A DNA stretch of 64,000 bases from assembly GCF_001194135.2 (NCBI RefSeq), contig NC_068993.1, positions 6,543,958-6,607,957 on the forward strand, written 5' to 3'. Positions 1 through 64,000 of the stretch are shown here, piece after piece (within the stretch, counting starts at the first letter, position 1; the number at the start of each line of letters is the position of its first letter). The position numbers were made by a program, and so were the translations under genes. Source of the stretch: Octopus bimaculoides (taxonomy: Eukaryota). The notes below the pieces were generated by a model. That model saw only the letters and a program-made list of their open reading frames with translations, did no database searches and was not told the DNA's origin.

Positions 1-41
1 TATATATATATATATATATATGTGTGTTTGTATAATTACAG

Positions 42-690
42 GTATTATTTTGAATGCAACAACTGGTTAGCCTTTGACAAAGGCGATGGCTTGATTATCC
101 GAAAATTAAAACCAACAACTGGACAGCTGTTTGATCTCTTTGAGGCGACCAAAACCAGGATCTACAGATCCTTATTTGATGACCATCTCTATTTCTCGAT
201 AGTTAAACGACCTCGTGCCAGTAAATTCACACGTGTACAGAGACTGTCGTCTGTAACAGCAATACTTTATCTGTCTCTCGTCAGTAGCGCCATGTTTTTT
301 AAACCAGACGAGAAACCTTCTGGAAGGGTGATCCGCATTGGAAGTTTAGCAATTTCTTCAAAGGAGATTTTTGTCGGAATAATTGGTTCCATAATAATGA
401 TTGTACCGACGTCTATGATCATCTTTCTTTTCAAAACACGAAAGAGCAGAGGACAACAACCAAGAGGAGATGAAGAAAAGAAGGCATCAATTAAAGAGCG
501 GCTGAAAGGGTTTCAATTCCCATGGTGGACAGTATATATTGCGTATCTGATTGTGTTTGCATCGATAGGTGCTTCGGCATTTATTACATTTACTTACAGT
601 ATGAAATGGGGAAAAGAACTATCACTACGCTGGCTGCTCTCTGTGTTCGTCAATGTGTCTGGTTCTATATTATTTGTGCAACCTTTAAAG
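42..690 (+). CDS. PKD1L exon: PLAT C-terminus and TM2-TM5
   Basis: tacag|G acceptor; YYFECNNWLAFDKGDGLIIRKL...DDHLYFSIVKRPRASKFTRVQRL...VQPLK|gtcagt. Confidence 0.95.
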
Positions 691-2617
691 GTCAGTTGTC
701 CCTTTCAATTTTATTAAATTTATTCTCTATGAAATGTAATTTCCTATAACACTCACATATATGTTAGTGCATGCATGTAAGTATGTGTGCACGCATATGT
801 AAATATCTACACACACACACGCACACACATACACACATACACACACATGACAGAAGTAAATAGACACCCTGTAAAATATCGTTTTATGTTTATTCTAACT
901 TCTAAAGGTTTATATTTTTTTTTATTAATTGACATTTTTATGTTTCAGTTTCTATGTGTGACTGTTTAATCATTCCTGAAATACTGTAAATCTGTGTCTT
1001 TCTTTTGATGAAAGACTGTGTTTAGGAGAGACTTGGCTGCTATTTGTAGTAGCTCAAGTTACCTCAGAGATATCTGTGTTTATTTGTGTGTATGCACGCG
1101 CGCATGCATGTGTATGTGTGTGTGTTTTGTTGTGGTGAAAAACTATACTTTTTCTCAGAACATTTTGCACAATAACTTTTTAAATAATCAAATTATGAAA
1201 GTTACTCTGACTACTATGCATAAAATGCAAAATATTTTATTTTTTTCTAGATTAGGCAGGCATAATTCGTCCCTACTTTTCAATCTCAGTATTAAAGCTA
1301 TGCATAGTATTGTTGTAGTACACATGCTGTGTACATTCCTACAACAATATTTTAAAGGCAGAAGTAAATCTGCTTTCAACTCAGTCGTGTGCCTGTGTTT
1401 CGCTCATTTTTTGTGTGTTTTACTACATAAAGGTCACCAACTGGTGGCACGTGCCTGATATATATGTATTGTATAACGTTTATCAACAGATGTGACTTGG
1501 TGAAACCATGAGTGTAAGGTTAAGTAAATTGTTTCTCAATCATGATGTCTCAAGTTCAATCCCACTTGAGAATACCTGTCTCTAATCTGTGTGTGTGTGT
1601 GTGTATGCCTGTGGGTATGATTACCAATCATCTGAGAACCCTTCTTCCCCTTATTTCTTTCTAGGTTGTCTTCACGGCCATGTTACTCTCCTTTATCTTT
1701 AAGTCACCATCAACTGAGGAAGACAAGTACGAAACAGACCTCTGCAGCGATCGGTTTAATGATTTGTCACAGTTTCCTGGTAAATTTGGAAGAGTTTCTT
1801 TTCAAAACATCTTCTTTCTTCCTCTTTTTCTCTAATCACATGAAAGCGTTAACGACGGGCTAAGTAACGTAATGACAAGAAGAATTATCAATAACTATTA
1901 TTGATGGCAAAATGGTTAGCAGTATTTTGTTCGTCCTTATGTTCTGAGTTCAAATTCTACTGGGGTCCACTTTGCCTTTCATCCTTTCAGGGAAGTGCTT
2001 TTTACGTGTCACCGGCACAAGACTCTTTCAGACCAATCATTTTCGCCAGTGGGAGCAGCCTTAGTACTTCTGCTATGGAGTACAGGTCTTCTTGAGTACA
2101 GCAAGGCACCAAGTATCTCAGACCTTTGTCATCTCATCTGATAGGTTCAGCGTCTGGGGGGGTCATCCTTCAGTACTTTGTCCCATGTCTTCTGGGGTCT
2201 CCCTTTTCCACAAGAGAGATCAGCAGCTCAATAAAATAAATTACCAGTCATACACTGGGGGACAATGCTACCAGTTAACCCCCTCCCCTCGAAATTACTA
2301 AATCAAAAACCATTATTTTATTTTACTTCTTTTTCAGTTGTTCCAAAGGAATCCTTGAAAATCTGTCCCATGCCAAATTTGGCATCTGAAGATTGGCAGA
2401 AGAAGAAAGAAATCCTGCAACTCGATTATAAACTCTTCAATATGTTCCAGTCCCTTTTCTTCCGTTGTTTATATATTGTACTTTTGCTAATTCTTATTGC
2501 TAATGAATCGGTAAACAAATGTTTTCAGCAGAATAATTCTATTGAAAATATTTTCCACATCAAAAAATTCTCACAGGTAAATATATATATATATAATTAA
2601 ATGAATACCTGCATCAT

Positions 2618-2658
<41 letters not shown>

Positions 2659-4714
2659 CTAGCACCATCACCATAAGGGATATTAGACTGTCATTTCTAT
2701 CAGGTCAAGCAGATAAGGAGATTACAGGTAGGATCTCTCACTAGGTTGCTTTTTTTTTTTCTCATCTAAAATACACTTCCATTATATTCTTAACCATTTT
2801 TTTATAATTAGAAAGGTGGTATTGAATTGATGTGGGATTGGATAGAAAAATATGCTGTTCCAGGAATCTTCCCACTCACAGACAGTAATGGTAAAGAACT
2901 GAAACTGTACGACCAATATTTCCTGCCAGACAAAACCAACAGGCGTCTTGGAGGCATTCGTCTGAGACAGATAAGAATGGTAAAAGGTAAATATAATTTA
3001 CAAACAGTGATTATTCCATTTTGTTTCTTACCATTTTGCCCAAGAACCTGTTTCGATTATGCCTTGTAGCATTCAACTACATCTCTTTACATTCTGAGTT
3101 CAAATCCTTCCAAGGCTGGCTTTGTTCTTTATCCTCTTGGTTTCATCATCGTTTAACATCATGTTCCATACTGGCATGGAGTGAATAGTTTTGAGGGAAT
3201 CCTGTGGAACCAAGGAGTGCAACATGCTCCAATGTCTGCCTTAATATGTCTTCTATGAGTGGATACCCTTCTTAATGTCAACCAATTCGCAGAATGGACT
3301 GGGTGTTGTTTTTTTGTGCCACAAGAACTAGTGAGATTACTATGTAGCTTGCAAGGCTATGAACCACAAGAAAGACAACTTTATGCTAGGAGATAAGGAA
3401 CTATGCAGTTGAGGTGGGCCGGAAGTATAGGGTCAGTGATGTCACACGAACGGCCGAGGGGCCTTGCTGGAAGAGAAATGAGGCAGGTCATGTAAGCAGA
3501 AGCATGACTAACATGGGCCTCTTTTGCGTTGGGACTTTTGCTCGGGATGAATGTGGTGGCTGCATGAGTTGAGTGAGTTGGTAATAAGGTTCTGGTCAGA
3601 GTAGGGTTCCAATGGATATATCCCAGTTGGAAAGGATCAACATTACAAAAGAACCTGCTAGGTGAATTATGCCTTCTTCCCCCATACCATAAGCTATTTT
3701 GGCCCTCGTGCATTTTTCTCTCTCCCACCCCTTTCTGAATGATATGTCAACAAAAATAAGGAGTGGTATCAACGCCGTCATTACTTAATTACTTTGTGTG
3801 TTTCCAGTTCCATGTCACATGTCAAGAATAATCAAAATGTGCATTCCAAACTATTCTGCAGAACATGAAGATACAAAGGATTATCTACCAGGTAAACATC
3901 CATCATAATTATTGTCATCACTGTCATCTTCATCATCATCATCATCATCATCCCCATCAACATCATTTTTGTTTTACCGGTCACTTTTACATGCTCACAT
4001 GAGTTGGATGGAATTTGCAGAAGGAGATTTACTATACTTGGGTGCCCTTTCTGTCACCGACCCTCATATGTTTCCAAGCAAGTTAACTTTTCCTCGTGAC
4101 CACACATATTTTCATAGAAGTTTACAAATAAAGGACATCGGTTGTTTACAACTATCATGCAATAATAAGACAACAACAACAACAACAACACACACACACA
4201 CACATAGATACAAAGACATATACACATCCACATATGCTAGAGTTTTTTCAGTTTCTCTCTACCAAATCCACTTGCAAGGCTTTGGTTGGCCCAGGGCTAT
4301 AATACAAGAGACTTGACCAATGCATCATGCAATGAAACTGAACCTGAAATCATGTGGCTGGTAAGCAAACTTCTTAACCACAAGTGCCTTGCCCGCACCT
4401 ATATATACAGTGACCCGCAAAAGTTTACAACGCACAATCAAAAATCCAAATTTACATATATTGAGTCAATGCAGGTTAATGAAATTTCCACTGTTTATGA
4501 AATTGTTCGTAATAAATTCAATGCAACAATCAGAATTACATAATAATGAGCAGAAACTAAACTCAAGGCACTGCAGGAAGACCTGGAAGCATATAAAGTC
4601 CATGTGAGCAAGGATACAATATATGTTAACTTGAGCTTTTCCCTGTGTGTTTTAAACTTTTGCGAGTCACTGTAGTTATAGAAGTACAAGCTTAGCTGGA
4701 TATATGTGTATGTG

Positions 4715-4747
<33 letters not shown>

Positions 4748-6222
4748 GTATGTATGTAGTGTGTATGTATGTATGAATGTTGTGTTATGCAATGTGGTCT
4801 TAAAAAAATGTATAAACTGTCCAGAATTTGAAACCACATATACATGGTCATGAGTGGAAGCCTGTTACCACTAGACCATGACCCTTTTACATGTGCATTT
4901 CAGGAAATAATAAAATGATTTAATCATTGTTATAATTACTCTTCCTTAATGCAGGCTGGAAAATTGGTGCCAAGCAGAAAGAAGAGGATAAATATATAAC
5001 TGCTGCATTCAAATATACTTCTGAAGAAAAAGCTGGATATAGCTTCATTCATTATGGAATACAAGGAAGTTATAAAAGTGCTGGTTATATCATTGATATA
5101 AACGAGAGACACAAGAAAGCAAAATCATTGTTCGAGAAACTTCGTTTGAACACCTGGATAGACGAGCGTACCCGAGTGGTAACCATTGACATTAGCACAT
5201 ACAATGCTAATTCTGGGCTTTTCACATCAACTAAAATTGTGATTGAGAGATTGTCCTGTGGTAGAATGGAGCCATCTATTCTTTCACTCAGCTTCAAGTT
5301 CCATCCATTTGTTGATCCTCTGGATTACTTGGTGCTGCTGATAATTATCATCGTTGGAATTCTGTGTTTGATAACTTTGGCAGGAGTTGTCATAGCCATT
5401 AAGAAACGACGCATGCAAGCCCTGCGTGAATATCACACCCTCATCAATATGGCAACTGTAATCTCCATCCTAGTCATCCAGATTGGCTTCGGTTTGAGAA
5501 TTGACGCTCTTCTTCAAATTCAGGATAAATTGGTCAAGAATCCAGGTAAACAGTTTTAATTTTAATATATATGTTTTTAGTGCAATGTGGTGACAGAATC
5601 ATTAGCACACCAGGCAAAATGCTTAGTGGCATTTCGTCTGATTTCACATTTTGATTTCAAATTCCGCCAAGGTCAACTTTGCTTGTCGTCCTTTCAGGGT
5701 TGATCAAATAAGTACCGGTTGAACACTGGAGTTGATGTGAACGACTTTTCCCTCACCTGAAATTGCAGGCCTTGTGTGAAAATATGAAATTAAGGCATTC
5801 CTTTTTGTGAAAGAGCGTAGGCTTGAAACATCAAAAATTCTTCCATTTTTCCAGAGCGTCAAATTAATATATCTTGTTTGTTGCTCCCTTACCTGGCTCT
5901 GTTTTTTTTTGTATTTTGTTTTTGTACATTTTGAACCTTATGCATACACACACACACACACACACACACATACACACACAAACACACACACACACAAATA
6001 TCAGGTCATCCTATAAGTAATGTCCTAAATATCATATATGTAATTTCCATTGAATTTTACAATTTTCTAAAATGCCAAATGAGATTGATTTTTTCGTACA
6101 TAGACTTGCCTAACTTGCTTCTCCTTACAATCTACTCCTCTACCTGCTCAAATTCAAATCTCTTAAGTACTATGAAGTGTATTCTGCATGGAGAATACCT
6201 GTCTCTAATCTATCTGTCTATC

Positions 6223-6293
<71 letters not shown>

Positions 6294-6311
6294 AAATGTA
6301 AATATATATAA

Positions 6312-6348
<37 letters not shown>

Positions 6349-7571
6349 NNNNNNNNNNNNNNNNNNNNNNNNNNNNNNNNNNNNNNNNNNNNNNNNNNNN
6401 ATATATACATACATATATGTATGTATATATATATATATATATGTATATATATGTATATATATATATGCACATATATGTATATATATTACACTCTCTGAGT
6501 GGTTGGCGTTAGGAAGGGCATCCAGCTGTAGAAACTCTGCCAAATTTAGATTGGAGCCTGGTGTTGCCATCCGGTTTCACCAGTCCTCAGTCAAATCGTC
6601 CAACCCATGCTAGCATGGAAAGCGGACGTTAAACGATGATGATGATGATGATGATGATTCTGTATAGTTATTACATGATTTTATTATTTCAGATGCCTAT
6701 GTATCAGGGAACTTAATGGCATCCAGAGTGATGGTGTATTTTGCTGGTCTCTGTGCCTGTGTGGTAGTATTCGCCATCAAGCTATTACAACCACTTGCCT
6801 TGAATTACCACCTGTTCTTGATGAAGGCCAGTATCATGCTATCGCTGCCATCCATCGCATCATTCAGCGTCGTCCTTTTCTTCCTTATGACAGCTTTTGC
6901 AATCGGCATTCATATAACTTTCAATAACGTATCGATATATTTCATCGATTTGAAATCCACCTACCTGGCTCTCTTCCGCATTTTCCTTGCCATGGGCAAA
7001 TTCAAAGAGACTTTCGGTTTAGATAACATCATGTCGAACATGGTTTTCTTCATCTACACCTTGCTCGTGTCTATCATTCTGTTAAATGTATGCATTAGTA
7101 TTATCAACGATACGTTTAGCTTTGTCAAAAGCAGGATTAATTCTCTTGGATTTGAATACTGTTTTGATTTCAAACTCAACGAACATTTCTGGTATAGAAT
7201 GACCACTCTCTTTTACAAGAAGAAAATATCCAGTGAAGGTTATTATTATTATTATTATTTTCTTTTCTTTTTTGTTTATTCTTTTATTCTTTTATTTGTT
7301 TCAGTCATTTGACTGCGGCCATGCTCACAGTATAGGCGACTTGTCAGACTCAAATGGCTGAAGGCACATAGCCTCTCTACAACCGGAAGAAGAAATACAA
7401 ATCCAACTCGCCATTATGTATGTCTTCCTCTAGTTGTAGAGAGGTCATATGTCTTCAAACATTTGAGTCTGATGAGGCTGACGCTTTATATGTGCAAAAT
7501 CAATGGTCACTCTCTGATTGGCCACAGCATTTTAACTTCCTACAATGTATGTGTGTATATATATATGTGCA

Positions 7572-7637
<66 letters not shown>

Positions 7638-8744
7638 TGTGTGTGTGTGTGTATATATATATGTTCCTTTTTCTTCCTGGGAAAACGAAGCATCAGAATG
7701 CATGACCTGATGTCAATCCTGCTTCTCAGTTCAAGTATTTGAGCCAAGTTGATTCCAACATCTGGACCAACTTCGTGCAAGCATGAAGGCATGCTGACAA
7801 AACGCTGCTCCTCTAAATGGAAACCTTCCTGCTGTCATGGTATTGTAGCACAAAGCAAAGCAGGCCTTGCCTTCCACTCTAGAAAATATATAATGAATGA
7901 TGCCCAAGCAGTCAAGCAAACGGATTCCTTAACTCGTTCCTTTTGCCAAAAGGTTTGCAAAGTACTGGAAGGCCTCAAGAGATGGTCACATATTTTGTGG
8001 ACACATTCGTATCCATAGAACATGATAAACGCTTTATTTTACTGAATCCTCATTTGTTGTTCATGACAAGAGAATCCATCAAATATATTGGTGTTAGTAT
8101 ATGTGTATACGTTTCCATTATAATGTAATAATATTATTCTAGACATACATTTTTCTAAAACTTCATTTTCCTTTTTGTCTGCTTCAAGAGAAATATTTAC
8201 CAGTGAGAATGAATTCTCAGATAACAAAGAAAGTATTTCAAAAAGTAAGTTAACTTTTTCCCTGATTTTAATCCGATGTTTTATATTTTCTTTTCACAAA
8301 CTGGAATTAATTCTTACCAAAGTGTTTCATCTGGACTCTTACAATAGTAGAATTAATTCTTTATATTTAAACTGGCCATATCCAGTCCAAATATTCTACA
8401 TGTTTTATGTTGAAACTGGCCAGATCCAACCAGTCACACATAACCTACAATATTTACATTATTTACATTTGATGGATATTTGTCCTCATCTTGTTCATTG
8501 TTAACACAACATTTCAGCAGATATCCCTTCCAGCCTTCATCAGGTGTCTTGGGGAAATTTCGAACCTTCACTGGATGATACCTCAACTTCAATTCTCACC
8601 ATCCATACAGTGTAAAGAGAGGGATTGCTCAGTGCCTAAAACGTTGAGCAAAGAATATAAGTAGCGATTGTGATACACACCATGAAGAAATGATCAACTC
8701 AATAACAATCTGTTAAGCAACAACTACCCAAAATAATAATAATG

Positions 8745-8801
<57 letters not shown>

Positions 8802-11800
8802 TTGAAAAATACCTTAGGAAATGAGAACCTAGGTTCGAAATTTCCCCAAGACACCTGATGAAGGCTGGAAGGTATATCAGCCGAAACGTTGTGTTAACAA
8901 CAAAGAAGATGAGGACAAATATCTGTCAAATGTAANNNNNNNNNNNNNNNNNNNNNNNNNNNNNNNNNNNNNNNNNNNNNNNNNNNNNNNNNNNNNNNNN
9001 NNNNNNNNNNNNNNNNNNNNNNNNNNNNNNNNNNNNNNNNNNNNNNNNNNNNNNNNNNNNNNNNNNNNNNNNNNNNNNNNNNNNNNNNNNNNNNNNNNNN
9101 NNNNNNNNNNNNNNNNNNNNNNNNNNNNNNNNNNNNNNNNNNNNNNNNNNNNNNNNNNNNNNNNNNNNNNNNNNNNNNNNNNNNNNNNNNNNNNNNNNNN
9201 NNNNNNNNNNNNNNNNNNNNNNNNNNNNNNNNNNNNNNNNNNNNNNNNNNNNNNNNNNNNNNNNNNNNNNNNNCAAAGGTCTCGGTCAGTAGTCATCGCC
9301 TCGGTGAGGCCCAATGTACGAAGGTCTTGCCTCACCACCTCAGCCCAGGTCTTCCTGGGCCTACCTCTTCCACGGGTTCCCTCAACTGTTAGGGTGTGGC
9401 ACTTTTTCACACAGCTATCCTCATCCATTCTCACCACATGTCCATACCAGCGCAATCGTCTCTCTTGCACACCACAACTGATGCTTCTAATGTTCAGCTT
9501 TTCTCTCAAGATACTTACAGTCTGACGGGTATTCACATTGACATTACACATCCAACGGAGCATACTGGCTTCATTCCTTGCGAGCTTACGTATGTCCTCA
9601 AATTCCTCATCTCTTAAATATAGAACTATAACCTACAATGTCTGTCATTCTAAAAATAAACAATCACAGCTTCAAAATTTTGAAAGGATAAGATACTTCA
9701 TAAAGCATTACAATTGATAAATTAATCTGAATGCTAAAGAGTTAAGCCCTCACCAAAATATTTTATTTACCATCTTGGAGTAGAATAAATTCGCAGCAGA
9801 ATATTTTGATTGAAGTACAAATATTGTTGTCCTGTATTATATCATCACCACCACCCTGTGTTACATCATTGCCATCACCATCATCATCATCATCATCATC
9901 ACCACCATCACCACCATTACCACCACTACCAAGACCACCACCACCACCACCACCACCACCACCACCAATTCGTTATTTCTGGGAGTTTAGTGTTTAGTTT
10001 TCCTTCACTCACAAGATATCGGTGATGCCAATGCTACCTAATGTTCTCCTAATTTGACTAATGTTACTTCCTTTTTTCACAAACTTTCAGTTCGATCTTC
10101 TCGTTTGTGAGTCCATCAGTGACTTTGAAGAAATAAGTTGGATGCTGCTGAAGAAATACATAAATTGTTATCTGGATATGCATCTCAGGAAACCTGACTT
10201 TGAAAGCGTCCAGACCAAATTACACGGTGCCAGTGATGCTATGAAGCTTTTCCAGCCAGTTTTCACAGACCTGTGCCAGATAGGAAACCAATTGGAAGTT
10301 AAAAAGATCTGCAATGGAGGAACATCATGGACACTTTGGTAATAACAGGAACATTTAATACGATATAGATATTAAAAATTTGCTTAATTTTATTTTTGAC
10401 ATAGACATCATAAAAATGTATAAACTTCAAGAGAATGTTAAATAATTTAGTTTTGGAACAGTGGGTCTTGAAGCATTTACAGCTATAAATAATAGCATGT
10501 AAATATTAAGTTAAAAAGACACTTGCTTAGAAAAAGTTGAAGGCTGCCCATGGGATATGAACCTACATCTCCTGTAAATATGATAGGTGTTCTACCATTG
10601 AACCAAAGCAATTTTTGCCAATTTAAAAACTGAAGTTTTAACTCCAGGTCAGGCTTGACTAAGCAGACTTTGACAAGAAGAGTTCAGCTGTGACCACCCC
10701 ATCAGTGTTTTGTATATCTAAGCATCATAGGCATATAGAAGCAGTGAAGAAGCAAATATGGTAAACCGGTGCATGAAATACCTTATTATATTTACTATAT
10801 TTAATGGCATAAAAGAGTGGCATATTAGGTGCAACTTCCTTTTCAGCAATGTGTATTCTGGGAAAAACAGTTTGTAATGTATTAAAGTATGCATTGTTAC
10901 ATGTTCTGATCCACGGTTCACTTCCTGTGCTCTGCAATGCTTCATCAACCAAAAAGGGACAGAAGCTTCAGTGAAGGAGTTCTTCACCTCGAAGAACAAG
11001 AACTGGTATCAGCGTGGGAACAAAGAACTGGTAGAAAATCGGTTTCACATGGTGCAAAACGATGGCCTCTCTGTTGAATGCAAGGCAGCGTTTTTTGTAA
11101 CTTGATAAATAAGGTAAATAAGTTACCAAAATATTGATTTCAAATTTTAGCATAAAGCCAGCATTTTGTGGGGCGGGAATAAGTCAATTACATCGACCCC
11201 AGTGTTTAACTGGTACTCATTTCATCGACTCCGAAAAGAGGAAAGGCAAAGTTGACCTCGGTGGAATTTGAACTCAGAAAGTAAGGATGGATGAAATGCC
11301 ACGAAACATTTTGCCTGGTGTGCAAAACAATTCTGCCAACTTGCCGCCTTAACATGGCAAAACATTTGACTCAACACAATGATAAAGGCCCAACTTTGCA
11401 TATAGGATCCAAGATGATATTTTAAAAACCGTTTTGGGGCAGAAATTGCATTTTATATGCCTTCAAATATGGGAGTTTAATTTTTCATTTTTCTATGTTC
11501 AATTTCCATACCAGTAACAGTTCTGCTTTTTGTCTCTCTGGGGCTGATACAATGACTAACAACTATGTCAGTGAAGGAAGGAATTTGTTCCAATTAGTAG
11601 TCTTGAAACGGTATACAGAAAGTTTTATTTTTACATCCATAAATTATATATAATTTTTTCATTATTATCTGTCCTATATAATTCCTACTGTTACTAATTA
11701 AAAATTTTCTTTTAATTCTTTTTAAAATTCCAAAACAACAAACAAACGAAAAATGAACATAACTAATTAAACAATACATAAAATAAACAAACAAACATAT

Positions 11801-13822
11801 ACAAAAAAAAAAAAAACAGGTATTATTGGAAATATAAGGACCCAGTTCTGAAAGTATGCTGTAAATGCCACAATGAAGTTCCTGAAATATTATGTTATGA
11901 TGTGACTGATAAAAAATATCAGATGTTACCACAAATGCAACAATCCCAGTTTGTGGGTCCTGTCGTCTGGATTTGTCAACCAACAACCTGTAATGTAGAC
12001 CAGGTAAGGATCACTAAGTTAGTCTTACTCTGCAGGAGTCATCAGTTAAGCTTGTACAAAAAGGGGTTATTAATTTGGTCCAGTGATATTTTCTTGGTCA
12101 GAGACCAGTGATTAAAACACAAGTATGATTATATAGGGGTGGTCATAGCCGCGTGGTTAAGAAATTTGCTTCGTAACCATGTGGTTTTGAGTTCTCGCCC
12201 AATGTATGTATATGTATGTTCTCTCCCAATGTATGTATATGTAGTCTTTTATGCTTGTATATTTTACAGTCAACCTTAGAGATTACATCATTCTGTCATG
12301 AAACCCTTCACCAATATCACTGCTGTGAACTCATTGAAAGCAGTGATGGAATTAATTGGTCAAATTATGATGATGATGATGATATGATTGACTGCAATGA
12401 AGTGATGTCTCCTCATTTAGAAGAGGTATGAGAAACAGTTAACGATCTTTGTTTAGTAGATATTATGTGTATATATATACATGCTTGTGTATGTATATGC
12501 ATATGTATCTCTGTGTGTGCATATAGATATATGTTTATATATATATATTATATATATTTATATTATATATATATATATAATATATGCATTTTATATATAT
12601 ATATTTATATATATGTATATGTAATATATATAACTGTTATCTATCCCATTCAAATATTTAATAATAGCGTTTAATAATCTAATAATTTAGCTTTTACTCA
12701 ACCTTTGCTTGTTGCCACTCATTCCACAACACACACACACAATTCCTTCCCAGCCAGTAACTGAAAAAGCCTTCTGCCCAACCTACACCTCGCATACATC
12801 TCATACAAACTTCTTACATATCTATGCTGTAACCACAAATCTCTTGTTTTTCTGTTCCACATTGCATCACCTCTGATACTTCTGACACCTGTGCCGCCAC
12901 CACCACCACCATGGTTTTTATGGTGAACATCAACATCCTCAACAACAACACCAACAATAGCATAGTTACGAAGATGAGAAGTTGATAAGACAGCTACCCT
13001 GTTATATTGCTCTCACCAAGCGGATGAGAGCAGAAACCTGGCTGTTTCATGGCACAAAGCTGGTCTCGTCTTTGGAACCAAACCTCTCCATTATGATCCC
13101 ACTAGAAGCAAGTCTCTCTCAGAAGATCGTCCTAAGACTTAAAGTAAGATATATCTTCATCTCTTAGACTTGGATATGTATGTATGTGTGTATGCATGTA
13201 TATTTGAAAGCATGAATTTTGTGTGTGTGTGTGTGTGTGTTTGTGTGTGTGTGAGTACGTGTGCATGAAAGCTTGAAAGTGTGACTGAAAGCTTGGGGAG
13301 GGGAAGTGGCAGGACTAGTAGCAAAATATTTTCATGTAATACAATACAGGTTTTTCTAAGGATGTTGGCAGTACTTGTCAGCACAATCTTTTGGATTCCT
13401 CTGAGCCATGGTTCTCCTGGGATATAATCTACGTTTCTGATATCCCTTTCTTATCATACCTATTATTATTATTATCATCATCATCATCATCATTATTGTC
13501 ATTGTCATCGTTGTTTTTGTTGTTGTTGTTATTATTATTAGTCGCATAAAATTAATACTGTGACCATGTTTTCTTCTAGTTAAACCCTTACCAACCGATA
13601 CCTCAGTTGTTCCTCACCTTCAACATAGATTTACAGCAACCAATCACCGTCCATTTTTCCACTACAAGCAATACTACATTTCCAGGTAAGTGAACCAACA
13701 CAAAGAAACCCATCTCTTCAACCAATGCCACAGAAGTATTGTTCTCATTACTACTGCTGCTCTCATCTTGTTGTTACTGTTGCTGTTATTCTTACCAACA
13801 TCAACTTGTCTTGTTGGTTTGT

Positions 13823-13857
<35 letters not shown>

Positions 13858-15646
13858 TGGTGGTTGTCTACTCCTTAAACAGAGTTTGACCACCTCCTGC
13901 ATCTACACCTTAGCCCTTTCATGGCGTCTGATGTGGCTTTTTAAACCAGACAGTGTTTTGAAAAAACACCCACACAGATTGCACCTCTGATTTGCACTAC
14001 CAATACCTGCAAGTAAGTTCTGCTCATTGTGGATCCTAACATGTCTTTTAAGACCCCCATTGGATTTGCAAACCCTCTGGCACACACCACATTCAAACGT
14101 GTGCACAGACATATAATCAGAATAGCTGGGTGAGGTTTGTTTTCCATGGGTTCGCAGGTGAGATTTGAGGCCAGCCAAGGACAGACATGGTATATATACA
14201 TCTGTGTGTGCACGTGCATGGAATTTTGACTGGCAACTGTTGGCTCTCGTTGGAGCTCATCAATACAATGAAACTCAAGACCAACTATTTGGTCTATGTT
14301 TAGTAAAAACATTTAGGAACTAAACACGATCGGGTTTCTTTCCTTCTCTTATTTTTTCTTTCTTCCTTTCTCCCTTAACAGTGGAGAAGAGGTGTGATGA
14401 TGATGATTGTATATATATATTTCTTCTTTCTTTTCCTGTGCCTTAAATGCATGTGTGCGGTTTGTGTGGTAGTGATAGTGGTGGTGGTGCATGTGTGAGT
14501 GAAAACAAAACCCACTTAGAGCTGAGACAAGTTGTCAAGTGTCTTAATAAAGGGCTGGTACCAGTAAAAAGCTTTATCTGCATGGAATCTTGCACCCCAC
14601 ATCTGTATAAAATCTTGATACTATAAACTAAACTTTCTGTTTCTAGATTTGCAGCTGTATTCCAAGAACCGTTCCTCACAATGGACTGAGGAAGCCATTC
14701 AGATATCCCAAAACCAAGGAATTAGCTTTAAGATAAAGCCACCCTCAAAGTAAGATCTTGTTTGTCTTTTATTATTATTTTTATTATTACTGTGTTTATT
14801 GTTAAGGCAAACTGGCAGAATAATTACTGCACCGGAGAAAATATTTTGCACCATTTCATCCGGCTCTTTATGTCCAAAATTCAAATTCCACTTGATGTTG
14901 ATTTTGCCCTTCATTCTTTCAGAGCTGGTGAAATAAGTACCAGTTCAGTTTTGGGGCTATATGTAATCGACTTACCTCTACCCTCAAAATTTGTTGGCCT
15001 TAGGCCAAAAATAAGGAATTATCACTGTGAGTGTTAATCCTAAAAGAGTGGATTTATGTAATTAGAAATCAAAAATAAAAGCTGGGACAAATGTACTTCC
15101 ACCATGCAGCTTGCCCAAGGGCGTTTATACATCCATATTTGTTAACGGTTATTTTTAATACTTTTCTCGCTGGATTGCATGTTCGCTTCTGTTTTTTCCC
15201 ATCTGTGATTTTATTTTTGATCTTCTATATATATGAAGATATTTCCTCCGTCTGGTTGCTTTTCTTTCTAGAAAACAAGATGTTACATTGTGGAACTCTT
15301 ATTCTAATAAGTTGTGTCTCTTTATCAACCAATGAGATACATCCTGAAGCGGCTGTTGAGTGTCTTACTCATGAGGGATCGATGTGGCGAAACAATTGTC
15401 ATGATTAATAATGAATTCTTGTATATTCCATCTTCTGTCTTTCATTTGTCATATATATATATGTGTGTGTGTGTGTGGTGCATGTATGTATAATATTTAT
15501 GAATACGATACTTATATCTGATGCATGCATGCTTTCAATTATCATTTTATTTTATTTCAATCCAGATGTGAAACTGTATATATGTTGAAGCCATCACACA
15601 TACTGTGGGTGAGTATGCATATATTTACACACACACACAGATACTG

Positions 15647-15677
<31 letters not shown>

Positions 15678-18600
15678 TACACACGTACTGAGAGAAACAA
15701 TATTTCTTGTTATCATTATTATCATTATTATTATAATAATCATTATTATCATTGTTGTTGTTGTTAAGGCAGCGAGCTTGCATAATCGTTAGCATGATGA
15801 GCAAAATGATTCAAGGCATTTCATCTGTACTTTTTCTCTGAGTTTAAATTCCACCAAGGTTGACTTTGCCTTTCATCTTTTTGGGATAAGTAACAGTTAC
15901 GCACTGGGGTCGATGTAATCGATTAGCCCCTCCCCCCAAATTTCAGGCCTTATGCCTATAGTAGAAAGGATTATTATCATTATCATCATCATCATCATCA
16001 TTATTATTATTATTATTATTAAGGTGGCGAGCTGGCAGAATCATTAGCATGCTGGACAAAATGCTTAGTAGTATTTCACTCATCGCTATGTTCTGAGTTC
16101 AAATTCCACCAAGAACGACTTTGCCTTCTATCCTTTCGGGGGTTGATAAATTAAGTACCAGTGAAACACTGGGGCTGATGTAACTGTCTAGTCTCCTCCC
16201 TGCAAATTTCAAGCCTCGTGCCTTTAGTAGAAAAGAATATTATTATTATTATTATTTCATTTCTAGGACTGGCAGAAACAGCTGCAATGTATCAAAGGTA
16301 AGATGGCATTGATTCTAAGAATATAATCTATTTTTAGAATTTATCAGATACTCAAGACTCCAGACATTAATCTCCCACCATCCCCCTCTCTAGTGTATGA
16401 GTGTATGTGTGATAAAGAGATTGTGTGTGAATGTGTGTGTGTGTTAGGGCAAAGATCTGATAACTAGTGACCTACAACTAGTAACCAGGTGGACTAGAAC
16501 AATCTTTTCATGGCTGCGAATTTGGTGAGCAAACCCTAAAACCCTACAAAGTCTGCTTGATGAGAGGGTGGTTTCAGGGGTCAGTCTGCAGGATGAGAAA
16601 CAAAACCCGATTGGTCAGCCAATAATATGTGTGTGCGTGAATGTGTGTATAAAAGCATGTGGCTTAGGGATTAGATTATTCGGCTCATGATTGTAAGGTT
16701 ATGAGTTCGATTCCTGGAGACACATTGTGTCCTTGAGCAAGACACTTTATTTCACATTGCTTTACTCCACTCAACTGGCAAAAATGAGTAGTCCTCTGCC
16801 CTGTGTTTCAAAGGGCCAGCCGTGTCACATTTTGTATCACAATGACTCTCCCTGAGAACTGTATCGAGGGTATACGTGTCTATGGAGTGCTCAGCCACGT
16901 TCTCATTCACGAACAGTCTGTTTTGTTGATTGGATCAACTGGAACACTTGTCGTAAGCGACAGAGTGCCAGTCAGATATACATATATTTATTTCCTGCCA
17001 TCTCTGAAGAGTATCATGTGTGTTAGTTAACTGCCCTGTAACCTAACATCTAGTGTGAAACCAATTGGCAAGTTTGGCTGAAATGGATCTATAATACAGT
17101 ATATTTTGATTTATATATACATACATACATACATATATAAATATATATATATATATATCCACACACATGTAGATATATGTATGTGTTTTTGTGAGTGAAC
17201 AAGCATGTGTGCATGTACATTTTTGTGTGTATGAAGATGTACATGGGAGAAGAATACCTGAATATATAAGCATGAATTTGTACCATTTTCTACTTTCCAA
17301 GATCCTGTTAACAAAGATTTCCTTCTGCAAGTATCAACTGCCATTGGAAACAAATGGCAACTTCTGGCACAAGAACTGAACGTCTCTGGGCTGGTTATGA
17401 AACGGATAAAGACAACTGCCAGTGATAAAGCTCCTCATGTGGCCTGTTTCAACATGTTAATTGCATGGCATAACTCTCTACCTGTTACAAGCGATAAGGT
17501 CAGTTATTATAGCTATTATTGTTTAACCATGGGCTAGCTTCCTTTGAGTAGATCTTTCATCAAAAGCATTCCACCACAGACATATACATGCATAAACACG
17601 CATACACACACTCACACATGTATAACTTAAACCTTTAGCACACATAAGTGCATAATGGTGCCATACGAACTTCCCTCTATAATTGCAGGTGCACTGGGTC
17701 GCATTGAAAGGGGACATAACTTATACGGTAACAATGCAGCTACAGTATGCTAAAGGTCAAAGCCATTTTTAACTCTTTTGGTACCAATATGTCTGAGATG
17801 GTCTCTGGTTCTTATATAAAATCTCTCATTTTTAAATAAGTTTTCAGATCCACTTTTTTTTAAAGTTGGCATGGATTGAATGAGGAATTCTTGTAGTGGT
17901 ATGCTATGGTAAAATATATTCATGGACATAAATATCAACTGCTTAGGAAATTCATTGGCAGGAGCTCCAGGGCACCCCAATCATATCAACAAGCTTGTCA
18001 ACTGTTCAGTGACGGTCCTCCAAGATCAGTTCATGCATTTTTGTGAGGTTTTCATTCGTTCGGGATGTCGACGGTCGCCCTGAATGAGGTTGGTCTTCAA
18101 GCGACAAGTGACCATTCCTAAAGTATGAAAACCACTTGTGAACTTATGTTTTGCTCATGGCAGCATTGTTGTAAGCTGTTTGAAGCACGACAGCTGTTTT
18201 CTCCAGCAGAAAACAGAACTTTACAGAAGCAGGCTGTTCCTTTGTTTCAGCCGTCGCAAAAATCAATGAACAAAGGAGAAGCACCACTAAACAAAGATGC
18301 ACCACATGGCAGTAGGACTACATCCAATGCTGCCAGAGGGCAGACTGATGCCTGAGGGTCACATCAACTGGCTTCTAAAGGCAGAAGCCTGAACTACAAC
18401 AGTTTTATCCCACAGAGAATGTTTCCAATTACTTTTGTGTAACCCCTTGTACACTGAAACTGTTTAAAAAAAAAAATTCCAACATTTCAGGTAAAACCCC
18501 TCACTTCAGCTCTCTCAGTCCTTGGCTACAAACAACTTGCTGAACAATTAAACACAACAGCAGAAGAGTACAGTCACAAGTGTCAAACAGCTCTTTCTGG

Positions 18601-20719
18601 TAAACATTCAGGAAAATTTTTCTAATATTTATAATTAATTAGATTTTGTTAATAACTAGCAGCTATCTATGCAGGGCCTTGCTTTGTTTCTCTCACACTT
18701 TAACCCTTCATTCCATTGCATAAAATCGCCACCTTCTTTAATGTAACCCCATTCAGGGATCTAAGTTTTGCAAGCTTCACAGCAACTTCACTGGTGCTGG
18801 TGCCATGAAAAATGCTCAGTACTTGTAAAGTGGTTGGTGCTAAGAAGGGCAGGCACCCAGCTGTAGAACCCATGCCAAAGCAGACTTTAAACCAATCAGA
18901 ACCTGTCAGAAAATTCAACCCATGGCAACTGGAAACATAGGCATCAAATAATTATGATGATGGAATAAATATCAATCATGTGCTTAAGCTTAGAGATTAG
19001 CTATCACTTGTGCGAGAAAGTGGCATGGTATCACGTACCAGTCTTGCTAAAACACTGGTGTTTATGTACATTATTTACATTTGGTGGATATTTGTCCTCA
19101 TCTGGTTTGTTGTTAACACAACATTTCGGCTGACATACCCTCCAGCCTTCATCAGGTGTCTTGGGGAAATTTCGAACCTGGGTTCTCATTCCTAAGGTAT
19201 TTTTCTTCTCACCTGAATAATAATATCGAAAAATACCTTAGAAATGAGAACTTTCCCCAAGACACCTGATGAAGGCTGGAGGGTATATCAGCCGAAACGT
19301 GTTAACAACAAACAAGATGAGGACAAATAGCCATCAAATGAACATAATTCCTCATCTCTAAATATAGAACCAGTGTTTATGTTGTCAGAAGCACACAGAT
19401 ACCATTTTGTTGTCTCTCCTATTCTTTGGCCCAATAGAACATCGTGGAAATGACAGATGGAGAGCAATGGGCATGCAACTTTTTACAAAAGTATGGTATC
19501 TATCAATCATAGGTGCCATATTTTCCTACAAAATTTGTCCTTTTAAAAATGCAATAACCCCCTTATTGAAATCTCAGAACTACAAAATAATGTCTAAATT
19601 ATTTAAAACAATGTAAATAAATAAGCTTTACATTTGATAGAAAACTTTGAATGCTAAAGGGTTAACAAAATTTTGTTCGAGAAGGAAATCAATATTTTAA
19701 TTGAATGCATAAATTCCATGGTTTTTTTGCAGATTGTGAGAAAAAGAAATTCTTTGATTTCCTTTGCCGTTCTAAAGCTCTGGCAATCAGATGGCAGGAA
19801 CTGGCCACATATCTGGGTATTTCAGAAGAAACACAGGAAAACATTGACAAACGGGTTGATCTATCTCTTCGAGAAAAGTGCTTTTCTGTCTTGGAATGTT
19901 GGCAAAAATATGATCAAGAACTACTCCAGAAATCTCTCACAAAACTCAGTCACCAGTTCCTTGCTTGTAAGTATTCAAAATCTCGAGTTCCAATGCATTT
20001 TCATAGGGTTTATGCTTTCAGTTGCTGTCATTTGCTACAAACACGTATATCTGTGAGTTCCCTCTGTGTTTACATTTGGAATAAAAATGGTAAGAACTTT
20101 CAGGTCTCCCTTGAGAATGAATTTGTTACAGAAACTATGCGGAAGCCCATCACACATACAGAGAGACATCTATCTATTATTTGATATTACCATCATTCAT
20201 ATTGAATGTTTTCTATATTTTAACTAATATAGGCGCAGGAGTGGCTGTGTGGTAAGTAGCTTGCTTACCAACCACATGGTTCCAGTTTCAGTCCCACTGC
20301 GTGGCACCTTGGGCAAGTGTCTTCTACTATAGCCTTGGGCCGACCAAAGCCTTGTGAGTGAATTTCGTAGACGGAAACTGAAAGAAGCCCGTCATATATA
20401 TATATATATGTATGTGTGTTTGCGTGTCTGTGTTTGTCCCCCCACCATTGCTTGACAACCGATGGTGGTGTGTTTACATCCCCGTAACGTTCGGCAAAAG
20501 AGACCGATAGCATAAGTACTAGGCTTCCANNNNNNNNNNAAAAAAAAAAAAAAAAAAAAAAAAAAGAGTATATCTAATTTTCATCATTTGATCATTAATA
20601 ACTTTTATATTTCTAAACTGATTTCAGGTAGAGTTCCTGCTTTCAAACAGAAAACTGAAGCAACACCACGACCACAACCACCACCACGACCAACAAAAGT
20701 CACCTTTGATATTCCATAA
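42..20719 (+). CDS. Polycystin-1-like (PKD1L/REJ family) channel with C-terminal ZU5-ZU5-death-death tail; 5' part lies outside the window
   Basis: Exons 42-690, 1665-1779, 2338-2576, 2812-2986, 3808-3891, 4955-5545, 6693-7238, 8189-8244, 10091-10338, 11820-12003, 12270-12425, 12961-13143, 13580-13685, 14647-14749, 15566-15608, 16267-16297, 17302-17498, 18491-18599, 19733-19966, 20628-20719. All are GT-AG with compatible phases, no internal stop, TAA at 20717-20719. PKD motifs: YYFECNNWLAFDKGDG (PLAT end), FTRVQRLS, FVQPLKV, LRQIR, WIDERTRVVTIDISTYNAN, LLNVCISIINDTF. Confidence 0.9.
1665..1779 (+). CDS. PKD1L exon (end of TM5, loop)
   Basis: ctag|VVFTAMLLSFIFKSPSTEEDKYETDLCSDRFNDLSQFP|gtaaat; phase 0 to 1. 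Confidence 0.85.
2338..2576 (+). CDS. PKD1L exon (S1 helix)
   Basis: ttttcag|VPKESLK...FRCLYIVLLLILIAN...KKFSQ|gtaaat. Confidence 0.9.
2812..2986 (+). CDS. PKD1L exon (TOP/polycystin domain)
   Basis: ttag|KGGIELMWDWIEKYAVPGIF...RRLGGIRLRQIRMVK|gtaaat. Confidence 0.92.
3808..3891 (+). CDS. PKD1L exon (TOP domain)
   Basis: ccag|PCHMSRIIKMCIPNYSAEHEDTKDYLP|gtaaac; phase 1 to 1. Confidence 0.88.
4955..5545 (+). CDS. PKD1L exon (TOP domain, S2, S3)
   Basis: gcag|GWKIG...AFKYTSEEKAG...LRLNTWIDERTRVVTIDISTYNANSGLF...KNP|gtaaac. Confidence 0.95.
6487..6658 (+). mobile_element. RTE LINE 3' UTR fragment ending in (GAT)n, young family
   Basis: Near-identical copies at about 30835-31010(-), 43845-44008(+), 57388-57545(+). 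Confidence 0.8.
6693..7238 (+). CDS. PKD1L exon (S4, S5, pore, S6)
   Basis: tttcag|DAYVSGNLMASRVMVYF...STYLALFRIFLAMGKF...LLNVCISIINDTFSFVK...KKKISSE|gttatt. Confidence 0.93.
7331..7490. mobile_element. Foldback MITE-like hairpin with TATA ends
   Basis: tcagactcaaatggctgaaggcacatagcctctctacaac pairs with gttgtagagaggtcatatgtcttcaaacatttgagtctga. Confidence 0.6.
7700..8020 (+). mobile_element. Degenerate LINE 3' end with eroded C2H2 motifs
   Basis: QSKAGLAFHSRK and FCQKVCKVLEGLKR resemble the zinc-finger tail at 13903-14178. Confidence 0.4.
8189..8244 (+). CDS. PKD1L cytoplasmic-tail exon
   Basis: ttcaag|EKYLPVRMNSQITKKVFQK|gtaagt; this acceptor gives the phase 1 to 0 bridge into 10091 (an AG at 8189-8190 would give another frame). 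Confidence 0.65.
8452..9627. mobile_element. Penelope-like inverted-arm retroelement with 12-bp target-site duplication
   Basis: Inverted arms containing ctgatgaagg...ccgaaacg; TSD ataacctacaat at 8440-8451 and 9628-9639. Confidence 0.6.
9274..9597 (-). mobile_element. RTE-clade LINE, reverse-transcriptase C-terminal fragment
   Basis: RRLRWYGHVVRMDEDSCVKKC...GRGRPRKTWAEVVRQDL; runs into an N gap. Confidence 0.9.
10091..10338 (+). CDS. PKD1L tail exon (helical linker, start of ZU5-A)
   Basis: ctttcag|FDLLVCESISDFEE...VKKICNGGTSWTL(W)|gtaata; phase 0 to 2. Confidence 0.75.
10542..10612 (-). pseudogene. Degenerate tRNA-like sequence (tRNA pseudogene or SINE head)
   Basis: D stem gttc/gaac around TGG, T-loop ggttcatatccc, about 71 nt, several stem mismatches. 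Confidence 0.4.
10962..11150 (+). mobile_element. Mariner transposase C-terminal remnant
   Basis: EASVKEFFTSKNKNWYQRGNKELVENRFHMVQNDG resembles the mariner C-terminus (FF.SK...WY.RGI..L..RW......DG.YF). Confidence 0.75.
11820..12003 (+). CDS. PKD1L tail exon (ZU5-A)
   Basis: aaaacag|YYWKYKDPVLKV...LPQMQQSQFVGPVVWICQPTTCNVDQ|gtaagg; phase 2 to 0. Confidence 0.75.
12270..12425 (+). CDS. PKD1L tail exon (ZU5-A C-half)
   Basis: tttacag|STLEITSFCH...ELIESSDGINWSNY...PHLEE|gtatga. Confidence 0.78.
12961..13143 (+). CDS. PKD1L tail exon (ZU5-A/ZU5-B junction)
   Basis: aatag|HSYEDEKLIRQLPCYIALTKRMRAETWLFHGTKLVSSLEPNLSIMIPLEASLSQKIVLRLK|gtaaga; exact acceptor uncertain. Confidence 0.75.
13580..13685 (+). 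CDS. PKD1L tail exon (ZU5-B)
   Basis: ttctag|LNPYQPIPQLFLTFNIDLQQPITVHFSTTSNTTFP|gtaagt. Confidence 0.8.
13856..14300 (-). mobile_element. 5'-truncated LINE 3' end with three tandem C2H2 zinc fingers
   Basis: SLAGLKSHLRTH (first finger frameshifted), CGVCQRVCKSNGGLKRHVRIH, CNLCGCFFKTLSGLKSHIRRH; short 3' UTR ending in accaccacc and a (TA)n tract. Confidence 0.65.
14647..14749 (+). CDS. PKD1L tail exon (ZU5-B)
   Basis: ttctag|DLQLYSKNRSSQWTEEAIQISQNQGISFKIKPPS|gtaaga; phase 1 to 2. Confidence 0.8.
15566..15608 (+). CDS. PKD1L tail micro-exon
   Basis: tccag|(K)CETVYMLKPSHILW|gtgagt; open only with phase-2 entry, which is the phase supplied by the previous exon. Confidence 0.75.
16021..16237 (+). 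mobile_element. SINE family B
   Basis: gagctggcagaa...ctgagttcaaattcc...ccttc.atcctttcgggg...aagtaccag. Other copies at about 5590-5790(+), 11155-11352(-), 15765-15970(+), 32298-32510(-), 38378-38584(-), 43262-43480(-), 53645-53850(+). Confidence 0.85.
16267..16297 (+). CDS. PKD1L tail micro-exon
   Basis: ttctag|DWQKQLQCIK|gtaaga; phase 0 to 1. Confidence 0.72.
16650..16975 (+). mobile_element. tRNA-derived SINE family C
   Basis: gagttcgattcc...ccttgagcaagacactttatttcac. Other copies at about 25282-25615(+), 35838-36115(+), 36290-36545(-), 53190-53505(-), 63685-63915(+). Confidence 0.8.
17302..17498 (+). CDS. PKD1L tail exon: death domain 1, helices 1-4
   Basis: ttccaag|DPVNKDFLLQVSTAIGNKWQLLAQELNVSGLVMKRIKTTASDKAPHVACFNMLIAWHNSLPVTSDK|gtcagt; not in the ORF track. 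Confidence 0.88.
17943..18410 (-). mobile_element. Mariner transposase N-terminal (HTH) pseudogene fragment
   Basis: KEQPASVKFCFLLEKTAVVLQTAY...HKWFSYFRNGHLSLEDQPHSGRPSTS...LILEDR, with in-frame stops. Confidence 0.85.
18491..18599 (+). CDS. PKD1L tail exon: death domain 1, helices 5-6 and linker
   Basis: tttcag|VKPLTSALSVLGYKQLAEQLNTTAEEYSHKCQTALS|gtaaac. Confidence 0.86.
19068..19370. mobile_element. Penelope-like inverted-arm element, second copy
   Basis: About 130-bp inverted arms around a short spacer; flanking direct repeat gtgtttatgt at 19058-19067 and 19373-19382. Confidence 0.6.
19733..19966 (+). CDS. PKD1L tail exon: death domain 2
   Basis: ttgcag|DCEKKKFFDFLCRSKALAIRWQELATYLGISEETQENIDKRVDLSLREKCFSVLECWQKYDQELLQKSLTKLSHQFLA|gtaagt. 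Confidence 0.88.
20231..20528 (+). mobile_element. tRNA-derived SINE family A
   Basis: A-box tggctgtgtggtaag, B-box-like gttcagtccc. Other copies at about 49926-50290(+), 59464-59835(+), 40905-41062(+), 37015-37392(-), 40120-40468(-), 44990-45252(-), 63057-63175(+). Confidence 0.85.
20628..20719 (+). CDS. PKD1L terminal exon (Pro-rich tail, stop)
   Basis: tttcag|(C)RVPAFKQKTEATPRPQPPPRPTKVTFDIP* followed by a second TAA. Confidence 0.8.
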
Positions 20720-21003
20720 TAACCAAACTCCTCAATTTGGCACCAAAGGATTATTTTTCTGTTTTGCTTGTTTGTTTGTTTCTTTGGATTTTTGTGGATT
20801 TCGTCACTGTTTACAATTTTGTTCCAATTGTTTCCAAATTTGGAATATGGATTAAATGTTGTATACTAATTATGAAAATGAAGTTCGTTTTTTTTCTATA
20901 AATCCATAATTAAAAAGTTATTAGCCTTTAAAATTAGCAAAAATTTGGGTATTTTAACCAATCAGAAGTGAGTATTTTACACATCACCGTGGTGATAAAC
21001 TCT

Positions 21004-21038
21004 GTTTCCATAGTAACCAAAGATGCTGCGCATGCGCA
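21004..21038. promoter_or_regulatory. RFX X-box-like motif next to a perfect NRF1 palindrome
   Basis: GTTTCCATAGTAAC (21004-21017) fits GTHNYYATRRNAAC; TGCGCATGCGCA (21027-21038). Confidence 0.5.
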
Positions 21039-22152
21039 CAGGGAGGAGAAGGAAATACGACAAAGATAATCTTCTAGAAAAATACTCTTTATGTTTTTCT
21101 CCATCACAAAATATGAATAAGGAAGGAAGGGGTGATGACAAACTGGTAGTGGGAGAGTTTCAACTCTGTGAGTATGTGTGTGTGTGTGCAATGGAAGTGG
21201 GATGGTGAATATTCAACGCTGAAAATAAAAATAAAAACAGCGTTTCAACTTTGTGCGAGTAGTATGTGTGAGTAACAATGTCTTGATATGCCGATGCCTC
21301 CCCTCCCAATGATGGAAGAGGCAGTGAATGCGCTGTTTTCTGATTGGCTGAAAATTCTGAAAATTATCGAACTTTGAACACGTGTAACATTTTTGCAAAA
21401 TTTTTCTGGAATAAATGAACAAATTTAGATTCAGTGTCAAACATGACATCTATATGATACATTAAAAAAAAACCTTTTAACGATAATTGTAAACAATGAC
21501 GCAAAGCACAAAGATCTGTTTCTTTGTTTGCAAAATACTTCTTGCTCCATTCAGTTATTGAAGAAGAAAAATAAAATATTTAAAAACAAATATGGTGATT
21601 ATTCTATTTGTCAGATATTGATTTATTTCTTGTTAATAGGGACTGTTAATTAGAATTTAGTTTCACAGCAAATTGAAGACTGTGACCTCCGTTTCACTTT
21701 TGTTGGTTTTCAATTTTACACCTCATTCCGCCCCACTTCAATATCAGTAGTGGTGGTGGTGGTGAATGTTGGGGGCCTGCTTTCTTGGGCAAGTGCCTTC
21801 TACTACAGCCCCAGCCTGATAAAGACTTGTGAGCAGATTTGTATGATGGAAACTGAAAGAAGCCCATCATGTGTGTGTGTGTGTGTGTGTGCATTTATGT
21901 GCTTGTGTTGCATTTGTGTTACTCCCACTGTTTGACAACTGGTGTTGGTTTGTTTATATCCCCACAAAAGAGATCAACAGAATAAGCAATCGATTTGTTC
22001 AACTAAAACCCTTCGAGGTAGTGCCCCAGCTTGGCCACAGTTCAATGACTGAAACACGTAAAAGGTAAAAATGAATAAATACATCCACAAATTGCAACGA
22101 CTTCAGTAAGATAACATTTTAAACTTTATTACAAAAATATCGAGGCCCTCCG

Positions 22153-22363
22153 TTAACTGTCGCTGTCATCATCTGACCATTTGCTTACAAACATATTTGA
22201 AGAGTCTGTCAAAGCATTGTCATCTTCTGATTCACTTTCCATGCCTTCATCGTTTTCATCACCATCAGTCGAACCCTTAGATTTAGGGATCTCCTCAGCC
22301 CTTTTCCGCTTCAAGTGGCTTTGTTTTAGCAGGTACTGCATGGTGAATTCATTGTGTTCACAA
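22153..22363 (-). CDS. PWP2: PWP2 last exon (acidic tail, stop)
   Basis: CEHNEFTMQYL...DDDSDS*. Confidence 0.92.
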
Positions 22364-25300
22364 CTGGAGGAGAAGATAGGAACAATATTTTATTTATAAC
22401 AACGAAACTACTACTAACAACAACAACAACAACAACACAACCCTTTCTCCACAACGGTATTAGAACAAAGCAACGAGGAGGAATAAACGAACTTAAGGTT
22501 AATTAATATGTTTGTGACATATTTCAACTTCTAAAGGCAAATTTACAGCAGTTACCAATGAGAAAATTTCTCACTTATGGTAAAAGGTAATAAAAGCACC
22601 ATATCTGGTCAGTATCTTCCCCTAACAGACTCTCAAAATCTTTATATTTCCTCAGCAGGAGATACCAAAGAGCGATTACTTGAGCAGATTCTAGAGTTGT
22701 AGCTTTATCATGAAATAGTTATATTCATTTATTCCTCATCACAGCTTGGTGCTGATTCCATTATATTTGTTCCAAACAAACGGTCCATGAGAGTGTAGTA
22801 AGTTATAAAAGGTAACAATTATGCTTTTTCGGGCAAACGCCAATATACGAATTCTAAACTTTCGTCAAAGAAATCTTTCACGAAATACATTCTTAGAATT
22901 TGGATATGAGCAGTTATAAAAACCCTGATTTTTGGGAAATTACTCAGTGATCGTAGGATGTTACTAAACTCCATGACACTCACTCCTTGAGATATTGGCT
23001 ATTTTGGATTTTTTTTAAAACGGAGGCCACATTTTTCATTAACGAAACACTTTGAAACTTGGAACACTGGTAGAATGTGTCATATAAAACATCTTTTTCT
23101 CTTAGTCTTCTTAAAAAAAAAAGAAATCCTTAAGTTATTCCATGTTAAAGTTGTCGTATTTCTGTAATTTCAACCAATCACTGACGTCCATTCAGCCGAT
23201 ATACATTAAGTGCCGACTACATAAACAAACGATTCTGAAACAATTCTATCGGTGATAGGGTTAGGGTTAGGGTAAAACAGCAAATTTAAAAAAGAAAAAA
23301 GCAAATTTAAAATGAAAAAAAAACAAATAAAACGAAGCTATGGCTTAATCAGCCAAAGGAGTAAATATAAACAACTGAATACTTGTCAGTGATTGGTTGA
23401 AATTATCGAAATAAGACAATTTTTTACATGAAATAAATTCGAATACAAAAATATTTTTCTGTTCTATAACACAAAATAGATAAGTATACGAAGTTTGAAA
23501 GTCTTTCGGTACCAAAAATACTACGTAAAACATTAATGAAAAATGTGGCCGCCGTTTTAAAAAAGATCCACTATTTTTTATGTCATGTCTATGACTTGAA
23601 CTCTAGTAGTTAGTATGAAGGATTAGCTAGTGTGAATTTTAAGTCGTAATTCTCTATGACAAAATGACTTTACTTTCCAATTGTACTGTAAATGCTAAAT
23701 GTACATAAATAAACTAATGTAGTAATTATTTTCTCTTTCTTCATGTTCTTCAACTTGTTAATGAAATTTATTTCTGCAATTATGAAACTGAGTACTAGCA
23801 ATGACCATGCTTAATAGGTGTTTTTTACATGCCAATTGCATGGGAGCCAGTCCAGCGGCATTGGCAACGACCATGCTCGAATATTGTTTCTCACGTGCCA
23901 GTAAGGTGCCACTGGCAATGATGGATTATCTATATCTGTTTTGGATAATAAATTATTAACTTGTCTTTGTTAATTCTATATGTTCTGGCTGATCTCTTGT
24001 TTTCACAAACAAAATGGTTAAATTGAAAGGTGCTAAAGTACCAAAATGACCACTCACATTTTACCAATGTCATCGTACTTCATCTTGGTAGCTTTCTGTA
24101 TTGACCGCAGTGTGGCCATAATTGAAGCAGACCGTTGTTTTAAGGCCGGCCCATGGGAAACAAGAAGGTGTTCCAGCCAGGTGAGATAATATTGGATGTG
24201 AGCTGACTGTTCCATCTGACCGCTGATGAAGAACAGAAGTTTATCGACATAGGTGGAGTGGAGATTCTGGCAAATAAGCAAAACTACAACAAAGAAAAAA
24301 AGAAAAAAATCCATTTTAGCACAAAACAATTTTTATTTCCCCCATTTTTTAAAATAAAGTTTTTTTTTTTCATATTGGTTATCATGAAATTTTCTATACA
24401 CTTATGAAGCGAGCAGGTATTATTTATGGGTATTTTGGCAGAAGTAATATCTTCTGATCTGATGACCTTTTGACCCCTAGGTTTTAGAGGTCACAAGGTC
24501 GTTAATATTGTTTCTCCCAAAAGCATTGGTAGCTTAACCCTCTTGGTACCGACCTGCCAGACACAAATCCTTGTTTCTATGACACAAATTTCCTATTCTA
24601 AAGCGATCTAAATTAAAATCTTCCACCAAAATTTCATTTTAATTCATAGTCTAAAAACCAGTTTAATATTGACAAAGTCATTTTATTAAATTCTTCAATA
24701 TTTTCAAAAATTATTTAATGAAATAAAGGCAGTATACTACAAAAAAAAAAAAAAAAAGGTAGCAAAAGGTTTAATGCCATACAATAAGATAAGAGTTATG
24801 CAGTGGCCCTGAAATTCAATTTCAAGAAGTAATTAGCCAGAATACCATTCTGCTGGCTTCATTAGTTGACAGTGAAACTTACCATCTTTGAGTGGGATTT
24901 GTTCCAATACTTCCTGGATGATGGGATGTTCATTGAGGCGGAAACTGAGCATGAGAGCAGATGAATAATCTTTCTCCTTTAAGGTGTGCCGTATCTTGTC
25001 AGGAGTGATGTCTACTTCAAGTTCGAATGGATCGAATGTGAGGCTGTGATCGAGTGAATAGACAAGAAGACCCTCGGTTGTAGTTGCTGCCCATGCACGG
25101 CCTGGTTGATAAATAAACAAACAGAAATCATGTTAACAGCAGTGAAAGCATGTGGCAAAGTAGTTAAGGAGTTGCACTCATGATTACAAGAATGTGGTTT
25201 CAATTCTCAGACCAGCAGTGTGTTGCGTTCTTGAATAAAACACTTCATTTCATGTTTCTCTAGTTCCATTGTAAGCATCAAACTTACAATCGTGAGGTTG

Positions 25301-28300
25301 TGAGTTTGATTCCTAGACCAGGCTGTATGTTGTGTTCTTGAGCAAGACACTTTATTTCATGTTGCTCCAGTTCACTCAGCTGTAGAAATAAGTTGCGACA
25401 TCACTGGTGCCAAGCTGTGTCAGCCTTTGCCTTACTCTTGGATAACACTGGTGGCGTGGAGAGGAGAGGTTGGTATGCATGGGCGACTGCTGGTCTTCCA
25501 TAAACAACCTTGCAAGTAACTGGGAGGGTAACTTTCTCGGTGCAATCCCAGGATCAGTCATTACCGAAGGGGGTCTCAGCAATATGCACAAATAATGTGC
25601 ATGTATAGTAATCTCACTCCTTCTCGCAGAAGCCCTAGGAACCTTTTGCGAAACCCCAGTTGAGAAAAGGTGTTGTAAATTGTCTAATTTAAGCCATAAT
25701 AATGAAAAGAAATCCATAACAGAATAGAAATGAAGAAAATGGTTTTACCTGTTGGAGAGAAGCGAATACAGCAAACTCTAACTTCTGCCTTCCAACGTCT
25801 GGATGACATGTCTCCTCGGAGAACACCAGGTAAACTAATACTTTTACTTGTGCCATCCTCTTCTTCATCATCAATGAGTTCAATGTTACCCCATTCTGTC
25901 ATTTGTCTTTTGTCTAAAAACTCCTGGAAGAGAATAAAAAGAAATTTAAATAAACACACAAAAAAAAAAAAAAAAAAAAAAAAAATGACCAAGTATTAAT
26001 GCCTATTATTTATTCTGAATTAAATGGCAAACAAGCAAAAAACAACAACAAAAAACAAAAAAACATCCAAGACATCCAGGTTTCTTCTGACACCACAGAA
26101 TGTAATATAGGAAATCTGGGGTTAAAAGAGCCATCATCATTAGCAAGACCAAACCACAAAACTAAGCTGCTTACTACTTATTTGTTACACTAACAATCCT
26201 ATCTTGCACATGCAAAATAACTCTCTTTATACACAAACCACAGAACAGAAAAGTCAGCTTTCAACCTCGTATTTCCAAAGATTTCTCGAAAGAAGGGGGT
26301 TCTAACCGCAAAATAATGAGGTAAAAGATAAAAGTAGAAACCATCGACTTGTAGTGTACCTTGCATTGTTTTGCGGGGTTTTCCTTATAAAAACAGAAAA
26401 TATTTGTATATCATTTGGCTATTCAATCAATCAGTATGAGACATAATTACCAAGGGGGACAACCGCATACCTGGTCATTCCCCTTAGTAGTCCTGCATCG
26501 TTTCAGTCTTTATATTGAGGCGAGTATCTCTGAAACCACATCCTACCACTTAGAAAAAAATTACACTGATGATAGCAAAATCTTGGAGATGCAAGCCTAT
26601 CAAACATCTGACCTTGGGCTAAATAACCACCAGCACCAGCACCACCACTACTACTATGAATAATGGACTTGTATGAAATAATGAAACAGCTCAGGCAAAT
26701 TACACACACACACACAAGAATATATTTACCTCCATTCCGTCAAAGGATTTGTTGCAAGAAATTTCAAACTTTTTCATAAGAATTTGGTCTTCTACTGAAT
26801 AAATGCAGACATTCTTGGAACGGCCGGCAGCAAGGATAGCTTTCCCATCGGCTGAATAACAAATGGTGTTAAATGCCCTGAAAAATAACAAGAGTGAAAG
26901 ATTAACCATATCCCACTGACCATTGTCACAGTAATAGGGAAAGGAAATGGAAAAGGGATATTTGAGGGATCATGGGCCTGTCCCTTCAACCTCCTTAACC
27001 CTTTAGAGTTTAAACTGGCCATATCCAGCCAAAATATTCTACCTGTTTTACGTTTAAACCAGCCAGATTCGGCCTCTCACAGTTACCCTATAATGTCATT
27101 CTAAAAATACACAATCATATCATCAAAATCTCAAAGCTACAAGATAAGAGGAGATTAATTCAAAACAATGTGAATAGAAAAGCATTAGACAGGATAATCT
27201 GAATTATATGTACACACACATAAATACATATATATATATATAGTCATGTTCGAGGAGGATTTCTTCCAGTTTCTATCTACCAAATCCACTCACAAGGCAT
27301 TGGTTGGCTTCGTGCCATAGTAGAAGACACTTGGCCAAGGTGTTGTGCGGTGAGACTGAACCGAAGACCCTGATATTAGAAAGTAAGTTTCTTAATCACA
27401 CAATCAACGACTGTACCTATTTGCGTGAAGGACTTACTATATCCTTATTTACAAGTGTTTGTTCACTGATTGTTAAACAATAGCTTCGCAGACAATGGCC
27501 TTTGCTTGCAGTTCACCAGGGAAACATTTCTGGGTTTCTGAACATGCTTCACGTGATCTTTGCAAACACAAAGCTTTTGTTCATAAGGTGTCCAAGCTGT
27601 TTGTTGCTCGATAGACTGAGAGATTATTTTCTCACTTGGAAGAGAGACCCTTGCAACATGAAGGACACGCTGCCAAAGAAAACTTTGCCCTCAATATATA
27701 CTCTTGTCCGACTCATGCAAGCATGGAAAAGTAGATCTGTTGTCCATGCTGGCATGGGTTGGACAGTTTGACCAGGGCTGGTAAGCCGAGGAGCTGCACT
27801 AGATTCCAGTCTGATCTGGCATGGCTTCTATGGCTGGATGGCCTTCCTAATGCCATCCACTCTGAGTATAAAGAGTGCTTATACGTGCCACTGGCATGGG
27901 TGCCATTTGCACGAGACCAGTATTTGCCACGACTACAATTTTACTTGGCTTGGTGAGTCTTCTTCTCAAGCACGACATAAAGCCAAAGGTTTCGGTCATT
28001 CGTCATTGCCCCTGTGAGGCCCATGATAATGATGACATATATATAATAAACATACAACAGGCTTCTGTACAGTTTCTGTTTCCCAAATTTTACACACAAA
28101 GCAATAAGATAAATGTTGAAAGAGCCATGCAGTGCTTTTCAGTCCCAAATCCCAAGGTTTGTAAAGGAAACTTCTAAAACACACCACCATATTTATACCT
28201 AGCACCTAGGTTTCCCAAGGGTCACCCCTCTCAGTATTAATTTGGCTCAAACATTGTCAAACGTTAATGATTGGTCAGAGTTTACAATGAGATATAGCTA

Positions 28301-29463
28301 TGAAGAACAACTAAACAAAAGCCATGGGAAAGAAAATAGAAATAAAAAACTAAAAATACAATAAAATAAAATAACAGAGTTACTTACTGTCCAGCTGCTG
28401 ATTTTTTGGCAGTTATTTTATCTTCCAGTTTGCGGAAATAACCCAAGTCATGTCGTCCTTCAACTGAGCCGGTCTGGACCGCGGTCTGCGAGTCCCAAAA
28501 TGTTATAGAAGCATTGAGAGTTGCAATGGCCAACTGACCGCCATCAGGACGAAATGCAAGAGCCAAAACTATAAAAGAAAAGGGGGAGATGACAGAGAAA
28601 TGAAGTGTATTATGTATGATGATGATGATGATGGTAAAGGGAACTTTACTTGGCTCGGTGAGCCTTCTTCTCAAGCACGACCTGCTAAAGGTCTCGGTCA
28701 TTCGTCATTGTCACTTTGAGGCCCAGGATAATGATGACATATATATAATATATGTCATCCTGCCGCATGGTTCCTCCGAGGGTGCTCTTCGCCGAGTGTC
28801 CGAGGTGGCTGGTACGTTTACTGTGAAAAAATTAGAGTGCTCAGAGCGAGCCCTACCGGCTTGCATACGGAAAGCATTGTATAAATCTTCCATTTTGCAA
28901 CTTGATTCTTCCCATCAATAAGAGCCACTTATGCTTAGATGCATCTGAGGAAGGAGATGGCTCGGAGGTCATTTGGAAACATCAATTCATGATGTTTGTT
29001 GTTTAAGGATTAATTTTAGTGCTACTAATGACAGCATGTCGTTACACCTCCAGCCCATTCACCTGACATGATGAATCAACATAAAAATAAAGAAATTCAA
29101 TTAAGCGCCATAATTACCATCAGCATTTAAAGTCAGAGTTTCCCTTGCTCCTTTGTTTTCGAAAATGTCCCATAACTTGACAGTTTTATCCCAAGAGCCA
29201 CTGGCCAGCAGTGCTTGAGATGGGCTGAAGCTAAGGTCAGAGATAGGGGCTTCGTGTCCGGACAGTACATCGAGCAGACGTCCAGTTTTCATGGACCAGA
29301 CATAAATCTCAAATGAGTCTACAGTTCCGGCACACACGATTTCTCCACTTGGGTCGACTGTTAAACAGGAAAACTGGGCAGCTTGCGGAGAGGTAAATGT
29401 CCGGAAATTTCGGTAACTGGAAGAAAATGAGTGAAGGAATTGAAAAAAATGGGCAGATAAACA

Positions 29464-29518
<55 letters not shown>

Positions 29519-32500
29519 GTGTATGTATGTATGTATGTACGTATAGATAGATATGGAGTAGAGAGGGCATGCTGTTGATGAGGTCATTAATGAGGTCATG
29601 AAAGGACTTTGACAAACTTAGCTGATTGATTGACTGATAGAATATGACTAATGATTATTTAAATGGTTAATTAGTTATATGCTAATGAATAGTCAAATAA
29701 TAAAAATAAAAGAAGTGAAATAGAAACAGTGTGTATTTATTATTGGCATAATGACCCTACCAAGAGATAACAACATCTATTTTAAAACCTGAGTTCACAA
29801 AAAGGAGTCATGCAAAACATGTACAAAAATCAAATTTGTGTGCATACACACACACACACACATATATATATGGTGCAAAAATAAAAGTACATGAAGATGA
29901 GGTGAAAAAAATACTGTATTAGGTTTACACTCAGGAAAAATAGAAGGGAAAGTCTTACCGATTCAGATCAAATGCTCGCACCGTTCCATCCAATGAGGAA
30001 GAAAGCACCACCTGTCCTTGTTGGTTGAAGGTCACTCCAGTGATACCTGCTGTGTGTTCAGAGAATGTTACAAAACAGGAGCCACTCATCACATTCCAAA
30101 CTTTCACCTGAGATAAATTGAAAAAATTTACAAATTTAGAATTGTATACACAGGTAACTTTGTTTCATATATATNNNNNNNNNNNNNNNNNNNNNNNNNN
30201 NNNNNNNNNNNNNNNNNNNNNNNNNNNNNNTATATATATATATATTTTTAAACACATAACATGTAAAATGATACACATACCATGAAATAGAAAATTTGAT
30301 GGTTATGTCAAAGGTTCAGTTGGCATATAAACATTACTAATGTAGAGAATATTTTATATAAAAGATAAGAAAAATTTATGCTGACCTTCGCATCATCACC
30401 ACCGGTCACAATAAACTGACCATCAGGAGAGTATTGCAGACAGGTCATATTGTTGAAATGACCCTGCTGTTTTAAAATGTAGGTCTCACTCTGCCATTCC
30501 CATACCAGTAACTGACCGAGGCCACAACAACCCATAGCAATCCAGTCTCCGGTCTTGTTGAATTCCACAGCACCAACTAACTGGTCGGAAATACTGAAAA
30601 TACAGGTTATAACATTATATCACACACACATCATATATTTATATATATATATATATTGAAGGATACAAATTAGATGATATTTTTTTGAATGCAAAATTGC
30701 CATTAGAACAGCAAAAATACTGGTACATCAGTTAAATACCACAAATATAATCAGTTGTACATTTCTTGCATTTTTAGTATATTAAATTATAATGTATATA
30801 AATTTTTAGCATGTATATATATATATATATATATCATCATCATCATCATCATCGTTTAACGTCCGCTTTCCATGCTAGCATGGGTTGGACGATTTGACTG
30901 AGGACTGGTGAAACCGGATGGCAACACCAGGCTCCAATCTAATTTGGCAGAGTTTCTACAGCTGGATGCCCTTCCTAACGCCAACCACTCAGAGAGTGTA
31001 GTGGGTGTTTTTACGTGTTACCCGCACGAAAACGGCCACGCTCGAAATGGTGTCTTTTATGTGCCACCCGCACAAGAGCCAGTCCAGGGGCACTGCCAAC
31101 GATCTCGCTCGAAAAATAAAAAATGATGATCATCGTTTAATATCTGCTTTCTATGCTGGCATGGGTTAGACGGTTTGACTGAGAACTGACAAGCCAGAAG
31201 GCTGCACCAGGTTCCAATCTGATCTGACAAGGTTTCTACAGCTGGATGCCCTTTCTAATGCCAACCACTCCGAGAGTGTAGTGGTGCTTTTTAAATGCCA
31301 CTGGCACAGGGGCGAGAGGGGGTGGGCATCAACCATGATCAGATGGTGCCTTTTACATGCCACCAGCACAGGAGCCAGTCAAGGCGGCACTGGCATCAGC
31401 CACATTTAGATGGTGCTTTTTACATGCTGCCAGCACAGGGACTACAACTGCAATTTCCATTTGATTTGATGTTGATGTAACTTGACCCAACAGCTCTCTT
31501 CAACCACGGCATGTCATATATATATGGTTGCATTATTTTGACTGAGATAAGTAAAAGACAATAGATATGAATGTAAGAGTGTGTTTGTTGGTTGGGGTCT
31601 CCTCTATTGTTCTACCATCATCATGTGAGTTATTTTATGAATACAAAACAGAAGATCAAGTTGAGAGTATCAGGTATTGATGAGTGAAAAAATGTACCCA
31701 CCTTAAGGAATGGATAAGATTGGCAACAGGCATCTCGTGGATGAAGAAACAGCCATCTTCAAAGCCAGTCACCAATAAATTAGTTAGTTTATGAAAAGTA
31801 GCACTGGTCAGTTTGACTGCCATCTGTGAAGTTCCTTTGTCTCTTGACTGTTTCAAATTACATCTGAAATCATTTGGAAACAAAACAACATGGCTTTAGA
31901 ACAGAAAATAACCTCACATACTTATTTTATTCTAATATATCGGTGCAAATAAGGCTGTGTACTTGAAGCTCACTTTGCAATCAAAGCTACACACAAGCAC
32001 ACACATAAATGAAGAAAGTGCTTTTGATGGGGGGTACACAATAGCACATGGGTAATAATAGAAATGATGATAATTTTTCTATGGCACAAAGCCTGAAATT
32101 TTTCTGGAATGGCTCTCATCAATTGCATCAACCCCAGGGCTTAACTTGTGTTTATTTCATCAATGCCAAAAGGATGAAAGGAAAAGTCAACCTTGGCAGA
32201 ATATGAACTCAAAACGTAAAGACAAATGAAATGCCATGAAGCATTTTGTGAATGGGCCAACAGTTCTGCTAGCTTAATAATAATAATAATAATAATCCTT
32301 TCAATTATAGGCACAAGGCCTGAAATTTGGAGAGAGGGGACTAATCAATTACACTGACCCCAGTGTTTCACTGCTACTTAATTTGTTGACCCCAAAAGGA
32401 TGAAAAGTAAAGTTGACCTCAGCGGAATTTGAACCCACAACATAGTGATGGGCAAAATACCTCTAATCATTTCGTCCAGCATGCTAACAATTCTGCCAGC

Positions 32501-35500
32501 TCACTACCATCTTAATAATAATAATTCTTTCTACTATAGGTACAAAGCCTGACATTTTAGGGGGAGGGGATTAGTCGATTACATCAACCCCAGTGTATCA
32601 CTGGCACTTAAGAATAACAATAATAATACATTGTCATTGTCATCATCATCTTTCATGTTGGTATGGGTTGGATAGTTTGATAGGATCTCATGGGCCACAA
32701 AACTATATTGCACTCCAATGTTTACTTTGGCATGATTTCTGTGGTTGCTTGTCCTTTCTAATGGAAAAGCATACATAAAAACGAATTTGCTGAAGATCTA
32801 GAAAGAACAATCATTCATTTTTATTCTTTCTTTCAGAATAACGTTGCGTGTGATGCATACCATTGCAATTACAGTTCTCGCAAGACTCCAAAAATGTAGA
32901 CTACTCACCAAATGATCGTTACTAAACAACCATTCTGTTTTTAATGTTCTCTGCTTTTCTCTAAAGCAAACATCAAAAAGCCTCATCCAGAAGGCTGACA
33001 GTATTTTCCACTCCACCACAGGGAAATACAATTTTGACATAGTTGTAGAGTAAACAGAAGGAATGTCTCCTCACCTATGACCTTTCTTGTAAATGATCTT
33101 GTTCTTCACACGGTCATCTTCCACTTCTTGGCGGCGACGTTTTTGGGCCTCTGTAACAGAAGATTTACAAGCACAACGTTAAAATTTACCAGTATACACA
33201 TTTTGTTCTTTTCTACTCTAGGCACAAGGCCTGCAATTTTGGGGGAGGGGAACAGTCAATTAGATTAATATTATTATTATTATATAGCACACCACATAAA
33301 AATGCCTGTTGTATTGTCAATCACCCACTTTTTATCTCATGGTTGAGCGTTAAACAAACTCCCTTACAATATATTTAATTACCTGCCTTTGTATTATGAG
33401 GCAGAATGCTGCACAAAATGCCGCATGGAATTCGATTGTCTCCCCTTTAACATTTGAAATTCAAACACCACTAGAGGTCTCATATGCTCTTCTTCTTGTA
33501 ATCGATAAAATTAAGAAGAATTTGAAATATTAAAGTATGGATTAATTCAACAGCACCACCAAAAGTGTGCGTTTGTGTCTTGTGAGGAATCGTTACTATA
33601 ATTATATTTGGGATTGTGGGTGGTAGAACTGGCAGAGTGCCAAGACAAAATGCTTATGGGATTTTACTCATCAACATCACTAAGAGTCCATAAGATAATT
33701 ACATGATTTGCATGTCGTTTGAACATTAGATAATTTACCATTCCCTACTTAAAGATGAGCTTGTACATACACACACACACACACTAGTTTAATCATCATC
33801 ATCTTCATCATCACATGACTTCCACTATCATCAATAGGACAGCTTCATTTACATTAGAAATACATTCAGGAAAGGTATGAAAGCCTCTTTTCACCTATTA
33901 CCCCAACCCCATCCATCTATCTCCACCCATTATTCCAGGTAGGGTCATGGAAGGGAGAGTCTTTAGATGCCTCCTCAATAGGGTCCTATTTGAAGAAATC
34001 ATCATTAACCTCCTGGCTGGATTCTCAAATGTGATTGGCCGAGACTACGGATATTATCCAACTATTTCATTCCTGGTCCACCCCTAAGTCTCCTGTCAGT
34101 CTGCAGAATCCATCTTGTGATTCTTTTCTGTGACATTCTAATCCCAAGTCTGTAATACCAGAGCTGTAACGCTCAAAAATCTTTTTTTTTAATCTTAAAA
34201 ATTGAAGCATAAAAACAAAAAAGATTGAATGAAAAAAAGGAAGGACAAAAAGGTACCTGTAGACTGTTCTTCATCCGCATCGTCAGCATCTTTTTTAATT
34301 TCTTTTCCAGAAGATTCCAGTCCATCCAACCCAGTATTACATTCCCAGTAATTCACAATTCCATTTGCTGCTATTGTGTAAAGCTGAACAAAAAGACAAG
34401 TTAAGGAATTCCAAAACTATTTCAGAAGGAAATTTTACATTTTTATTGACTTCTCTAGTGCTGACACCACAAGAACAGACCCAGTAGACTCTGTAAAGTG
34501 GTTGGCATTAGGAAAGGCATCCAGTTGTAGAAGTCATGCCAAAGTAGACATTGGGCCTTAATGCATTCTCTGAATCCCCCTGTCAAACAATCCAACACCT
34601 GCCAGTACGGAATGCAGACGATAAATAAAGATGGCCCCTAATTTTTGGATCTGCTTTTATAACCTAAACGGGGTTCAGCTATTTCAGAAGGGAGCGGGTT
34701 ACAGTCTAGACCTGTAGTTCTCACCCTTTTTTTTTATTTACATATTGACCCCTCCGGTTCCCATTTCACTCAGGTGGACCCTCACAGCCATTCAATGTTT
34801 CTGTTGAGAGTAGACATGAAAACAACAATGGTGACGGAATGATTTTATGTGTATGTGTGAGTGTTTGTGTACAAGAGAGGTAGAAAACAAAAAGGATACA
34901 TTCATAGAATCTTTTTCAAAGAAGGCACCGACTATGCTGTCTGAATGACCTCCAACAGTGTAAATGATGAGATTCTTGAAGGGGATGGCACCATAGACAC
35001 GGGTTGACATATCTTTGGAGCCAACACATAGAACACTGGAAAGGAAAATAAACATTCATTTTCAAATGGAAGAAGTGGGGGGAATCAAAGTTTATTCAAT
35101 ATAATTAAATTCTAATAACAATGTGCATGTGTGTATGTATGCATGTAAGTGTGTATGACAGTGAGTGCAGCAAGAATGCGTGTATATGCAAGAGTGTGCC
35201 ATATGTGGGTTTGTATGTATGTGTATAAGAGTGTGTCACTGAATGTGTGTGTGTGTGTATTTGTATGTATATATATAGGTGTGTGTGTGATACTGAGCAT
35301 GTAACGCTGAGTGAGTGTGAGTATGTATACGTGTGTATATGTAAATGTGTGACACTGAATGAGCGCAAATATGTGTGTTTGTATGTACGCATGTAAACGT
35401 GTGTGTACGTACAATTCTTTCTAAAATAAGTGCAAGGCTCAAAGTTCAAAAGGAGGAAGGGAAATAGACAATTATATTGACACCACATTCCTTTCCCAGT

Positions 35501-38500
35501 ACATAACTGGTATTATATATAACTGGCCCCAAAAGATGAAAGGCAAAGTTGGAACTTCAGCAGGATTTGAACTCAGAATATACGGAACCATAAGAAACTG
35601 CCACAGAACATTTTTCTCCAATGCTCCATCAATTCTGCCAATCTACCACTATTATATATATGAAGATCATACGATGTTGTTTCATGCTAGTTCATGGCTG
35701 ATTGATCACACTTATGACCAAACCATGACCAGGCTAACTAAAGTCAAGTTTTCACCCAGCATGCACCATTCATTAACGTTATGTTGAATAACGAAAGCAG
35801 CAAAGTTATCTCTCTTACATACATCAACCGATCCCCGAAACAAGCTGTGTTGTGCCCTTGAGCAAGACACTTTATTTCACGTTGCCCTAGTTCACTCAGC
35901 TGCAGAAATGACTTGCGGTGTCATTGGTGCCAATTTGTATCAGCCTTTGGATAACATCGGTGGGGGTAAAGGGGTGGAAAAGGGAGGCTGGGTATGCATG
36001 GGAGAATGCTGGTCTTCTACAAACAACCTTGCCCAGACTCGAGCCTTGCAGAGGAACTTTCTAGGTGCAATCCCATGGTCATTCATGACCAGAAGGGGGT
36101 CTTTACCCTTTATACACTAGCCGACATCTTTGAGAAATACCAGAATCTGAATTGAAAAAACAGTATTGGGGCCTGTGTCTGTAACATTCATTTAATTAAG
36201 CTCGCAAATGGGGATATATTTGGGAGAATTTAAATTACAATCAAAGCCCTTCTTTGGTGAGAAAAATTATTTAGGATAGAATTTAATAAATAAATGTGCC
36301 CTTTTAAAGCCTAGCCAGGCTTATGAGCCCGGCTTCCCGGTTTCAATGGCGCATGTGTTCCCCAGCTGGACGGGACTCCAGTCCATCGCAGCGTTACTCA
36401 TTTTTGCCAGCTGAGTGGACTGGAGCAACGTGAAATGAAGTGTTTTGCTCAAGAACACAACGCGTCGCCCGGTCCAGGAATCGAAACCACAATCTTACGA
36501 TCATGGTGTTGACACCCTAACCACTAGGCCACGTGCCTTCACAGGATAGAATTTACTCTGCAAAAAACGATTTTTGCTTGAAACATCAGTTTCCACATTT
36601 CCCCACAACAGACAAGATTATTCAATATTTTTGACCTACAGCCGCTAACGACCCTCACCTGCATCCAACCTTTATTTTAACTTGGTACTACGCATCCAAA
36701 GGATCATACCTGCACCTCCACACTGTCCTTCAGGGGTCTCTCCTACACTCACTCATGTTAAAGATTATTAAACAACAACAACAACAAAACCAAGAAAATA
36801 GACAAAAAAGTAAAAATCCACTGACCGTGAATCTGAACTCCAATCGATACAAACATTGTCGTCGTAAGCCCCATAGAGGGCTCGTAGTAGTCTGAAGGGG
36901 TTGAAATTCATTTGTTTGCAAGGAGCACTATACAAAAGGACTTTGTCCCCTTTAGCAACAGCAAACTTCCTGCAAAATGAAAAAAGAAAATTATTATTAT
37001 TTTTTTGTTTTATTATTTCACTTGTTTCAGTCATTAGACTTGGCCATGCTGGGGCATCGCCTTGAAGAATATAAAGTTGAATGTATTGACCCCAGTACTT
37101 TTTTTTTAAGCCTGGTACTCATTCTATTGATCACTTTTGCTGAACTGCTAAGTTATCGGGATGTAAACACACCAACAGCGGTTGTCAAGCAGTGGAGGGG
37201 AGGGGACAAACAAACAAACACCCACACACATATATATATATAGGGCTTCTTTTAACTTCTCTCTACAAAAGTCACTCACAAGGATTTGGTTGGCCTGAGG
37301 TCTATAGTAGAAGACACTTGCCCAAGGTGCCACGCAATGGGACTGAACCCAGAACCATGTGGTTGGGAAGCAAGCATCTTACCACACAGCCACATCAATA
37401 ACTATAACAGCTTCAACAACAAACAGCTTTATCTGTTACTGGTTGCATTGGATGTCATTATTTTTAACAATGAAGGGTTAAAAACCAATGCCATATTCCA
37501 AAGTAATCCGATTCCATAATAAACAATATAGAGAAAAAGACTGGAAGTACAAAGGTCACGAGTTCAAACTGCATTGTATTCGGCTGCTGAAGCCCAGTGG
37601 TTCTCATCCATTTTTTTGCATACGGACCCCTTTGGTTCCTATTCTATTCTATGAACCCTCCTGACCATTCTCCGTGTCATCATCATCATTTAACGTACAC
37701 TTTCCATACTGGCATGAGTAGGATGGTTTAACATTCTGTAGAGTAGATATTTATTATTCTACAACAAGAATTGTAACGACTGTGACTTTGAAGTTTTGGC
37801 CTGCTCAGCCAAAGTCACGTTGGCATTATATAGTATCTGTTAAGTTAAAATTTTCCATGGTAGGTGGAGCTCTGTTGAATGGTAATTAAGTTGTAAAGCA
37901 GGTCAGATTGGTACAATATAAAAGGAAACATGAATACTCACTTGCCATTAGGACTGAATTTGACACAGTGCACTGGACTGTGGAAGTGGAATCGGTGCAA
38001 CACACTGCGACTAATGAGACTACACAGCAACGCCTCTCCCTCTAGAATAAAAAGCAAACAGCATATTTGGTACAGAAAACTTAGAAATATTTAAACCTAC
38101 AGACACCCACTCAATCACACGCAAAAATGATCCTACGTACAGCAGGCTACTGACCACCAAACTAAAGGAATTGATTTTTGACCCTTTTTCCCGTCCCTTA
38201 ACAAATAAACTCCCCTCTTTATCGTTGTACTCACCTTCATTGACCAAAATAAGTGTGTAGCCATCTGGGGATGCAGCAATATGAGTAATATTCCGACTGC
38301 TTTCAATAGGCAGGGTCTCTGATTTATTACTGAGAAGGAGAAAGAGAAATGATGATGATAATAATAATAATAATAATCCTTTCTACTACAGGCACATAGC
38401 CTGAAATTTCAGGGGTTGGAGGCTAATCAATTACATTGACCCCAGTGCATAACTGGTACTTATTTCATTGGTCCTGAAAGGATGAAAGGAAAATACGACC

Positions 38501-41500
38501 TCAGCAGAATTTGAACCCAGGATGTAAGGCCGGCTGAAATGCCACTAAGCATTTCAACTGGCGAATTTGCCAGCTTGTTGCCTTAATAATGATAATAATA
38601 CTGAAGGCACAGGGGCCTAAAATTTTGTGGGGAGGGAGTTAGTCAATTACATCAACCCCAGTGTTTCATTGGTACTTAATTTACCAACCCCAAAAGGGTG
38701 AAAGGCAAAATCGACTTTGACGGGATTTTTTTTTACTTAATTTTGAGAGCAGTCAGGTTAATTTCAGATATTCTCATTTTAAAAAATCATCTCTGGCTAA
38801 TCATTGAGAGGACGTTGGTGTTGCCTTGGCAGAGGTTTGCGCTCTCTGAATGCTCTTGTTATTATTATTATTACCTCTACATTACCCAAGGCAGAGGTAT
38901 TGTTTTCAATCGTGTTTGTTTGTTTGTCCTTGGACAAGGTATCTCAAGAACCACTGGATGGATTCAGATGAAACTTTCAGGGATGTTTGGCCTCGTGACT
39001 GGCACGAACTGATTAGATTTTGGGATCGATCCAGAACCGGACAAGGATTCTGAATTATTTTTCCGTTCTTCTTTTTACTTAATTTTTGAGAACGGTCGGG
39101 TTCATTTTTAGTATTCTCATTTGTGTGAACAGTCGAGGTTATTTCAGATATTCTCATCTTAAAAATCATCTCTGATTAATTGTTGAGAGGATGTTGGTGT
39201 TGCCTTGGGAGAGGTTTGCGCTCTCTGAGTGCTCTTGTTATTGTTATGATATGGATTTATTTTATTAGCCAGAAGGGCCAAAAACATTGGTAACAGTACA
39301 AGGATGAAATACAAAATCAGAAGGAAGACTTACAAGAAGCAAAACAGGGAGATCACAATAATAACAATAATAATAATAATAATAATAATAAGCAAGAAAA
39401 AAAACAAAAAATAATAATAAATAAACAACAAGAACCCTAAAAACAGGGATCTACCACACAGGGTCATTCAAGACACCCATACAAGCCTTCAGATTACCCT
39501 GACACACCAAAGTGAGTGCCCTCTTCCAGATTATACCTGGATTCTCAGAGGCTCTTTTAGCCACACAAACAGCATGACTTTCACCTAATTTTCATAAAAA
39601 TTCTCTCTTCTGCACCATCACCTTATTCTTCCAGTGGTACCTGAAGATGCTGCTGAGAGCTTGGTCTGAAAGAAGAAACTATGTCAACCACACAACCACC
39701 ATAGCGATAGCCGTTGAAATGAAGGCTAAACGGTTCTTCTTTGTGAAACGCAAGAAGCAGGTCGATCTTTACCGAGAGAGAGACCCAGCTGATGGCTTGG
39801 ATTCGTGTTACGTGCGATAACAGCTGTTCAACATAAGCCACAAATTGTCGATGAACAGACACTGAGCAAATGTGTGTAGGGCTGGTTTGGGGCTCTGTTC
39901 TCATTTCAAACAAACCCTGACATAACAGTGGCTGATATAAAATGCTAAATAGTGAATAGATTTCTCCAGTTACACTTTACATTGAATGTAGAGAGTAAAA
40001 GATAGAGGGGCAGGATGAGTGAGGTATAACTTTATGACAAATACGCATTTCCTCATGAAGCTTGGCAGAGATAGGTTTCTAGTAAAGCAGACTGTGGTTA
40101 TCCTTTTTTCTTTTATCTTTTACTTGCTTTAGTCATTAGACTATGGCCAGGTTGGGGCACTATCTTGAAAAAAATTTTAGTCGAATGAATCAGCCCCAGA
40201 ATTTAATTATTTTTTAAAACTTGGTATTTATTCTATCGGTTCCTTTTGCTGAACTGCTAAGTTTCAGGAACATAAACACTAGCAACAGTGGAGGACGGGG
40301 GCAAACAGAAACAGACAGACATCTTTCAGTTTTAGTCTACCAAATCCACTCACAAGGCTTTGGTCGGCCCAAGACTAAAGTAAAATACACTCGCCCAAGG
40401 CACCATAGAGTGGGACTGAACCTGGAACCATGTGGTTGGAAAGCAAGCTTCTTACCACAAAGCCATGCTGATAAAACTTAGTGAAGTAATAATAACATTA
40501 ATTGGAAACATACGAAAGAGAAATTTCTTTTGTTTAATTTAATTTCAAGGATGAAGATATTTTGAAAATTAACATTTGTTTCATCAGTTTGTATAAGTCC
40601 CAAAATATTTGACAAAAGTTAAATCACAATTATTGCTTGTATGCTTTATTTCCTGATATTACTCATGGTGACAAAAGCATACTTCTAAAGTTTCTTTTAA
40701 TATAACGAGCAGCGCTCTAGTATTTAACGACTATTAATTCTTTATACAACATACTGAGACAAGTGTTACTAAGTACCACACATAAATTATGTGAAGTACT
40801 TTTAACAGCACAAATAGCCAAAGCTCTATAGAGCTCCACTCTGGAATGCAGAGATAGCATGCAATAAAACTAAAACTACGGAAACAATTTTATTTCTAAC
40901 ATGTAGGTGTAGGTGTGGTTGTGTGGTAAGAAGTTTGCTTCCCAACCACGTGGTTCTGGGTTCAGTCCCACTGTGTGGCACCTCGGGCAAGTGTCTTCTA
41001 CTGTAACCTCTGGCCAACCAAAGCCTTGTGAGTGAATTTAGAAGATGGAAACTGAAAGAAGCCTATCATCATCATCAACATTGTTTAATGTCTGCTTTCC
41101 ATGCTAGCATGGGTTGGACGGTTTAACTGAGGACTGGTGAACCAGATGGCTACACCAGGCTCCAATCTGATTTGGCAGAGTTTCTACAGCTGGATGCCCT
41201 TCCTAACACCAACCACACAGACAAATAAATATTTATACCGCTGACGTGGCCAGTGGAATGTTAAAATGCAAAAAGCACATTGTGATCAGCGATGTAATAA
41301 CAAGATCCGATAGTTTGGTCAATACCGAGATGAATATCTATACACGCACACACAAAGATATATGTCCATTTCATGCTGATTGTTGGAAAAAAACCCCAGA
41401 GCACTTGATACCATAGTGGGTAGAGCACTTAATAATATTTAATTTTGGTTGGGTAAGCGTCTTGTAGAGGGCCTTCAGGCAAGTTATGGCTGTTGACTTA

Positions 41501-41722
41501 CTTGAAGACCTTGTGTACACACAGATGGAACTCAAAGCAACAAGACAAGGGACTCGACCAAAATAAGAGAGAGAGAGATTGAGAGAAATAAAACTGATAA
41601 AGTACTTACTTTTTTAAATCAAAGACAGTGATCCGGTTCCCAACAGGACTAATCACACAGCCACCGTCAGGAGTAAAAGCAAGGTTACCACGACGATATA
41701 CAGACCCCAAAAGATTTGAGAA
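22153..41722 (-). CDS. PWP2: Periodic tryptophan protein 2 homolog (PWP2/UTP1, WD40 SSU processome subunit); first short exon not located
   Basis: 17 GT-AG exons totalling 2769 nt in one frame. FSNLLGSVYRRGNL, GQLLVWEWQSETYILKQQGH, SSSLDGTVRAFDLNRYRNFRTFTSP and GRAWAATTTEGL match PWP2. AATAAA on the minus strand at 22125-22130. Confidence 0.97.
23005..23570. mobile_element. Foldback DNA element with about 38-bp TIRs and central TTAGGG repeats
   Basis: TIRs at 23005-23042 and 23533-23570; inner inverted repeat ttcaaccaatcactgac/gtcagtgattggttgaa; tagggttagggttaggg at 23256-23272. Confidence 0.7.
24058..24283 (-). CDS. PWP2: PWP2 exon (Utp12/Dip2-like domain)
   Basis: YVDKLLFFISGQMEQSAHIQYYLTWLEHLLVSHG. 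Confidence 0.95.
24535..24775. mobile_element. piggyBac-type MITE
   Basis: ttaaccctcttggtacc ... ggtagcaaaaggtttaa ends. Confidence 0.55.
24883..25101 (-). CDS. PWP2: PWP2 exon
   Basis: RAWAATTTEGLLVYSLD...FDPFELEVDITP...ALMLSFRLNE. Confidence 0.96.
25749..25923 (-). CDS. PWP2: PWP2 exon
   Basis: EFLDKRQMTEWGN...LPGVLRGDMSSRR...RFSPT. Confidence 0.96.
26730..26877 (-). CDS. PWP2: PWP2 exon
   Basis: AFNTICYSADGKAILAAGRSKNVCIY...KKFEISCNKSFDGME. Confidence 0.96.
28388..28568 (-). CDS. PWP2: PWP2 exon
   Basis: LALAFRPDGGQLAIATLNASITFWD...IEGRHDLG-like VEGRHDLG. Confidence 0.96.
29118..29416 (-). CDS. PWP2: PWP2 exon
   Basis: YRNFRTFTSP...LSGHEAPISDL...SGSWDKTVKLWD. Confidence 0.97.
29959..30107 (-). 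CDS. PWP2: PWP2 exon
   Basis: VKVWNVMSGSCFVTFSEHTAGITGVTF...SSSLDGTVRAFDLN. Confidence 0.97.
30386..30593 (-). CDS. PWP2: PWP2 exon
   Basis: ISDQ...TGDWIAMGCCGLGQLLVWEWQSETYILKQQGH...TGGDDAK. Confidence 0.97.
31702..31863 (-). CDS. PWP2: PWP2 exon
   Basis: LTSATFHKLTNLLVTGFEDGCFFIHEMPVANLIHSL. Confidence 0.95.
33075..33150 (-). CDS. PWP2: PWP2 exon
   Basis: AQKRRRQEVEDDRVKNKIIYKKGH; phases fit both neighbours. Confidence 0.85.
34257..34383 (-). CDS. PWP2: PWP2 exon
   Basis: LYTIAANGIVNYWECNTGLDGL...DEEQST. Confidence 0.9.
34900..35035 (-). CDS. PWP2: PWP2 exon
   Basis: VLCVGSKDMSTRVYG...GGHSDSIVGAFFEKDSMN. Confidence 0.95.
36826..36969 (-). CDS. PWP2: PWP2 exon
   Basis: KFAVAKGDKVLLYSAP...YGAYDDNVCIDWSSDS. 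Confidence 0.95.
37942..38041 (-). CDS. PWP2: PWP2 exon
   Basis: GEALLCSLISRSVLHRFHFHSPVHCVKFSPNG. Confidence 0.93.
38235..38329 (-). CDS. PWP2: PWP2 exon
   Basis: NKSETLPIESSRNITHIAASPDGYTLILVNE. Confidence 0.93.
38722..39240 (+). mobile_element. Two tandem non-autonomous Helentron/HINE-like elements (truncated 38722-38861, fuller 38869-39240)
   Basis: 5' tattacctct...agaggt, (TTTG)n, 3' ccttgg.agaggtttgcgctctctga.tgc hairpin end present in both copies. Confidence 0.6.
39600..39915 (-). mobile_element. L1/Tx1-like LINE ORF2 C-terminal remnant, frameshifted
   Basis: HTFAQC...LW / AYVEQLLSHVTRIQ...VKID pieces in alternating frames. Confidence 0.45.
41610..41722 (-). CDS. PWP2: PWP2 exon
   Basis: FSNLLGSVYRRGNLAFTPDGGCVISPVGNRITVFDLK. 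Confidence 0.97.
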
Positions 41723-43594
41723 CTGGAAAACAAAAAAAATATAAGAGAAATGATAAACATTACAAGATTCTTCTCCCACTCGTGACAGACAGAGAGCCAC
41801 AAATGTATGGGGAAGATGGATACTAACCCCAGTACATGACTGGTACTTATTTCATCAACTACATAATAAATTACAGCCATAACTGACTCCCAACAGTATT
41901 TGGGATTCAGAATGGTACAGACAAGCATGGCTATGTGGTTGAGAAGTCAACTTCCAAACTCCATGTGGTTTTGGGTCTTCTGCACAGATAGAAACTGAAA
42001 GAAGCCTATCATAAATATACACATACATACATGTGTGTGTGTGTGTGTGTGTGCAAGCATGGCTGATTAGTTAAGAAGCCTGTTTCCCATCTACATGGTT
42101 TTGGATTCAGTCTCACTACATTGCACCTTAGGCAAGTGTCTTCTACTACAGCCTAGAGCCAACCAAACACTTGTGAATGGAAACTAAAAGAAGCCCACGG
42201 TATGTATTATCATTATCATTTAATGTCCATTTTCTATGCTGGCATGTCAGAGGACTGCACTAAACCCGATTGTCCGTTTTGGCATGGTTTATACAGCAAA
42301 AGTCCTTCCTACCACCAACCACTTTACAGAACAGACTGGGTACTTTCTAAGTAGTACCAGCACCAGTGAGGCCTGCTTTGGCATGGTTTTTATAGTTGTA
42401 TGCCCTTCCAAATACCAACCAAGTTGACAGTAGTGAGGCTTGAGCAGCAGGGATTATCTGAGAACAACATTCAACAGTCTTAGTTCACCTAGCAAGAACC
42501 GGATCATCTAGGAATGTTACCTGTGCTAGACCAACATTCTAGATTGTTTTGGTTCACTCAGCTGTCAGTAAAAGGTACCAGATCATACGGAAATGTTACC
42601 CTGAAATACATGTGGGTCCTGTTCAAAGGAAGTTTTATTCTCTATCCATTTCATTGATTGCACTTCACCCTTTAGCATTCAGATTACCCCGTCAAATGTA
42701 ATATTTAATCATTAAAAAAAATTTTCTGAATCAACCATAGCTTCAAGATTTCAGTGATGTGACTTTATTTTTAGAATGATATTCTGGGTAGATGTGAGAG
42801 GCCAGCTCTGGCTAGTTTGAACATAAAACAGGTAGAATGTTTTGGCCAGATCTGGCCAGTTTTAAATGCTAGAGGGGTGAGGTAGTGATGGACAAGATGA
42901 TCAAATATTAAATCAAGTGAGAGAAGTCTACTTATAATGGTACTAAATACAACAAAGCCTATTTTAGCCAGTTTACAGCCAGCAACATTAATTCGTTAGC
43001 ATATCATCATGTTTCTGAAAACAAGACAGCTTTGTACTTGCTGTATAATACCAAGTATTTATTTTACATCCTATTCTCATTAACTTTCCATTAACCCAAA
43101 CTCTCGCATAAACATCTTCCATCATCCTTATATAGTTTGCGGTACAATCATCTTGCCATGACCTCTTTTACATCCTTGTTGTTTATTGTTCTCATTATTT
43201 AATTGTAATTAATTGCGAGATGGAAATTTAACTATGTAGTAATAGGTTAATAATAATGATAATTCTTTCCACTAAAGGCACAAGGCCTGAAATTTTATGG
43301 GAGGGGACAAGTGGATTACATTGGCCCCCAGTGCATAACTGGTACTTATTTCATAGACTCCGAAAGGATGAAAGGTAAAGTCGACCTTGGTGGAATTTGA
43401 ACTCAGAATGTAAGGATGGAGGAAATGCTGCTAAGCATTTTGCCTGGCGTGCTAACGATTCTGCCAGCTGCCACCTTGTTAACAACAACAGCAACAATTG
43501 GTCTCTTTTGCCAAGCTGCTTAGTTACAGGGACATAAGCAAACCAATGCCAGTTGTCAATCAGTGGTAGGGAACAAACACAACACAAAGATATG

Positions 43595-43809
43595 TACGAA
43601 GGGGCCCTGAAAAATTCCTGGATTTAAGGGTATCGTGAAAGGCCTAGTTGGAGGCCCAACCTTCCAAGTTCTTTTACAGGGCTTAGAAAAACTGAAAGAC
43701 TGCTGCAGTAAGTGTGTGAATCTAGAGAAGGAAATGTGTTGAATAAATTAACTGATCCTCCTGTATTTTCTTTTACCCAAAGCCAGGAACTTCTTATCAC
43801 CCCCTCATG
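43595..43809 (+). mobile_element. Mariner-derived MITE
   Basis: TIRs tacgaagggg...aaattcctgg / aaagccaggaactt...cccctc; internal LQGLEKLKDCCSKCVNL resembles the mariner C-terminus. Confidence 0.75.
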
Positions 43810-44768
43810 TGTGTTTCGTGCGGGTGACATGTAAAAGTAATCACTACACTCTCTGAGTGGTTGGCTTTAGGAAGGGCATCCAGCTGTAGAAACTCTGCCA
43901 AATCAGATTGGAGCCTGGTGTTGCCATCCGGTTTCACCAGTCCTCAGTCAAATCGTCCAACCCATGCTAGCATGGAAAGCGGACATTAAACGATGACGAT
44001 GATGATGATATATATATATATATATATATAGTGGGCTTCTTTCAATTCCATCAACTAAATGTACTCACAAAGCTTTGGTTGGCTCAAGTCTATAGTAGAA
44101 GAGACATGCTCAAGGTGTCACACAGTGGGACTGGAACCATGGAACCAAGAAACATGGTTAGGAAGCAATTTCTCCACCACACCTCCACATCCACACCTAA
44201 ATCATTAAATACATGTTCATTTTTTTTCTTCTTTCTAAGACAGTTTAAAAGCACAATTCAAAGGAAACTGAGCTGTTGTTTCCAACAGGTCAAGCAAGCA
44301 CGTAGAAGTTTTCCTCATTGGCTCAGGTGGTGAGCTGGCAAGGGATGGGGGGGTGGAAGCGATAGTAATAACAATGTGTGGTAACAGCACTGTAGTAGTA
44401 ACAGTGATGGTGGTGGCGGTGGTGGTAGTATTGATCCTTGAGATATATTGATAGTCACTGAAGTGGTGGTATTACTGCTGACGATGGCAGTCAGTCATCA
44501 TTATCACTTATTGATTACCAATACACTATTTTTACTGAAATTACTACTACTACTACCATTACAACTATTTACTACTAATAACAACAATGGTGATGACGAT
44601 GACGTCTTAAATGTATTTATTGATTGATTACTTTTTTTCTTCTGTTTTTTTTTTGTCCTGTCTACTTGTTTCTTATATGGGTAATCTGTACAACAATATT
44701 AAAACCATAACTTGTTTGCTCACTCTATGTCTTCATGGCTAGTATTGCAGTCAAACAGCAAACTGAGG

Positions 44769-44811
<43 letters not shown>

Positions 44812-45419
44812 TAATAATAATGATGATGATGACGATGATGGTTTCAAACTTTGGCACAAGGCCTGCAATTTTGGGGGAGGTGGGGGGGGCAAGCCTATTA
44901 CATCAACCTAAGTATTCGACTGGTACTCTTTATCGACCCTGAAAGGTTTGAAAGGCAAAGTCAACCTCAGCAGAATTTGAACTCAGAATTATGTTACGGG
45001 GACATAAACACACCAACACCGGTTGCCAAGTGATGGCAAGGGACAAACCCAGACACAAGGACAGACAGACAGACACACTCACACACACACATATATACAT
45101 GACCAGCTTCTTTCAGCTTCCGTCTACCAAATCCACTCACAAGGCTTTGGTAGGCCCGAGGCTATAGTGGAAGACACTTGCCCAAGGTGCCATGCAATGG
45201 GACTGAACCCAGAACCATGTGGATGGGAAGCATCACACAGCCACACTTGCGCCTGTGATGATGATGACAATTAAAACTTTGGTAACCTCTAAACAAAGCT
45301 ACATTTCATTTATCAGTCACTCAGTAAAACTTTATTGTATTATCTCCAATCCCAGCCCTGAGGAAAATAAAATAAAATAAAATAAATATCAGAAACTACA
45401 TAACTATATTTAGACAAAA

Positions 45420-45468
<49 letters not shown>

Positions 45469-45739
45469 ACAAGAACGAATCTGTATCAATGACATATTTA
45501 TTGATTGAAACAACTGGGTGTGTGTGTGTGGGTGTTAATTAGGAATTTATAATAACAAAACCAAAATAAAACTACCACTAACACTACTGTTATTGTTGTC
45601 GTTAAATTACATCTGTCAATACAATATTATGCAACAAATTGCAACTATCTTTATAATAATAATAATTATTATTATAATTAAGGTGACCAGCTGGCAGACT
45701 CGTTAGCACTCCAGGAGAAGACGCTTTGTGGCATTTCAA

Positions 45740-46325
45740 GCGTTGGGCCTCACAGAGACAAAGTGGTCGAGTTCCTTTCGAGTGTTGGGCCTCACAGAGA
45801 CAAAGTGGTCGAGTTCCTTTCGAGTGTTGGGCCTCACAGAGACAAAGTGGTCGAGTTCCTTTCGAGTGTTGGGCCTCACAGAGACANNNNNNNNNNNNNN
45901 NNNNNNNNNNNNNNNNNNNNNNNNNNNNNNNNNNNNNNNNNNNNNNNNNNNNNNNNNNNNNNNNNNNNNNNNNNNNNNNNNNNNNNNNNNNNNNNNNNNN
46001 NNNNNNNNNNNNNNNNNNNNNNNNNNNNNNNNNNNNNNNNNNNNNNNNNNNNNNNNNNNNNNNNNNNNNNNNNNNNNNNNNNNNNNNNNNNNNNNNNNNN
46101 NNNNNNNNNNNNNNNNNNNNNNNNNNNNNNNNNNNNNNNNNNNNNNNNNNNNNNNNNNNNNNNNNNNNNNNNNNNNNNNNNNNNNNNNNNNNNNNNNNNN
46201 NNNNAAAGTGGTCGAGTTCCTTTCGAGTGTTGGGCCTCACAGGGACAAAGTGGTCGAGTTCCTTTCGAGTGTTGGGCCTCACAGAGACAAAGTGGTCGAG
46301 TTCCTTTCGAGTGTTGGGCCTCATG
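45740..46325. repeat. 42-bp minisatellite spanning an N gap
   Basis: Unit gggcctcacagagacaaagtggtcgagttcctttcgagtgtt; about 3 copies visible on each side of the gap. Confidence 0.95.
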
Positions 46326-46490
46326 GAGGCAATGACCAAGACCTTTGGCATTATGTCGTGCTTAAGATGATGACCCGTCAAGGTGAGCAAAATTGCAGTT
46401 GTGGCAGATACCGGTGTCACGCAAAAGCAACCATTACACTCTCGGAGAGGTTGGTATTAGGAAGGGCATGCAGCCATAGAAAACCATGTC
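46310..46490 (+). mobile_element. RTE LINE 3' end contiguous with the minisatellite
   Basis: ttgggcctcatggaggcaatgacc...ctttggcattatgtcgtgctt...tacactctcggag. Confidence 0.75.
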
Positions 46491-46759
46491 AAACCGGCAC
46501 AGGATTTCACATCAGGAATCTAACAAAACAAACAACGTAATTACTTTTTTGTTAATGAGTCAAAGAGAGAAAGGGCCAATGCCATTGGCTGTGACCCTTA
46601 TCAGTGCATGAAAGGGGAAGGGTGAGGGGGTAAGCTAGCTCCAGACCTGGGTCAAATACTTGCAGTATAAAAGAATCCTATTAAGGTTCCAAGTAAGGAC
46701 CAGGTGATGGGAGGTTGGGGGGTGCGGAAAGGGGGGAACATAACAGATTTAAGTCTACA

Positions 46760-47198
46760 CAATTACAACCACCACCACCACTACTACTACTACTAATGAA
46801 ATTTCTAACAGTTTCATTAATGATAATTACAACTACAGTAACTACCACCGCAACCAATACTGCTGCTACTACTACTACTACTACTACTACTACAATCATC
46901 ACCACCACTGCTGCTACTACTACTACTACTACTACCACCACTGCTGCTGCTGCTACTACTACTACCACCACCACCACAACTCTCACTACAGTATAACTAA
47001 AACAACTGTCACATCAAAAGCCACGACCACCACCACTTCAACTATTATAAACCACAGCAGCAACAACAAAAACAACAACCGGTGACAAAACTATGACCAC
47101 CACACCTGAGTGTCCAAACACTGGAAACAGTCCAATACCTTCCGTGTACTGGAACAGCAGAAAGAACAGTTCCAAGTCTGATAACTGCTACAACAAAA

Positions 47199-47231
<33 letters not shown>

Positions 47232-47570
47232 GGTGGTTGTACAGTTGTGTTGACGATGATAATGATGATGATGAAGATGATGCTGGTAACAGTAGCAACT
47301 GGGATGGAGGTATTGATGAAGCCAGGGATGGTGGCAGCAGCAGCAGCAGTTGTACTAGCAACAGCAGCAGGGGTGATGATGACGATGATGATGATGATGA
47401 TTATAATGGTAGTAGTAGTAGTAGTAGCAAGGAAGTTAATGGTGATGATAGTAGTTGTAGTAGCAGCAGCAGCAGATGATGATAATGGTGGGAGCAAAGC
47501 AACAATGGGAGTGGTGGTAGTAGGAGTGTTGTGGTGGCAGTGGTCATTGTTATGATGATGCTATCAGTAG
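46760..47570. repeat. Compound trinucleotide low-complexity tract
   Basis: (ACT/ACC/GCT)n followed by (GAT/GGT/AGT/AGC)n. Confidence 0.85.
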
Positions 47571-48756
47571 TAGGGGATGGTGGTATTCTAGGTCATAGTA
47601 CAGTACAAAAAAAAAAAGGTCAAATGAGGTCAAGTCATATAAAAAAAAATTACCTTGGACCTAGTATCAGGTGACCCACCTTCTTACTCCAACCACCACC
47701 ACCACCACCACCACTGCTGTTGCTCCCTTTGGAATGCTATGCAACCCCTAGTTATTTAAACAGCAAGAGAGGGCAGTGACCAGCAAGTGTGTGTGTGTGA
47801 TAATTTCTGGCTGTCCTTGACTGTGGGCCCCTAGTCTTTCAGCTTAGTTGCAAGTGAGAGTGGGCGGGGTGAGAGATGAGAACACAAGACCCCCCCCCCC
47901 CAAAAAAAAATATTCCATCCATCCATTCACCCACCCACCAACCAACCAATGCCCGAAGGGAGCAGAGAAGGGAATCTTTCTTTCACCATATGGTATCCCA
48001 AGGGTGAAGGTCATTGATTAGCCAGAATCAAGGTCACATGATCACACATGTGCAATTGTTAAACAGTTGCAGCCAAAGCGAAAAAAAAAACCAAAAACAA
48101 AAACAGAAACCACGTCTGTCCAATTGTTACTGCGCTGTTTACATTGTGTCTCCTGTTGCAGGAATTACCATTCTCTGCTGTGGAATGGTGAAGTGTGGGA
48201 TACAGTGGTGGGGGTATTAGTGTTGGTTCTTTGCATTCTTCACTGGCACTTGGAAGAAATATTCATCTTTGGATATTCCTCGTTTTATAGCAATATACAT
48301 ACACAAACTTATGTGTGCAAATATAAATATCTGTGTGTATATATGTGTGTAGATATAAATACCTGCATATGTGTGTGTGTATGAGCGTGTGTGTGTGCAC
48401 ATGTATGTATATTATCAGTATCATTGTAATGTCTACTTATGCATGCTTGCACAGGTCAGACAAACTTCACTGAATGCACATTTTCTACGACTGCATACCC
48501 TTTCCGTCACCAACCCTCGTTTCCAAGCAAGTTCTATTTCCCTGTAGCCAGACATGTCTTTCATGGAAGACTGGAAATAAAATAGCATTCCTTGTATGAT
48601 GGTGACACTGGTTTATAACTGTCACAATGTGAAGACATTGAGACACACAAATGGATGCATGCATCAGTACATATACTTATTTTAAATGCTGGCATTTATT
48701 CCACTCTTTTGAGAACCGAAGACCACATAATTGAGATGGCATTGGTGATGATGAGC

Positions 48757-48811
<55 letters not shown>

Positions 48812-49091
48812 CAATTTATTTACAATATAAATTGTTAGATTGTCAATTGTATTTCTCTATTTAATTTATTGTTTCTAATTTGTATTTATGCCCCTACTTC
48901 TGTTGTACCAGTTAATTGGATGTTTTACACCCCATTGAAAGAATCTTTCCTTCATTTGTTACATTGGGGTTTCCTAGGGTTAAATAGCAGTAGCATTCTT
49001 CCTTTTCATGGGACTGCCACATTAAGTTGGCAACATAACATCACCTTATCATGCTGCCACTGTATAAATCTCTCTGAGAGATTTAGAAATG

Positions 49092-49129
<38 letters not shown>

Positions 49130-49149
49130 TTAGTAATTGCCAGAAGTTA

Positions 49150-49370
49150 GAGAAGACTGCATTGGTACAGATATTCAATGTATATGGATGATAACAGATG
49201 GTAAATGAAGTTCCAGGAGATTCAGGTGAAAGGAGAGCATGAAAGAGGACCATCAAGGAAGCCATGGACCAGAAGTGGCGAACCACTGCAGCCCAGGAAT
49301 TTGAACCTCATAATGGAAATGGCAAAAGGACCAGCATATGGTGGGACGCTGAGCAGGAAAGGACAATCCT
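49150..49370 (+). mobile_element. Old RTE LINE C-terminal remnant
   Basis: RLHWYRYSMYMDDNRW*...KGEHERGPSRKPW parallels RLRWYGHVVRMD...GRGRPRKTW. Confidence 0.6.
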
Positions 49371-50971
49371 ATTCGTGCAAGCTTAGAAAACCAGATGTAG
49401 AAGTGATGATAGAATGTGTGTGAGAGAGAGAGGGAGTAAAACCAAGGTTTCATAAAGAAGAATGGAGAATTTATACATCTCAAAAGTTGTTTATTACACT
49501 ATCATTCTCATAAAATTCCAATCTGACATGCAGAAACTCATATTGGATTGGAATTTAATGAAAATAATACTGTAATAAATGAATTTTGAGGGTGTATAAT
49601 ACTCCAGTCTTCTTTATAATGTCTTGATTATATACTTTGAATGTTGTATGAAACCCAATGGAATAAACCCAGGATTTAACTGTCGATTGAAGTACTCTCT
49701 TTTACTTGTTTCAGTCATTTGACTGCGGCCATGCTGGAGCACTGCCTTTAGTCTCGCTCAAGGACACAATGCACCGTAACCACTAAGCCACATATACACA
49801 CACACACACACACACGAACATGTATATACGTTCATTTGTATGTCTTGTATACCACGTGGCATTTTTGTAGGATATGTGGTAACTTAGCCATTTGATAAAT
49901 AGAGATCAATAAATAAATAAAAAGAGGCGCAGGAGTAGCTGTGTGGTAAGTGACTTGCTTCCCAACCACATGGTTCCAGGTTCAGTCCCACTGCATGGCA
50001 CCTTGGGCAAGTCTCTTTTGCTATAGCCTCAGGCAGACCAAAGCCCTGAGAGTGGATTTGGTAGATGGAAACTGAAAGAAGCCCGTCATATATATACATA
50101 TTTGTGTGTGTTTGTCCCCCCTACCATCACTTGATGATGATGTTGGTGCGTTTATGTCCCCGTAACTTAGCGGTTTGGCAAAAGTGAACGATAGAATAAG
50201 TACTAGGCTTACAAAGAATAAGTCCTGGTGTTGATTTCTTCGACTCTGATTGACAAATAGGCTTGAAGGTGGTACTCCAGCATGGCCAGAGTCCACTGTG
50301 TAGAAGCAACCGAAGGACTAAAAGAACGCATGCATAAGACTAAGACGGCAGGGTGGTGGAGGAGGAGAAGGAGGTGAGGAGAGAGAGGAAGGGAGATAAT
50401 CGAAATGCTTTACTTGACTGGATTGAAGTAGAAATAAAGACTCAGAAAGAGAAAGAGAGAAAATAACAAGAAATAAGATTGGGAGAAAAATCAATCTTAT
50501 GTTAATGAGGAGAATTAGANNNNNNNNNNNNNNNNNNNNNNNNNNNNNNNNNNNNNNNNNNNNNNNNNNNNNNNNNNNNNNNNNNNNNNNNNNNNNNNNN
50601 NNNNNNNNNNNNNNNNNNNNNNNNNNNNNNNNNNNNNNNNNNNNNNNNNNNNNNNNNNNNNNNNNNNNNNNNNNNNNNNNNNNNNNNNNNNNNNNNNNNN
50701 NNNNNNNNNNNNNNNNNNNNNNNNNNNNNNNNNNNNNNNNNNNNNNNNNNNNNNNNNNNNNNNNNNNNNNNNNNNNNNNNNNNNNNNNNNNNNNNNNNNN
50801 NNNNNNNNNNNNNNNNNNNNNNNNNNNNNNNNNNNNNNNNNNNNNNNNNNNNNNNNNNNNNNNNNNNNNNNNNNNNNNNNNNNNNNNNNNNNNNNNNNNN
50901 NNNNNNNNNNNNNNNNNNNNNNNNNNNNNNNNNNNNNNNNNNNNNNNNNNNNNNNNNNNNNNNNNNNNNNN

Positions 50972-51025
<54 letters not shown>

Positions 51026-51848
51026 GTATTATACAATTTGTGAGGCTTAATACAACAACTGTTGGTAAGGTAAAGGTAAACACACATACACAAAAATACA
51101 TACAGACACACAAGAACAATTATTGACATATATACATACGTCTATTAATCAATTAGTGAAAGATTAAATGCTTTAATTGTTGGACAGACAGTCAGACAAG
51201 CAGGCACACACACACACACCTGTTACACAATTAGTAGAGACTAGTATAACACTTGTTGGTTGTCTACACCGACACCTACCCACCTGTGTGTATGTCTATC
51301 TATCTTTCTCTCTATTTATCTGTCTTCCTCCATCTTTCTATCTATACCTCTGTCCTGGCCTCTACTTCACTGCTATACCCTTCTGTCCCTTCCTCCTTGT
51401 TCCACTTCCTCCCTCCACCATCCTCTCTGCTCTCGTGTGACCTGTGGTCAACTTTCTTTTCACTCCAGCCGCTGTGAAGGCAAGACGAACTACTAGCGTT
51501 CTACCTCAGATTTGCGTTTGGCCGTACGGCTTTTGAATGTTGTTTTCACTGTCCATTTCTTCCTGTCTTGGTTTGTGTTTGCCACCTTGGAATCCTCTGT
51601 GTAGTGGGTTGATCCACTACTCAGGAAGAGACTATTCTAGAGTACGTTCTGTCTTATCTTCGAAACGTCTAGATAGAATAGAGACAGCTGATGAAGGGAT
51701 ATTCCAAGTGGCTTTCCGTTTTCCTATATGTTCGTTCCGTTGTCTGTAGTTTATTGTTCTAACGTCCTGTACCCTGATATGCATGTATATACACATGTAG
51801 ATGTAAGTATGTACATATATGTGTGTATACATGTATATATATTCTTTG

Positions 51849-51884
<36 letters not shown>

Positions 51885-54416
51885 CTATTTAAATAGACTT
51901 AACTCTACACTTGATAGCCGTACACACATACCTAATAACATATGCAAGCTTCATTGTGCACATATACAAATCTATAGACTCACTGGCATTTGTTCCACAT
52001 ATGCCTATGTGCTCAGGTGTACACATACAATAGTATACACACCTGATTCAGTTCATACAGCGCATCTGTTATACACATGTATATACTTATATCCTTTACA
52101 CACGCGCGCGCGCGTGTGTGTGTGTGTGTGAGCGAATGTACACACATACTGTATGCCCGTTACATATATGTTTTGTATCCATTCACATGGCTCCATACCT
52201 GAATTTTTGTTGCTGGATACACATACCTGTATGGTTATATATTGGCTTAGTCACACACACAAATGCATGCTCATACACACACACACACAAACATGATATA
52301 TAATTCAGTAAGTTAAATAACTGCAACACGTTTATTTAACAGATGCAACCACACACACACACACACAATCAGTATAAAATTTGCAAGGTGTATTTACACT
52401 CACATACATACATACAATCTCACATTTAAAAAAGTCTCTCTCGCTCTCTCTCTCTCTCCATCTTTCTCTCACACACACAATGATCCAAGCACATATCGGA
52501 ACGGTACAACACACATGCATACCTCACACCACACACACACACACAGCATGCAGTTCAGGTGCACCGGATGCAACAGTAGCAGCAGCAGAAGCAGTAGTAG
52601 TACTAGTAGCAGCAGCAGTCACATCACAAGCGTTTAACTCCCAGTAAAATGTACTCACAGATGGAATATAAGCACAAAGTATAGGAAATGATGCATTAGT
52701 TGTGATGGATCTTGCGTCTTGTTTCGACAACGAGCTTTCCAGTGGTTCAATCAACGTAACAGCCTACTCAGTGAATTAGGAGTGCTACAGCTTATAGCAG
52801 GTGCCTGAGTATTCCACAGTCACACTGGGAGCCTTAACTGTCTGTGACAAGGCAGGTTCACTGATTTTTCTAGTGCAGTTGCATCTTACAGGATGCTTTC
52901 TACAAATTTCTGTGCCTCAAATGGTTGAGTATCTCACAGATGTTTTGGACCTTAAAGTAATCATAAGGTAGACTCAGTATTGTATAAGAGGCTAGAGGCT
53001 ATGTGGCTGCGTATCCAAGATGCGTTCTACCTTGAGAGTAATCTTCGGATGGAACCAGGATAGCACTGTGTGTACCAAGACTAACCCTATCGATTAAAAG
53101 CCACCACCACCACCACCACCTCACCTACATCCCCATCCCTACCCTTCTTCACATCCACCTCTTCCTCCATCTCTAACTCTCTCACATACTTAAAACTGGT
53201 GTTCTGCCCGTTACGACGACAGGGGTTCCAGTTGATCCAATGAACGGAGCATCCTCCTCGTGGCTGAGCACTCCACAGACACATGTACCCTTAACAGTGT
53301 TCCCCGGGAAGATGCAGCATGACATATAATCTGACAAGGCTGACCCCTTTTTAATTACAGGTACAACTCATTTTTGCCAGCTGAGTGGACTGAAGCAACA
53401 TGAAATAAAGTGTCTTGCTCAAGGACACAACGCACCACCAGGAATTGAACTCACGACCATACGACCATGAGCCAGATACCCTTACCACTAAGCCTCATAC
53501 CTCACACACACTTATCAAACTTTGTTTTCTGATCCATTATCTATATCCTCTTTCTTATGCCCACCTTCTTGTACCTTGAGAGTTCACTGTAGTACCCTAT
53601 CACTACCATTTTAATTTCCTTCCCAGCAACTCCTGGCTAAGGTTGTGAGCTGGCAGAGGGGTTAGCACGTCGGGCGAAAAGCTGAGCTGCATGTCGTCAG
53701 TCTTTACGTTCTGAGTTCAAATTCCGCCAAGGTCAACTTTGCCTTTCATCCTTTCGGGGTCGATCAATTAAGTGCCAGTTGTGTACTGGGATCAATCTAA
53801 TCGACTGGCCCTCTCCCCCAAAATTTGGGCCTTGTGCCTACAGTAGAAACAATTATTATTATTATTATTGGTAAAATTGTAAAGCACAATTTTAAATGAC
53901 TTACACTATTTAATGCCGACCTCACAACAATCTGAGTATAAAATCCACGCATCACTGACTTTGCCATTAATGTTTTGTTGTTCATTTCTAGTCTTCTGTG
54001 GCCTGGCTAGGGCAATTATTACTTTGCTTGGAAACAGGTGAGAGCTGGTGACAGGAAGAGCATCCAGCTGTAGAAAATTTGTGTCGATGGAAATGTGGAT
54101 GTTAAAATGATGACGACATTGCGAAGTGGGATTGAACCTAGAACTGTAGGACTGTGAGGCAAACCTATTAGCCATTTTGACTATAGTTGTACATATGGGT
54201 TAGTTATATGGTATGACTGGTAGTTTGGTTACTAGAGGAGTAGGAGGAGAGAAAGCAGATGAAAGATAGAGAGGGGGGAAAAGAAATACAAGAGAAAATG
54301 TGAGAAAGAAGATGAAGAAGAGATATAGTGAAAGAAGAAAGAGAAATGAGACGGATAGGAAGTGATGAGCTCTAAAAGGAAAAGATGACAAATTTGTTGA
54401 TAGAAGGGGGGAGAAA

Positions 54417-54419
<3 letters not shown>

Positions 54420-54465
<46 letters not shown>

Positions 54466-54690
54466 GTAGGTAGATAGAAAGGTACGTATATAGGTAGGTA
54501 GATAGAAAGGTACGTAGATAGGTAGGTAGATAGAAAGGTACGTAGATAGGTAGATAGATAGATAGATAGGCAAGCAGACAGGTAGGTAGATGGGAAGATA
54601 GAAAGATAGGTAAATAGGTAGATAGATGGATAGGTAAGAAGATAGAAAGGTAGATAAGAAGGTAGATAGACAGATAGAGAGACATAGACT
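54420..54690. repeat. (GA)n plus (AGAT/AGGT)n compound satellite
   Basis: gataggtaggtagatagaaaggtacgta-type ~28-bp units and tetranucleotide runs. Confidence 0.85.
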
Positions 54691-57600
54691 GTTACTTATG
54701 TTGAGAGAGATTTACAAAGCTATACAGATTAGACAGACAGGTTTAATAAAGAGACAAACAGAGAGATGAGACACTGAGTTCAATACAAGTAGATAAGATG
54801 GATGGAGAGAGAGAGAGAGAGGCAGACACAAAGGTAAAAGTTAGAGGAGGAGGAGGGGGTTAAGATTTTGAAGGAGATTTGGTTGCCAATTATAACCGGT
54901 TGGGCTATTGTGGGTTGCATGGAGAGTTCCTTCTTTGGCTAGACATGAAAGTAGAGAAATAATTGGAGAATGGTGGTGGACGAACAAGGGGAATATTTTA
55001 CAGTCACAGACCAAATGGTGACAGATTTTACATATTGGAAAAAAATATATATAAAATGAAATAAAAATGAAAGGGTCTTTTTTTTTAACCACAAAATAAG
55101 AGGCAGTGAGGTGGGGGTGGGGGATTTAGAAAAATTAGATGAAAAGTGACGTAAATAGAAAAGGTGAGAGGGGAGAGGAGATGGTTCACCCAACCAAATA
55201 TATCTTCATCATTTTTTTTTTTTTGCTTGTGTGCTTATTTTGTATACTCGTTCATTCATTCAGGTTAGTTTCATTGTTCATTCATTCATAAGACTCCACA
55301 GAGATGGTAGTAGTGTGGTGAGGAGAGAGAGAGAGAGAGACAGAGAGAGATAGAGAGAGAGAGTGATGACGTGAGAAGGGCGGAGGAGATGAATACCCAC
55401 TTTATAGAGTTGTATATGTGATGTGTGTGTGTGTATGTGCATGTGTGTGTGTGTATGGCAGAAAGATATACACCAGACAGCCAACTGAACACACACACAC
55501 ACACACACACAAAAAAATCCATACAAATAGTAAAAGTAAAACAATTCACGACTGAGTTGCAATGATTAGTAGCACCAACAAAAACAATGCTTACTTCTAC
55601 TACTACTACTACTACTACTACTACTATCACAAAGACTGTTGCTTCTATTATAATAGTAGTCACAGATGCTACTACTACTACTATCACCAGCACTGCTGCT
55701 ATTACTACTAATACTACAATACTATTGTGATTCTAGTTACTAAAGCCAGCAGCTGTTCTTCCTACACAAATCACAAGCAACATTTCCAAAGAAAGCTGGT
55801 AAGTGCCATAGAACAAGAGGTTAAGCTACCGGACAGTGAAGATCGCATCGCCACCAGTCTTCAATTCCCATCTGGCATGGTTTCATTTTGACAGTTCTGT
55901 TGGAAAATGCAGGAACATCACAACATCTCCACTAGCTAAACTTACAAGGTCTTGAATGCTTTGAAATATTAAATTATTATTTCACAGAGGTGTCACATAA
56001 AAAGCACTGGTGCTAATTCCACAAAGAAAGCACCCAATGCACTCTGAAAAGTGGTTGGTGCTAGGAAGGGGGCATCTGGCTGTAGAAACCATGCCAAAAT
56101 AGACAATTGGAGCCTGGTGTGACCCTTGGCTTTACCAGCTCCTGTCAAACTGTTCAACCCATGCTAGCAGTTTGTAGTTTATGGAACTTATGTCTACTTA
56201 CAATAAAAGTTACATACGTGGCCTTGTGGTTCAGAAGCTCAGTTCTCCACCACGTTATTTCAGGTTCAGTCCCACAACATGGAACCTTGACCAAGTGTCT
56301 CCTATGATAGCCCTAGGTCCTTGTTTGTCCCCTCTATGTTTAACCTCCACTGTGGGCAATAAAGAAATAAATTTATGAACCTGTGTGTGTGTGTGTCGGT
56401 GTGTGTACACTCGTATGTCTCCTTGTCCTCACACTGTGCACCAATACCATCATATAAGCTGCATCATTTGAGCACAATTTTCCATGGAAGCATAAGACCA
56501 TAACAGAAGACTGGAAGAAAAATTACTTTTACTTAGAAGCAGATGAAAGAATGGTGACTGGAAGAACACGAAGCGAATGAAAACGTTCCTCAATGAATTT
56601 TGTCTGTAGAAAGGCACCCGTACTGGTGCCAAATGAAAAGCACTAGTGCCAGTGCCACATAAGAGGAGCCCATGCCAGGCCATGTAAAAAGTATCAATGA
56701 TGGGGCCACATACAAAGCACCCAGTACACACTGTGAAGTTGTAGGCATTAGGAAAGACATCCAGCCATAGAAAAGAGACAACTGGAGCCAGCTCCTGCCA
56801 AACCATCCAACCCATGCCAGCATGGAAAACAGACGTTAAAACTTCACATGCAAAGACCTGTTGAGGCAAGTGAAATCAAAATCGAACTAAATTCGATGAC
56901 TGGGCCCCCATGCCAACGTCTCCTTCATTGGACACTAAACTCAGCTTGCGAAGACCTGTTGGGGCAAGCGAAAGCGAAATCATGATGGCACCTGTACCAG
57001 TGGAGCGCTAAGAGCACCATTTGAGCATGATCGTTACCAGCGTCGCCTTCCTAGCACGTGAAAAGTCATTCGAGCAAGATCGTTGCCAGTACTATAGCCT
57101 CGGGCCGACCAAAGCCTTGTGAGTGGATTTGGTAGACAGAAACTGAAAGAAGCCCGTCGTAAGACTTATTGTGGCAAGCGAAAGCGAAATCGGGATGGCA
57201 CCTGTGCCCAGCGTCGCCTTTCTGGCACTTGGGCCTGTGGCATGTGTAAGGACTTTCAAGCGAGATCGTTGCCAGTGACCCTGGACTGGCTCTTGTGCGG
57301 GTGGCACATAAAATACACCATTTTGAGCGTGGCCGTTGCCAGTACCGCCTCACTGGCCTTCGTGCCGGTGGCACATAAAAGCACCCACTACACTCTCGGA
57401 GTGGTTGGTGTTAGGAAGGGCATCTAGTTGTAGAAACTCTGCCAGATCAGACTGGAGCCTGGTGTAGCCATCTGGTTCACAAGTCCTCAGTCAAATCGTC
57501 CAACCCATGCCAGCATGGAAAGCGGACGGTAAACGATGATGATGAAATGAATGACATGATGACAATGGCATCTCTTTCCATATGGAGAACTAATCCCATC

Positions 57601-57957
57601 TATCAGGTGATCTACCCCAGATCAAAGAGTCACAACATCTCCCACACCCACCCAGCCACCACCTACCCCCAACACTCACACACATAGTCACTCGATTCTT
57701 TGCACACAATGGCCAATATCACCTGTTTTTACATCAGGTGAAATAGTTGCAGTTAAAGTACAATGAATACCTAGACATACCTGTGTCATGTGTGTCTGTA
57801 AAAAGAGGGGAGGGGAGGATGTCTTGTGACTGTTTCATCAGGTATTACTAACCAGTGACTGTAGAGGATCAGGTGAGTTTGAGGAAATATTGTGACTCTT
57901 TCGTCACAGGTAAAGTGTCAGGTGATGAGATGAATGCATGTGCAAAAGTTCTTACCA

Positions 57958-58291
57958 TCTATATATATAAAAATGAGAATGTGTGTCTGTCTGTCTGTCT
58001 GTCTGTGTGAATCCCTAAAACTCGAGAACTACGCAACCAATTTCATTCAAATTTTACACATGCCTTACTTAGGGTTCCAGTTGTGTTTTAGTCAAAAAAA
58101 ATTATTAACTTCTTGCAGAGTTCGAGTACACGGCAACATAATATCTCCTCCACTATTTAAGTATTACGTGTCAAAAGTGAAACAAAAACACTCATGTCAA
58201 ATACTTTCACTTTAAAAATGAAACTATTCCACTAACTGAAACAATCACATTTCGATACTGTAGTGACAGATACTTTCACAGAGAGAGAAAG

Positions 58292-58324
<33 letters not shown>

Positions 58325-59449
58325 TGTATATGTATACATATACATGTATATGTACACCNNNNNNNNNNNNNNNNNNNNNNNNNNNNNNNNNNNNNNNNNN
58401 NNNNNNNNNNNNNNNNNNNNNNNNNNNNNNNNNNNNNNNNNNNNNNNNNNNNNNNNNNNNNNNNNNNNNNNNNNNNNNNNNNNNNNNNNNNNNNNNNNNN
58501 NNNNNNNNNNNNNNNNNNNNNNNNNNNNNNNNNNNNNNNNNNNNNNNNNNNNNNNNNNNNNNNNNNNNNNNNNNNNNNNNNNNNNNNNNNNNNNNNNNNN
58601 NNNNNNNNNNNNNNNNNNNNNNNNNNNNNNNNNNNNNNNNNNNNNNNNNNNNNNNNNNNNNNNNNNNNNNNNNNNNNNNNNNNNNNNNNNNNNNNNNNNN
58701 NNNNNNNNNNNNNNNNNNNNNNNNNNNNNNNNNNNNNNNNNNNNNNNNNNNNNNNNNNNNNNNNNNNNNNNNNNNNNNNNNNNNNNNNNNNNNNNNNNNN
58801 NNNNNNNNNNNNNNNNNNNNNNNNNNNNNNNNNNNNNNNNNNNNNNNNNNNNNNNNNNNNNNNNNNNNNNNNNNNNNNNNNNNNNNNNNNNNNNNNNNNN
58901 NNNNNNNNNNNNNNNNNNNNNNNNNNNNNNNNNNNNNNNNNNNNNNNNNNNNNNNNNNNNNNNNNNNNNNNNNNNNNNNNNNNNNNNNNNNNNNNNNNNN
59001 NNNNNNNNNNNNNNNNNNNNNNNNNNNNNNNNNNNNNNNNNNNNNNNNNNNNNNNNNNNNNNNNNNNNNNNNNNNNNNNNNNNNNNNNNNNNNNNNNNNN
59101 NNNNNNNNNNNNNNNNNNNNNNNNNNNNNNNNNNNNNNNNNNNNNNNNNNNNNNNNNNNNNNNNNNNNNNNNNNNNNNNNNNNNNNNNNNNNNNNNNNNN
59201 NNNNNNNNNNNNNNNNNNNNNNNNNNNNNNNNNNNNNNNNNNNNNNNNNNNNNNNNNNNNNNNNNGATCACCTTCTTTTACGAAACTTCATTGGCTTTCA
59301 TATATTTATATTGATATACATATATATACGTGTGTTTGGGTGCGTGTGCGTATATACATCTCTATATATAAAGATGATGCGTAGTCTAGACGGCGTTTTT
59401 AGATTTCATTATTCTCTTTAACCCGGGCAACGCCGGGTATTTCTGCTAG
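57958..59449 (+). mobile_element. Non-autonomous Helitron (mostly N gap inside)
   Basis: A|TC 5' end, (GTCT)n tract, 3' hairpin acccgg-gcaacg-ccgggt at 59421-59438, then CTAG|T. Confidence 0.8.
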
Positions 59450-60237
59450 TTTCATATATATATAGTGGCTGTGTGGTAAGTAGCTTGCTTACCAGCTACA
59501 TGGTTCCGGGTTCAGTCCCACTGCCTGGCATCTTGGGCAAGTGTCTTCTACTATAGCTTCGGGCCGACCAAAGCCTTGTGAGTGGATTTGGTAGACAGAA
59601 ACTGAAAGAAGCCTGTTGTATATATGTATATATATGTGTGTGTGTGTGTCTGTGTTTGTTCCCCTAGCATTGCTTGACAACCGATGCTGGTGTGTTTACG
59701 TCCCCGTCACTTAGCAGTTCGGCAAAAGAGACCGATAGAATAAGTACTAGGCTTACAAAGAATAAGTCCTGGGGTCGATTTTCTCAACTGAGGGCAGTGC
59801 TCCAGCATGACTCAAACAAGTAAAAGAGTAAAAGAGAATATGTACATCAGGTAGGGCCATGCAGTGAAGAACTTGACTTTCCACCTGCACTGATCAGCTT
59901 CAGTCCCACCGTGTGACACCTTGAGCAAGAGTCTTTTACTCCTGCCACAGGACAGTAACTGGTCTGAAGATCCTGCGCACCCACAGGTAACACTCAAATT
60001 AGCAAGAAACTGACTCAACCATAATAAAATGTTGTGTGTGTGCCTCCTCATTTCCATATTGCTGAGTAGCTGTAAACAAGCATCACTGTCATACAAGCAG
60101 TGTTCTTTATTTCCTGTATTCTGTGGAAACATATCTGGTCATGGAAGAAATATTACCTTATTTGGAAACAGATGTAGGTTGGCAACAGAAAGGGCATTGA
60201 CACCATGAAAATGAGCCCCAACAAATTCCATCTCACC

Positions 60238-60710
60238 CAAGGGTTCTGAACCATTTTTTTAATCTATGAGCCCTTTTTAATTCCTATTTTATTCTTACTG
60301 GACCCTCATACCCATTCAATGTTTAAAAAAAAATCCTATTATATTTTTATAATTAAATATTAGGAATTGAATTTTAAAAATTGTTAAAATACTTGGTGTA
60401 TTCATCATCATTTAATGACCGCTGTCCATACTGGCATGGGTGGGATGGTTTGACCAGGGCTGGCAAGCTGGAAGGCTGCACCAGACTCCAGTCTGATTTG
60501 GCATGGCGCCAACCATTCTGAGAGTGTAATGGTTGCTTTTATGTGCCACCAGCAGCATGGGTACCATTGGCGAGACACCAGTATCTGCCACGACTGCAAT
60601 TTACTATGGGTCTTCTCAGAAGTATAACCAGTTTATTGTATATAAATTTTAACAACAAAATCTTATGTGGATCCCTCAAGGGTCATGTAAACCCTAGATG
60701 AGAACCACCA
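60238..60710. mobile_element. hAT-like MITE (ggttctcaacc-type ends) interrupted by an RTE tail
   Basis: Related fragments at about 34715-34800 and 37597-37670. Confidence 0.4.
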
Positions 60711-63700
60711 ATCCAACCCTATGGGAGCATGAAAAAAATGGGTGTAAAAACCATGACGATGGAATGATGGTCATGGCCAGAAAGGCCTTTGATCATGGAT
60801 GGGTCTGTTTGATCGAGGCAAATCAGGGCTGACTAACCTATAACACTACACCCACACTACTAAACGAACATTTGTATCCCTCATCATAAAGGGTCACCTT
60901 GTTCAGATTCACACTGAAAACCCCCAGAAGCCAAGGTGGAGAGACGGTGATCAAGCAAGACAACAGAATAAGTTGAAACCAGCCCAGAATTATGAAAAAG
61001 GCAAAGTGGACCCGAGCAGGATTTGAACTCAAAACGTAAAAAGACCAAAATTAAACACTCCTAAGCATTTCGTCCAACGCTCCACAGAATTTGTCACACC
61101 CCACCACCACTCGTTTTGACCTGAATTACAAACCTCACAGCAACTATTATTGTTCTTTTGTTTGTGTCAAAGAAAAGTCTATATGGCATTAATGAGTCTT
61201 CTTTGAGAAGTCTCATTAATGTCAAAGACATTAACTGCTAAATAAAAGACAAGTTCACATTCTTGAAGACGAAGGACATTCCACTGAAAAGATGGTCACG
61301 AACCAAACAGCTGCTTGACAGACTCCCCCACCCCACCACCACCAACTAAAAGTACCTCGTAAATTGTAACATGCATGTACACACACACAAACGCACACAT
61401 ATGTACATATATAAACACAAACATATCTACAGGTGTACACGGATATATTAGGTTAAAATTAAGATGGGGAGAGAGAGAGAGAGAGAGAGAGCACAGAAGA
61501 TGAGAGAAAGAGAGGGAGAAAAGGATATAGGAAAATAAATAGATAAAAATAAAAAGAGAATAAAGCAGGTACATGCATGCGTACATCTGTGTGTGTGTAA
61601 ATATTCATTGATTCCAAGCACTGAAGCAATAAGGTCACCAGGTTGACCTTTGTCGGTCAGAGTTATCCATCCATGGGTAATCAATTAATTCGACTTTGAG
61701 ATTGTAAAGTAAATGAAATAGTTGGGACTAAGGAGTGAACCAACACAAGGTAAGTCCATAGATCAGTAAACACCTCTTTATTGTTGTGTAATATTTGTAT
61801 TAAACTATGAAGAGAGAGAGAGAGAGAGAGATTCTTGCAAATTGTCCTGTTAAGTAGGCAAAACATTTCAAAGAATGTGGTTAAGTGTCCTCACAAAGAG
61901 AACCGGTAAGAACATTTTAGGGAAAAGAAGAAGGAAAAAGACCATGAATGGATGGAAATAGAACATCTGGGATGAAGCATGAACTCTCATTATGGCAGCA
62001 GAAAGCTGTTGAAATATTTGGTGTCAATAACCAGCCATTAGAATGGTAAATGAGAGCTGGCAATAATGAAAAACAAAAAAGGGAAGAAAGGAAAAAGAAA
62101 ACGATATGATGGAGCCAAGGTTGTTACAGATAGAGGACAACAGAACAGGATATTCTAGGGTCATGGTTAGTCCACAGTCTGTAGGGAGCACAGGGCTGGT
62201 TTCCTGGGTTCTCTGGTGTGTATATTCCTTCCTAAGTTATTTTACTAAATTCTTTGCTATATTTAAAGTAATTGAAAGAAACACAGAGCATCTCAAAATA
62301 AATACAGTAACGAAAGGGTTAAGGAGATATCAGAGGCCCTATAGAAAATTGAAGGGATATTACGATGCTTTGTAGCATATTAAGGGTATTACAGGATCTG
62401 TATCAGGTTATGGTAGTATGAGGGAGCCATGTAGCATATTATGGGAATATCAATATGGTGTTCAGAGTAGTAAAGCAACATTAGGGGCTCTGTAAGAATA
62501 TTAAGGGTATGATGTAGCTGTGTGTTTAAGTAGTTTGCTTCTCAACATGGTTTTGGGTTCAGTAGCTCTGTGTGACCCCATAGGTGCTTTCTACTATAGC
62601 CTTGAGGCAACCAAAGTATTGGGAGTGGGTTTGGTAGATGGAAACTGAAAGAAGCTTGTCATGTATGTGTGAATGTTCGAGAGTAAGTTGATTATATCGA
62701 CCCCAGGGATCAACTGGTAAATAATTTACCAACCCTGAAAGGATGAATATGTAGCATATTAATCAGGGCCCAGTAATATAACTGGTATTGGCAATCACTC
62801 AGTAATCAACAGACACATAGTCTGATACTTGTCTGTGAGAATGTTCCTATTATTACCTCAAATTAGTGCTACTAATGTGTAATATAATTAACATTAATTA
62901 TAACACTATATTAATTACAGTTAATTATTCATTTCTTTTTAACACTATATTTCATTATCATTGCTGCTGTTTGAACACTAAGTCAGTCTCTATCAAGCAG
63001 ACCTTACAGTCAGATATTCCAGCTGCAACCATCTCACCCAATCTTTCTTTTACTTTTGGGTTCAGTCCCACTGCATGGCACCTTGGGTAAGTGTCTTCTA
63101 CTGTAGCCTCGGGCTGACCAAAGCCTTGTGAGTGGATTTGGTAGACGGAAACTGAAAGAAGCCTGTCATATATATATATATAACACCTCTCCTAGCAGCT
63201 GGAAACCCAGTCTTCCCGAAAACACCTTAAAGCTGACCACCACATCATCACCATTTAACATCTGTTTTCTCCATGCTGGCATAAGCTGGACAGTCCTTTT
63301 AGGAACTGGCAAACCAGAAGACTGCCAAACTCTGTCTGTCTGTTTTGGTATGGTTTTCACAACTGAGTGCCCTTCATAACTGCAACCACTTTATAGTGTA
63401 CTGGGTGCTTTTCGTTGCCCCAGTACTAGCTGGGTCACCAATGGAAGAACAGTCTTGAGGAAGATGACCTTGTGTCATGTGATGAGGGGTTAACATATGA
63501 TAAAGAGCAAGAGAAAAGGTTTGTTGCCATAGAGGAGATACATAGTTATTCCACTGGAAAAAAGGGAGAGAGAGAAAAGATTGTTTCCCCCTTAAGCTTG
63601 CTCACAAAGCACAGAACCTGTGCAAATCGGTCACTACCACCAGGGGCCATCTGACAGTAAACCACAGCCTAGACTAACATGAAAGTGCATGGCTAAGTGG

Positions 63701-64000
63701 TTAGAGGTATTCGGCTCAGGATCGTAAAGTCGTGAGCCGAAAACCGGGTTCTCGTTGTTCCAGTCCATCAGCTGGCAAAAATGAGTTGGACCTAAAGGCC
63801 AGCCTTGTCATACCTCATGTCACGTTGAATCTCCCTGAAGACTACGTTAAGGGTACACGTGTCTGTGGAACGCTCAGCCACTTCCGGTTTTACATAGACT
63901 TACATTATCTCCCTAGACAAATGCTCCCTACTCAATTACATCCATGGTTCAAGACCGCACTGCATCCACCTGGCTAAGAAACACTATCTCCCCTCATATA

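What the first reader, a model, noticed from the sequence alone, without database searches (positions are those of the whole stretch)
42..20719. Polycystin-1-like channel fused to an ankyrin/PIDD-type ZU5-ZU5-death-death signalling tail
Seen in sequence: after S6, 13 further GT-AG exons (8189-20719) keep one stop-free frame, every phase matching, and add about 580 aa of cytoplasmic tail. Established knowledge: PKD1-family tails normally carry a coiled coil or G-protein-activating peptide, whereas ZU5 plus death-domain modules belong to ankyrins, UNC5 and PIDD1. Inference: this is an exon-shuffled receptor-channel that could couple a ciliary or sensory polycystin complex directly to death-domain adaptors (caspase/NF-kB) or to a spectrin-type scaffold. 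I know of no described protein with this architecture, but I cannot search to confirm that.
Basis: partly seen in the sequence, partly recalled or inferred. Interest (0 to 1): 0.95.

Follow-up and report, generated by a model that had tools for sequence, protein, structure and literature searches.

The report
Octopus polycystin gene with death-domain tail
An octopus polycystin-1-like channel gene appears to continue, in one conserved reading frame, into a 580-residue cytoplasmic tail ending in two death domains. No paper in the library searched describes this combination, but it still needs cDNA proof that it is a single transcript.

Summary
After the S3-S6 exon (6693-7238), 13 GT-AG exons (8189-20719, 1742 nt) give one stop-free frame of 580 aa plus a stop.

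This is not a chance chain. In the gap-free Octopus vulgaris orthologous locus, all 12 alignable tail exons keep AG/GT and an open frame. Tail dN/dS is 0.24, against 0.21 for the channel exons and 0.64 for intronic decoy ORFs. The tail exons carry 2 in-frame indels in 1650 bp; introns carry 95 indel events in 8687 bp.

- **Domains found by Pfam:** Polycystin_dom, PKD_channel and PLAT (PLAT only with upstream O. vulgaris exons), plus two death domains (29.5 bits, and 22.5 bits against a cut-off of 22.6).
- **ZU5 is not confirmed:** there is no Pfam hit. Two beta-rich modules only weakly resemble ZU5 (shuffle P about 0.005-0.04).
- **One transcript is not proven:** O. vulgaris annotation splits the locus into three fragmentary models. 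One model links polycystin exons to 8189 and 10091. The other two start at internal Mets, one of them inside a death domain. The weakest junction is 10338→11820.
- **Assembly gaps:** all three lie in introns.

Verdict: a real, constrained coding tail and probably a polycystin-1-like/death-domain fusion. I rate it a new variant of a known kind.

The parts
42..690 (+). Channel exon: last strands of the PLAT domain, then transmembrane helices of the polycystin-1-like N-terminal TM bundle. The gene starts upstream of the window.
   Evidence: Open frame, AG/GT. Codon-position substitutions against O. vulgaris are 6/11/22. PLAT scores 59.8 bits when joined to upstream O. vulgaris exons.
1665..1779 (+). 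Channel exon (38 aa).
   Evidence: Matches P0001 residues 653-690 by tblastn. AG/GT and in frame.
2338..2510 (+). Channel exon: S1 helix and start of the Polycystin (TOP) domain.
   Evidence: tblastn to P0001. Including it extends the Polycystin_dom match to profile positions 8-197 of 199.
2812..2986 (+). Channel exon: Polycystin domain.
3808..3891 (+). Channel exon: Polycystin domain (28 aa).
   Evidence: tblastn to P0001 residues 807-835. AG/GT and in frame.
4955..5545 (+). Channel exon: end of the Polycystin domain and S2.
   Evidence: Codon-position substitutions are 8/9/20.
6693..7238 (+). Channel exon: S3-S6 and the pore region of PKD_channel. Donor AAG|GT, one base carried over to the next exon.
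   Evidence: PKD_channel scores 58.8 bits with profile 3-223 of 225 matched across this exon. The exon is intact in O. vulgaris, although the model P0001 skips it.
8189..8244 (+). Tail exon 1 (18 aa linker, KYLPVRMNSQITKKVFQK). This is the junction between channel and tail.
   Evidence: The O. vulgaris model P0001 (CAI9731770.1) uses it in this frame, spliced to polycystin exons. AG/GT conserved. The flanking intron is unusually conserved.
10091..10338 (+). Tail exon 2 (82 aa). Predicted helical; its last residues (NGGTSWTLW) begin the first ZU5-like module. Donor TG|GTAATA.
   Evidence: Present in P0001. The first 51 nt, upstream of any Met, are identical in O. vulgaris. The single-sequence AlphaFold2 model is helical but low confidence, pLDDT 49.
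11820..12003 (+). Tail exon 3 (61 aa): first ZU5-like module. Its acceptor has almost no pyrimidine tract, making this the weakest junction of the chain.
   Evidence: AG/GT conserved; +3 nt in-frame indel in O. vulgaris. Acceptor pyrimidine count is 4 of 22. The O. vulgaris model P0004 starts at the internal Met at about 11922.
12270..12425 (+). Tail exon 4 (52 aa, acidic run): end of the first ZU5-like module.
   Evidence: Used by the O. vulgaris model P0004. +6 nt in-frame indel, AG/GT conserved, 4 synonymous and 2 non-synonymous changes. hhalign places it on ZU5 columns up to about 105.
12961..13143 (+). Tail exon 5 (61 aa): start of the second ZU5-like module (HGTKLVSSLEPNLSIMIPLEA).
   Evidence: The acceptor at 12961 is conserved, whereas the alternative at 13021 is AA in O. 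vulgaris. Weak ZU5 matches in the expected register.
13580..13685 (+). Tail exon 6 (35 aa): second ZU5-like module. Contains PITVHFSTTS (an HFS motif).
   Evidence: AG/GT conserved, 3 synonymous and 1 non-synonymous change, no indels.
14647..14749 (+). Tail exon 7 (34 aa): second ZU5-like module (LQLYSKNRSSQWTEE...).
   Evidence: 103 of 103 nt identical in O. vulgaris. P0004 uses the same acceptor but in the wrong frame.
15566..15608 (+). Tail micro-exon 8 (14 aa).
   Evidence: Strong splice sites; 41 of 43 nt identical in O. vulgaris.
16267..16297 (+). Tail micro-exon 9 (10 aa).
   Evidence: 31 of 31 nt identical in O. vulgaris, with splice sites kept while the upstream flank diverges.
17302..17498 (+). 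Tail exon 10: first two-thirds of death domain 1.
   Evidence: Pfam Death. Divergence is 2.5%.
18491..18599 (+). Tail exon 11: last third of death domain 1.
   Evidence: The Death profile match (8-83 of 86) spans the 17498|18491 junction at 29.5 bits.
19733..19966 (+). Tail exon 12: death domain 2.
   Evidence: Pfam Death 22.5 bits, E = 1.2e-4. Weak PDB matches to FADD and TNFR1 death domains. Divergence is 3.8% with no indels.
20628..20719 (+). Last coding exon (30 aa, proline-rich) and stop codon.
   Evidence: In frame with an AG acceptor. Not covered by the O. vulgaris DNA I could fetch. The 160-aa O. vulgaris model runs past the end of L002, which implies one more exon of this size.

Best explanation
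This is one gene of an Octopus species close to O. vulgaris.

Shown:
- It encodes a polycystin-1-like membrane protein: PLAT domain, multi-pass TM bundle, Polycystin/TOP domain and a six-helix PKD channel domain.
- The region after S6 continues in one constrained reading frame for 580 residues: a roughly 100-residue helical linker, two beta-rich modules of about 130-150 residues, and two tandem death domains.
- The tail exons, their frame, the purifying selection on them and the death domains are all established here.

Inferred:
- The tail is cytoplasmic, because polycystin C-termini are cytoplasmic.
- The beta-rich modules are divergent ZU5-type folds, because their motif order resembles ZU5.
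- The channel and the tail are in one mRNA.

Proposed mechanism, by analogy with the ZU5-UPA-death-domain supramodules of UNC5B, ankyrins and PIDD1: the ZU5-like modules hold the death domains in a closed state. A conformational change of the receptor-channel, or autocleavage at the conserved HFS motif in the second module, then frees the tandem death domains. The freed domains nucleate homotypic death-fold assemblies with cytosolic adaptors. This would turn a sensory or mechanical polycystin signal into an adaptor-based signal.
For: 1. Exon chain: 20 GT-AG exons form one open frame of 1357 aa running to a stop.
2. Coding constraint on the tail: dN/dS is 0.24 against 0.21 for the channel and 0.64 for intronic decoys. 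There are no stops. There are 2 in-frame indels, where 18 indel events would be expected at the intron rate (Poisson P = 3e-6). All 12 alignable tail exons keep their splice sites in O. vulgaris.
3. Domains: Polycystin_dom 115 bits, PKD_channel 58.8, PLAT 59.8, Death 29.5 and 22.5 bits. All PDB matches, though weak, are death domains.
4. Linkage of channel to tail:
   - O. vulgaris model CAI9731770.1 splices polycystin exons to the 8189 and 10091 exons in exactly this frame.
   - The two downstream O. vulgaris models start at internal Mets inside exons whose open, conserved frame and conserved acceptor extend upstream. The 160-aa model starts 152 nt inside the first death-domain exon, so it cuts that death domain.
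   - The first 51 nt of exon 10091, upstream of any Met, are identical between the species.
   - The first ZU5-like match runs across the 10338|11820 and 12003|12270 junctions.
5. The arrangement is collinear in a gap-free chromosome assembly, so it is not a scaffolding artefact.
6. A convergent WD40/Utp12 gene starts about 1.4 kb after the stop, so the gene must end there.
Against: - I could reach no transcript evidence.
- The O. vulgaris annotation, an EVidenceModeler consensus of RNA, protein and ab initio evidence (PMC10700109), splits the locus into three genes.
- The acceptor at 11820 has a poly-A rather than a pyrimidine tract (4 of 22). That is exactly where the annotation breaks.
- Exon 8189 contains a Met and shows no measurable constraint of its own (2 changes, both non-synonymous).
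- Pfam gives no ZU5 hit. The ZU5 resemblance reaches only P about 0.005-0.04.
- No homologue of the 12961-13143 exon was found among 1.84 billion representative proteins.
Confidence: 0.62

Rival explanations
1. Two or three neighbouring genes lie on the same strand. One is a polycystin-1-like channel gene ending after exon 6693-7238 or after exon 10091-10338 (the stop TAA overlaps that donor). The other is a separate cytosolic adaptor gene (beta-rich modules plus two death domains) with its own promoter, starting at or upstream of 11820. The in-frame chain across 10338|11820 would then be a coincidence.
For: - O. vulgaris annotation has three separate models: CAI9731770.1, CAI9731769.1 and a 160-aa Death model.
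- The 11820 acceptor lacks a pyrimidine tract.
- The last 44 nt of exon 10091-10338 carry 3 changes, all non-synonymous.
- The chance that a junction is phase-compatible is about 1 in 3.
- ZU5/death-domain proteins without membrane parts are common (established knowledge).
Against: - Both downstream O. vulgaris models begin at internal Mets in mid-exon, one of them in mid-domain, so they are fragments and not evidence for separate promoters.
- The frame upstream of the Met in exon 11820-12003 is open back to a conserved CAG acceptor, and its only indel is in frame.
- I found no candidate first exon with a Met between 10339 and 11819. The open frames there look like a zinc-finger relic of a mobile element; that reading is by eye only.
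- The best ZU5-like alignment starts in exon 10091 and continues into 11820 and 12270.
Confidence: 0.3
2. The tail is a chance chain of open frames, or a decaying pseudogene remnant captured in introns or downstream sequence of the channel gene.
For: - A naive chainer also finds stop-free GT-AG chains through junk.
- Tail exons have no database homologues.
- Several tempting 'exons' turned out to be repeats or unconstrained sequence: 16814-16952 and 14923-15026.
Against: - dN/dS is 0.24 with P = 3e-8.
- There are no stops or frameshifts in either species across about 9% neutral divergence.
- All splice sites are conserved.
- Two micro-exons are identical or nearly so within diverged flanks.
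- The Death profile is completed only by splicing 17498 to 18491.
Confidence: 0.03
3. The beta-rich region is not ZU5 but another fold, or partly disordered. The protein would then be a polycystin with a death-domain tail only, without a ZU5-UPA-type autoinhibitory module.
For: - No Pfam ZU5 hit at E <= 10.
- hhalign probability is about 1%.
- The two modules do not detectably resemble each other.
- The AlphaFold2 model of the fragment P0004 has pLDDT 38.
Against: - Both modules match the ZU5 profile in the expected order and register: GG, the strand ending in IP, LP...SP.V.C.P, PV...PH(F/C), then L.L.S..G..W.E.
- Shuffle tests give P about 0.005 for the whole region and 0.03-0.04 per module.
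- True ZU5 domains are themselves very divergent: ankyrin against an UNC5B/ZO-1 profile scores only 22-31 bits.
- The position directly before death domains is the classic ZU5 context.
- This block is the most constrained part of the tail, with dN/dS 0.15.
Confidence: 0.3

Closest known systems
Polycystin-1-like proteins (PKD1, PKD1L1-3, PKDREJ; TRPP1 group)
   Same: PLAT domain after the first TM helix, a multi-pass TM bundle, the Polycystin/TOP domain and a C-terminal six-helix PKD channel domain. The closest database protein is O. vulgaris CAI9731770.1, named 'Polycystin domain-containing protein'.
   Different: Known members end in a short tail with a coiled coil or G-protein-activating segment (established knowledge). 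This one appears to carry about 580 further residues with two death domains. The extracellular REJ/GPS part was not seen: it lies outside the window and gave no Pfam hit in the incomplete O. vulgaris model.
ZU5-UPA-death-domain supramodule proteins (UNC5A-D netrin receptors, ankyrins, PIDD1)
   Same: Beta-rich modules with ZU5-like motif order sit directly N-terminal to a death domain, on the cytoplasmic side of a membrane receptor as in UNC5.
   Different: There is no significant sequence match to ZU5. There are two death domains in tandem instead of one. The membrane part is a polycystin channel, not an Ig/TSP receptor, ankyrin repeats or LRRs. A UPA domain was not identified.
Death receptors (TNFR1, Fas) and FADD
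   Same: Weak matches to these death domains (FADD E = 0.27, TNFR1 E = 0.67-1.1) fall on death domain 2. Like the death receptors, this is a membrane protein with a cytoplasmic death domain.
   Different: The membrane and extracellular architecture is unrelated. No partner or pathway is known in octopus.
Autoproteolytic ZU5 / FIIND proteins (PIDD1, NLRP1, CARD8, UNC5CL)
   Same: An HFS tripeptide (PITVHFSTTS) is conserved in both octopus species. By eye it lies at the position of the PH(F/C) strand of ZU5, where these proteins self-cleave (the cleavage motif is established knowledge).
   Different: The alignment at this motif is by eye only; MAFFT did not place it there. Cleavage is untested.

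Membership tests
Polycystin-1-like (TRPP1 / PKD1L) | PKD_channel six-helix domain (PF08016) above the gathering score | tested here: met
   58.8 bits against a cut-off of 22.4, with profile 3-223 of 225 matched.
Polycystin-1-like (TRPP1 / PKD1L) | Polycystin/TOP domain (PF20519) between S1 and S2 | tested here: met
   115.3 bits, with profile 8-197 of 199 matched.
Polycystin-1-like (TRPP1 / PKD1L) | PLAT/LH2 domain after the first TM helix; this distinguishes PKD1-like from PKD2-like proteins | tested here: met
   59.8 bits with profile 1-108 of 117 matched, using two O. vulgaris exons upstream of the window plus the orthologue of 42-690. Only the last roughly 25 residues of the domain lie in the window.
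Polycystin-1-like (TRPP1 / PKD1L) | Extracellular REJ module and GPS autoproteolytic motif | tested here: inconclusive
   The region lies outside the window. The incomplete O. vulgaris model P0001 gave no REJ or GPS hit at E <= 0.1.
Death domain (PF00531) | Profile match above the gathering score for the first death domain | tested here: met
   29.5 bits against 22.6, with profile 8-83 of 86 matched across the 17498|18491 splice.
Death domain (PF00531) | Profile match above the gathering score for the second death domain | tested here: inconclusive
   22.5 bits against 22.6 (E = 1.2e-4), with profile 10-59 of 86 matched. Weak PDB matches to FADD and TNFR1 death domains fall on the same stretch.
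Death domain (PF00531) | Six-helix bundle fold | not testable with these tools
ZU5 (PF00791) | Profile match to the Pfam ZU5 model | tested here: not met
   No ZU5 hit at E <= 10 on the full tail or on either module.
ZU5 (PF00791) | Profile-profile or HMM similarity to solved ZU5 domains (ankyrin-1/2/3, UNC5B, ZO-1) | tested here: inconclusive
   hhalign P = 0.04 and 0.08. hmmsearch scores 4.4 bits, reached by 11 of 2000 shuffles. hhalign scores were reached by 4 of 120 and 5 of 120 shuffles. All matches fall in the expected register.
ZU5 (PF00791) | ZU5 beta-sandwich fold | not testable with these tools
The fragment P0004 gave pLDDT 38.
ZU5-UPA-DD supramodule (UNC5 / ankyrin / PIDD1) | UPA domain between ZU5 and the death domain | not tested
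   I had no UPA profile or sequence set. The second beta-rich module could be ZU5 or UPA.
Autoproteolytic ZU5 / FIIND | HFS or SF|S cleavage motif at the ZU5 strand, with demonstrated self-cleavage | not testable with these tools
   An HFS motif is present and conserved in both species. Its placement is by eye only, and cleavage needs an experiment.

The most novel reading that the evidence does not exclude
A polycystin-1-like receptor-channel carries a PIDD-like self-cleaving ZU5 module and tandem death domains. Channel or receptor activation would then release or expose a death-fold signalling platform. This would be a natural, hard-wired link between polycystin sensing and death-domain (caspase / NF-kB-type) signalling, conserved at least within the genus Octopus.
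Probability: 0.15. Interest if true: 0.85.

Novelty: new variant of a known kind. Interest (0 to 1): 0.6.

Why it matters
How polycystin-1-type proteins signal through their cytoplasmic tail is a long-standing open question. A natural fusion of such a protein to death domains would give a concrete, testable output pathway in one lineage, and a new class of death-domain membrane receptor.

It would also be an example of exon shuffling adding adaptor modules to a sensory channel in cephalopods.

On the practical side, current O. vulgaris models for this locus are fragments. CAI9731770.1 lacks the S3-S6 exon, a PLAT exon and the 42-690 orthologue. CAI9731769.1 is frame-shifted. These models need repair.

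Tried and rejected
- **Naive splice-site and codon-bias chainer.** It gave a stop-free chain full of junk exons, which shows that phase matching alone proves little.
- **Exon 16814-16869/16952** (tempting beta-like peptide). Rejected: it lies in a dispersed SINE-like repeat with copies on both strands. It is 14-16% diverged with a 15-nt deletion and 13 non-synonymous against 2 synonymous changes, and the donor of the longer version (16814-16952) is lost in O. vulgaris.
- **Exons 14923-14962/15026 and 15272/15280-15383.** Rejected: frame-breaking insertions and a stop in O. vulgaris, the second region is unaligned, and one join creates a stop.
- **Acceptor 13021.** Replaced by 12961 because O. 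vulgaris has AA at 13021.
- **The search for homologous proteins with a composite tail.** No hits. This is not a sound negative, because it missed P0001, which contains exon 10091.
- **Search of 1.84 billion representative proteins with exon 12961-13143.** The only hit was a spurious 12-fold repeat in a Tudor-domain protein.
- **Single-exon or fragment AlphaFold2 models.** pLDDT 49 and 38, so neither was used for fold search.
- **Similarity of the post-S6 linker to PKD2-type tails or EF-hands.** None found.
- **Literature.** No paper in the library combines a polycystin with ZU5 or death domains. A 2026 survey of cephalopod TRP channels does not use the word 'death' in its main text.

Full report
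**What the window is.** The sequence is AT-rich eukaryotic DNA with seven runs of N. The only close database relative of its polycystin exons is a protein of Octopus vulgaris. The orthologous O. vulgaris locus aligns along its whole length at about 85-92% identity, introns included. The window therefore comes from an Octopus species that differs from O. vulgaris by roughly 9% at neutral sites.

**Checking the observation.** I first confirmed the channel exons (42-690, 2812-2986, 4955-5545, 6693-7238) as one open frame. Alignment to the O. vulgaris protein later added three exons: 1665-1779, 2338-2510 and 3808-3891.

For the tail, a simple chainer of my own produced a stop-free chain through obvious junk.

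Using splice sites plus conservation I arrived at 13 exons: 8189-8244, 10091-10338, 11820-12003, 12270-12425, 12961-13143, 13580-13685, 14647-14749, 15566-15608, 16267-16297, 17302-17498, 18491-18599, 19733-19966 and 20628-20719. They total 1742 nt and encode 580 aa plus a stop, all with AG/GT. The full in-window model has 20 exons and 1357 aa.

**Assembly gaps.** All three gaps fall in introns of the model.
- At 6349-6400, the gap-free O. vulgaris assembly has about 187 bp between the flanks. The PKD_channel profile is matched continuously across the 5545|6693 junction, so no exon is hidden there.
- At 8936-9273, the gap lies inside window-specific inserted sequence that carries repeat copies. 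O. vulgaris has about 20 bp where the window has 665 bp.
- At 20530-20539, the gap is in the last intron. The O. vulgaris DNA I could fetch stops just short of it. A 160-aa O. vulgaris model fits, within one residue, a direct join of the 19733-19966 exon to one final exon of about 30 codons.

**Is the tail real coding sequence?** Yes. In O. vulgaris the 12 alignable tail exons all keep AG and GT and give a 552-aa open frame that is about 94% identical.

| Measure | Tail exons | Channel exons | Introns / intronic decoy ORFs |
|---|---|---|---|
| dN/dS (Nei-Gojobori) | 0.24 (35 synonymous changes on 334 sites, 35 non-synonymous on 1312) | 0.21 | 0.64 |
| Stops in O. vulgaris | 0 | 0 | 29 |
| Indel events | 2 in 1650 nt, both in frame (+3, +6) | 0 in the exons tested | 95 in 8687 aligned intron nt; 129 in 10.3 kb of decoy ORFs |

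The excess of synonymous change in the tail has P = 3e-8 against site proportions. It is about 1e-4 against the decoy proportion (my arithmetic). Given the intron indel rate, two or fewer events in the exons has P = 3e-6.

Each block of the tail is constrained separately: linker exons 0.30, beta-rich block 0.15, death domains 0.35. The two micro-exons are identical or nearly so inside diverged flanks.

**Domains.**
- Polycystin_dom scores 115 bits and PKD_channel 58.8 bits.
- PLAT scores 59.8 bits once two O. vulgaris exons upstream of the window are joined to the orthologue of 42-690. The gene is therefore polycystin-1-like rather than polycystin-2-like.
- Death domain 1 scores 29.5 bits. Its profile match (8-83 of 86) is complete only when 17498 is spliced to 18491, which independently supports that junction.
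- Death domain 2 scores 22.5 bits, 0.1 below the gathering score.
- All five PDB sequence matches to the tail, though weak, are death domains: THOC1, FADD and TNFR1.

**ZU5.**

I then collected ZU5 sequences of ankyrin-1/2/3, UNC5B and ZO-1 from PDB search output and built a profile from them.
- hhalign gives P = 0.04 for tail residues about 130-210 and P = 0.08 for about 245-280.
- hmmsearch with filters off gives 4.4 bits, a score reached by 11 of 2000 shuffles.
- The hhalign scores were reached by 4 of 120 and 5 of 120 shuffles.
- In a joint alignment the first module lines up motif by motif with ZU5: GG; the strand before the conserved P; LP...GPVVWICQP against LSPSVTCGP; LEITSFCH against VLTVPHCA; ELIESSDGINW against VLRSENGSVW.
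- True ZU5 domains are themselves very divergent: ankyrins against an UNC5B/ZO-1 profile score only 22-31 bits.

I conclude that ZU5-like folds are likely, at about 0.7, but not demonstrated.

**One gene or several?** The O. vulgaris annotation is an EVidenceModeler consensus of RNA, protein and ab initio evidence (PMC10700109). It has three consecutive same-strand models here.
It then stops, because the TAA overlaps the 10338 donor. It skips the 546-nt S3-S6 exon, the 42-690 orthologue and a PLAT exon, although all three are intact in that genome.
- CAI9731769.1 (110 aa) starts at a Met inside the 11820 exon, uses the 12270 exon, then enters the 14647 exon in the wrong frame.
- The third model (160 aa, faint Death hit) starts at a Met 152 nt inside the first death-domain exon, so it truncates that domain.

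The two downstream models are therefore plainly fragments. Their exon boundaries independently agree with the chain.

The weakest junction is 10338|11820. Its acceptor has a poly-A tract instead of a pyrimidine tract (4 of 22). The acceptor at 18491, which is validated by death-domain continuity, is also A-rich (8 of 22).

I put the probability of a single transcript at roughly 0.6-0.7. A pair of adjacent genes is the main rival.

**Context.** About 1.4 kb beyond the stop, a WD40/Utp12 gene (PWP2-like) runs on the opposite strand. The polycystin gene must therefore end where the model ends.

**Comparison with what is known.**
- The membrane part is a member of the polycystin-1-like group.
- The tail works like, but is not shown to be a member of, the ZU5-UPA-death-domain supramodule of UNC5, ankyrin and PIDD1.
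- Two tandem death domains behind a polycystin channel were not found in any paper of the library. The one exon I could search exhaustively found no protein relative.
- I could not query architecture databases, so novelty is provisional.

**Mechanism, marked as inference.** The tail follows S6 and should be cytoplasmic. By analogy, the beta-rich modules would keep the death domains closed until the receptor-channel changes state. An HFS tripeptide conserved in both species sits, by eye, where PIDD1 and FIIND proteins self-cleave, which suggests a testable release step.

Noticed in passing
window 22150-42000, minus strand: A convergent neighbouring gene with WD40 repeats (58.9 and 38.9 bits) and a Utp12 domain (37.9 bits). 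It looks like a PWP2/UTP-type small-subunit processome gene. Its 3' end lies about 1.4 kb from the polycystin stop codon.
   Followed up: partly
window 16660-16990; copies at 53216-53494 (-), 36395-36505 (-), 35850-35911, 25289-25382, 63690-63881; also several in L001 and L002: A dispersed SINE-like repeat with a tRNA-like GGTTCGATTCC box. It offers a deceptive open frame with good splice sites (16814-16952) inside the tail region.
   Followed up: yes
window about 8490-9600 (contains gap 8936-9273); related copy at 19000-19370: Window-specific inserted sequence carrying copies of a repeat, in the intron between tail exons 1 and 2. O. vulgaris has about 20 bp between the flanks of 8935 and 9601.
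   Followed up: partly
L001 / L002 (O. vulgaris OX597826.1, 29.40-29.49 Mb): The O. vulgaris models for this locus are fragmentary. CAI9731770.1 omits the S3-S6 exon, a PLAT exon (L001 about 52075-52239) and the orthologue of window 42-690. CAI9731769.1 is frame-shifted in its last exon. The 160-aa model starts inside a death domain.
   Followed up: yes
window 8160-8489: The intron directly after the 56-nt exon 8189-8244 is unusually conserved: 96% identity over 245 nt, against about 87-92% elsewhere. Such conservation is typical of a regulated, alternatively spliced exon. Skipping the 546-nt exon 6693-7238, as in the O. vulgaris model, also keeps the frame.
   Followed up: no
window 13640-13660 (tail residues about 297-303, PITVHFSTTS): An HFS tripeptide identical in both octopus species. 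By eye it sits at the ZU5 strand where PIDD1 and FIIND proteins self-cleave.
   Followed up: partly
window 11285-11422, plus strand, in the intron between 10338 and 11820: An open frame with a zinc-finger-like motif (CLVCKTILPTCRLNMAKHLTQH). It looks like a relic of a mobile element or BED-type finger, and the region is conserved in O. vulgaris like the rest of this intron.
   Followed up: no
one search compared (tool behaviour): The word-indexed protein search returned nothing for a 422-aa composite query, even though P0001 contains an 83-residue stretch about 90% identical to part of it. Negative results from that tool for short partial matches are not reliable.
   Followed up: partly

What the first reader, a model, noticed from the sequence alone, without database searches (positions are those of the whole stretch)
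10300..16297. Tandem ZU5 domains without a UPA domain and without the PIDD autoproteolysis motif
By-eye alignment to ankyrin ZU5A/B recalled from memory: QFVGPVVWICQP ~ L.SPVV; ELIESSDGINW ~ ELVVLRSENGETW; QLPCYIALTKRMRAE...GTKLVSSLEPNLSIMIP ~ DFPQYFAVVSRIKQE...GGILSSTTVPLVQASFP; QQPITV...PDLQL...QWTE...ISF ~ HKPITM...PNLRL...QWED...VSF. Only about 25 aa separate ZU5-B from DD1, so the UPA domain of the canonical ZU5-ZU5-UPA-DD supramodule seems absent. The PIDD1 HFS|W self-cleavage sites read QLPCY and PPSKC here. Inference: an uncleaved, ankyrin-like module with a new topology.
Basis: partly seen in the sequence, partly recalled or inferred. Interest (0 to 1): 0.7.

Follow-up and report, generated by a model that had tools for sequence, protein, structure and literature searches.

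The report
Ankyrin-like ZU5 pair on octopus polycystin
The cytoplasmic tail of an octopus polycystin-1-like membrane protein carries two very divergent ankyrin-type ZU5 domains joined almost directly to two death domains, with no UPA domain and no self-cleavage motif: an unusual domain arrangement, so far seen only in cephalopods and of unknown function.

Summary
Four independent RNA assemblies join the + strand exons 10091-10338, 11820-12003, 12270-12425, 12961-13143, 13580-13685, 14647-14749, 15566-15608, 16267-16297 and 17302-17498 without a gap. The only sequence between the second β domain and death domain 1 is two micro-exons (43 and 31 nt), so no UPA exon exists in this mRNA. Orthologues in Argonauta and a cuttlefish lack UPA too.

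Pfam, PDB sequence search and two AlphaFold runs (pLDDT 45 and 39) did not recognise ZU5. A profile-profile comparison did. A three-species cephalopod profile aligns with an ankyrin ZU5A-ZU5B-UPA profile in one unbroken run across the domain junction (hhalign P 1.1e-5, score 47; best of 150 column shuffles 22.7). Domain 1 is solid (P 6e-5). Domain 2 alone is weak (P 0.03; 1 of 200 shuffles).

The PIDD/NLRP1 cleavage position reads QLP, like ankyrin DFP, with an invariant proline where the nucleophile should be.

The module is the tail of a PLAT/polycystin-domain/PKD-channel protein (LOV-1-like) and is followed by two death domains. Verdict: a real new variant of a known module. The fold is unconfirmed and the function is inferred.

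The parts
6700..7238 (+). Context: last transmembrane (PKD channel) exon of the same gene. It is read here from 6700; its 5' end lies near 6689. The donor site is at 7239.
   Evidence: Pfam PKD_channel E 5.5e-11 and Polycystin_dom E 5.6e-23 on upstream exons. The same RNA contigs as the tail cover 6700-7200, and 94 nt of mRNA separate 7200 from 10091. Donor candidates were listed.
8189..8244 (+). 56-nt mini-exon (E)KYLPVRMNSQITKKVFQK, linking the channel exon to the tail. Inferred.
   Evidence: 38 + 56 nt equals the 94 nt required by the contig positions. The peptide was found and matches O. vulgaris P0003 and Argonauta P0001.
10091..10338 (+). Tail exon 1: a predicted helical segment (aa 1-66), then the start of ZU5A-like domain 1 (LEVKKICNGG.. 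from 10292).
   Evidence: RNA contig piece and GT..AG joint 10337/8 to 11819/20; translation; helices in both AF2 models, at low confidence.
11820..12003 (+). Exon 2: core of domain 1, including QFVGPVVW, which pairs with ankyrin QFLSPVIV.
12270..12425 (+). Exon 3: domain 1, with EITSFCHE pairing with EIPHFASH and ELIESSDGINW pairing with ELVVLRSENGSVW, plus an acidic loop.
12961..13143 (+). Exon 4: last strand of domain 1 (RQLPCYIALTKRMRAE, to 13035; QLP lies at the HFS-equivalent site), then the start of ZU5B-like domain 2 (GTKLVSSLEPNLSIMIP, from 13036).
   Evidence: RNA piece 12959-13147, where the last 4 nt are aligner overhang with 1 mismatch. hhalign pairs it with FPLYFVIMSRLCQD..GGSLKSKLVPLVQATFP.
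13580..13685 (+). Exon 5: domain 2, with PQLFLTFNIDLQQPITVHFS pairing with [22 protein letters not shown]. It holds a literal HFS at 13652-13660, which is not at the cleavage position.
   Evidence: Loose-end sequences and record arithmetic.
14647..14749 (+). Exon 6: domain 2 (DLQLYSKNRSSQWTEE..GISFKIKPPSK).
   Evidence: record 4411-4513 in the 5435-nt contig; extended hhalign alignment at low confidence.
15566..15608 (+). Exon 7, a 43-nt micro-exon: last strand of domain 2 (CETVYMLKP) and the start of the linker.
   Evidence: record 4514-4556, directly after exon 6.
16267..16297 (+). Exon 8, a 31-nt micro-exon: linker (..DWQKQLQCIK).
   Evidence: Loose ends; record positions 4557-4587.
17302..17498 (+). 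Exon 9: N-terminal two thirds of death domain 1.
   Evidence: record 4588-4784; Pfam Death 25.9 bits, above the 22.6 cut-off; AF2 pLDDT 74-91 and Foldseek matches to death domains, including ankyrin-G and ankyrin-1 DD.
18491..18599 (+). Exon 10: end of death domain 1 and the linker. The start is shown by RNA; the donor at 18600 is inferred.
   Evidence: Loose end; splice logic; O. vulgaris XP_036364125.1 (P0004).
19733..19966 (+). Exon 11: death domain 2. Inferred.
   Evidence: Pfam Death with two stretches, 43.4 bits in all; P0004 Death E 5e-6.
20628..20719 (+). Exon 12: proline-rich C-terminus and the stop codon. Inferred.
   Evidence: matches P0004. The RNA contigs are long enough to hold it (544-888 nt beyond 17498).

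Best explanation
Window 34-20719 (+ strand) is the 3' part of a cephalopod polycystin-1-like gene. Its Argonauta orthologue is annotated 'location of vulva defective 1-like'. The finding covers the protein's cytoplasmic tail.

**Layout after the last channel helix:**
- a helical stretch of about 125 aa;
- a domain of about 155 aa homologous to ankyrin ZU5A;
- directly abutting it, a compact domain of about 115 aa homologous to ankyrin ZU5B;
- a 15-25 aa linker;
- two death domains and a proline-rich end.

The UPA domain, which sits between ZU5 and DD in ankyrins, UNC5, PIDD and NLRP1/CARD8, is absent from the mRNA and from the orthologues.

**No self-cleavage (inferred from sequence).** The position that carries the HFS/SFS self-cleavage tripeptide reads QLP, with an invariant Pro at the nucleophile position, as in ankyrin DFP. 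At the end of domain 2 it reads PPS/PTS/QAN. The tail is therefore most likely not self-cleaved.

**Likely role (inferred).** The ZU5 pair is a rigid, non-catalytic scaffold. It either presents or holds back the two death domains, as ZU5 does for the DD in UNC5B. That would couple a polycystin receptor-channel to assembly of a death-domain signalling complex.

**Shown:** the gene model, transcription, death domains, polycystin domains, absence of UPA and HFS, and profile-level homology to the ankyrin ZU5A-ZU5B pair.

**Inferred:** the fold, the lack of cleavage and the function.
For: - **Gene model.** RNA contigs of four runs give consecutive record positions across all exons from 10091 to 17498, and the same contigs cover channel exon 6700-7200.
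- **Protein context.** Pfam finds Polycystin_dom and PKD_channel upstream and PLAT, Polycystin_dom, PKD_channel and Death in the Argonauta orthologue. tblastn shows the window to be collinear with P0001 aa 786-2087.
- **Death domains.** Pfam Death scores 25.9 bits for DD1, and 43.4 bits for DD1 and DD2 together. The AF2 DD is confident and Foldseek finds ankyrin-G, ankyrin-1, TNFR1 and RIPK1 DDs.
- **ZU5 homology, whole tail.** hhalign of the three-species alignment A2 against an ankyrin ZU5A-ZU5B-UPA profile gives Prob 82%, P 1.1e-5, score 47 and 166 columns across the domain junction. That profile was built on ANK1 911-1365, verified, plus 132 fragments. The 150 column shuffles have mean 14.1, SD 2.3 and maximum 22.7, and the reversed query scores 18.1. 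Control windows from the rest of the gene score 18.9 or less, apart from a true hit on the cuttlefish tail.
- **ZU5 homology, per domain.** D1 against ZU5A gives P 6.4e-5. D2 against ZU5B gives P 1.1e-3, and D2 against ZU5A gives P 0.03, in register. Nothing aligns with UPA.
- **UPA absent elsewhere.** No UPA-like ORF lies in the window. The orthologues have the same short linker.
- **Cleavage site.** Its position is taken from PMC3210808.
Against: - Pfam ZU5 (PF00791) is not matched by any of the three cephalopod sequences, even at E of 10 or less.
- PDB sequence and profile searches find nothing for the β region.
- Both AlphaFold2 runs gave pLDDT below 50 for the β region, because the family has only 3-5 sequences. 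The fold is therefore unverified, and Foldseek on that part is meaningless.
- Domain 2 without the junction residues reaches only P 0.027, and 1 of 200 shuffles reaches its score.
- Domains 1 and 2 show no similarity to each other. Ankyrin ZU5A and ZU5B are also only 14% identical.
- Logan contigs drop rare isoforms, so a minor UPA-containing isoform cannot be formally excluded.
- The ankyrin DAR spectrin-binding motif is not conserved (ICN/INN/VKN, from the alignment).
Confidence: 0.7

Rival explanations
1. Only domain 1 is a ZU5. The second β-rich block (aa 222-336) is a different domain: a shrunken and unrecognisable UPA, or a lineage-specific β domain. In that case the module would be a degenerate canonical ZU5-UPA-DD rather than ZU5-ZU5-DD.
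For: - Domain 2 alone scores only P 0.027 against ZU5B.
- It is about 115 aa long, against about 165 for ankyrin ZU5B.
- The UPA reference profiles available were thin: 5 sequences and 1 sequence.
- ZU5-UPA-DD is the common arrangement in UNC5, UNC5CL and NLRP1/CARD8 (PMC3210808).
Against: - Domain 2 aligns in register from its first residues with both ZU5B (4-65 to 4-78) and ZU5A (8-97 to 7-112).
- Both UPA profiles give nothing: P 0.18-0.72, with 1-5 aligned columns.
- The alignment runs without a break through the ZU5A/ZU5B junction with ankyrin-like spacing, LPCYIALTKRMRAE..GTKLVSSLEPNLSIMIP against FPLYFVIMSRLCQD..GGSLKSKLVPLVQATFP.
- Pfam UPA and UPA_2 give no hit.
Confidence: 0.17
2. 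Neither block is a ZU5. The resemblance is chance similarity between β-rich sequences, and the region is a cephalopod-specific domain of unknown fold.
For: There are no Pfam or PDB sequence hits. The AF2 models have low confidence. The query profile rests on only three sequences.
Against: - The hhalign score of 47 compares with a maximum of 22.7 in 150 shuffles, 18.1 for the reversed query and 18.9 or less for other parts of the same protein.
- Domain 1 matches ZU5A but not ZU5B, UNC5 ZU5 or UPA.
- The cuttlefish sequence alone hits the same junction at P 0.008.
- A death domain follows, as in every ZU5-DD family.
Confidence: 0.08
3. A UPA domain exists but was missed. It would lie in a rare alternative isoform or in unassembled sequence.
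For: Logan contigs keep only dominant forms. Raw reads were laid only on 10000-12510. The window contains N gaps.
Against: - No N run lies between 10091 and 18599.
- Four assemblies from three studies agree.
- The Argonauta gene model and the cuttlefish transcript lack UPA as well.
- No UPA-like ORF lies in any frame of the window.
Confidence: 0.04

Closest known systems
Ankyrin ZU5A-ZU5B-UPA-DD supramodule (ankyrin-R/B/G; PDB 3UD1, 4D8O, 3F59)
   Same: - Two consecutive, mutually dissimilar ZU5 domains in the same order, with the same junction spacing.
- Domain 1 matches ZU5A and domain 2 matches ZU5B.
- The tripeptide at the cleavage-equivalent site has Pro at the third position (QLP against DFP), so it is non-cleaving.
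- A death domain lies C-terminal, and its fold is closest to the p84, ankyrin-G and ankyrin-1 DDs.
   Different: - There is no UPA.
- The linker to the DD is about 20 aa.
- There are two death domains instead of one.
- Domain 2 is about 50 aa shorter than ZU5B.
- There are no ANK repeats: the module is the tail of an 11-TM-type polycystin.
- The DAR spectrin-binding motif is not conserved.
- The sequence is too divergent for Pfam ZU5.
PIDD1 (LRR-ZU5-ZU5-UPA-DD), self-cleaving at HFS after each ZU5
   Same: Tandem ZU5 followed by a death domain, in a protein that could nucleate a DD complex.
   Different: There is no HFS/SFS at either ZU5 end, no UPA and no LRR.
UNC5 netrin receptors and UNC5CL (ZU5-UPA-DD; PDB 3G5B)
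   Same: A membrane receptor with a cytoplasmic ZU5...DD tail. The UNC5B cleavage-equivalent tripeptide is QLG, close to QLP here. In UNC5B the ZU5 holds the DD in a closed, inhibited state, which is the model for the function proposed here.
   Different: UNC5 has a single ZU5 plus UPA. The UNC5 ZU5 profile gives no signal with either octopus domain (P 0.2-0.3).
MACC1 / SH3BP4 (ZU5, SH3 and two death domains). From my own knowledge, not tested here.
   Same: ZU5 combined with two tandem C-terminal death domains.
   Different: They have a single ZU5, an SH3 domain between it and the DDs, and are cytosolic adaptors. No sequence comparison was done.
Polycystin-1 family (PKD1, PKD1L1-3, PKDREJ, C. 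elegans LOV-1)
   Same: PLAT, the polycystin (TOP) domain and the PKD channel domain in the usual order.
   Different: Known members end in a short tail or a coiled-coil tail. I found no report of a ZU5 or death-domain tail: literature searches found none.

Membership tests
ZU5 domain (Pfam PF00791 / ZU5 superfamily) | Match to the curated Pfam ZU5 model above the gathering score | tested here: not met
   No ZU5 hit at E of 10 or less for the window protein, the Argonauta orthologue or the cuttlefish orthologue.
ZU5 domain (Pfam PF00791 / ZU5 superfamily) | Significant profile-profile homology to bona fide ZU5 domains | tested here: met
   hhalign: tandem P 1.1e-5, D1 against ZU5A P 6.4e-5, D2 against ZU5B P 1.1e-3 (0.027 without the junction). 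Shuffle, reverse and same-gene controls all score far lower.
ZU5 domain (Pfam PF00791 / ZU5 superfamily) | β-sandwich ZU5 fold | tested here: inconclusive
   AF2 with 5-6-sequence alignments gave pLDDT 45 and 39. The region is predicted β-rich but without confidence, and Foldseek was informative only for the DD.
Ankyrin-type ZU5-ZU5-UPA-DD supramodule | ZU5A then ZU5B, adjacent and in one unbroken run | tested here: met
   One alignment spans ANK1 33-240 across the junction. The domains match specifically: D1 with ZU5A, D2 with ZU5B.
Ankyrin-type ZU5-ZU5-UPA-DD supramodule | UPA domain between ZU5B and DD | tested here: not met
   Only about 20 aa lie between the domains in the mRNA and in the orthologues. 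There is no Pfam UPA or UPA_2 hit, no hhalign signal and no UPA-like ORF.
Ankyrin-type ZU5-ZU5-UPA-DD supramodule | C-terminal death domain | tested here: met
   Pfam Death is above its cut-off. There are two DDs.
Ankyrin-type ZU5-ZU5-UPA-DD supramodule | N-terminal ANK repeats and the DAR spectrin-binding motif in ZU5A (the motif is from my own knowledge of ankyrin-B mutants) | tested here: not met
   The N-terminal partner is a polycystin. The position before the GG motif reads ICN/INN/VKN instead of DAR (alignment), but that N-terminal stretch is aligned with low confidence.
Self-cleaving ZU5 (PIDD, UNC5CL, NLRP1/CARD8 FIIND) | [HS]-F-[ST] tripeptide at the C-terminal end of ZU5, just before the long last strand | tested here: not met
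   The site position comes from PMC3210808. Domain 1 has QLP/GLP/TLP with an invariant Pro. Domain 2 has PPS/PTS/QAN. The literal HFS at 13652-13660 lies mid-domain, at the ankyrin 'IPLPP'/'IPHFA' position, and reads RFQ in cuttlefish.
Polycystin-1-like (PKD1/LOV-1) family | PLAT, polycystin domain and PKD channel domain | tested here: met
   Window exons: Polycystin_dom 81.9 bits and PKD_channel 42.8 bits. The orthologue P0001 also has PLAT at 58.8 bits. The window starts inside the end of PLAT.
Death domain (PF00531) | Six-helix death fold and the Pfam model | tested here: met
   Pfam Death 25.9 bits for DD1 and 43.4 bits for both. AF2 pLDDT is 74-91 with six helices. Foldseek TM 0.6-0.75 to solved DDs.

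The most novel reading that the evidence does not exclude
Cephalopods have fused the spectrin/death-domain end of an ankyrin-like adaptor directly onto a polycystin receptor-channel. The channel would then carry its own cytoskeletal or signalling anchor and start death-domain signalling (cell death or NF-kB-type) when the polycystin is activated. The module would be a minimal ZU5-ZU5-DD-DD unit that folds and regulates its DDs without UPA, and so a new supramodule topology.
Probability: 0.15. Interest if true: 0.7.

Novelty: new variant of a known kind. Interest (0 to 1): 0.45.

Why it matters
In every structurally studied ZU5-DD protein (ankyrins, UNC5, PIDD, NLRP1/CARD8) the UPA domain is part of the folding unit. 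It mediates either auto-inhibition or the post-cleavage association of fragments. A natural ZU5A-ZU5B pair joined straight to death domains would test whether UPA is dispensable for folding and for control of the DD.

The host protein makes it more interesting. No polycystin-1 family member is known to carry ZU5 or death domains, so this tail suggests a direct link between polycystin sensing and death-domain signalling in cephalopods.

The family is tiny: octopods and cuttlefish only, among 1.84 billion representative proteins. Invertebrate death-domain proteins shuffle domains freely. The result is therefore a curiosity of domain architecture until function is shown.

Tried and rejected
- **Read laying on long stretches.** I then laid short repeat-free pieces and used contig record positions to prove that exons are adjacent.
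- **First protein search.** A crude exon concatenate found nothing. The exhaustive representative search found the orthologues, and a profile search added one cuttlefish transcript.
- **Pfam.** Searches on the crude concatenate, the true protein and all three orthologues gave no ZU5 or UPA. The only hits were sub-threshold noise (Reelin_subrepeat-B, BNR).
- **PDB sequence search.** phmmer and hmmsearch gave only a weak DD hit.
- **AlphaFold2.** Two runs, on the whole tail and on the tail without the DD, both gave low confidence in the β region. I did not seed the MSA with ankyrin sequences, because that would make the fold test circular.
- **hhalign against a single ANK1 sequence.** The alignment was in register but not significant (P 0.085). 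It became significant only with a family profile.
- **The literal HFS in domain 2 (ITVHFSTT).** I considered and rejected this as a retained PIDD-type cleavage site. The real site is at the C-terminal end of ZU5 (PMC3210808). This HFS aligns mid-domain and is not conserved in cuttlefish.
- **Cys after QLP and after PPSK.** I considered and rejected this as a nucleophile. The equivalent of the Ser is the Pro, and the Cys is not conserved (C/C/A and C/V/Q).
- **Internal duplication (D1 against D2).** No signal.
- **UNC5-type origin.** No signal.
- **Rest of the window (21-64 kb).** No paralogue, only repeats and gaps.

Full report
**1. What the window is**

The sequence is AT-rich, full of microsatellites and N gaps, and clearly eukaryotic. 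DNA and RNA runs of one organism hold it. The closest named proteins are from Octopus vulgaris (90-96% identical fragments), Argonauta hians and the cuttlefish Acanthosepion pharaonis. The window therefore comes from an Octopus species.

**2. Gene model**

The same RNA contigs (4413, 5435, 5049/6394 and 4084 nt, from four runs) cover every piece, with consecutive record positions. This gives these + strand exons, all GT..AG:

| Exon | Coordinates | Note |
|---|---|---|
| 1 | 10091-10338 | |
| 2 | 11820-12003 | |
| 3 | 12270-12425 | |
| 4 | 12961-13143 | |
| 5 | 13580-13685 | |
| 6 | 14647-14749 | |
| 7 | 15566-15608 | 43 nt |
| 8 | 16267-16297 | 31 nt |
| 9 | 17302-17498 | |
| 10 | starts at 18491 | |

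- Exon 6 ends at contig position 4513, exon 7 is 4514-4556, exon 8 is 4557-4587 and exon 9 starts at 4588. Nothing else lies between the second β domain and the death-domain exon.
- The remaining exons follow from splice logic and from O. vulgaris XP_036364125.1: 18491-18599, 19733-19966, and 20628-20719 with the stop codon.
- The tail from exon 1 is 561 aa long.

**3. What gene it is**

- The same contigs cover 6700-7200, which encodes the PKD channel. Only 94 nt of mRNA separate 7200 from 10091. These are the end of that exon (to 7238) plus a 56-nt mini-exon at 8189-8244.
- Upstream exons match Pfam Polycystin_dom (81.9 bits) and PKD_channel (42.8 bits).
- The window from 34 to about 18600 is collinear with aa 786-2087 of a 2118-aa Argonauta protein named 'location of vulva defective 1-like'. 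That protein has PLAT, Polycystin_dom, PKD_channel and Death.
- The finding is thus the cytoplasmic tail of a polycystin-1-like protein.

**4. Death domains**

- Pfam Death matches aa 361-438 above its cut-off. With the full tail there are two stretches, 43.4 bits in all.
- AlphaFold2 models DD1 confidently (pLDDT 74-91).
- Foldseek finds solved death domains, with ankyrin-G and ankyrin-1 DD among the best.

**5. Is the β region ZU5?**

Direct tools say nothing:
- There is no Pfam ZU5 or UPA hit for the octopus, Argonauta or cuttlefish sequences.
- There is no PDB sequence hit.
- Two AlphaFold2 runs gave pLDDT below 50 there, because only 3-5 relatives exist. An exhaustive HMMER scan of 1.84 billion representative proteins found relatives of this region only in cephalopods.

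I therefore ran an HHpred-like test.
- I verified that the ankyrin sequence I recalled is human ankyrin-1 911-1365, and that my UNC5B sequence is PDB 3G5B.
- I fetched 120 ZU5-containing proteins and built profiles locally.

Results for the three-species cephalopod alignment (A2) against the ankyrin ZU5A-ZU5B-UPA profile:

| Test | Result |
|---|---|
| A2 against the full ankyrin profile | Prob 82%, P 1.1e-5, score 47; query 34-217 aligned to ANK1 33-240 |
| 150 column shuffles | mean 14.1, SD 2.3, max 22.7 |
| Reversed query | 18.1 |
| Other parts of the same gene | 18.9 or less, except the cuttlefish tail itself, which hits the same junction at P 0.008 |

  | Octopus tail | Ankyrin-1 |
  |---|---|
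  | QFVGPVVW | QFLSPVIV |
  | ELIESSDGINW | ELVVLRSENGSVW |
  | LPCYIALTKRMRAE..GTKLVSSLEPNLSIMIP | FPLYFVIMSRLCQD..GGSLKSKLVPLVQATFP |
  | QQPITVHFS | HRPIGLRIP |

- In the low-confidence extension it also pairs DLQLY with SLRLL, QWTE with QWED and ISF with ANF.

Domain by domain:

| Comparison | P |
|---|---|
| Domain 1 against ZU5A | 6.4e-5 |
| Domain 1 against ZU5B | 0.4 |
| Domain 1 against UNC5 ZU5 | 0.2 |
| Domain 1 against UPA | 0.05 |
| Domain 2 against ZU5B, with junction residues | 1.1e-3 |
| Domain 2 against ZU5B, without them | 0.027 (1 of 200 shuffles reaches it) |
| Domain 2 against ZU5A | 0.03, in register |
| Domain 2 against UPA | nothing |

Domain 1 is therefore well supported as a ZU5A homologue. 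Domain 2 is supported mainly by its continuity with domain 1, the junction and consistent register.

**6. UPA**

- The transcript evidence is given in section 2.
- Argonauta and cuttlefish have the same short linker: ETxYMLKPS.I..W....I.C.KDP, then the DD.
- No N gap lies in 10091-18599.
- Neither tblastn nor a UPA HMM finds any UPA-like ORF in the window.
- UPA is absent from the dominant mRNA. A rare isoform cannot be excluded with contigs alone.

**7. Cleavage motif**

- D'Osualdo et al. place the HFS/SFS site at the C-terminal end of ZU5, just before the long last strand. Its Phe is equivalent to UNC5B Leu-677, the L of QLG (PMC3210808).
- In ankyrin-1 that tripeptide is DFP. Here it is QLP (GLP in Argonauta, TLP in cuttlefish), and the Pro is invariant. 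No nucleophile is present.
- At the end of domain 2 the sequences read PPS/PTS/QAN, with no conserved hydrophobic residue or nucleophile.
- A literal HFS does occur in domain 2 (13652-13660) and is conserved in Argonauta. It aligns to the mid-domain 'IPLPP/IPHFA' position and reads RFQ in cuttlefish. I regard it as coincidental.

**8. How it probably works (inference)**

- The module is uncleaved, ankyrin-derived or ankyrin-like, and has lost or never had UPA. It carries two DDs.
- By analogy with UNC5B and ankyrin, the ZU5 pair is most likely a rigid scaffold that binds a partner and/or masks the DDs until the polycystin is activated. The DDs would then recruit DD adaptors.
- Spectrin binding is not supported, because the ankyrin DAR motif (from my own knowledge) is not conserved.

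**9. Novelty**

- The family is restricted to cephalopods at HMMER sensitivity.
- Literature searches for polycystin with death domain or ZU5 found nothing relevant.
- This is a new variant of the known ZU5-DD kind of module, on an unexpected host protein. The fold of the β region and any function remain to be shown.

Noticed in passing
window 11180-11345 (intron between exons 10091-10338 and 11820-12003): A very high-copy interspersed repeat. RNA contig word depth here is 10^4-10^5, against about 16-25 for the gene. Many polymorphic positions and hundreds of loose ends show that it is a dispersed, SINE-like element expressed from many loci.
   Followed up: no
window 8877-9563, minus strand: ORF fragment typical of the C-terminal end of a non-LTR retrotransposon ORF2 (..RLRWYGHVVRMDE..GRGRPRKTW..). 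It is interrupted by the N gap at 8936-9273 and lies in the intron before tail exon 1.
   Followed up: no
window 17462: All four RNA assemblies read G where the window has T. This changes Ile405 to Met in death domain 1 (FNMLIAWH to FNMLMAWH). O. vulgaris also has Met, so the window carries a polymorphism or an assembly error.
   Followed up: partly
window 13652-13660: A literal His-Phe-Ser in ZU5B-like domain 2 (ITVHFSTT), conserved in Argonauta but RFQ in cuttlefish. It is not at the PIDD/NLRP1 cleavage position, so it is probably coincidental. A cleavage assay would settle it.
   Followed up: partly
P0017 / P0005 (cuttlefish relatives): The cuttlefish orthologue keeps both ZU5-like domains, but no death domain is recognisable after the conserved CLKDP linker (Pfam finds nothing). 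The ZU5 pair may therefore be the conserved core of the tail and the DDs an octopod feature, or the DDs may have been lost in cuttlefish.
   Followed up: partly
window 1-7238 and P0001: The host gene is a PLAT/polycystin-domain/PKD-channel protein. Its N-terminal Thr/Pro-rich, mucin-like repeats are seen in the Argonauta and O. vulgaris proteins. The public O. vulgaris gene models split this locus into at least three fragments (P0002, P0003, P0004).
   Followed up: partly
window 45600-46540: A tandem repeat of about 25-27 aa units (..VRPNTRKELDHF.. on one strand) flanks the N gap at 45887-46204. The rest of 21-64 kb shows only microsatellites, gaps and no long ORF.
   Followed up: no

What the first reader, a model, noticed from the sequence alone, without database searches (positions are those of the whole stretch)
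17302..19966. Two death domains in tandem at the end of a TRPP-family protein
DD1 (two exons, invisible in the ORF track) reads VSTAIGNKWQLLAQELNVS...RIK...CFNMLIAW...DKVKPLTSALSVLGYKQLAEQL. DD2 reads RWQELATYLGISEETQENI...SLREKCFSVLECWQ...LLQKSLTKLSHQFLA. Both show the W..LA..L and C..ML..W death-fold pattern. DD2 has a very short helix 4-5 loop and a different exon structure from DD1, which suggests separate acquisition or old divergence rather than a recent duplication. Tandem DDs could self-associate or nucleate an adaptor platform.
Basis: partly seen in the sequence, partly recalled or inferred. Interest (0 to 1): 0.75.

Follow-up and report, generated by a model that had tools for sequence, protein, structure and literature searches.

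The report
Polycystin-1-like octopus protein with two death domains
An octopus membrane protein of the polycystin-1 (kidney-disease receptor/channel) family really does end in two conserved death domains, a pairing I found in no paper, and the pair was taken over as one ready-made block, introns included, from a different kind of mollusc gene.

Summary
Exons 17302-17498 and 18491-18599 encode death domain 1 (DD1). Exon 19733-19966 encodes death domain 2 (DD2). A final exon, 20628-20719, lies outside the finding's coordinates and encodes a short tail with the stop codon.

All these exons belong to one 20-exon gene (43-20719, + strand). It is the orthologue of O. sinensis XP_036364125.1, a 2306-aa "uncharacterized protein" with PLAT, polycystin, PKD-channel and Death domains. 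That makes it polycystin-1-like rather than a 6-TM PKD2-type TRPP channel.

Both domains pass the Pfam Death cut-off. The AlphaFold model of the region matches solved death domains. Both are under purifying selection against O. vulgaris and Argonauta hians, with no indels or frameshifts. The Argonauta DD2 exon exists but was missed by its annotation.

The new point is the origin. DD1 plus DD2 align collinearly, as one unit, with the C-terminal double death domain of lophotrochozoan "DTHD1-like" proteins. Each domain matches its positional counterpart there. Three intron positions and phases are identical, and a fourth probably is. So the pair was acquired together by exon shuffling, not separately.

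DD1 is most PIDD-like and DD2 most FADD-like. The 370-aa stretch between channel and DD1 remains unassigned. Function is inferred: a cytosolic docking module that binds other death domains. This is a new variant of a known kind, of moderate interest.

The parts
43..7238 (+). Exons 1-7 of the window part of the gene: 43-690, 1665-1779, 2338-2576, 2812-2986, 3808-3891, 4955-5545, 6693-7238. They encode transmembrane segments, the polycystin (TOP) domain and the PKD channel domain. Together they correspond to residues ~922-1721 of the O. sinensis orthologue.
   Evidence: tblastn of XP_036364125.1 (P0002) gives 82-97% identity per exon, and all internal exon boundaries inside the window are AG/GT. 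Pfam finds Polycystin_dom and PKD_channel on the exon translations and on the orthologue.
8189..16297 (+). Exons 8-16: 8189-8244, 10091-10338, 11820-12003, 12270-12425, 12961-13143, 13580-13685, 14647-14749, 15566-15608, 16267-16297. They encode a ~370-aa cytosolic stretch of unassigned fold between the channel and DD1.
   Evidence: tblastn and splice-site reconstruction. The stretch is conserved in Argonauta (phmmer E 1e-179 for linker plus DD1). Against O. vulgaris, dN/dS for exons 12-16 is 0.16. There is no Pfam or PDB sequence match. The AF2 model here is beta-rich but below pLDDT 50.
17302..17498 (+). Exon 17: DD1 helices 1-4 (DPVNKDFLLQVSTAIGNKWQLLAQELNVSGLVMKRIKTTASDKAPHVACFNMLIAWHNSLPVTSDK).
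   Evidence: Pfam Death 29.6 bits for DD1 as a whole. AF2 pLDDT 83-94 on the orthologue. The phase-1 acceptor and phase-0 donor match those of the Lottia and Haliotis DTHD1-like genes.
18491..18599 (+). Exon 18: DD1 helices 5-6 (18491-18556), then the helical connector TAEEYSHKCQTALS (18557-18599).
   Evidence: The phase-1 donor lies inside the Asp codon (G|AT), identical to the DTHD1-like genes.
19733..19966 (+). Exon 19: DD2 helices 1-5 and the start of helix 6 (CEKKKFFDFLCRSKALAIRWQELATYLGISEETQENIDKRVDLSLREKCFSVLECWQKYDQELLQKSLTKLSHQFLA).
   Evidence: Pfam Death 23.8 bits. The family profile matches the FADD death domain over its full length, E 7.7e-16. AF2 pLDDT 68-88 for helices 1-4. The orthologous exon is intact in Argonauta at L002 55609-55839.
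20628..20719 (+). Exon 20: the end of DD2 (CRVPAFKQKTE), a Pro/Thr-rich tail ending in ...DIP, and the stop codon.
   Evidence: It matches the C-terminus of P0001 and P0002. It is conserved in Argonauta (ERVPAFRQTT...VEIP*).

Best explanation
The region is the 3' end of one gene for an octopod polycystin-1-like (LOV-1/PKD1-like) membrane protein. After the last pore helix, its cytosolic tail holds about 370 aa of unassigned, probably beta-rich sequence. The tail ends in a tandem death-domain unit made of a PIDD-like DD1 and a FADD-like, slightly compacted DD2.

The unit was not assembled in place. It is a pre-existing DD1-DD2 cassette that a polycystin-1-like gene captured at the DNA level, introns included, from a lophotrochozoan 'DTHD1-like' gene. 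Those genes encode a ZU5-type domain plus a C-terminal double death domain. The capture happened at or before the octopod ancestor.

Most likely function (inferred, not shown): the pair acts as a cytosolic module that binds other death domains. It would tie the polycystin complex to death-domain-bearing partners, either signalling adaptors or kinases, or scaffold and trafficking proteins. In this role it would take the place held in vertebrate polycystin-1 by the C-terminal coiled coil.

My estimates: identity, architecture and origin about 0.9. 'Works through homotypic death-domain binding to partner proteins' about 0.5. A specific link to cell death or NF-kB about 0.2.
For: One gene:
- 20 exons with an uninterrupted frame and canonical splice sites at all internal boundaries inside the window; 92% amino-acid identity to XP_036364125.1.
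- The channel exon ends in phase 1 with no stop codon.
- Two separate annotation records, O. sinensis RefSeq and Argonauta GAB1601804.1, join the channel to the linker and DD1.
- Synteny with the downstream WD40 gene holds in O. vulgaris and Argonauta.

Real death domains:
- Pfam scores above the cut-off.
- Profile searches hit the PIDD death domain for DD1 (4.7e-9) and the FADD death domain for DD2 (7.7e-16).
- The AF2 model is confident over DD1 and over DD2 helices 1-4.
- The top Foldseek matches in the PDB are nearly all death domains, with target-normalised TM 0.6-0.8 for stand-alone domains.

Selection:
- Against O. vulgaris, dN/dS is 0.26 overall (DD1 0.52, DD2 0.20; small counts).
- Against Argonauta, pN/pS is 0.27/0.69 for DD1 and 0.21/0.73 for DD2, with no indels.

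Cassette origin:
- An exhaustive HMMER search returns mollusc and annelid DTHD1-like proteins. A single collinear alignment spans both domains.
- Similarity is position-specific: DD1 to DD1 and DD2 to DD2.
- Intron positions and phases are identical in Lottia and Haliotis.

Cytosolic location follows from homology of the channel region to PKD2 and PC1 structures and the established topology of those proteins.
Against: - No transcript evidence was available here, so the exon joins rest on gene models, reading frames and conservation.
- The O. vulgaris annotation splits the locus into fragments. These are evidently faulty: one starts inside DD1 and another reads exon 14 out of frame.
- DD2 only just passes the Pfam cut-off in Octopus (23.8 and 22.7 bits against 22.6), and its helix 5-6 region is poorly modelled (pLDDT below 66).
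- No binding partner, expression site or oligomeric state is known.
- The donor family itself has no established function.
- ZU5 and UPA, which accompany death domains in related modules, were not detected in the octopus tail.
Confidence: 0.6

Rival explanations
1. The tail is mainly a scaffold or trafficking handle rather than a signalling platform. On this reading, DD1-DD2 (with the unassigned linker) anchors the polycystin complex to the cytoskeleton or controls its endocytosis and recycling. Ankyrin death-domain modules and the double-death-domain proteins MACC1 and SH3BP4 work this way for other membrane proteins.
For: The closest relatives of the cassette are ZU5-type adaptor-like proteins, not death receptors. 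MACC1 carries ZU5, SH3 and double death domains, and its homologue SH3BP4 regulates clathrin-mediated uptake of receptors (PMC11585957). Weak SH3BP4-type Pfam hints appear on the tandem (DEATH_SH3BP4, E 0.047) and on a family member (SH3BP4_C).
Against: The SH3BP4/MACC1 hints are below significance. No ZU5 or SH3 domain was found in the octopus tail. At profile level, DD1 and DD2 are closest to the signalling death domains of PIDD, FADD and RIPK1.
Confidence: 0.25
2. There are two neighbouring genes, a polycystin-1-like gene ending near 7300 and a separate small DD-DD gene, which gene predictors fused by mistake.
For: The O. vulgaris record annotates a separate 160-aa protein and a 110-aa fragment upstream. 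No transcript data were examined here.
Against: - The 160-aa model starts at a Met inside DD1, and no in-frame ATG lies upstream in that exon.
- The 110-aa model reads exon 14 in the wrong frame.
- The channel exon ends in phase 1 without a stop codon.
- All nine intervening exons are in phase, conserved and constrained, with dN/dS 0.16 for exons 12-16 and 57% identity to Argonauta.
- Two separate annotation records join them.
Confidence: 0.07
3. The death-domain exons are decaying leftovers of a shuffling event and no longer contribute a folded, functional domain. DD2, with its compacted helix 5-6 region, is the likelier candidate.
For: The Octopus DD2 is marginal against Pfam, which aligns only positions 9-59 of 86. 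AF2 confidence falls after helix 4. DD1 dN/dS against O. vulgaris is 0.52, though on small counts.
Against: DD2 has the lowest dN/dS of the tail (0.20 against O. vulgaris; pN 0.21 against pS 0.73 with Argonauta). It shows no indel or stop across octopods. Argonauta DD2 scores 27.9 bits over profile positions 6-81 of 86. The splice sites are conserved.
Confidence: 0.05

Closest known systems
Polycystin-1 family (human PKD1 and PKD1L1-3, PKDREJ; C. elegans LOV-1). The orthologues are O. sinensis XP_036364125.1 and Argonauta hians GAB1601804.1, annotated 'location of vulva defective 1-like'.
   Same: The layout is the same: a membrane helix followed by PLAT, further membrane helices, then the polycystin (TOP) domain and the PKD channel domain. 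The best PDB sequence match is polycystin-1 (6A70_B, E 2e-38). The channel half matches PKD2 and PKD2L1 at about 1e-30.
   Different: Pfam detected no GPS or REJ domain in the orthologue. The cytosolic tail is not the short coiled-coil tail of PKD1. It is about 580 aa long and ends in two death domains, and I found no paper describing this combination.
Lophotrochozoan 'death domain-containing protein 1-like' (DTHD1-like) proteins, for example Elysia GFS16165.1, Lottia XP_009056048.1, Haliotis XP_071113807.1, Aplysia XP_012935626.1 and Owenia CAH1799957.1.
   Same: They carry a C-terminal DD1-connector-DD2 unit that is collinear with the octopus one, at 21-28% identity to the octopus tail, with position-specific similarity. 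The intron positions and phases are the same before DD1, inside DD1 (..DK|V..) and between the domains (Asp codon split G|AT), and probably at the end of DD2.
   Different: They are soluble-looking proteins with a weak ZU5 match and no PLAT or PKD domains. Their DD2 is about 5 residues longer between helix 4 and helix 6, and the protein ends right after DD2.
MACC1 and SH3BP4 (vertebrate ZU5-SH3-double death domain adaptors).
   Same: They are a precedent for two death domains side by side at a C-terminus downstream of a ZU5-type region (PMC11585957).
   Different: No significant sequence link was shown here (best E 0.047). The octopus tail has no detectable ZU5 or SH3 domain.
ZU5-UPA-DD supramodules of UNC5 receptors, ankyrins and PIDD1.
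   Same: In each, a membrane-associated protein carries a cytosolic death domain at its C-terminus. The DD1 profile is closest to the PIDD death domain (4.7e-9), and ankyrin death domains are among the fold matches.
   Different: ZU5 and UPA were looked for in the 370-aa linker and not found. Those modules have one death domain, not two.
Tandem death-fold units (tandem DEDs of caspase-8, FLIP and vFLIP; tandem CARDs of RIG-I and MDA5).
   Same: Two death-fold domains in one chain can form a rigid pair that seeds helical assemblies (PMC11874512). That is a possible working analogy.
   Different: They belong to different subfamilies (DED and CARD, not DD). The packing of the octopus pair was not determined.

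Membership tests
Death domain (Pfam PF00531, death-fold superfamily) | Sequence match to the Death profile above the curated cut-off (22.6 bits) | tested here: met
   Window DD1 scores 29.6 bits. Window DD2 scores 23.8 bits, or 22.7 bits when the tail is included. Argonauta DD1 scores 29.4 bits and Argonauta DD2 27.9 bits. The Octopus DD2 value is marginal.
Death domain (Pfam PF00531, death-fold superfamily) | Six-helix antiparallel bundle fold | tested here: inconclusive
   The AF2 model of the O. sinensis tail has pLDDT 83-94 over DD1 and 68-88 over DD2 helices 1-4, but below 66 for DD2 helices 5-6. Nearly all the top Foldseek PDB matches are death domains, with target-normalised TM about 0.6-0.8 for stand-alone death-domain chains. 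The output does not say which of the two domains is matched. The feature is clearly met for at least one domain, most likely DD1. The C-terminal third of DD2 is unresolved.
Death domain (Pfam PF00531, death-fold superfamily) | Homotypic death-domain interaction or oligomerisation | not testable with these tools
   This needs binding assays or multimer modelling with octopus partners.
Polycystin-1 family (PKD1-like, 11-TM type) | PLAT domain after the first membrane helix, and an N-terminal membrane block homologous to polycystin-1 | tested here: met
   Shown on the orthologue P0002: PLAT at 830-934 (56 bits), and residues 783-1058 match PC1 6A70_B at E 2e-38. In the window only the part from residue ~922 onward is present.
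Polycystin-1 family (PKD1-like, 11-TM type) | Polycystin (TOP) domain plus PKD channel domain | tested here: met
   Window exons give Polycystin_dom at E 1.5e-10 and PKD_channel at E 3.2e-11. The orthologue gives 121.6 and 58.9 bits.
Polycystin-1 family (PKD1-like, 11-TM type) | GAIN/GPS autoproteolysis site and REJ module in the ectodomain | tested here: not met
   Pfam finds no GPS or REJ in P0002 at E <= 0.01. That region lies outside the window and was not examined further.
Polycystin-1 family (PKD1-like, 11-TM type) | C-terminal coiled coil that pairs with a PKD2-type subunit | not tested
   AF2 places four low-confidence helices right after the channel (tail residues 11-85). No coiled-coil prediction was run.
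TRPP proper (PKD2, PKD2L1 and PKD2L2, 6-TM channels) | Six-TM subunit without PLAT and without the extra N-terminal membrane block | tested here: not met
   PLAT and the PC1-type N-terminal membrane block are present in the orthologue.
DTHD1-like ZU5 plus double-death-domain proteins (lophotrochozoan) | C-terminal DD1-connector-DD2 unit, collinear and position-specific | tested here: met
   phmmer aligns tail residues 372-560 as one stretch, E 1e-17 to 1e-23 against the small local set. The whole-library search with the partial query gave E 5e-8 to 6e-4. Cross-scores are 69-129 for DD1 vs DD1 against 30-57 for DD1 vs DD2, and 72-99 for DD2 vs DD2 against 23-53 for DD2 vs DD1.
DTHD1-like ZU5 plus double-death-domain proteins (lophotrochozoan) | Shared gene structure of the cassette | tested here: met
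   Three introns are identical in position and phase in Lottia (L003) and Haliotis (L004). A fourth is identical if the octopod DD2 carries a ~5-aa deletion.
DTHD1-like ZU5 plus double-death-domain proteins (lophotrochozoan) | ZU5-type domain upstream of the death domains | tested here: not met
   The octopus linker has no Pfam ZU5, UPA or FIIND hit at E <= 10 and no PDB sequence hit. hhalign against the family's upstream 800 aa gives probability 1%. The octopus protein shares the cassette but is not a member of this family as a whole.

The most novel reading that the evidence does not exclude
Octopods have a polycystin-type receptor/channel subunit that behaves as a death receptor of a new kind. 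Stimulus-driven clustering or conformational change of the polycystin complex would let its PIDD-like DD1 and FADD-like DD2 seed a helical death-domain assembly. That would couple mechanical or chemical sensing and calcium entry directly to caspase or NF-kB-type signalling.
Probability: 0.15. Interest if true: 0.8.

Novelty: new variant of a known kind. Interest (0 to 1): 0.5.

Why it matters
Polycystin-1 proteins are studied intensively because of kidney disease, yet how their cytosolic tails signal is still argued over. A natural variant whose tail is replaced by a recognisable, modular death-domain pair offers a clean case of a polycystin wired to a different output. It is also a well-documented example of exon shuffling, because the cassette was moved with its introns intact.

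The case points to the poorly known DTHD1-like double-death-domain family as a source of signalling modules. Its practical value is modest until expression site and partners are known. The gene model already sits in RefSeq as an 'uncharacterized protein'. The O. vulgaris and Argonauta annotations of this locus are faulty and could be corrected from the coordinates given here.

Tried and rejected
1. **ZU5-UPA idea.** The stretch FHGTKLVSSLEPNLSIMIPLEAS looked like the start of a ZU5 domain, which suggested a ZU5-UPA-DD-DD tail. Tests did not support it. Pfam at E <= 10 found nothing. phmmer against PDB sequences hit only death domains. hhalign against 800 aa upstream of the death domains in ten DTHD1-like proteins gave one 39-column match at probability 1%. 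The AF2 model of the linker is beta-rich but below pLDDT 50, so fold matches there mean nothing. I treat the idea as unproven and do not claim it.

2. **Word-index protein searches were nearly blind here.**
   - The channel exon found nothing.
   - A three-species alignment of the tail found nothing.
   - The reason is that the 2306-aa O. sinensis protein is filed under a 160-aa representative.

3. The exhaustive search would not take a spliced sequence, so the 160-aa fragment P0001 was used instead.

4. **Single-sequence AF2 of P0001 was useless** (pLDDT 41).

5. **Direct splice from exon 7 to exon 17.** Joining 7238 to 17302 is in frame, but I rejected it as the main isoform. Nine conserved, constrained exons lie between the two.

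6. **Loss of DD2 in Argonauta.** The annotated protein suggested this, but the exon is present and intact downstream of the model.

7. **NCBIfam has nothing for this protein**.
Full report
**Observation**

The window is cephalopod genomic DNA. It aligns along its length with Octopus vulgaris chromosome OX597826.1, at 83-91% in the long syntenic non-coding blocks and 91-98% in most exons.

The three exons named in the finding are real:
- 17302-17498
- 18491-18599
- 19733-19966

Each is bounded by AG and GT, and their phases are compatible.

Against Pfam Death (cut-off 22.6 bits), DD1 scores 29.6 bits (E 7.8e-7, profile positions 8-83 of 86). DD2 scores 23.8 bits (E 4.9e-5, profile positions 9-59 of 86). 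The two together score 48.4 bits with two matched stretches.

**The gene**

The only close relative in the 5.8-billion-protein index is a cluster whose representative is a 160-aa O. vulgaris fragment, CAI9731768.1. Its other member is O. sinensis XP_036364125.1, an 'uncharacterized protein LOC115218602' of 2306 aa.

That protein has PLAT (830-934), Polycystin_dom (1254-1458), PKD_channel (1463-1682) and Death (2104-2181). Its best solved relative is polycystin-1 (6A70_B, E 2.4e-38, over the first membrane helix, PLAT and the following helices). The channel half matches PKD2 and PKD2L1 at about 1e-30. It is therefore polycystin-1-like. It counts as 'TRPP' only in the loose sense used by some authors (PMC13402157).

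tblastn plus splice-site reconstruction maps residues ~922-2306 onto 20 exons of the window (43-20719). These have an open frame, canonical splice sites at all internal boundaries inside the window, and 92% identity.

- Nine exons (8189-16297, about 370 aa) sit between the channel exon (6693-7238) and DD1.
- A last exon (20628-20719) follows DD2. It supplies CRVPAFKQKTE, a Pro/Thr-rich tail and the stop codon.

**Is it one gene?**

The evidence points to one gene:
- The channel exon ends in phase 1 with no stop codon.
- Every following exon is in phase.
- DD1's first exon has no in-frame ATG upstream of the domain.
- The intervening exons are conserved in Argonauta (57% identity over linker plus DD1) and constrained (dN/dS 0.16 for exons 12-16).
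- Two separate annotation records join channel, linker and DD1. One is the O. sinensis RefSeq model. The other is Argonauta hians GAB1601804.1, 'location of vulva defective 1-like', with PLAT, Polycystin_dom, PKD_channel and Death.
- The downstream minus-strand WD40 gene is syntenic in all three genomes.

The O. vulgaris annotation breaks the locus into fragments that are visibly wrong. One begins inside DD1 and another reads exon 14 out of frame. No transcript data could be consulted, so a mis-fusion of two genes is kept as a low-probability rival.

**Are they death domains, and are they maintained?**

A profile of DD1 and its relatives finds the PIDD death domain (4.7e-9), then THOC1, RIPK1 and FADD. 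A profile of DD2 and its relatives finds the FADD death domain over its whole length (7.7e-16), then RIPK1. These profiles are dominated by the non-octopus relatives.

An AlphaFold2 model of the O. sinensis tail was built with a 14-row alignment. It has pLDDT 83-94 over DD1 and 68-88 over DD2 helices 1-4, with lower values for DD2 helices 5-6. Nearly all its top Foldseek matches in the PDB are death domains: FADD, ankyrin-G, TNFR1, RIPK1 and PIDD. Target-normalised TM is about 0.6-0.8 for stand-alone death-domain chains, and E-values are weak because the query is long and mostly low-confidence.

Selection against O. vulgaris:

| Region | dN/dS |
|---|---|
| Exons 12-19 | 0.26 |
| DD1 | 0.52 (9 non-synonymous, 5 synonymous changes) |
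| DD2 | 0.20 |

The Argonauta annotation ends by reading into the intron after DD1. The DD2 exon is nevertheless intact 0.5 kb downstream (L002 55609-55839), and a conserved last exon follows.

Between the window and Argonauta, DD1 has pN 0.27 against pS 0.69 and DD2 has pN 0.21 against pS 0.73. There are no indels, and the splice positions are the same. The refutation condition named in the finding (no Death hit, or dN/dS near 1 with frameshifts) is therefore not met.

**Origin of the pair**

This is the main new result. An exhaustive HMMER search of 1.84 billion representatives with the 160-aa fragment gave 17 hits. Besides Argonauta, most are long lophotrochozoan proteins from Aplysia, Haliotis, Lottia, Elysia ('death domain-containing protein 1-like'), Sinanodonta, Batillaria and the annelid Owenia. 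They end in two Death matches, and several have a weak ZU5 match further upstream.

Four lines of evidence tie the octopus pair to this family:
- The window's tail residues 372-560, that is DD1, connector and DD2, align with their C-termini as one collinear stretch.
- Octopus DD1 scores 69-129 against their DD1 but 30-57 against their DD2. Octopus DD2 scores 72-99 against their DD2 but 23-53 against their DD1.
- DD1 and DD2 profiles are only 17% identical.
- In the Lottia and Haliotis genes, three introns sit at exactly the octopus positions.

The three shared introns are:
- a phase-1 intron in the first codon of DD1;
- a phase-0 intron at ..DK|V.. (..DR|V.. in Haliotis) inside DD1;
- a phase-1 intron splitting the Asp codon G|AT between the domains.

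A fourth phase-1 intron follows '..QLA' in those genes and '..FLA' in octopus. It is the same intron if the octopod DD2 lost about 5 residues between the helix-4 Trp and helix 6. That deletion is also what makes DD2 look compact.

The duplication that made DD1 and DD2 is therefore older than the mollusc-annelid split. The octopod polycystin gene acquired the finished cassette at the DNA level. 'Separate acquisition' is refuted, and 'old divergence' is right.

**What remains open**

The 370-aa linker has no Pfam or PDB sequence match and no significant profile match to the DTHD1-like upstream region. Only a low-confidence, beta-rich model is available. My ZU5-UPA idea for it is unproven.

No relative combining PKD domains with death domains was found outside Octopoda in the library searched. 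That search used only the DD fragment, so absence in squids and cuttlefish is not established.

**Mechanism**

Shown: the architecture, the conservation, and the cytosolic placement (by homology to polycystin structures).

Inferred: the tandem acts as a docking module that binds other death domains and links the polycystin complex to death-domain partners.

Two readings compete. One is a signalling platform, favoured by the PIDD-, FADD- and RIPK1-like character of the domains. The other is a scaffold or trafficking handle, favoured by the adaptor-like donor family and the MACC1/SH3BP4 precedent of double death domains (PMC11585957). Tandem DED and CARD units that pack rigidly and seed filaments (PMC11874512) are a working analogy only.

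**Novelty**

I found no paper on a polycystin with death domains. A 2026 cephalopod TRP survey does not mention death domains. The gene model itself is already public but unnamed.

I rate this a new variant of a known kind, with interest 0.5. It is a clean, conserved, lineage-specific rewiring of a much-studied receptor family. It is also one of many invertebrate death-domain shuffles, and it has no functional data yet.

Noticed in passing
window 24000-37000, minus strand: A multi-exon WD40-repeat gene lies tail to tail with the polycystin-like gene. The called orthologues are 926-928 aa in O. vulgaris and Argonauta and carry many beta-propeller Pfam families. The arrangement is syntenic in all three genomes.
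   Followed up: partly
L001 (O. vulgaris OX597826.1) 1-4906 and 10001-16270: The O. vulgaris annotation splits this gene into fragments. One is a 160-aa protein that starts at a Met inside DD1. The other is a 110-aa product whose last exon reads the orthologue of exon 14 in the wrong frame. The genomic exons 12-20 themselves are intact.
   Followed up: yes
L002 (Argonauta hians BAAFZT010000020.1) 55000-57250: The Argonauta model GAB1601804.1 reads into the intron after DD1 and so lacks DD2 and the tail. Both exons are present and open, at 55609-55839 and about 57141 onward.
   Followed up: yes
L002 47434-50453: There are about seven extra copies of the start of exon 13 (..LNPYQPLPQLSLS..), spaced over 3 kb of the Argonauta intron region upstream of the copy that continues as the real exon. 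It looks like a local tandem duplication of an exon fragment.
   Followed up: no
window 19070-19348 (intron between DD1 and DD2); related copies at 8451-8567 and 8803-8935: A ~280-bp element with 50-64-nt inverted arms (88-90% complementary) is present at this intron position. Related copies occur elsewhere in the window and in O. vulgaris. It looks like a miniature inverted-repeat transposon.
   Followed up: partly
window 13903-14178, minus strand (intron 13): A 91-aa ORF carries C2H2 zinc fingers (Pfam zf-C2H2, E 7e-11, two fingers). It sits inside an intron of the polycystin-like gene and may be a fragment of a zinc-finger gene or a mobile element.
   Followed up: partly
window 18006-18115, minus strand (intron inside DD1): Short ORFs such as SLEDQPHSGRPSTSRTNENLTKMHELILEDRH resemble, from memory, the N-terminal region of mariner-type transposases. 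Pfam gave no hit on the 33-aa piece.
   Followed up: partly
window 20628-20719 and L002 ~57141-57250: The tail after DD2 is Pro/Thr-rich and variable. It keeps RVPAF(K/R)Q at its start and an acidic-Ile-Pro end (..FDIP in the window..FDIIP in O. vulgaris and O. sinensis..VEIP in Argonauta). This may be a short linear motif.
   Followed up: no
window ~6300, 8926-9276, ~45880-46250, ~50520-51000, ~58360-59270: Runs of N (2133 in all) mark assembly gaps, mostly inside microsatellite-rich (TA, CA, ACAT) sequence. None touches a coding exon of the gene.
   Followed up: no
window tail residues ~100-215 (exons 9-11, 10338-12425): This part of the linker is rich in Cys and His and conserved between Octopus and Argonauta (..CCKCHN..C..C..C..FCHETLHQYHCC..). 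It may be a metal-binding element. No family match was found.
   Followed up: no
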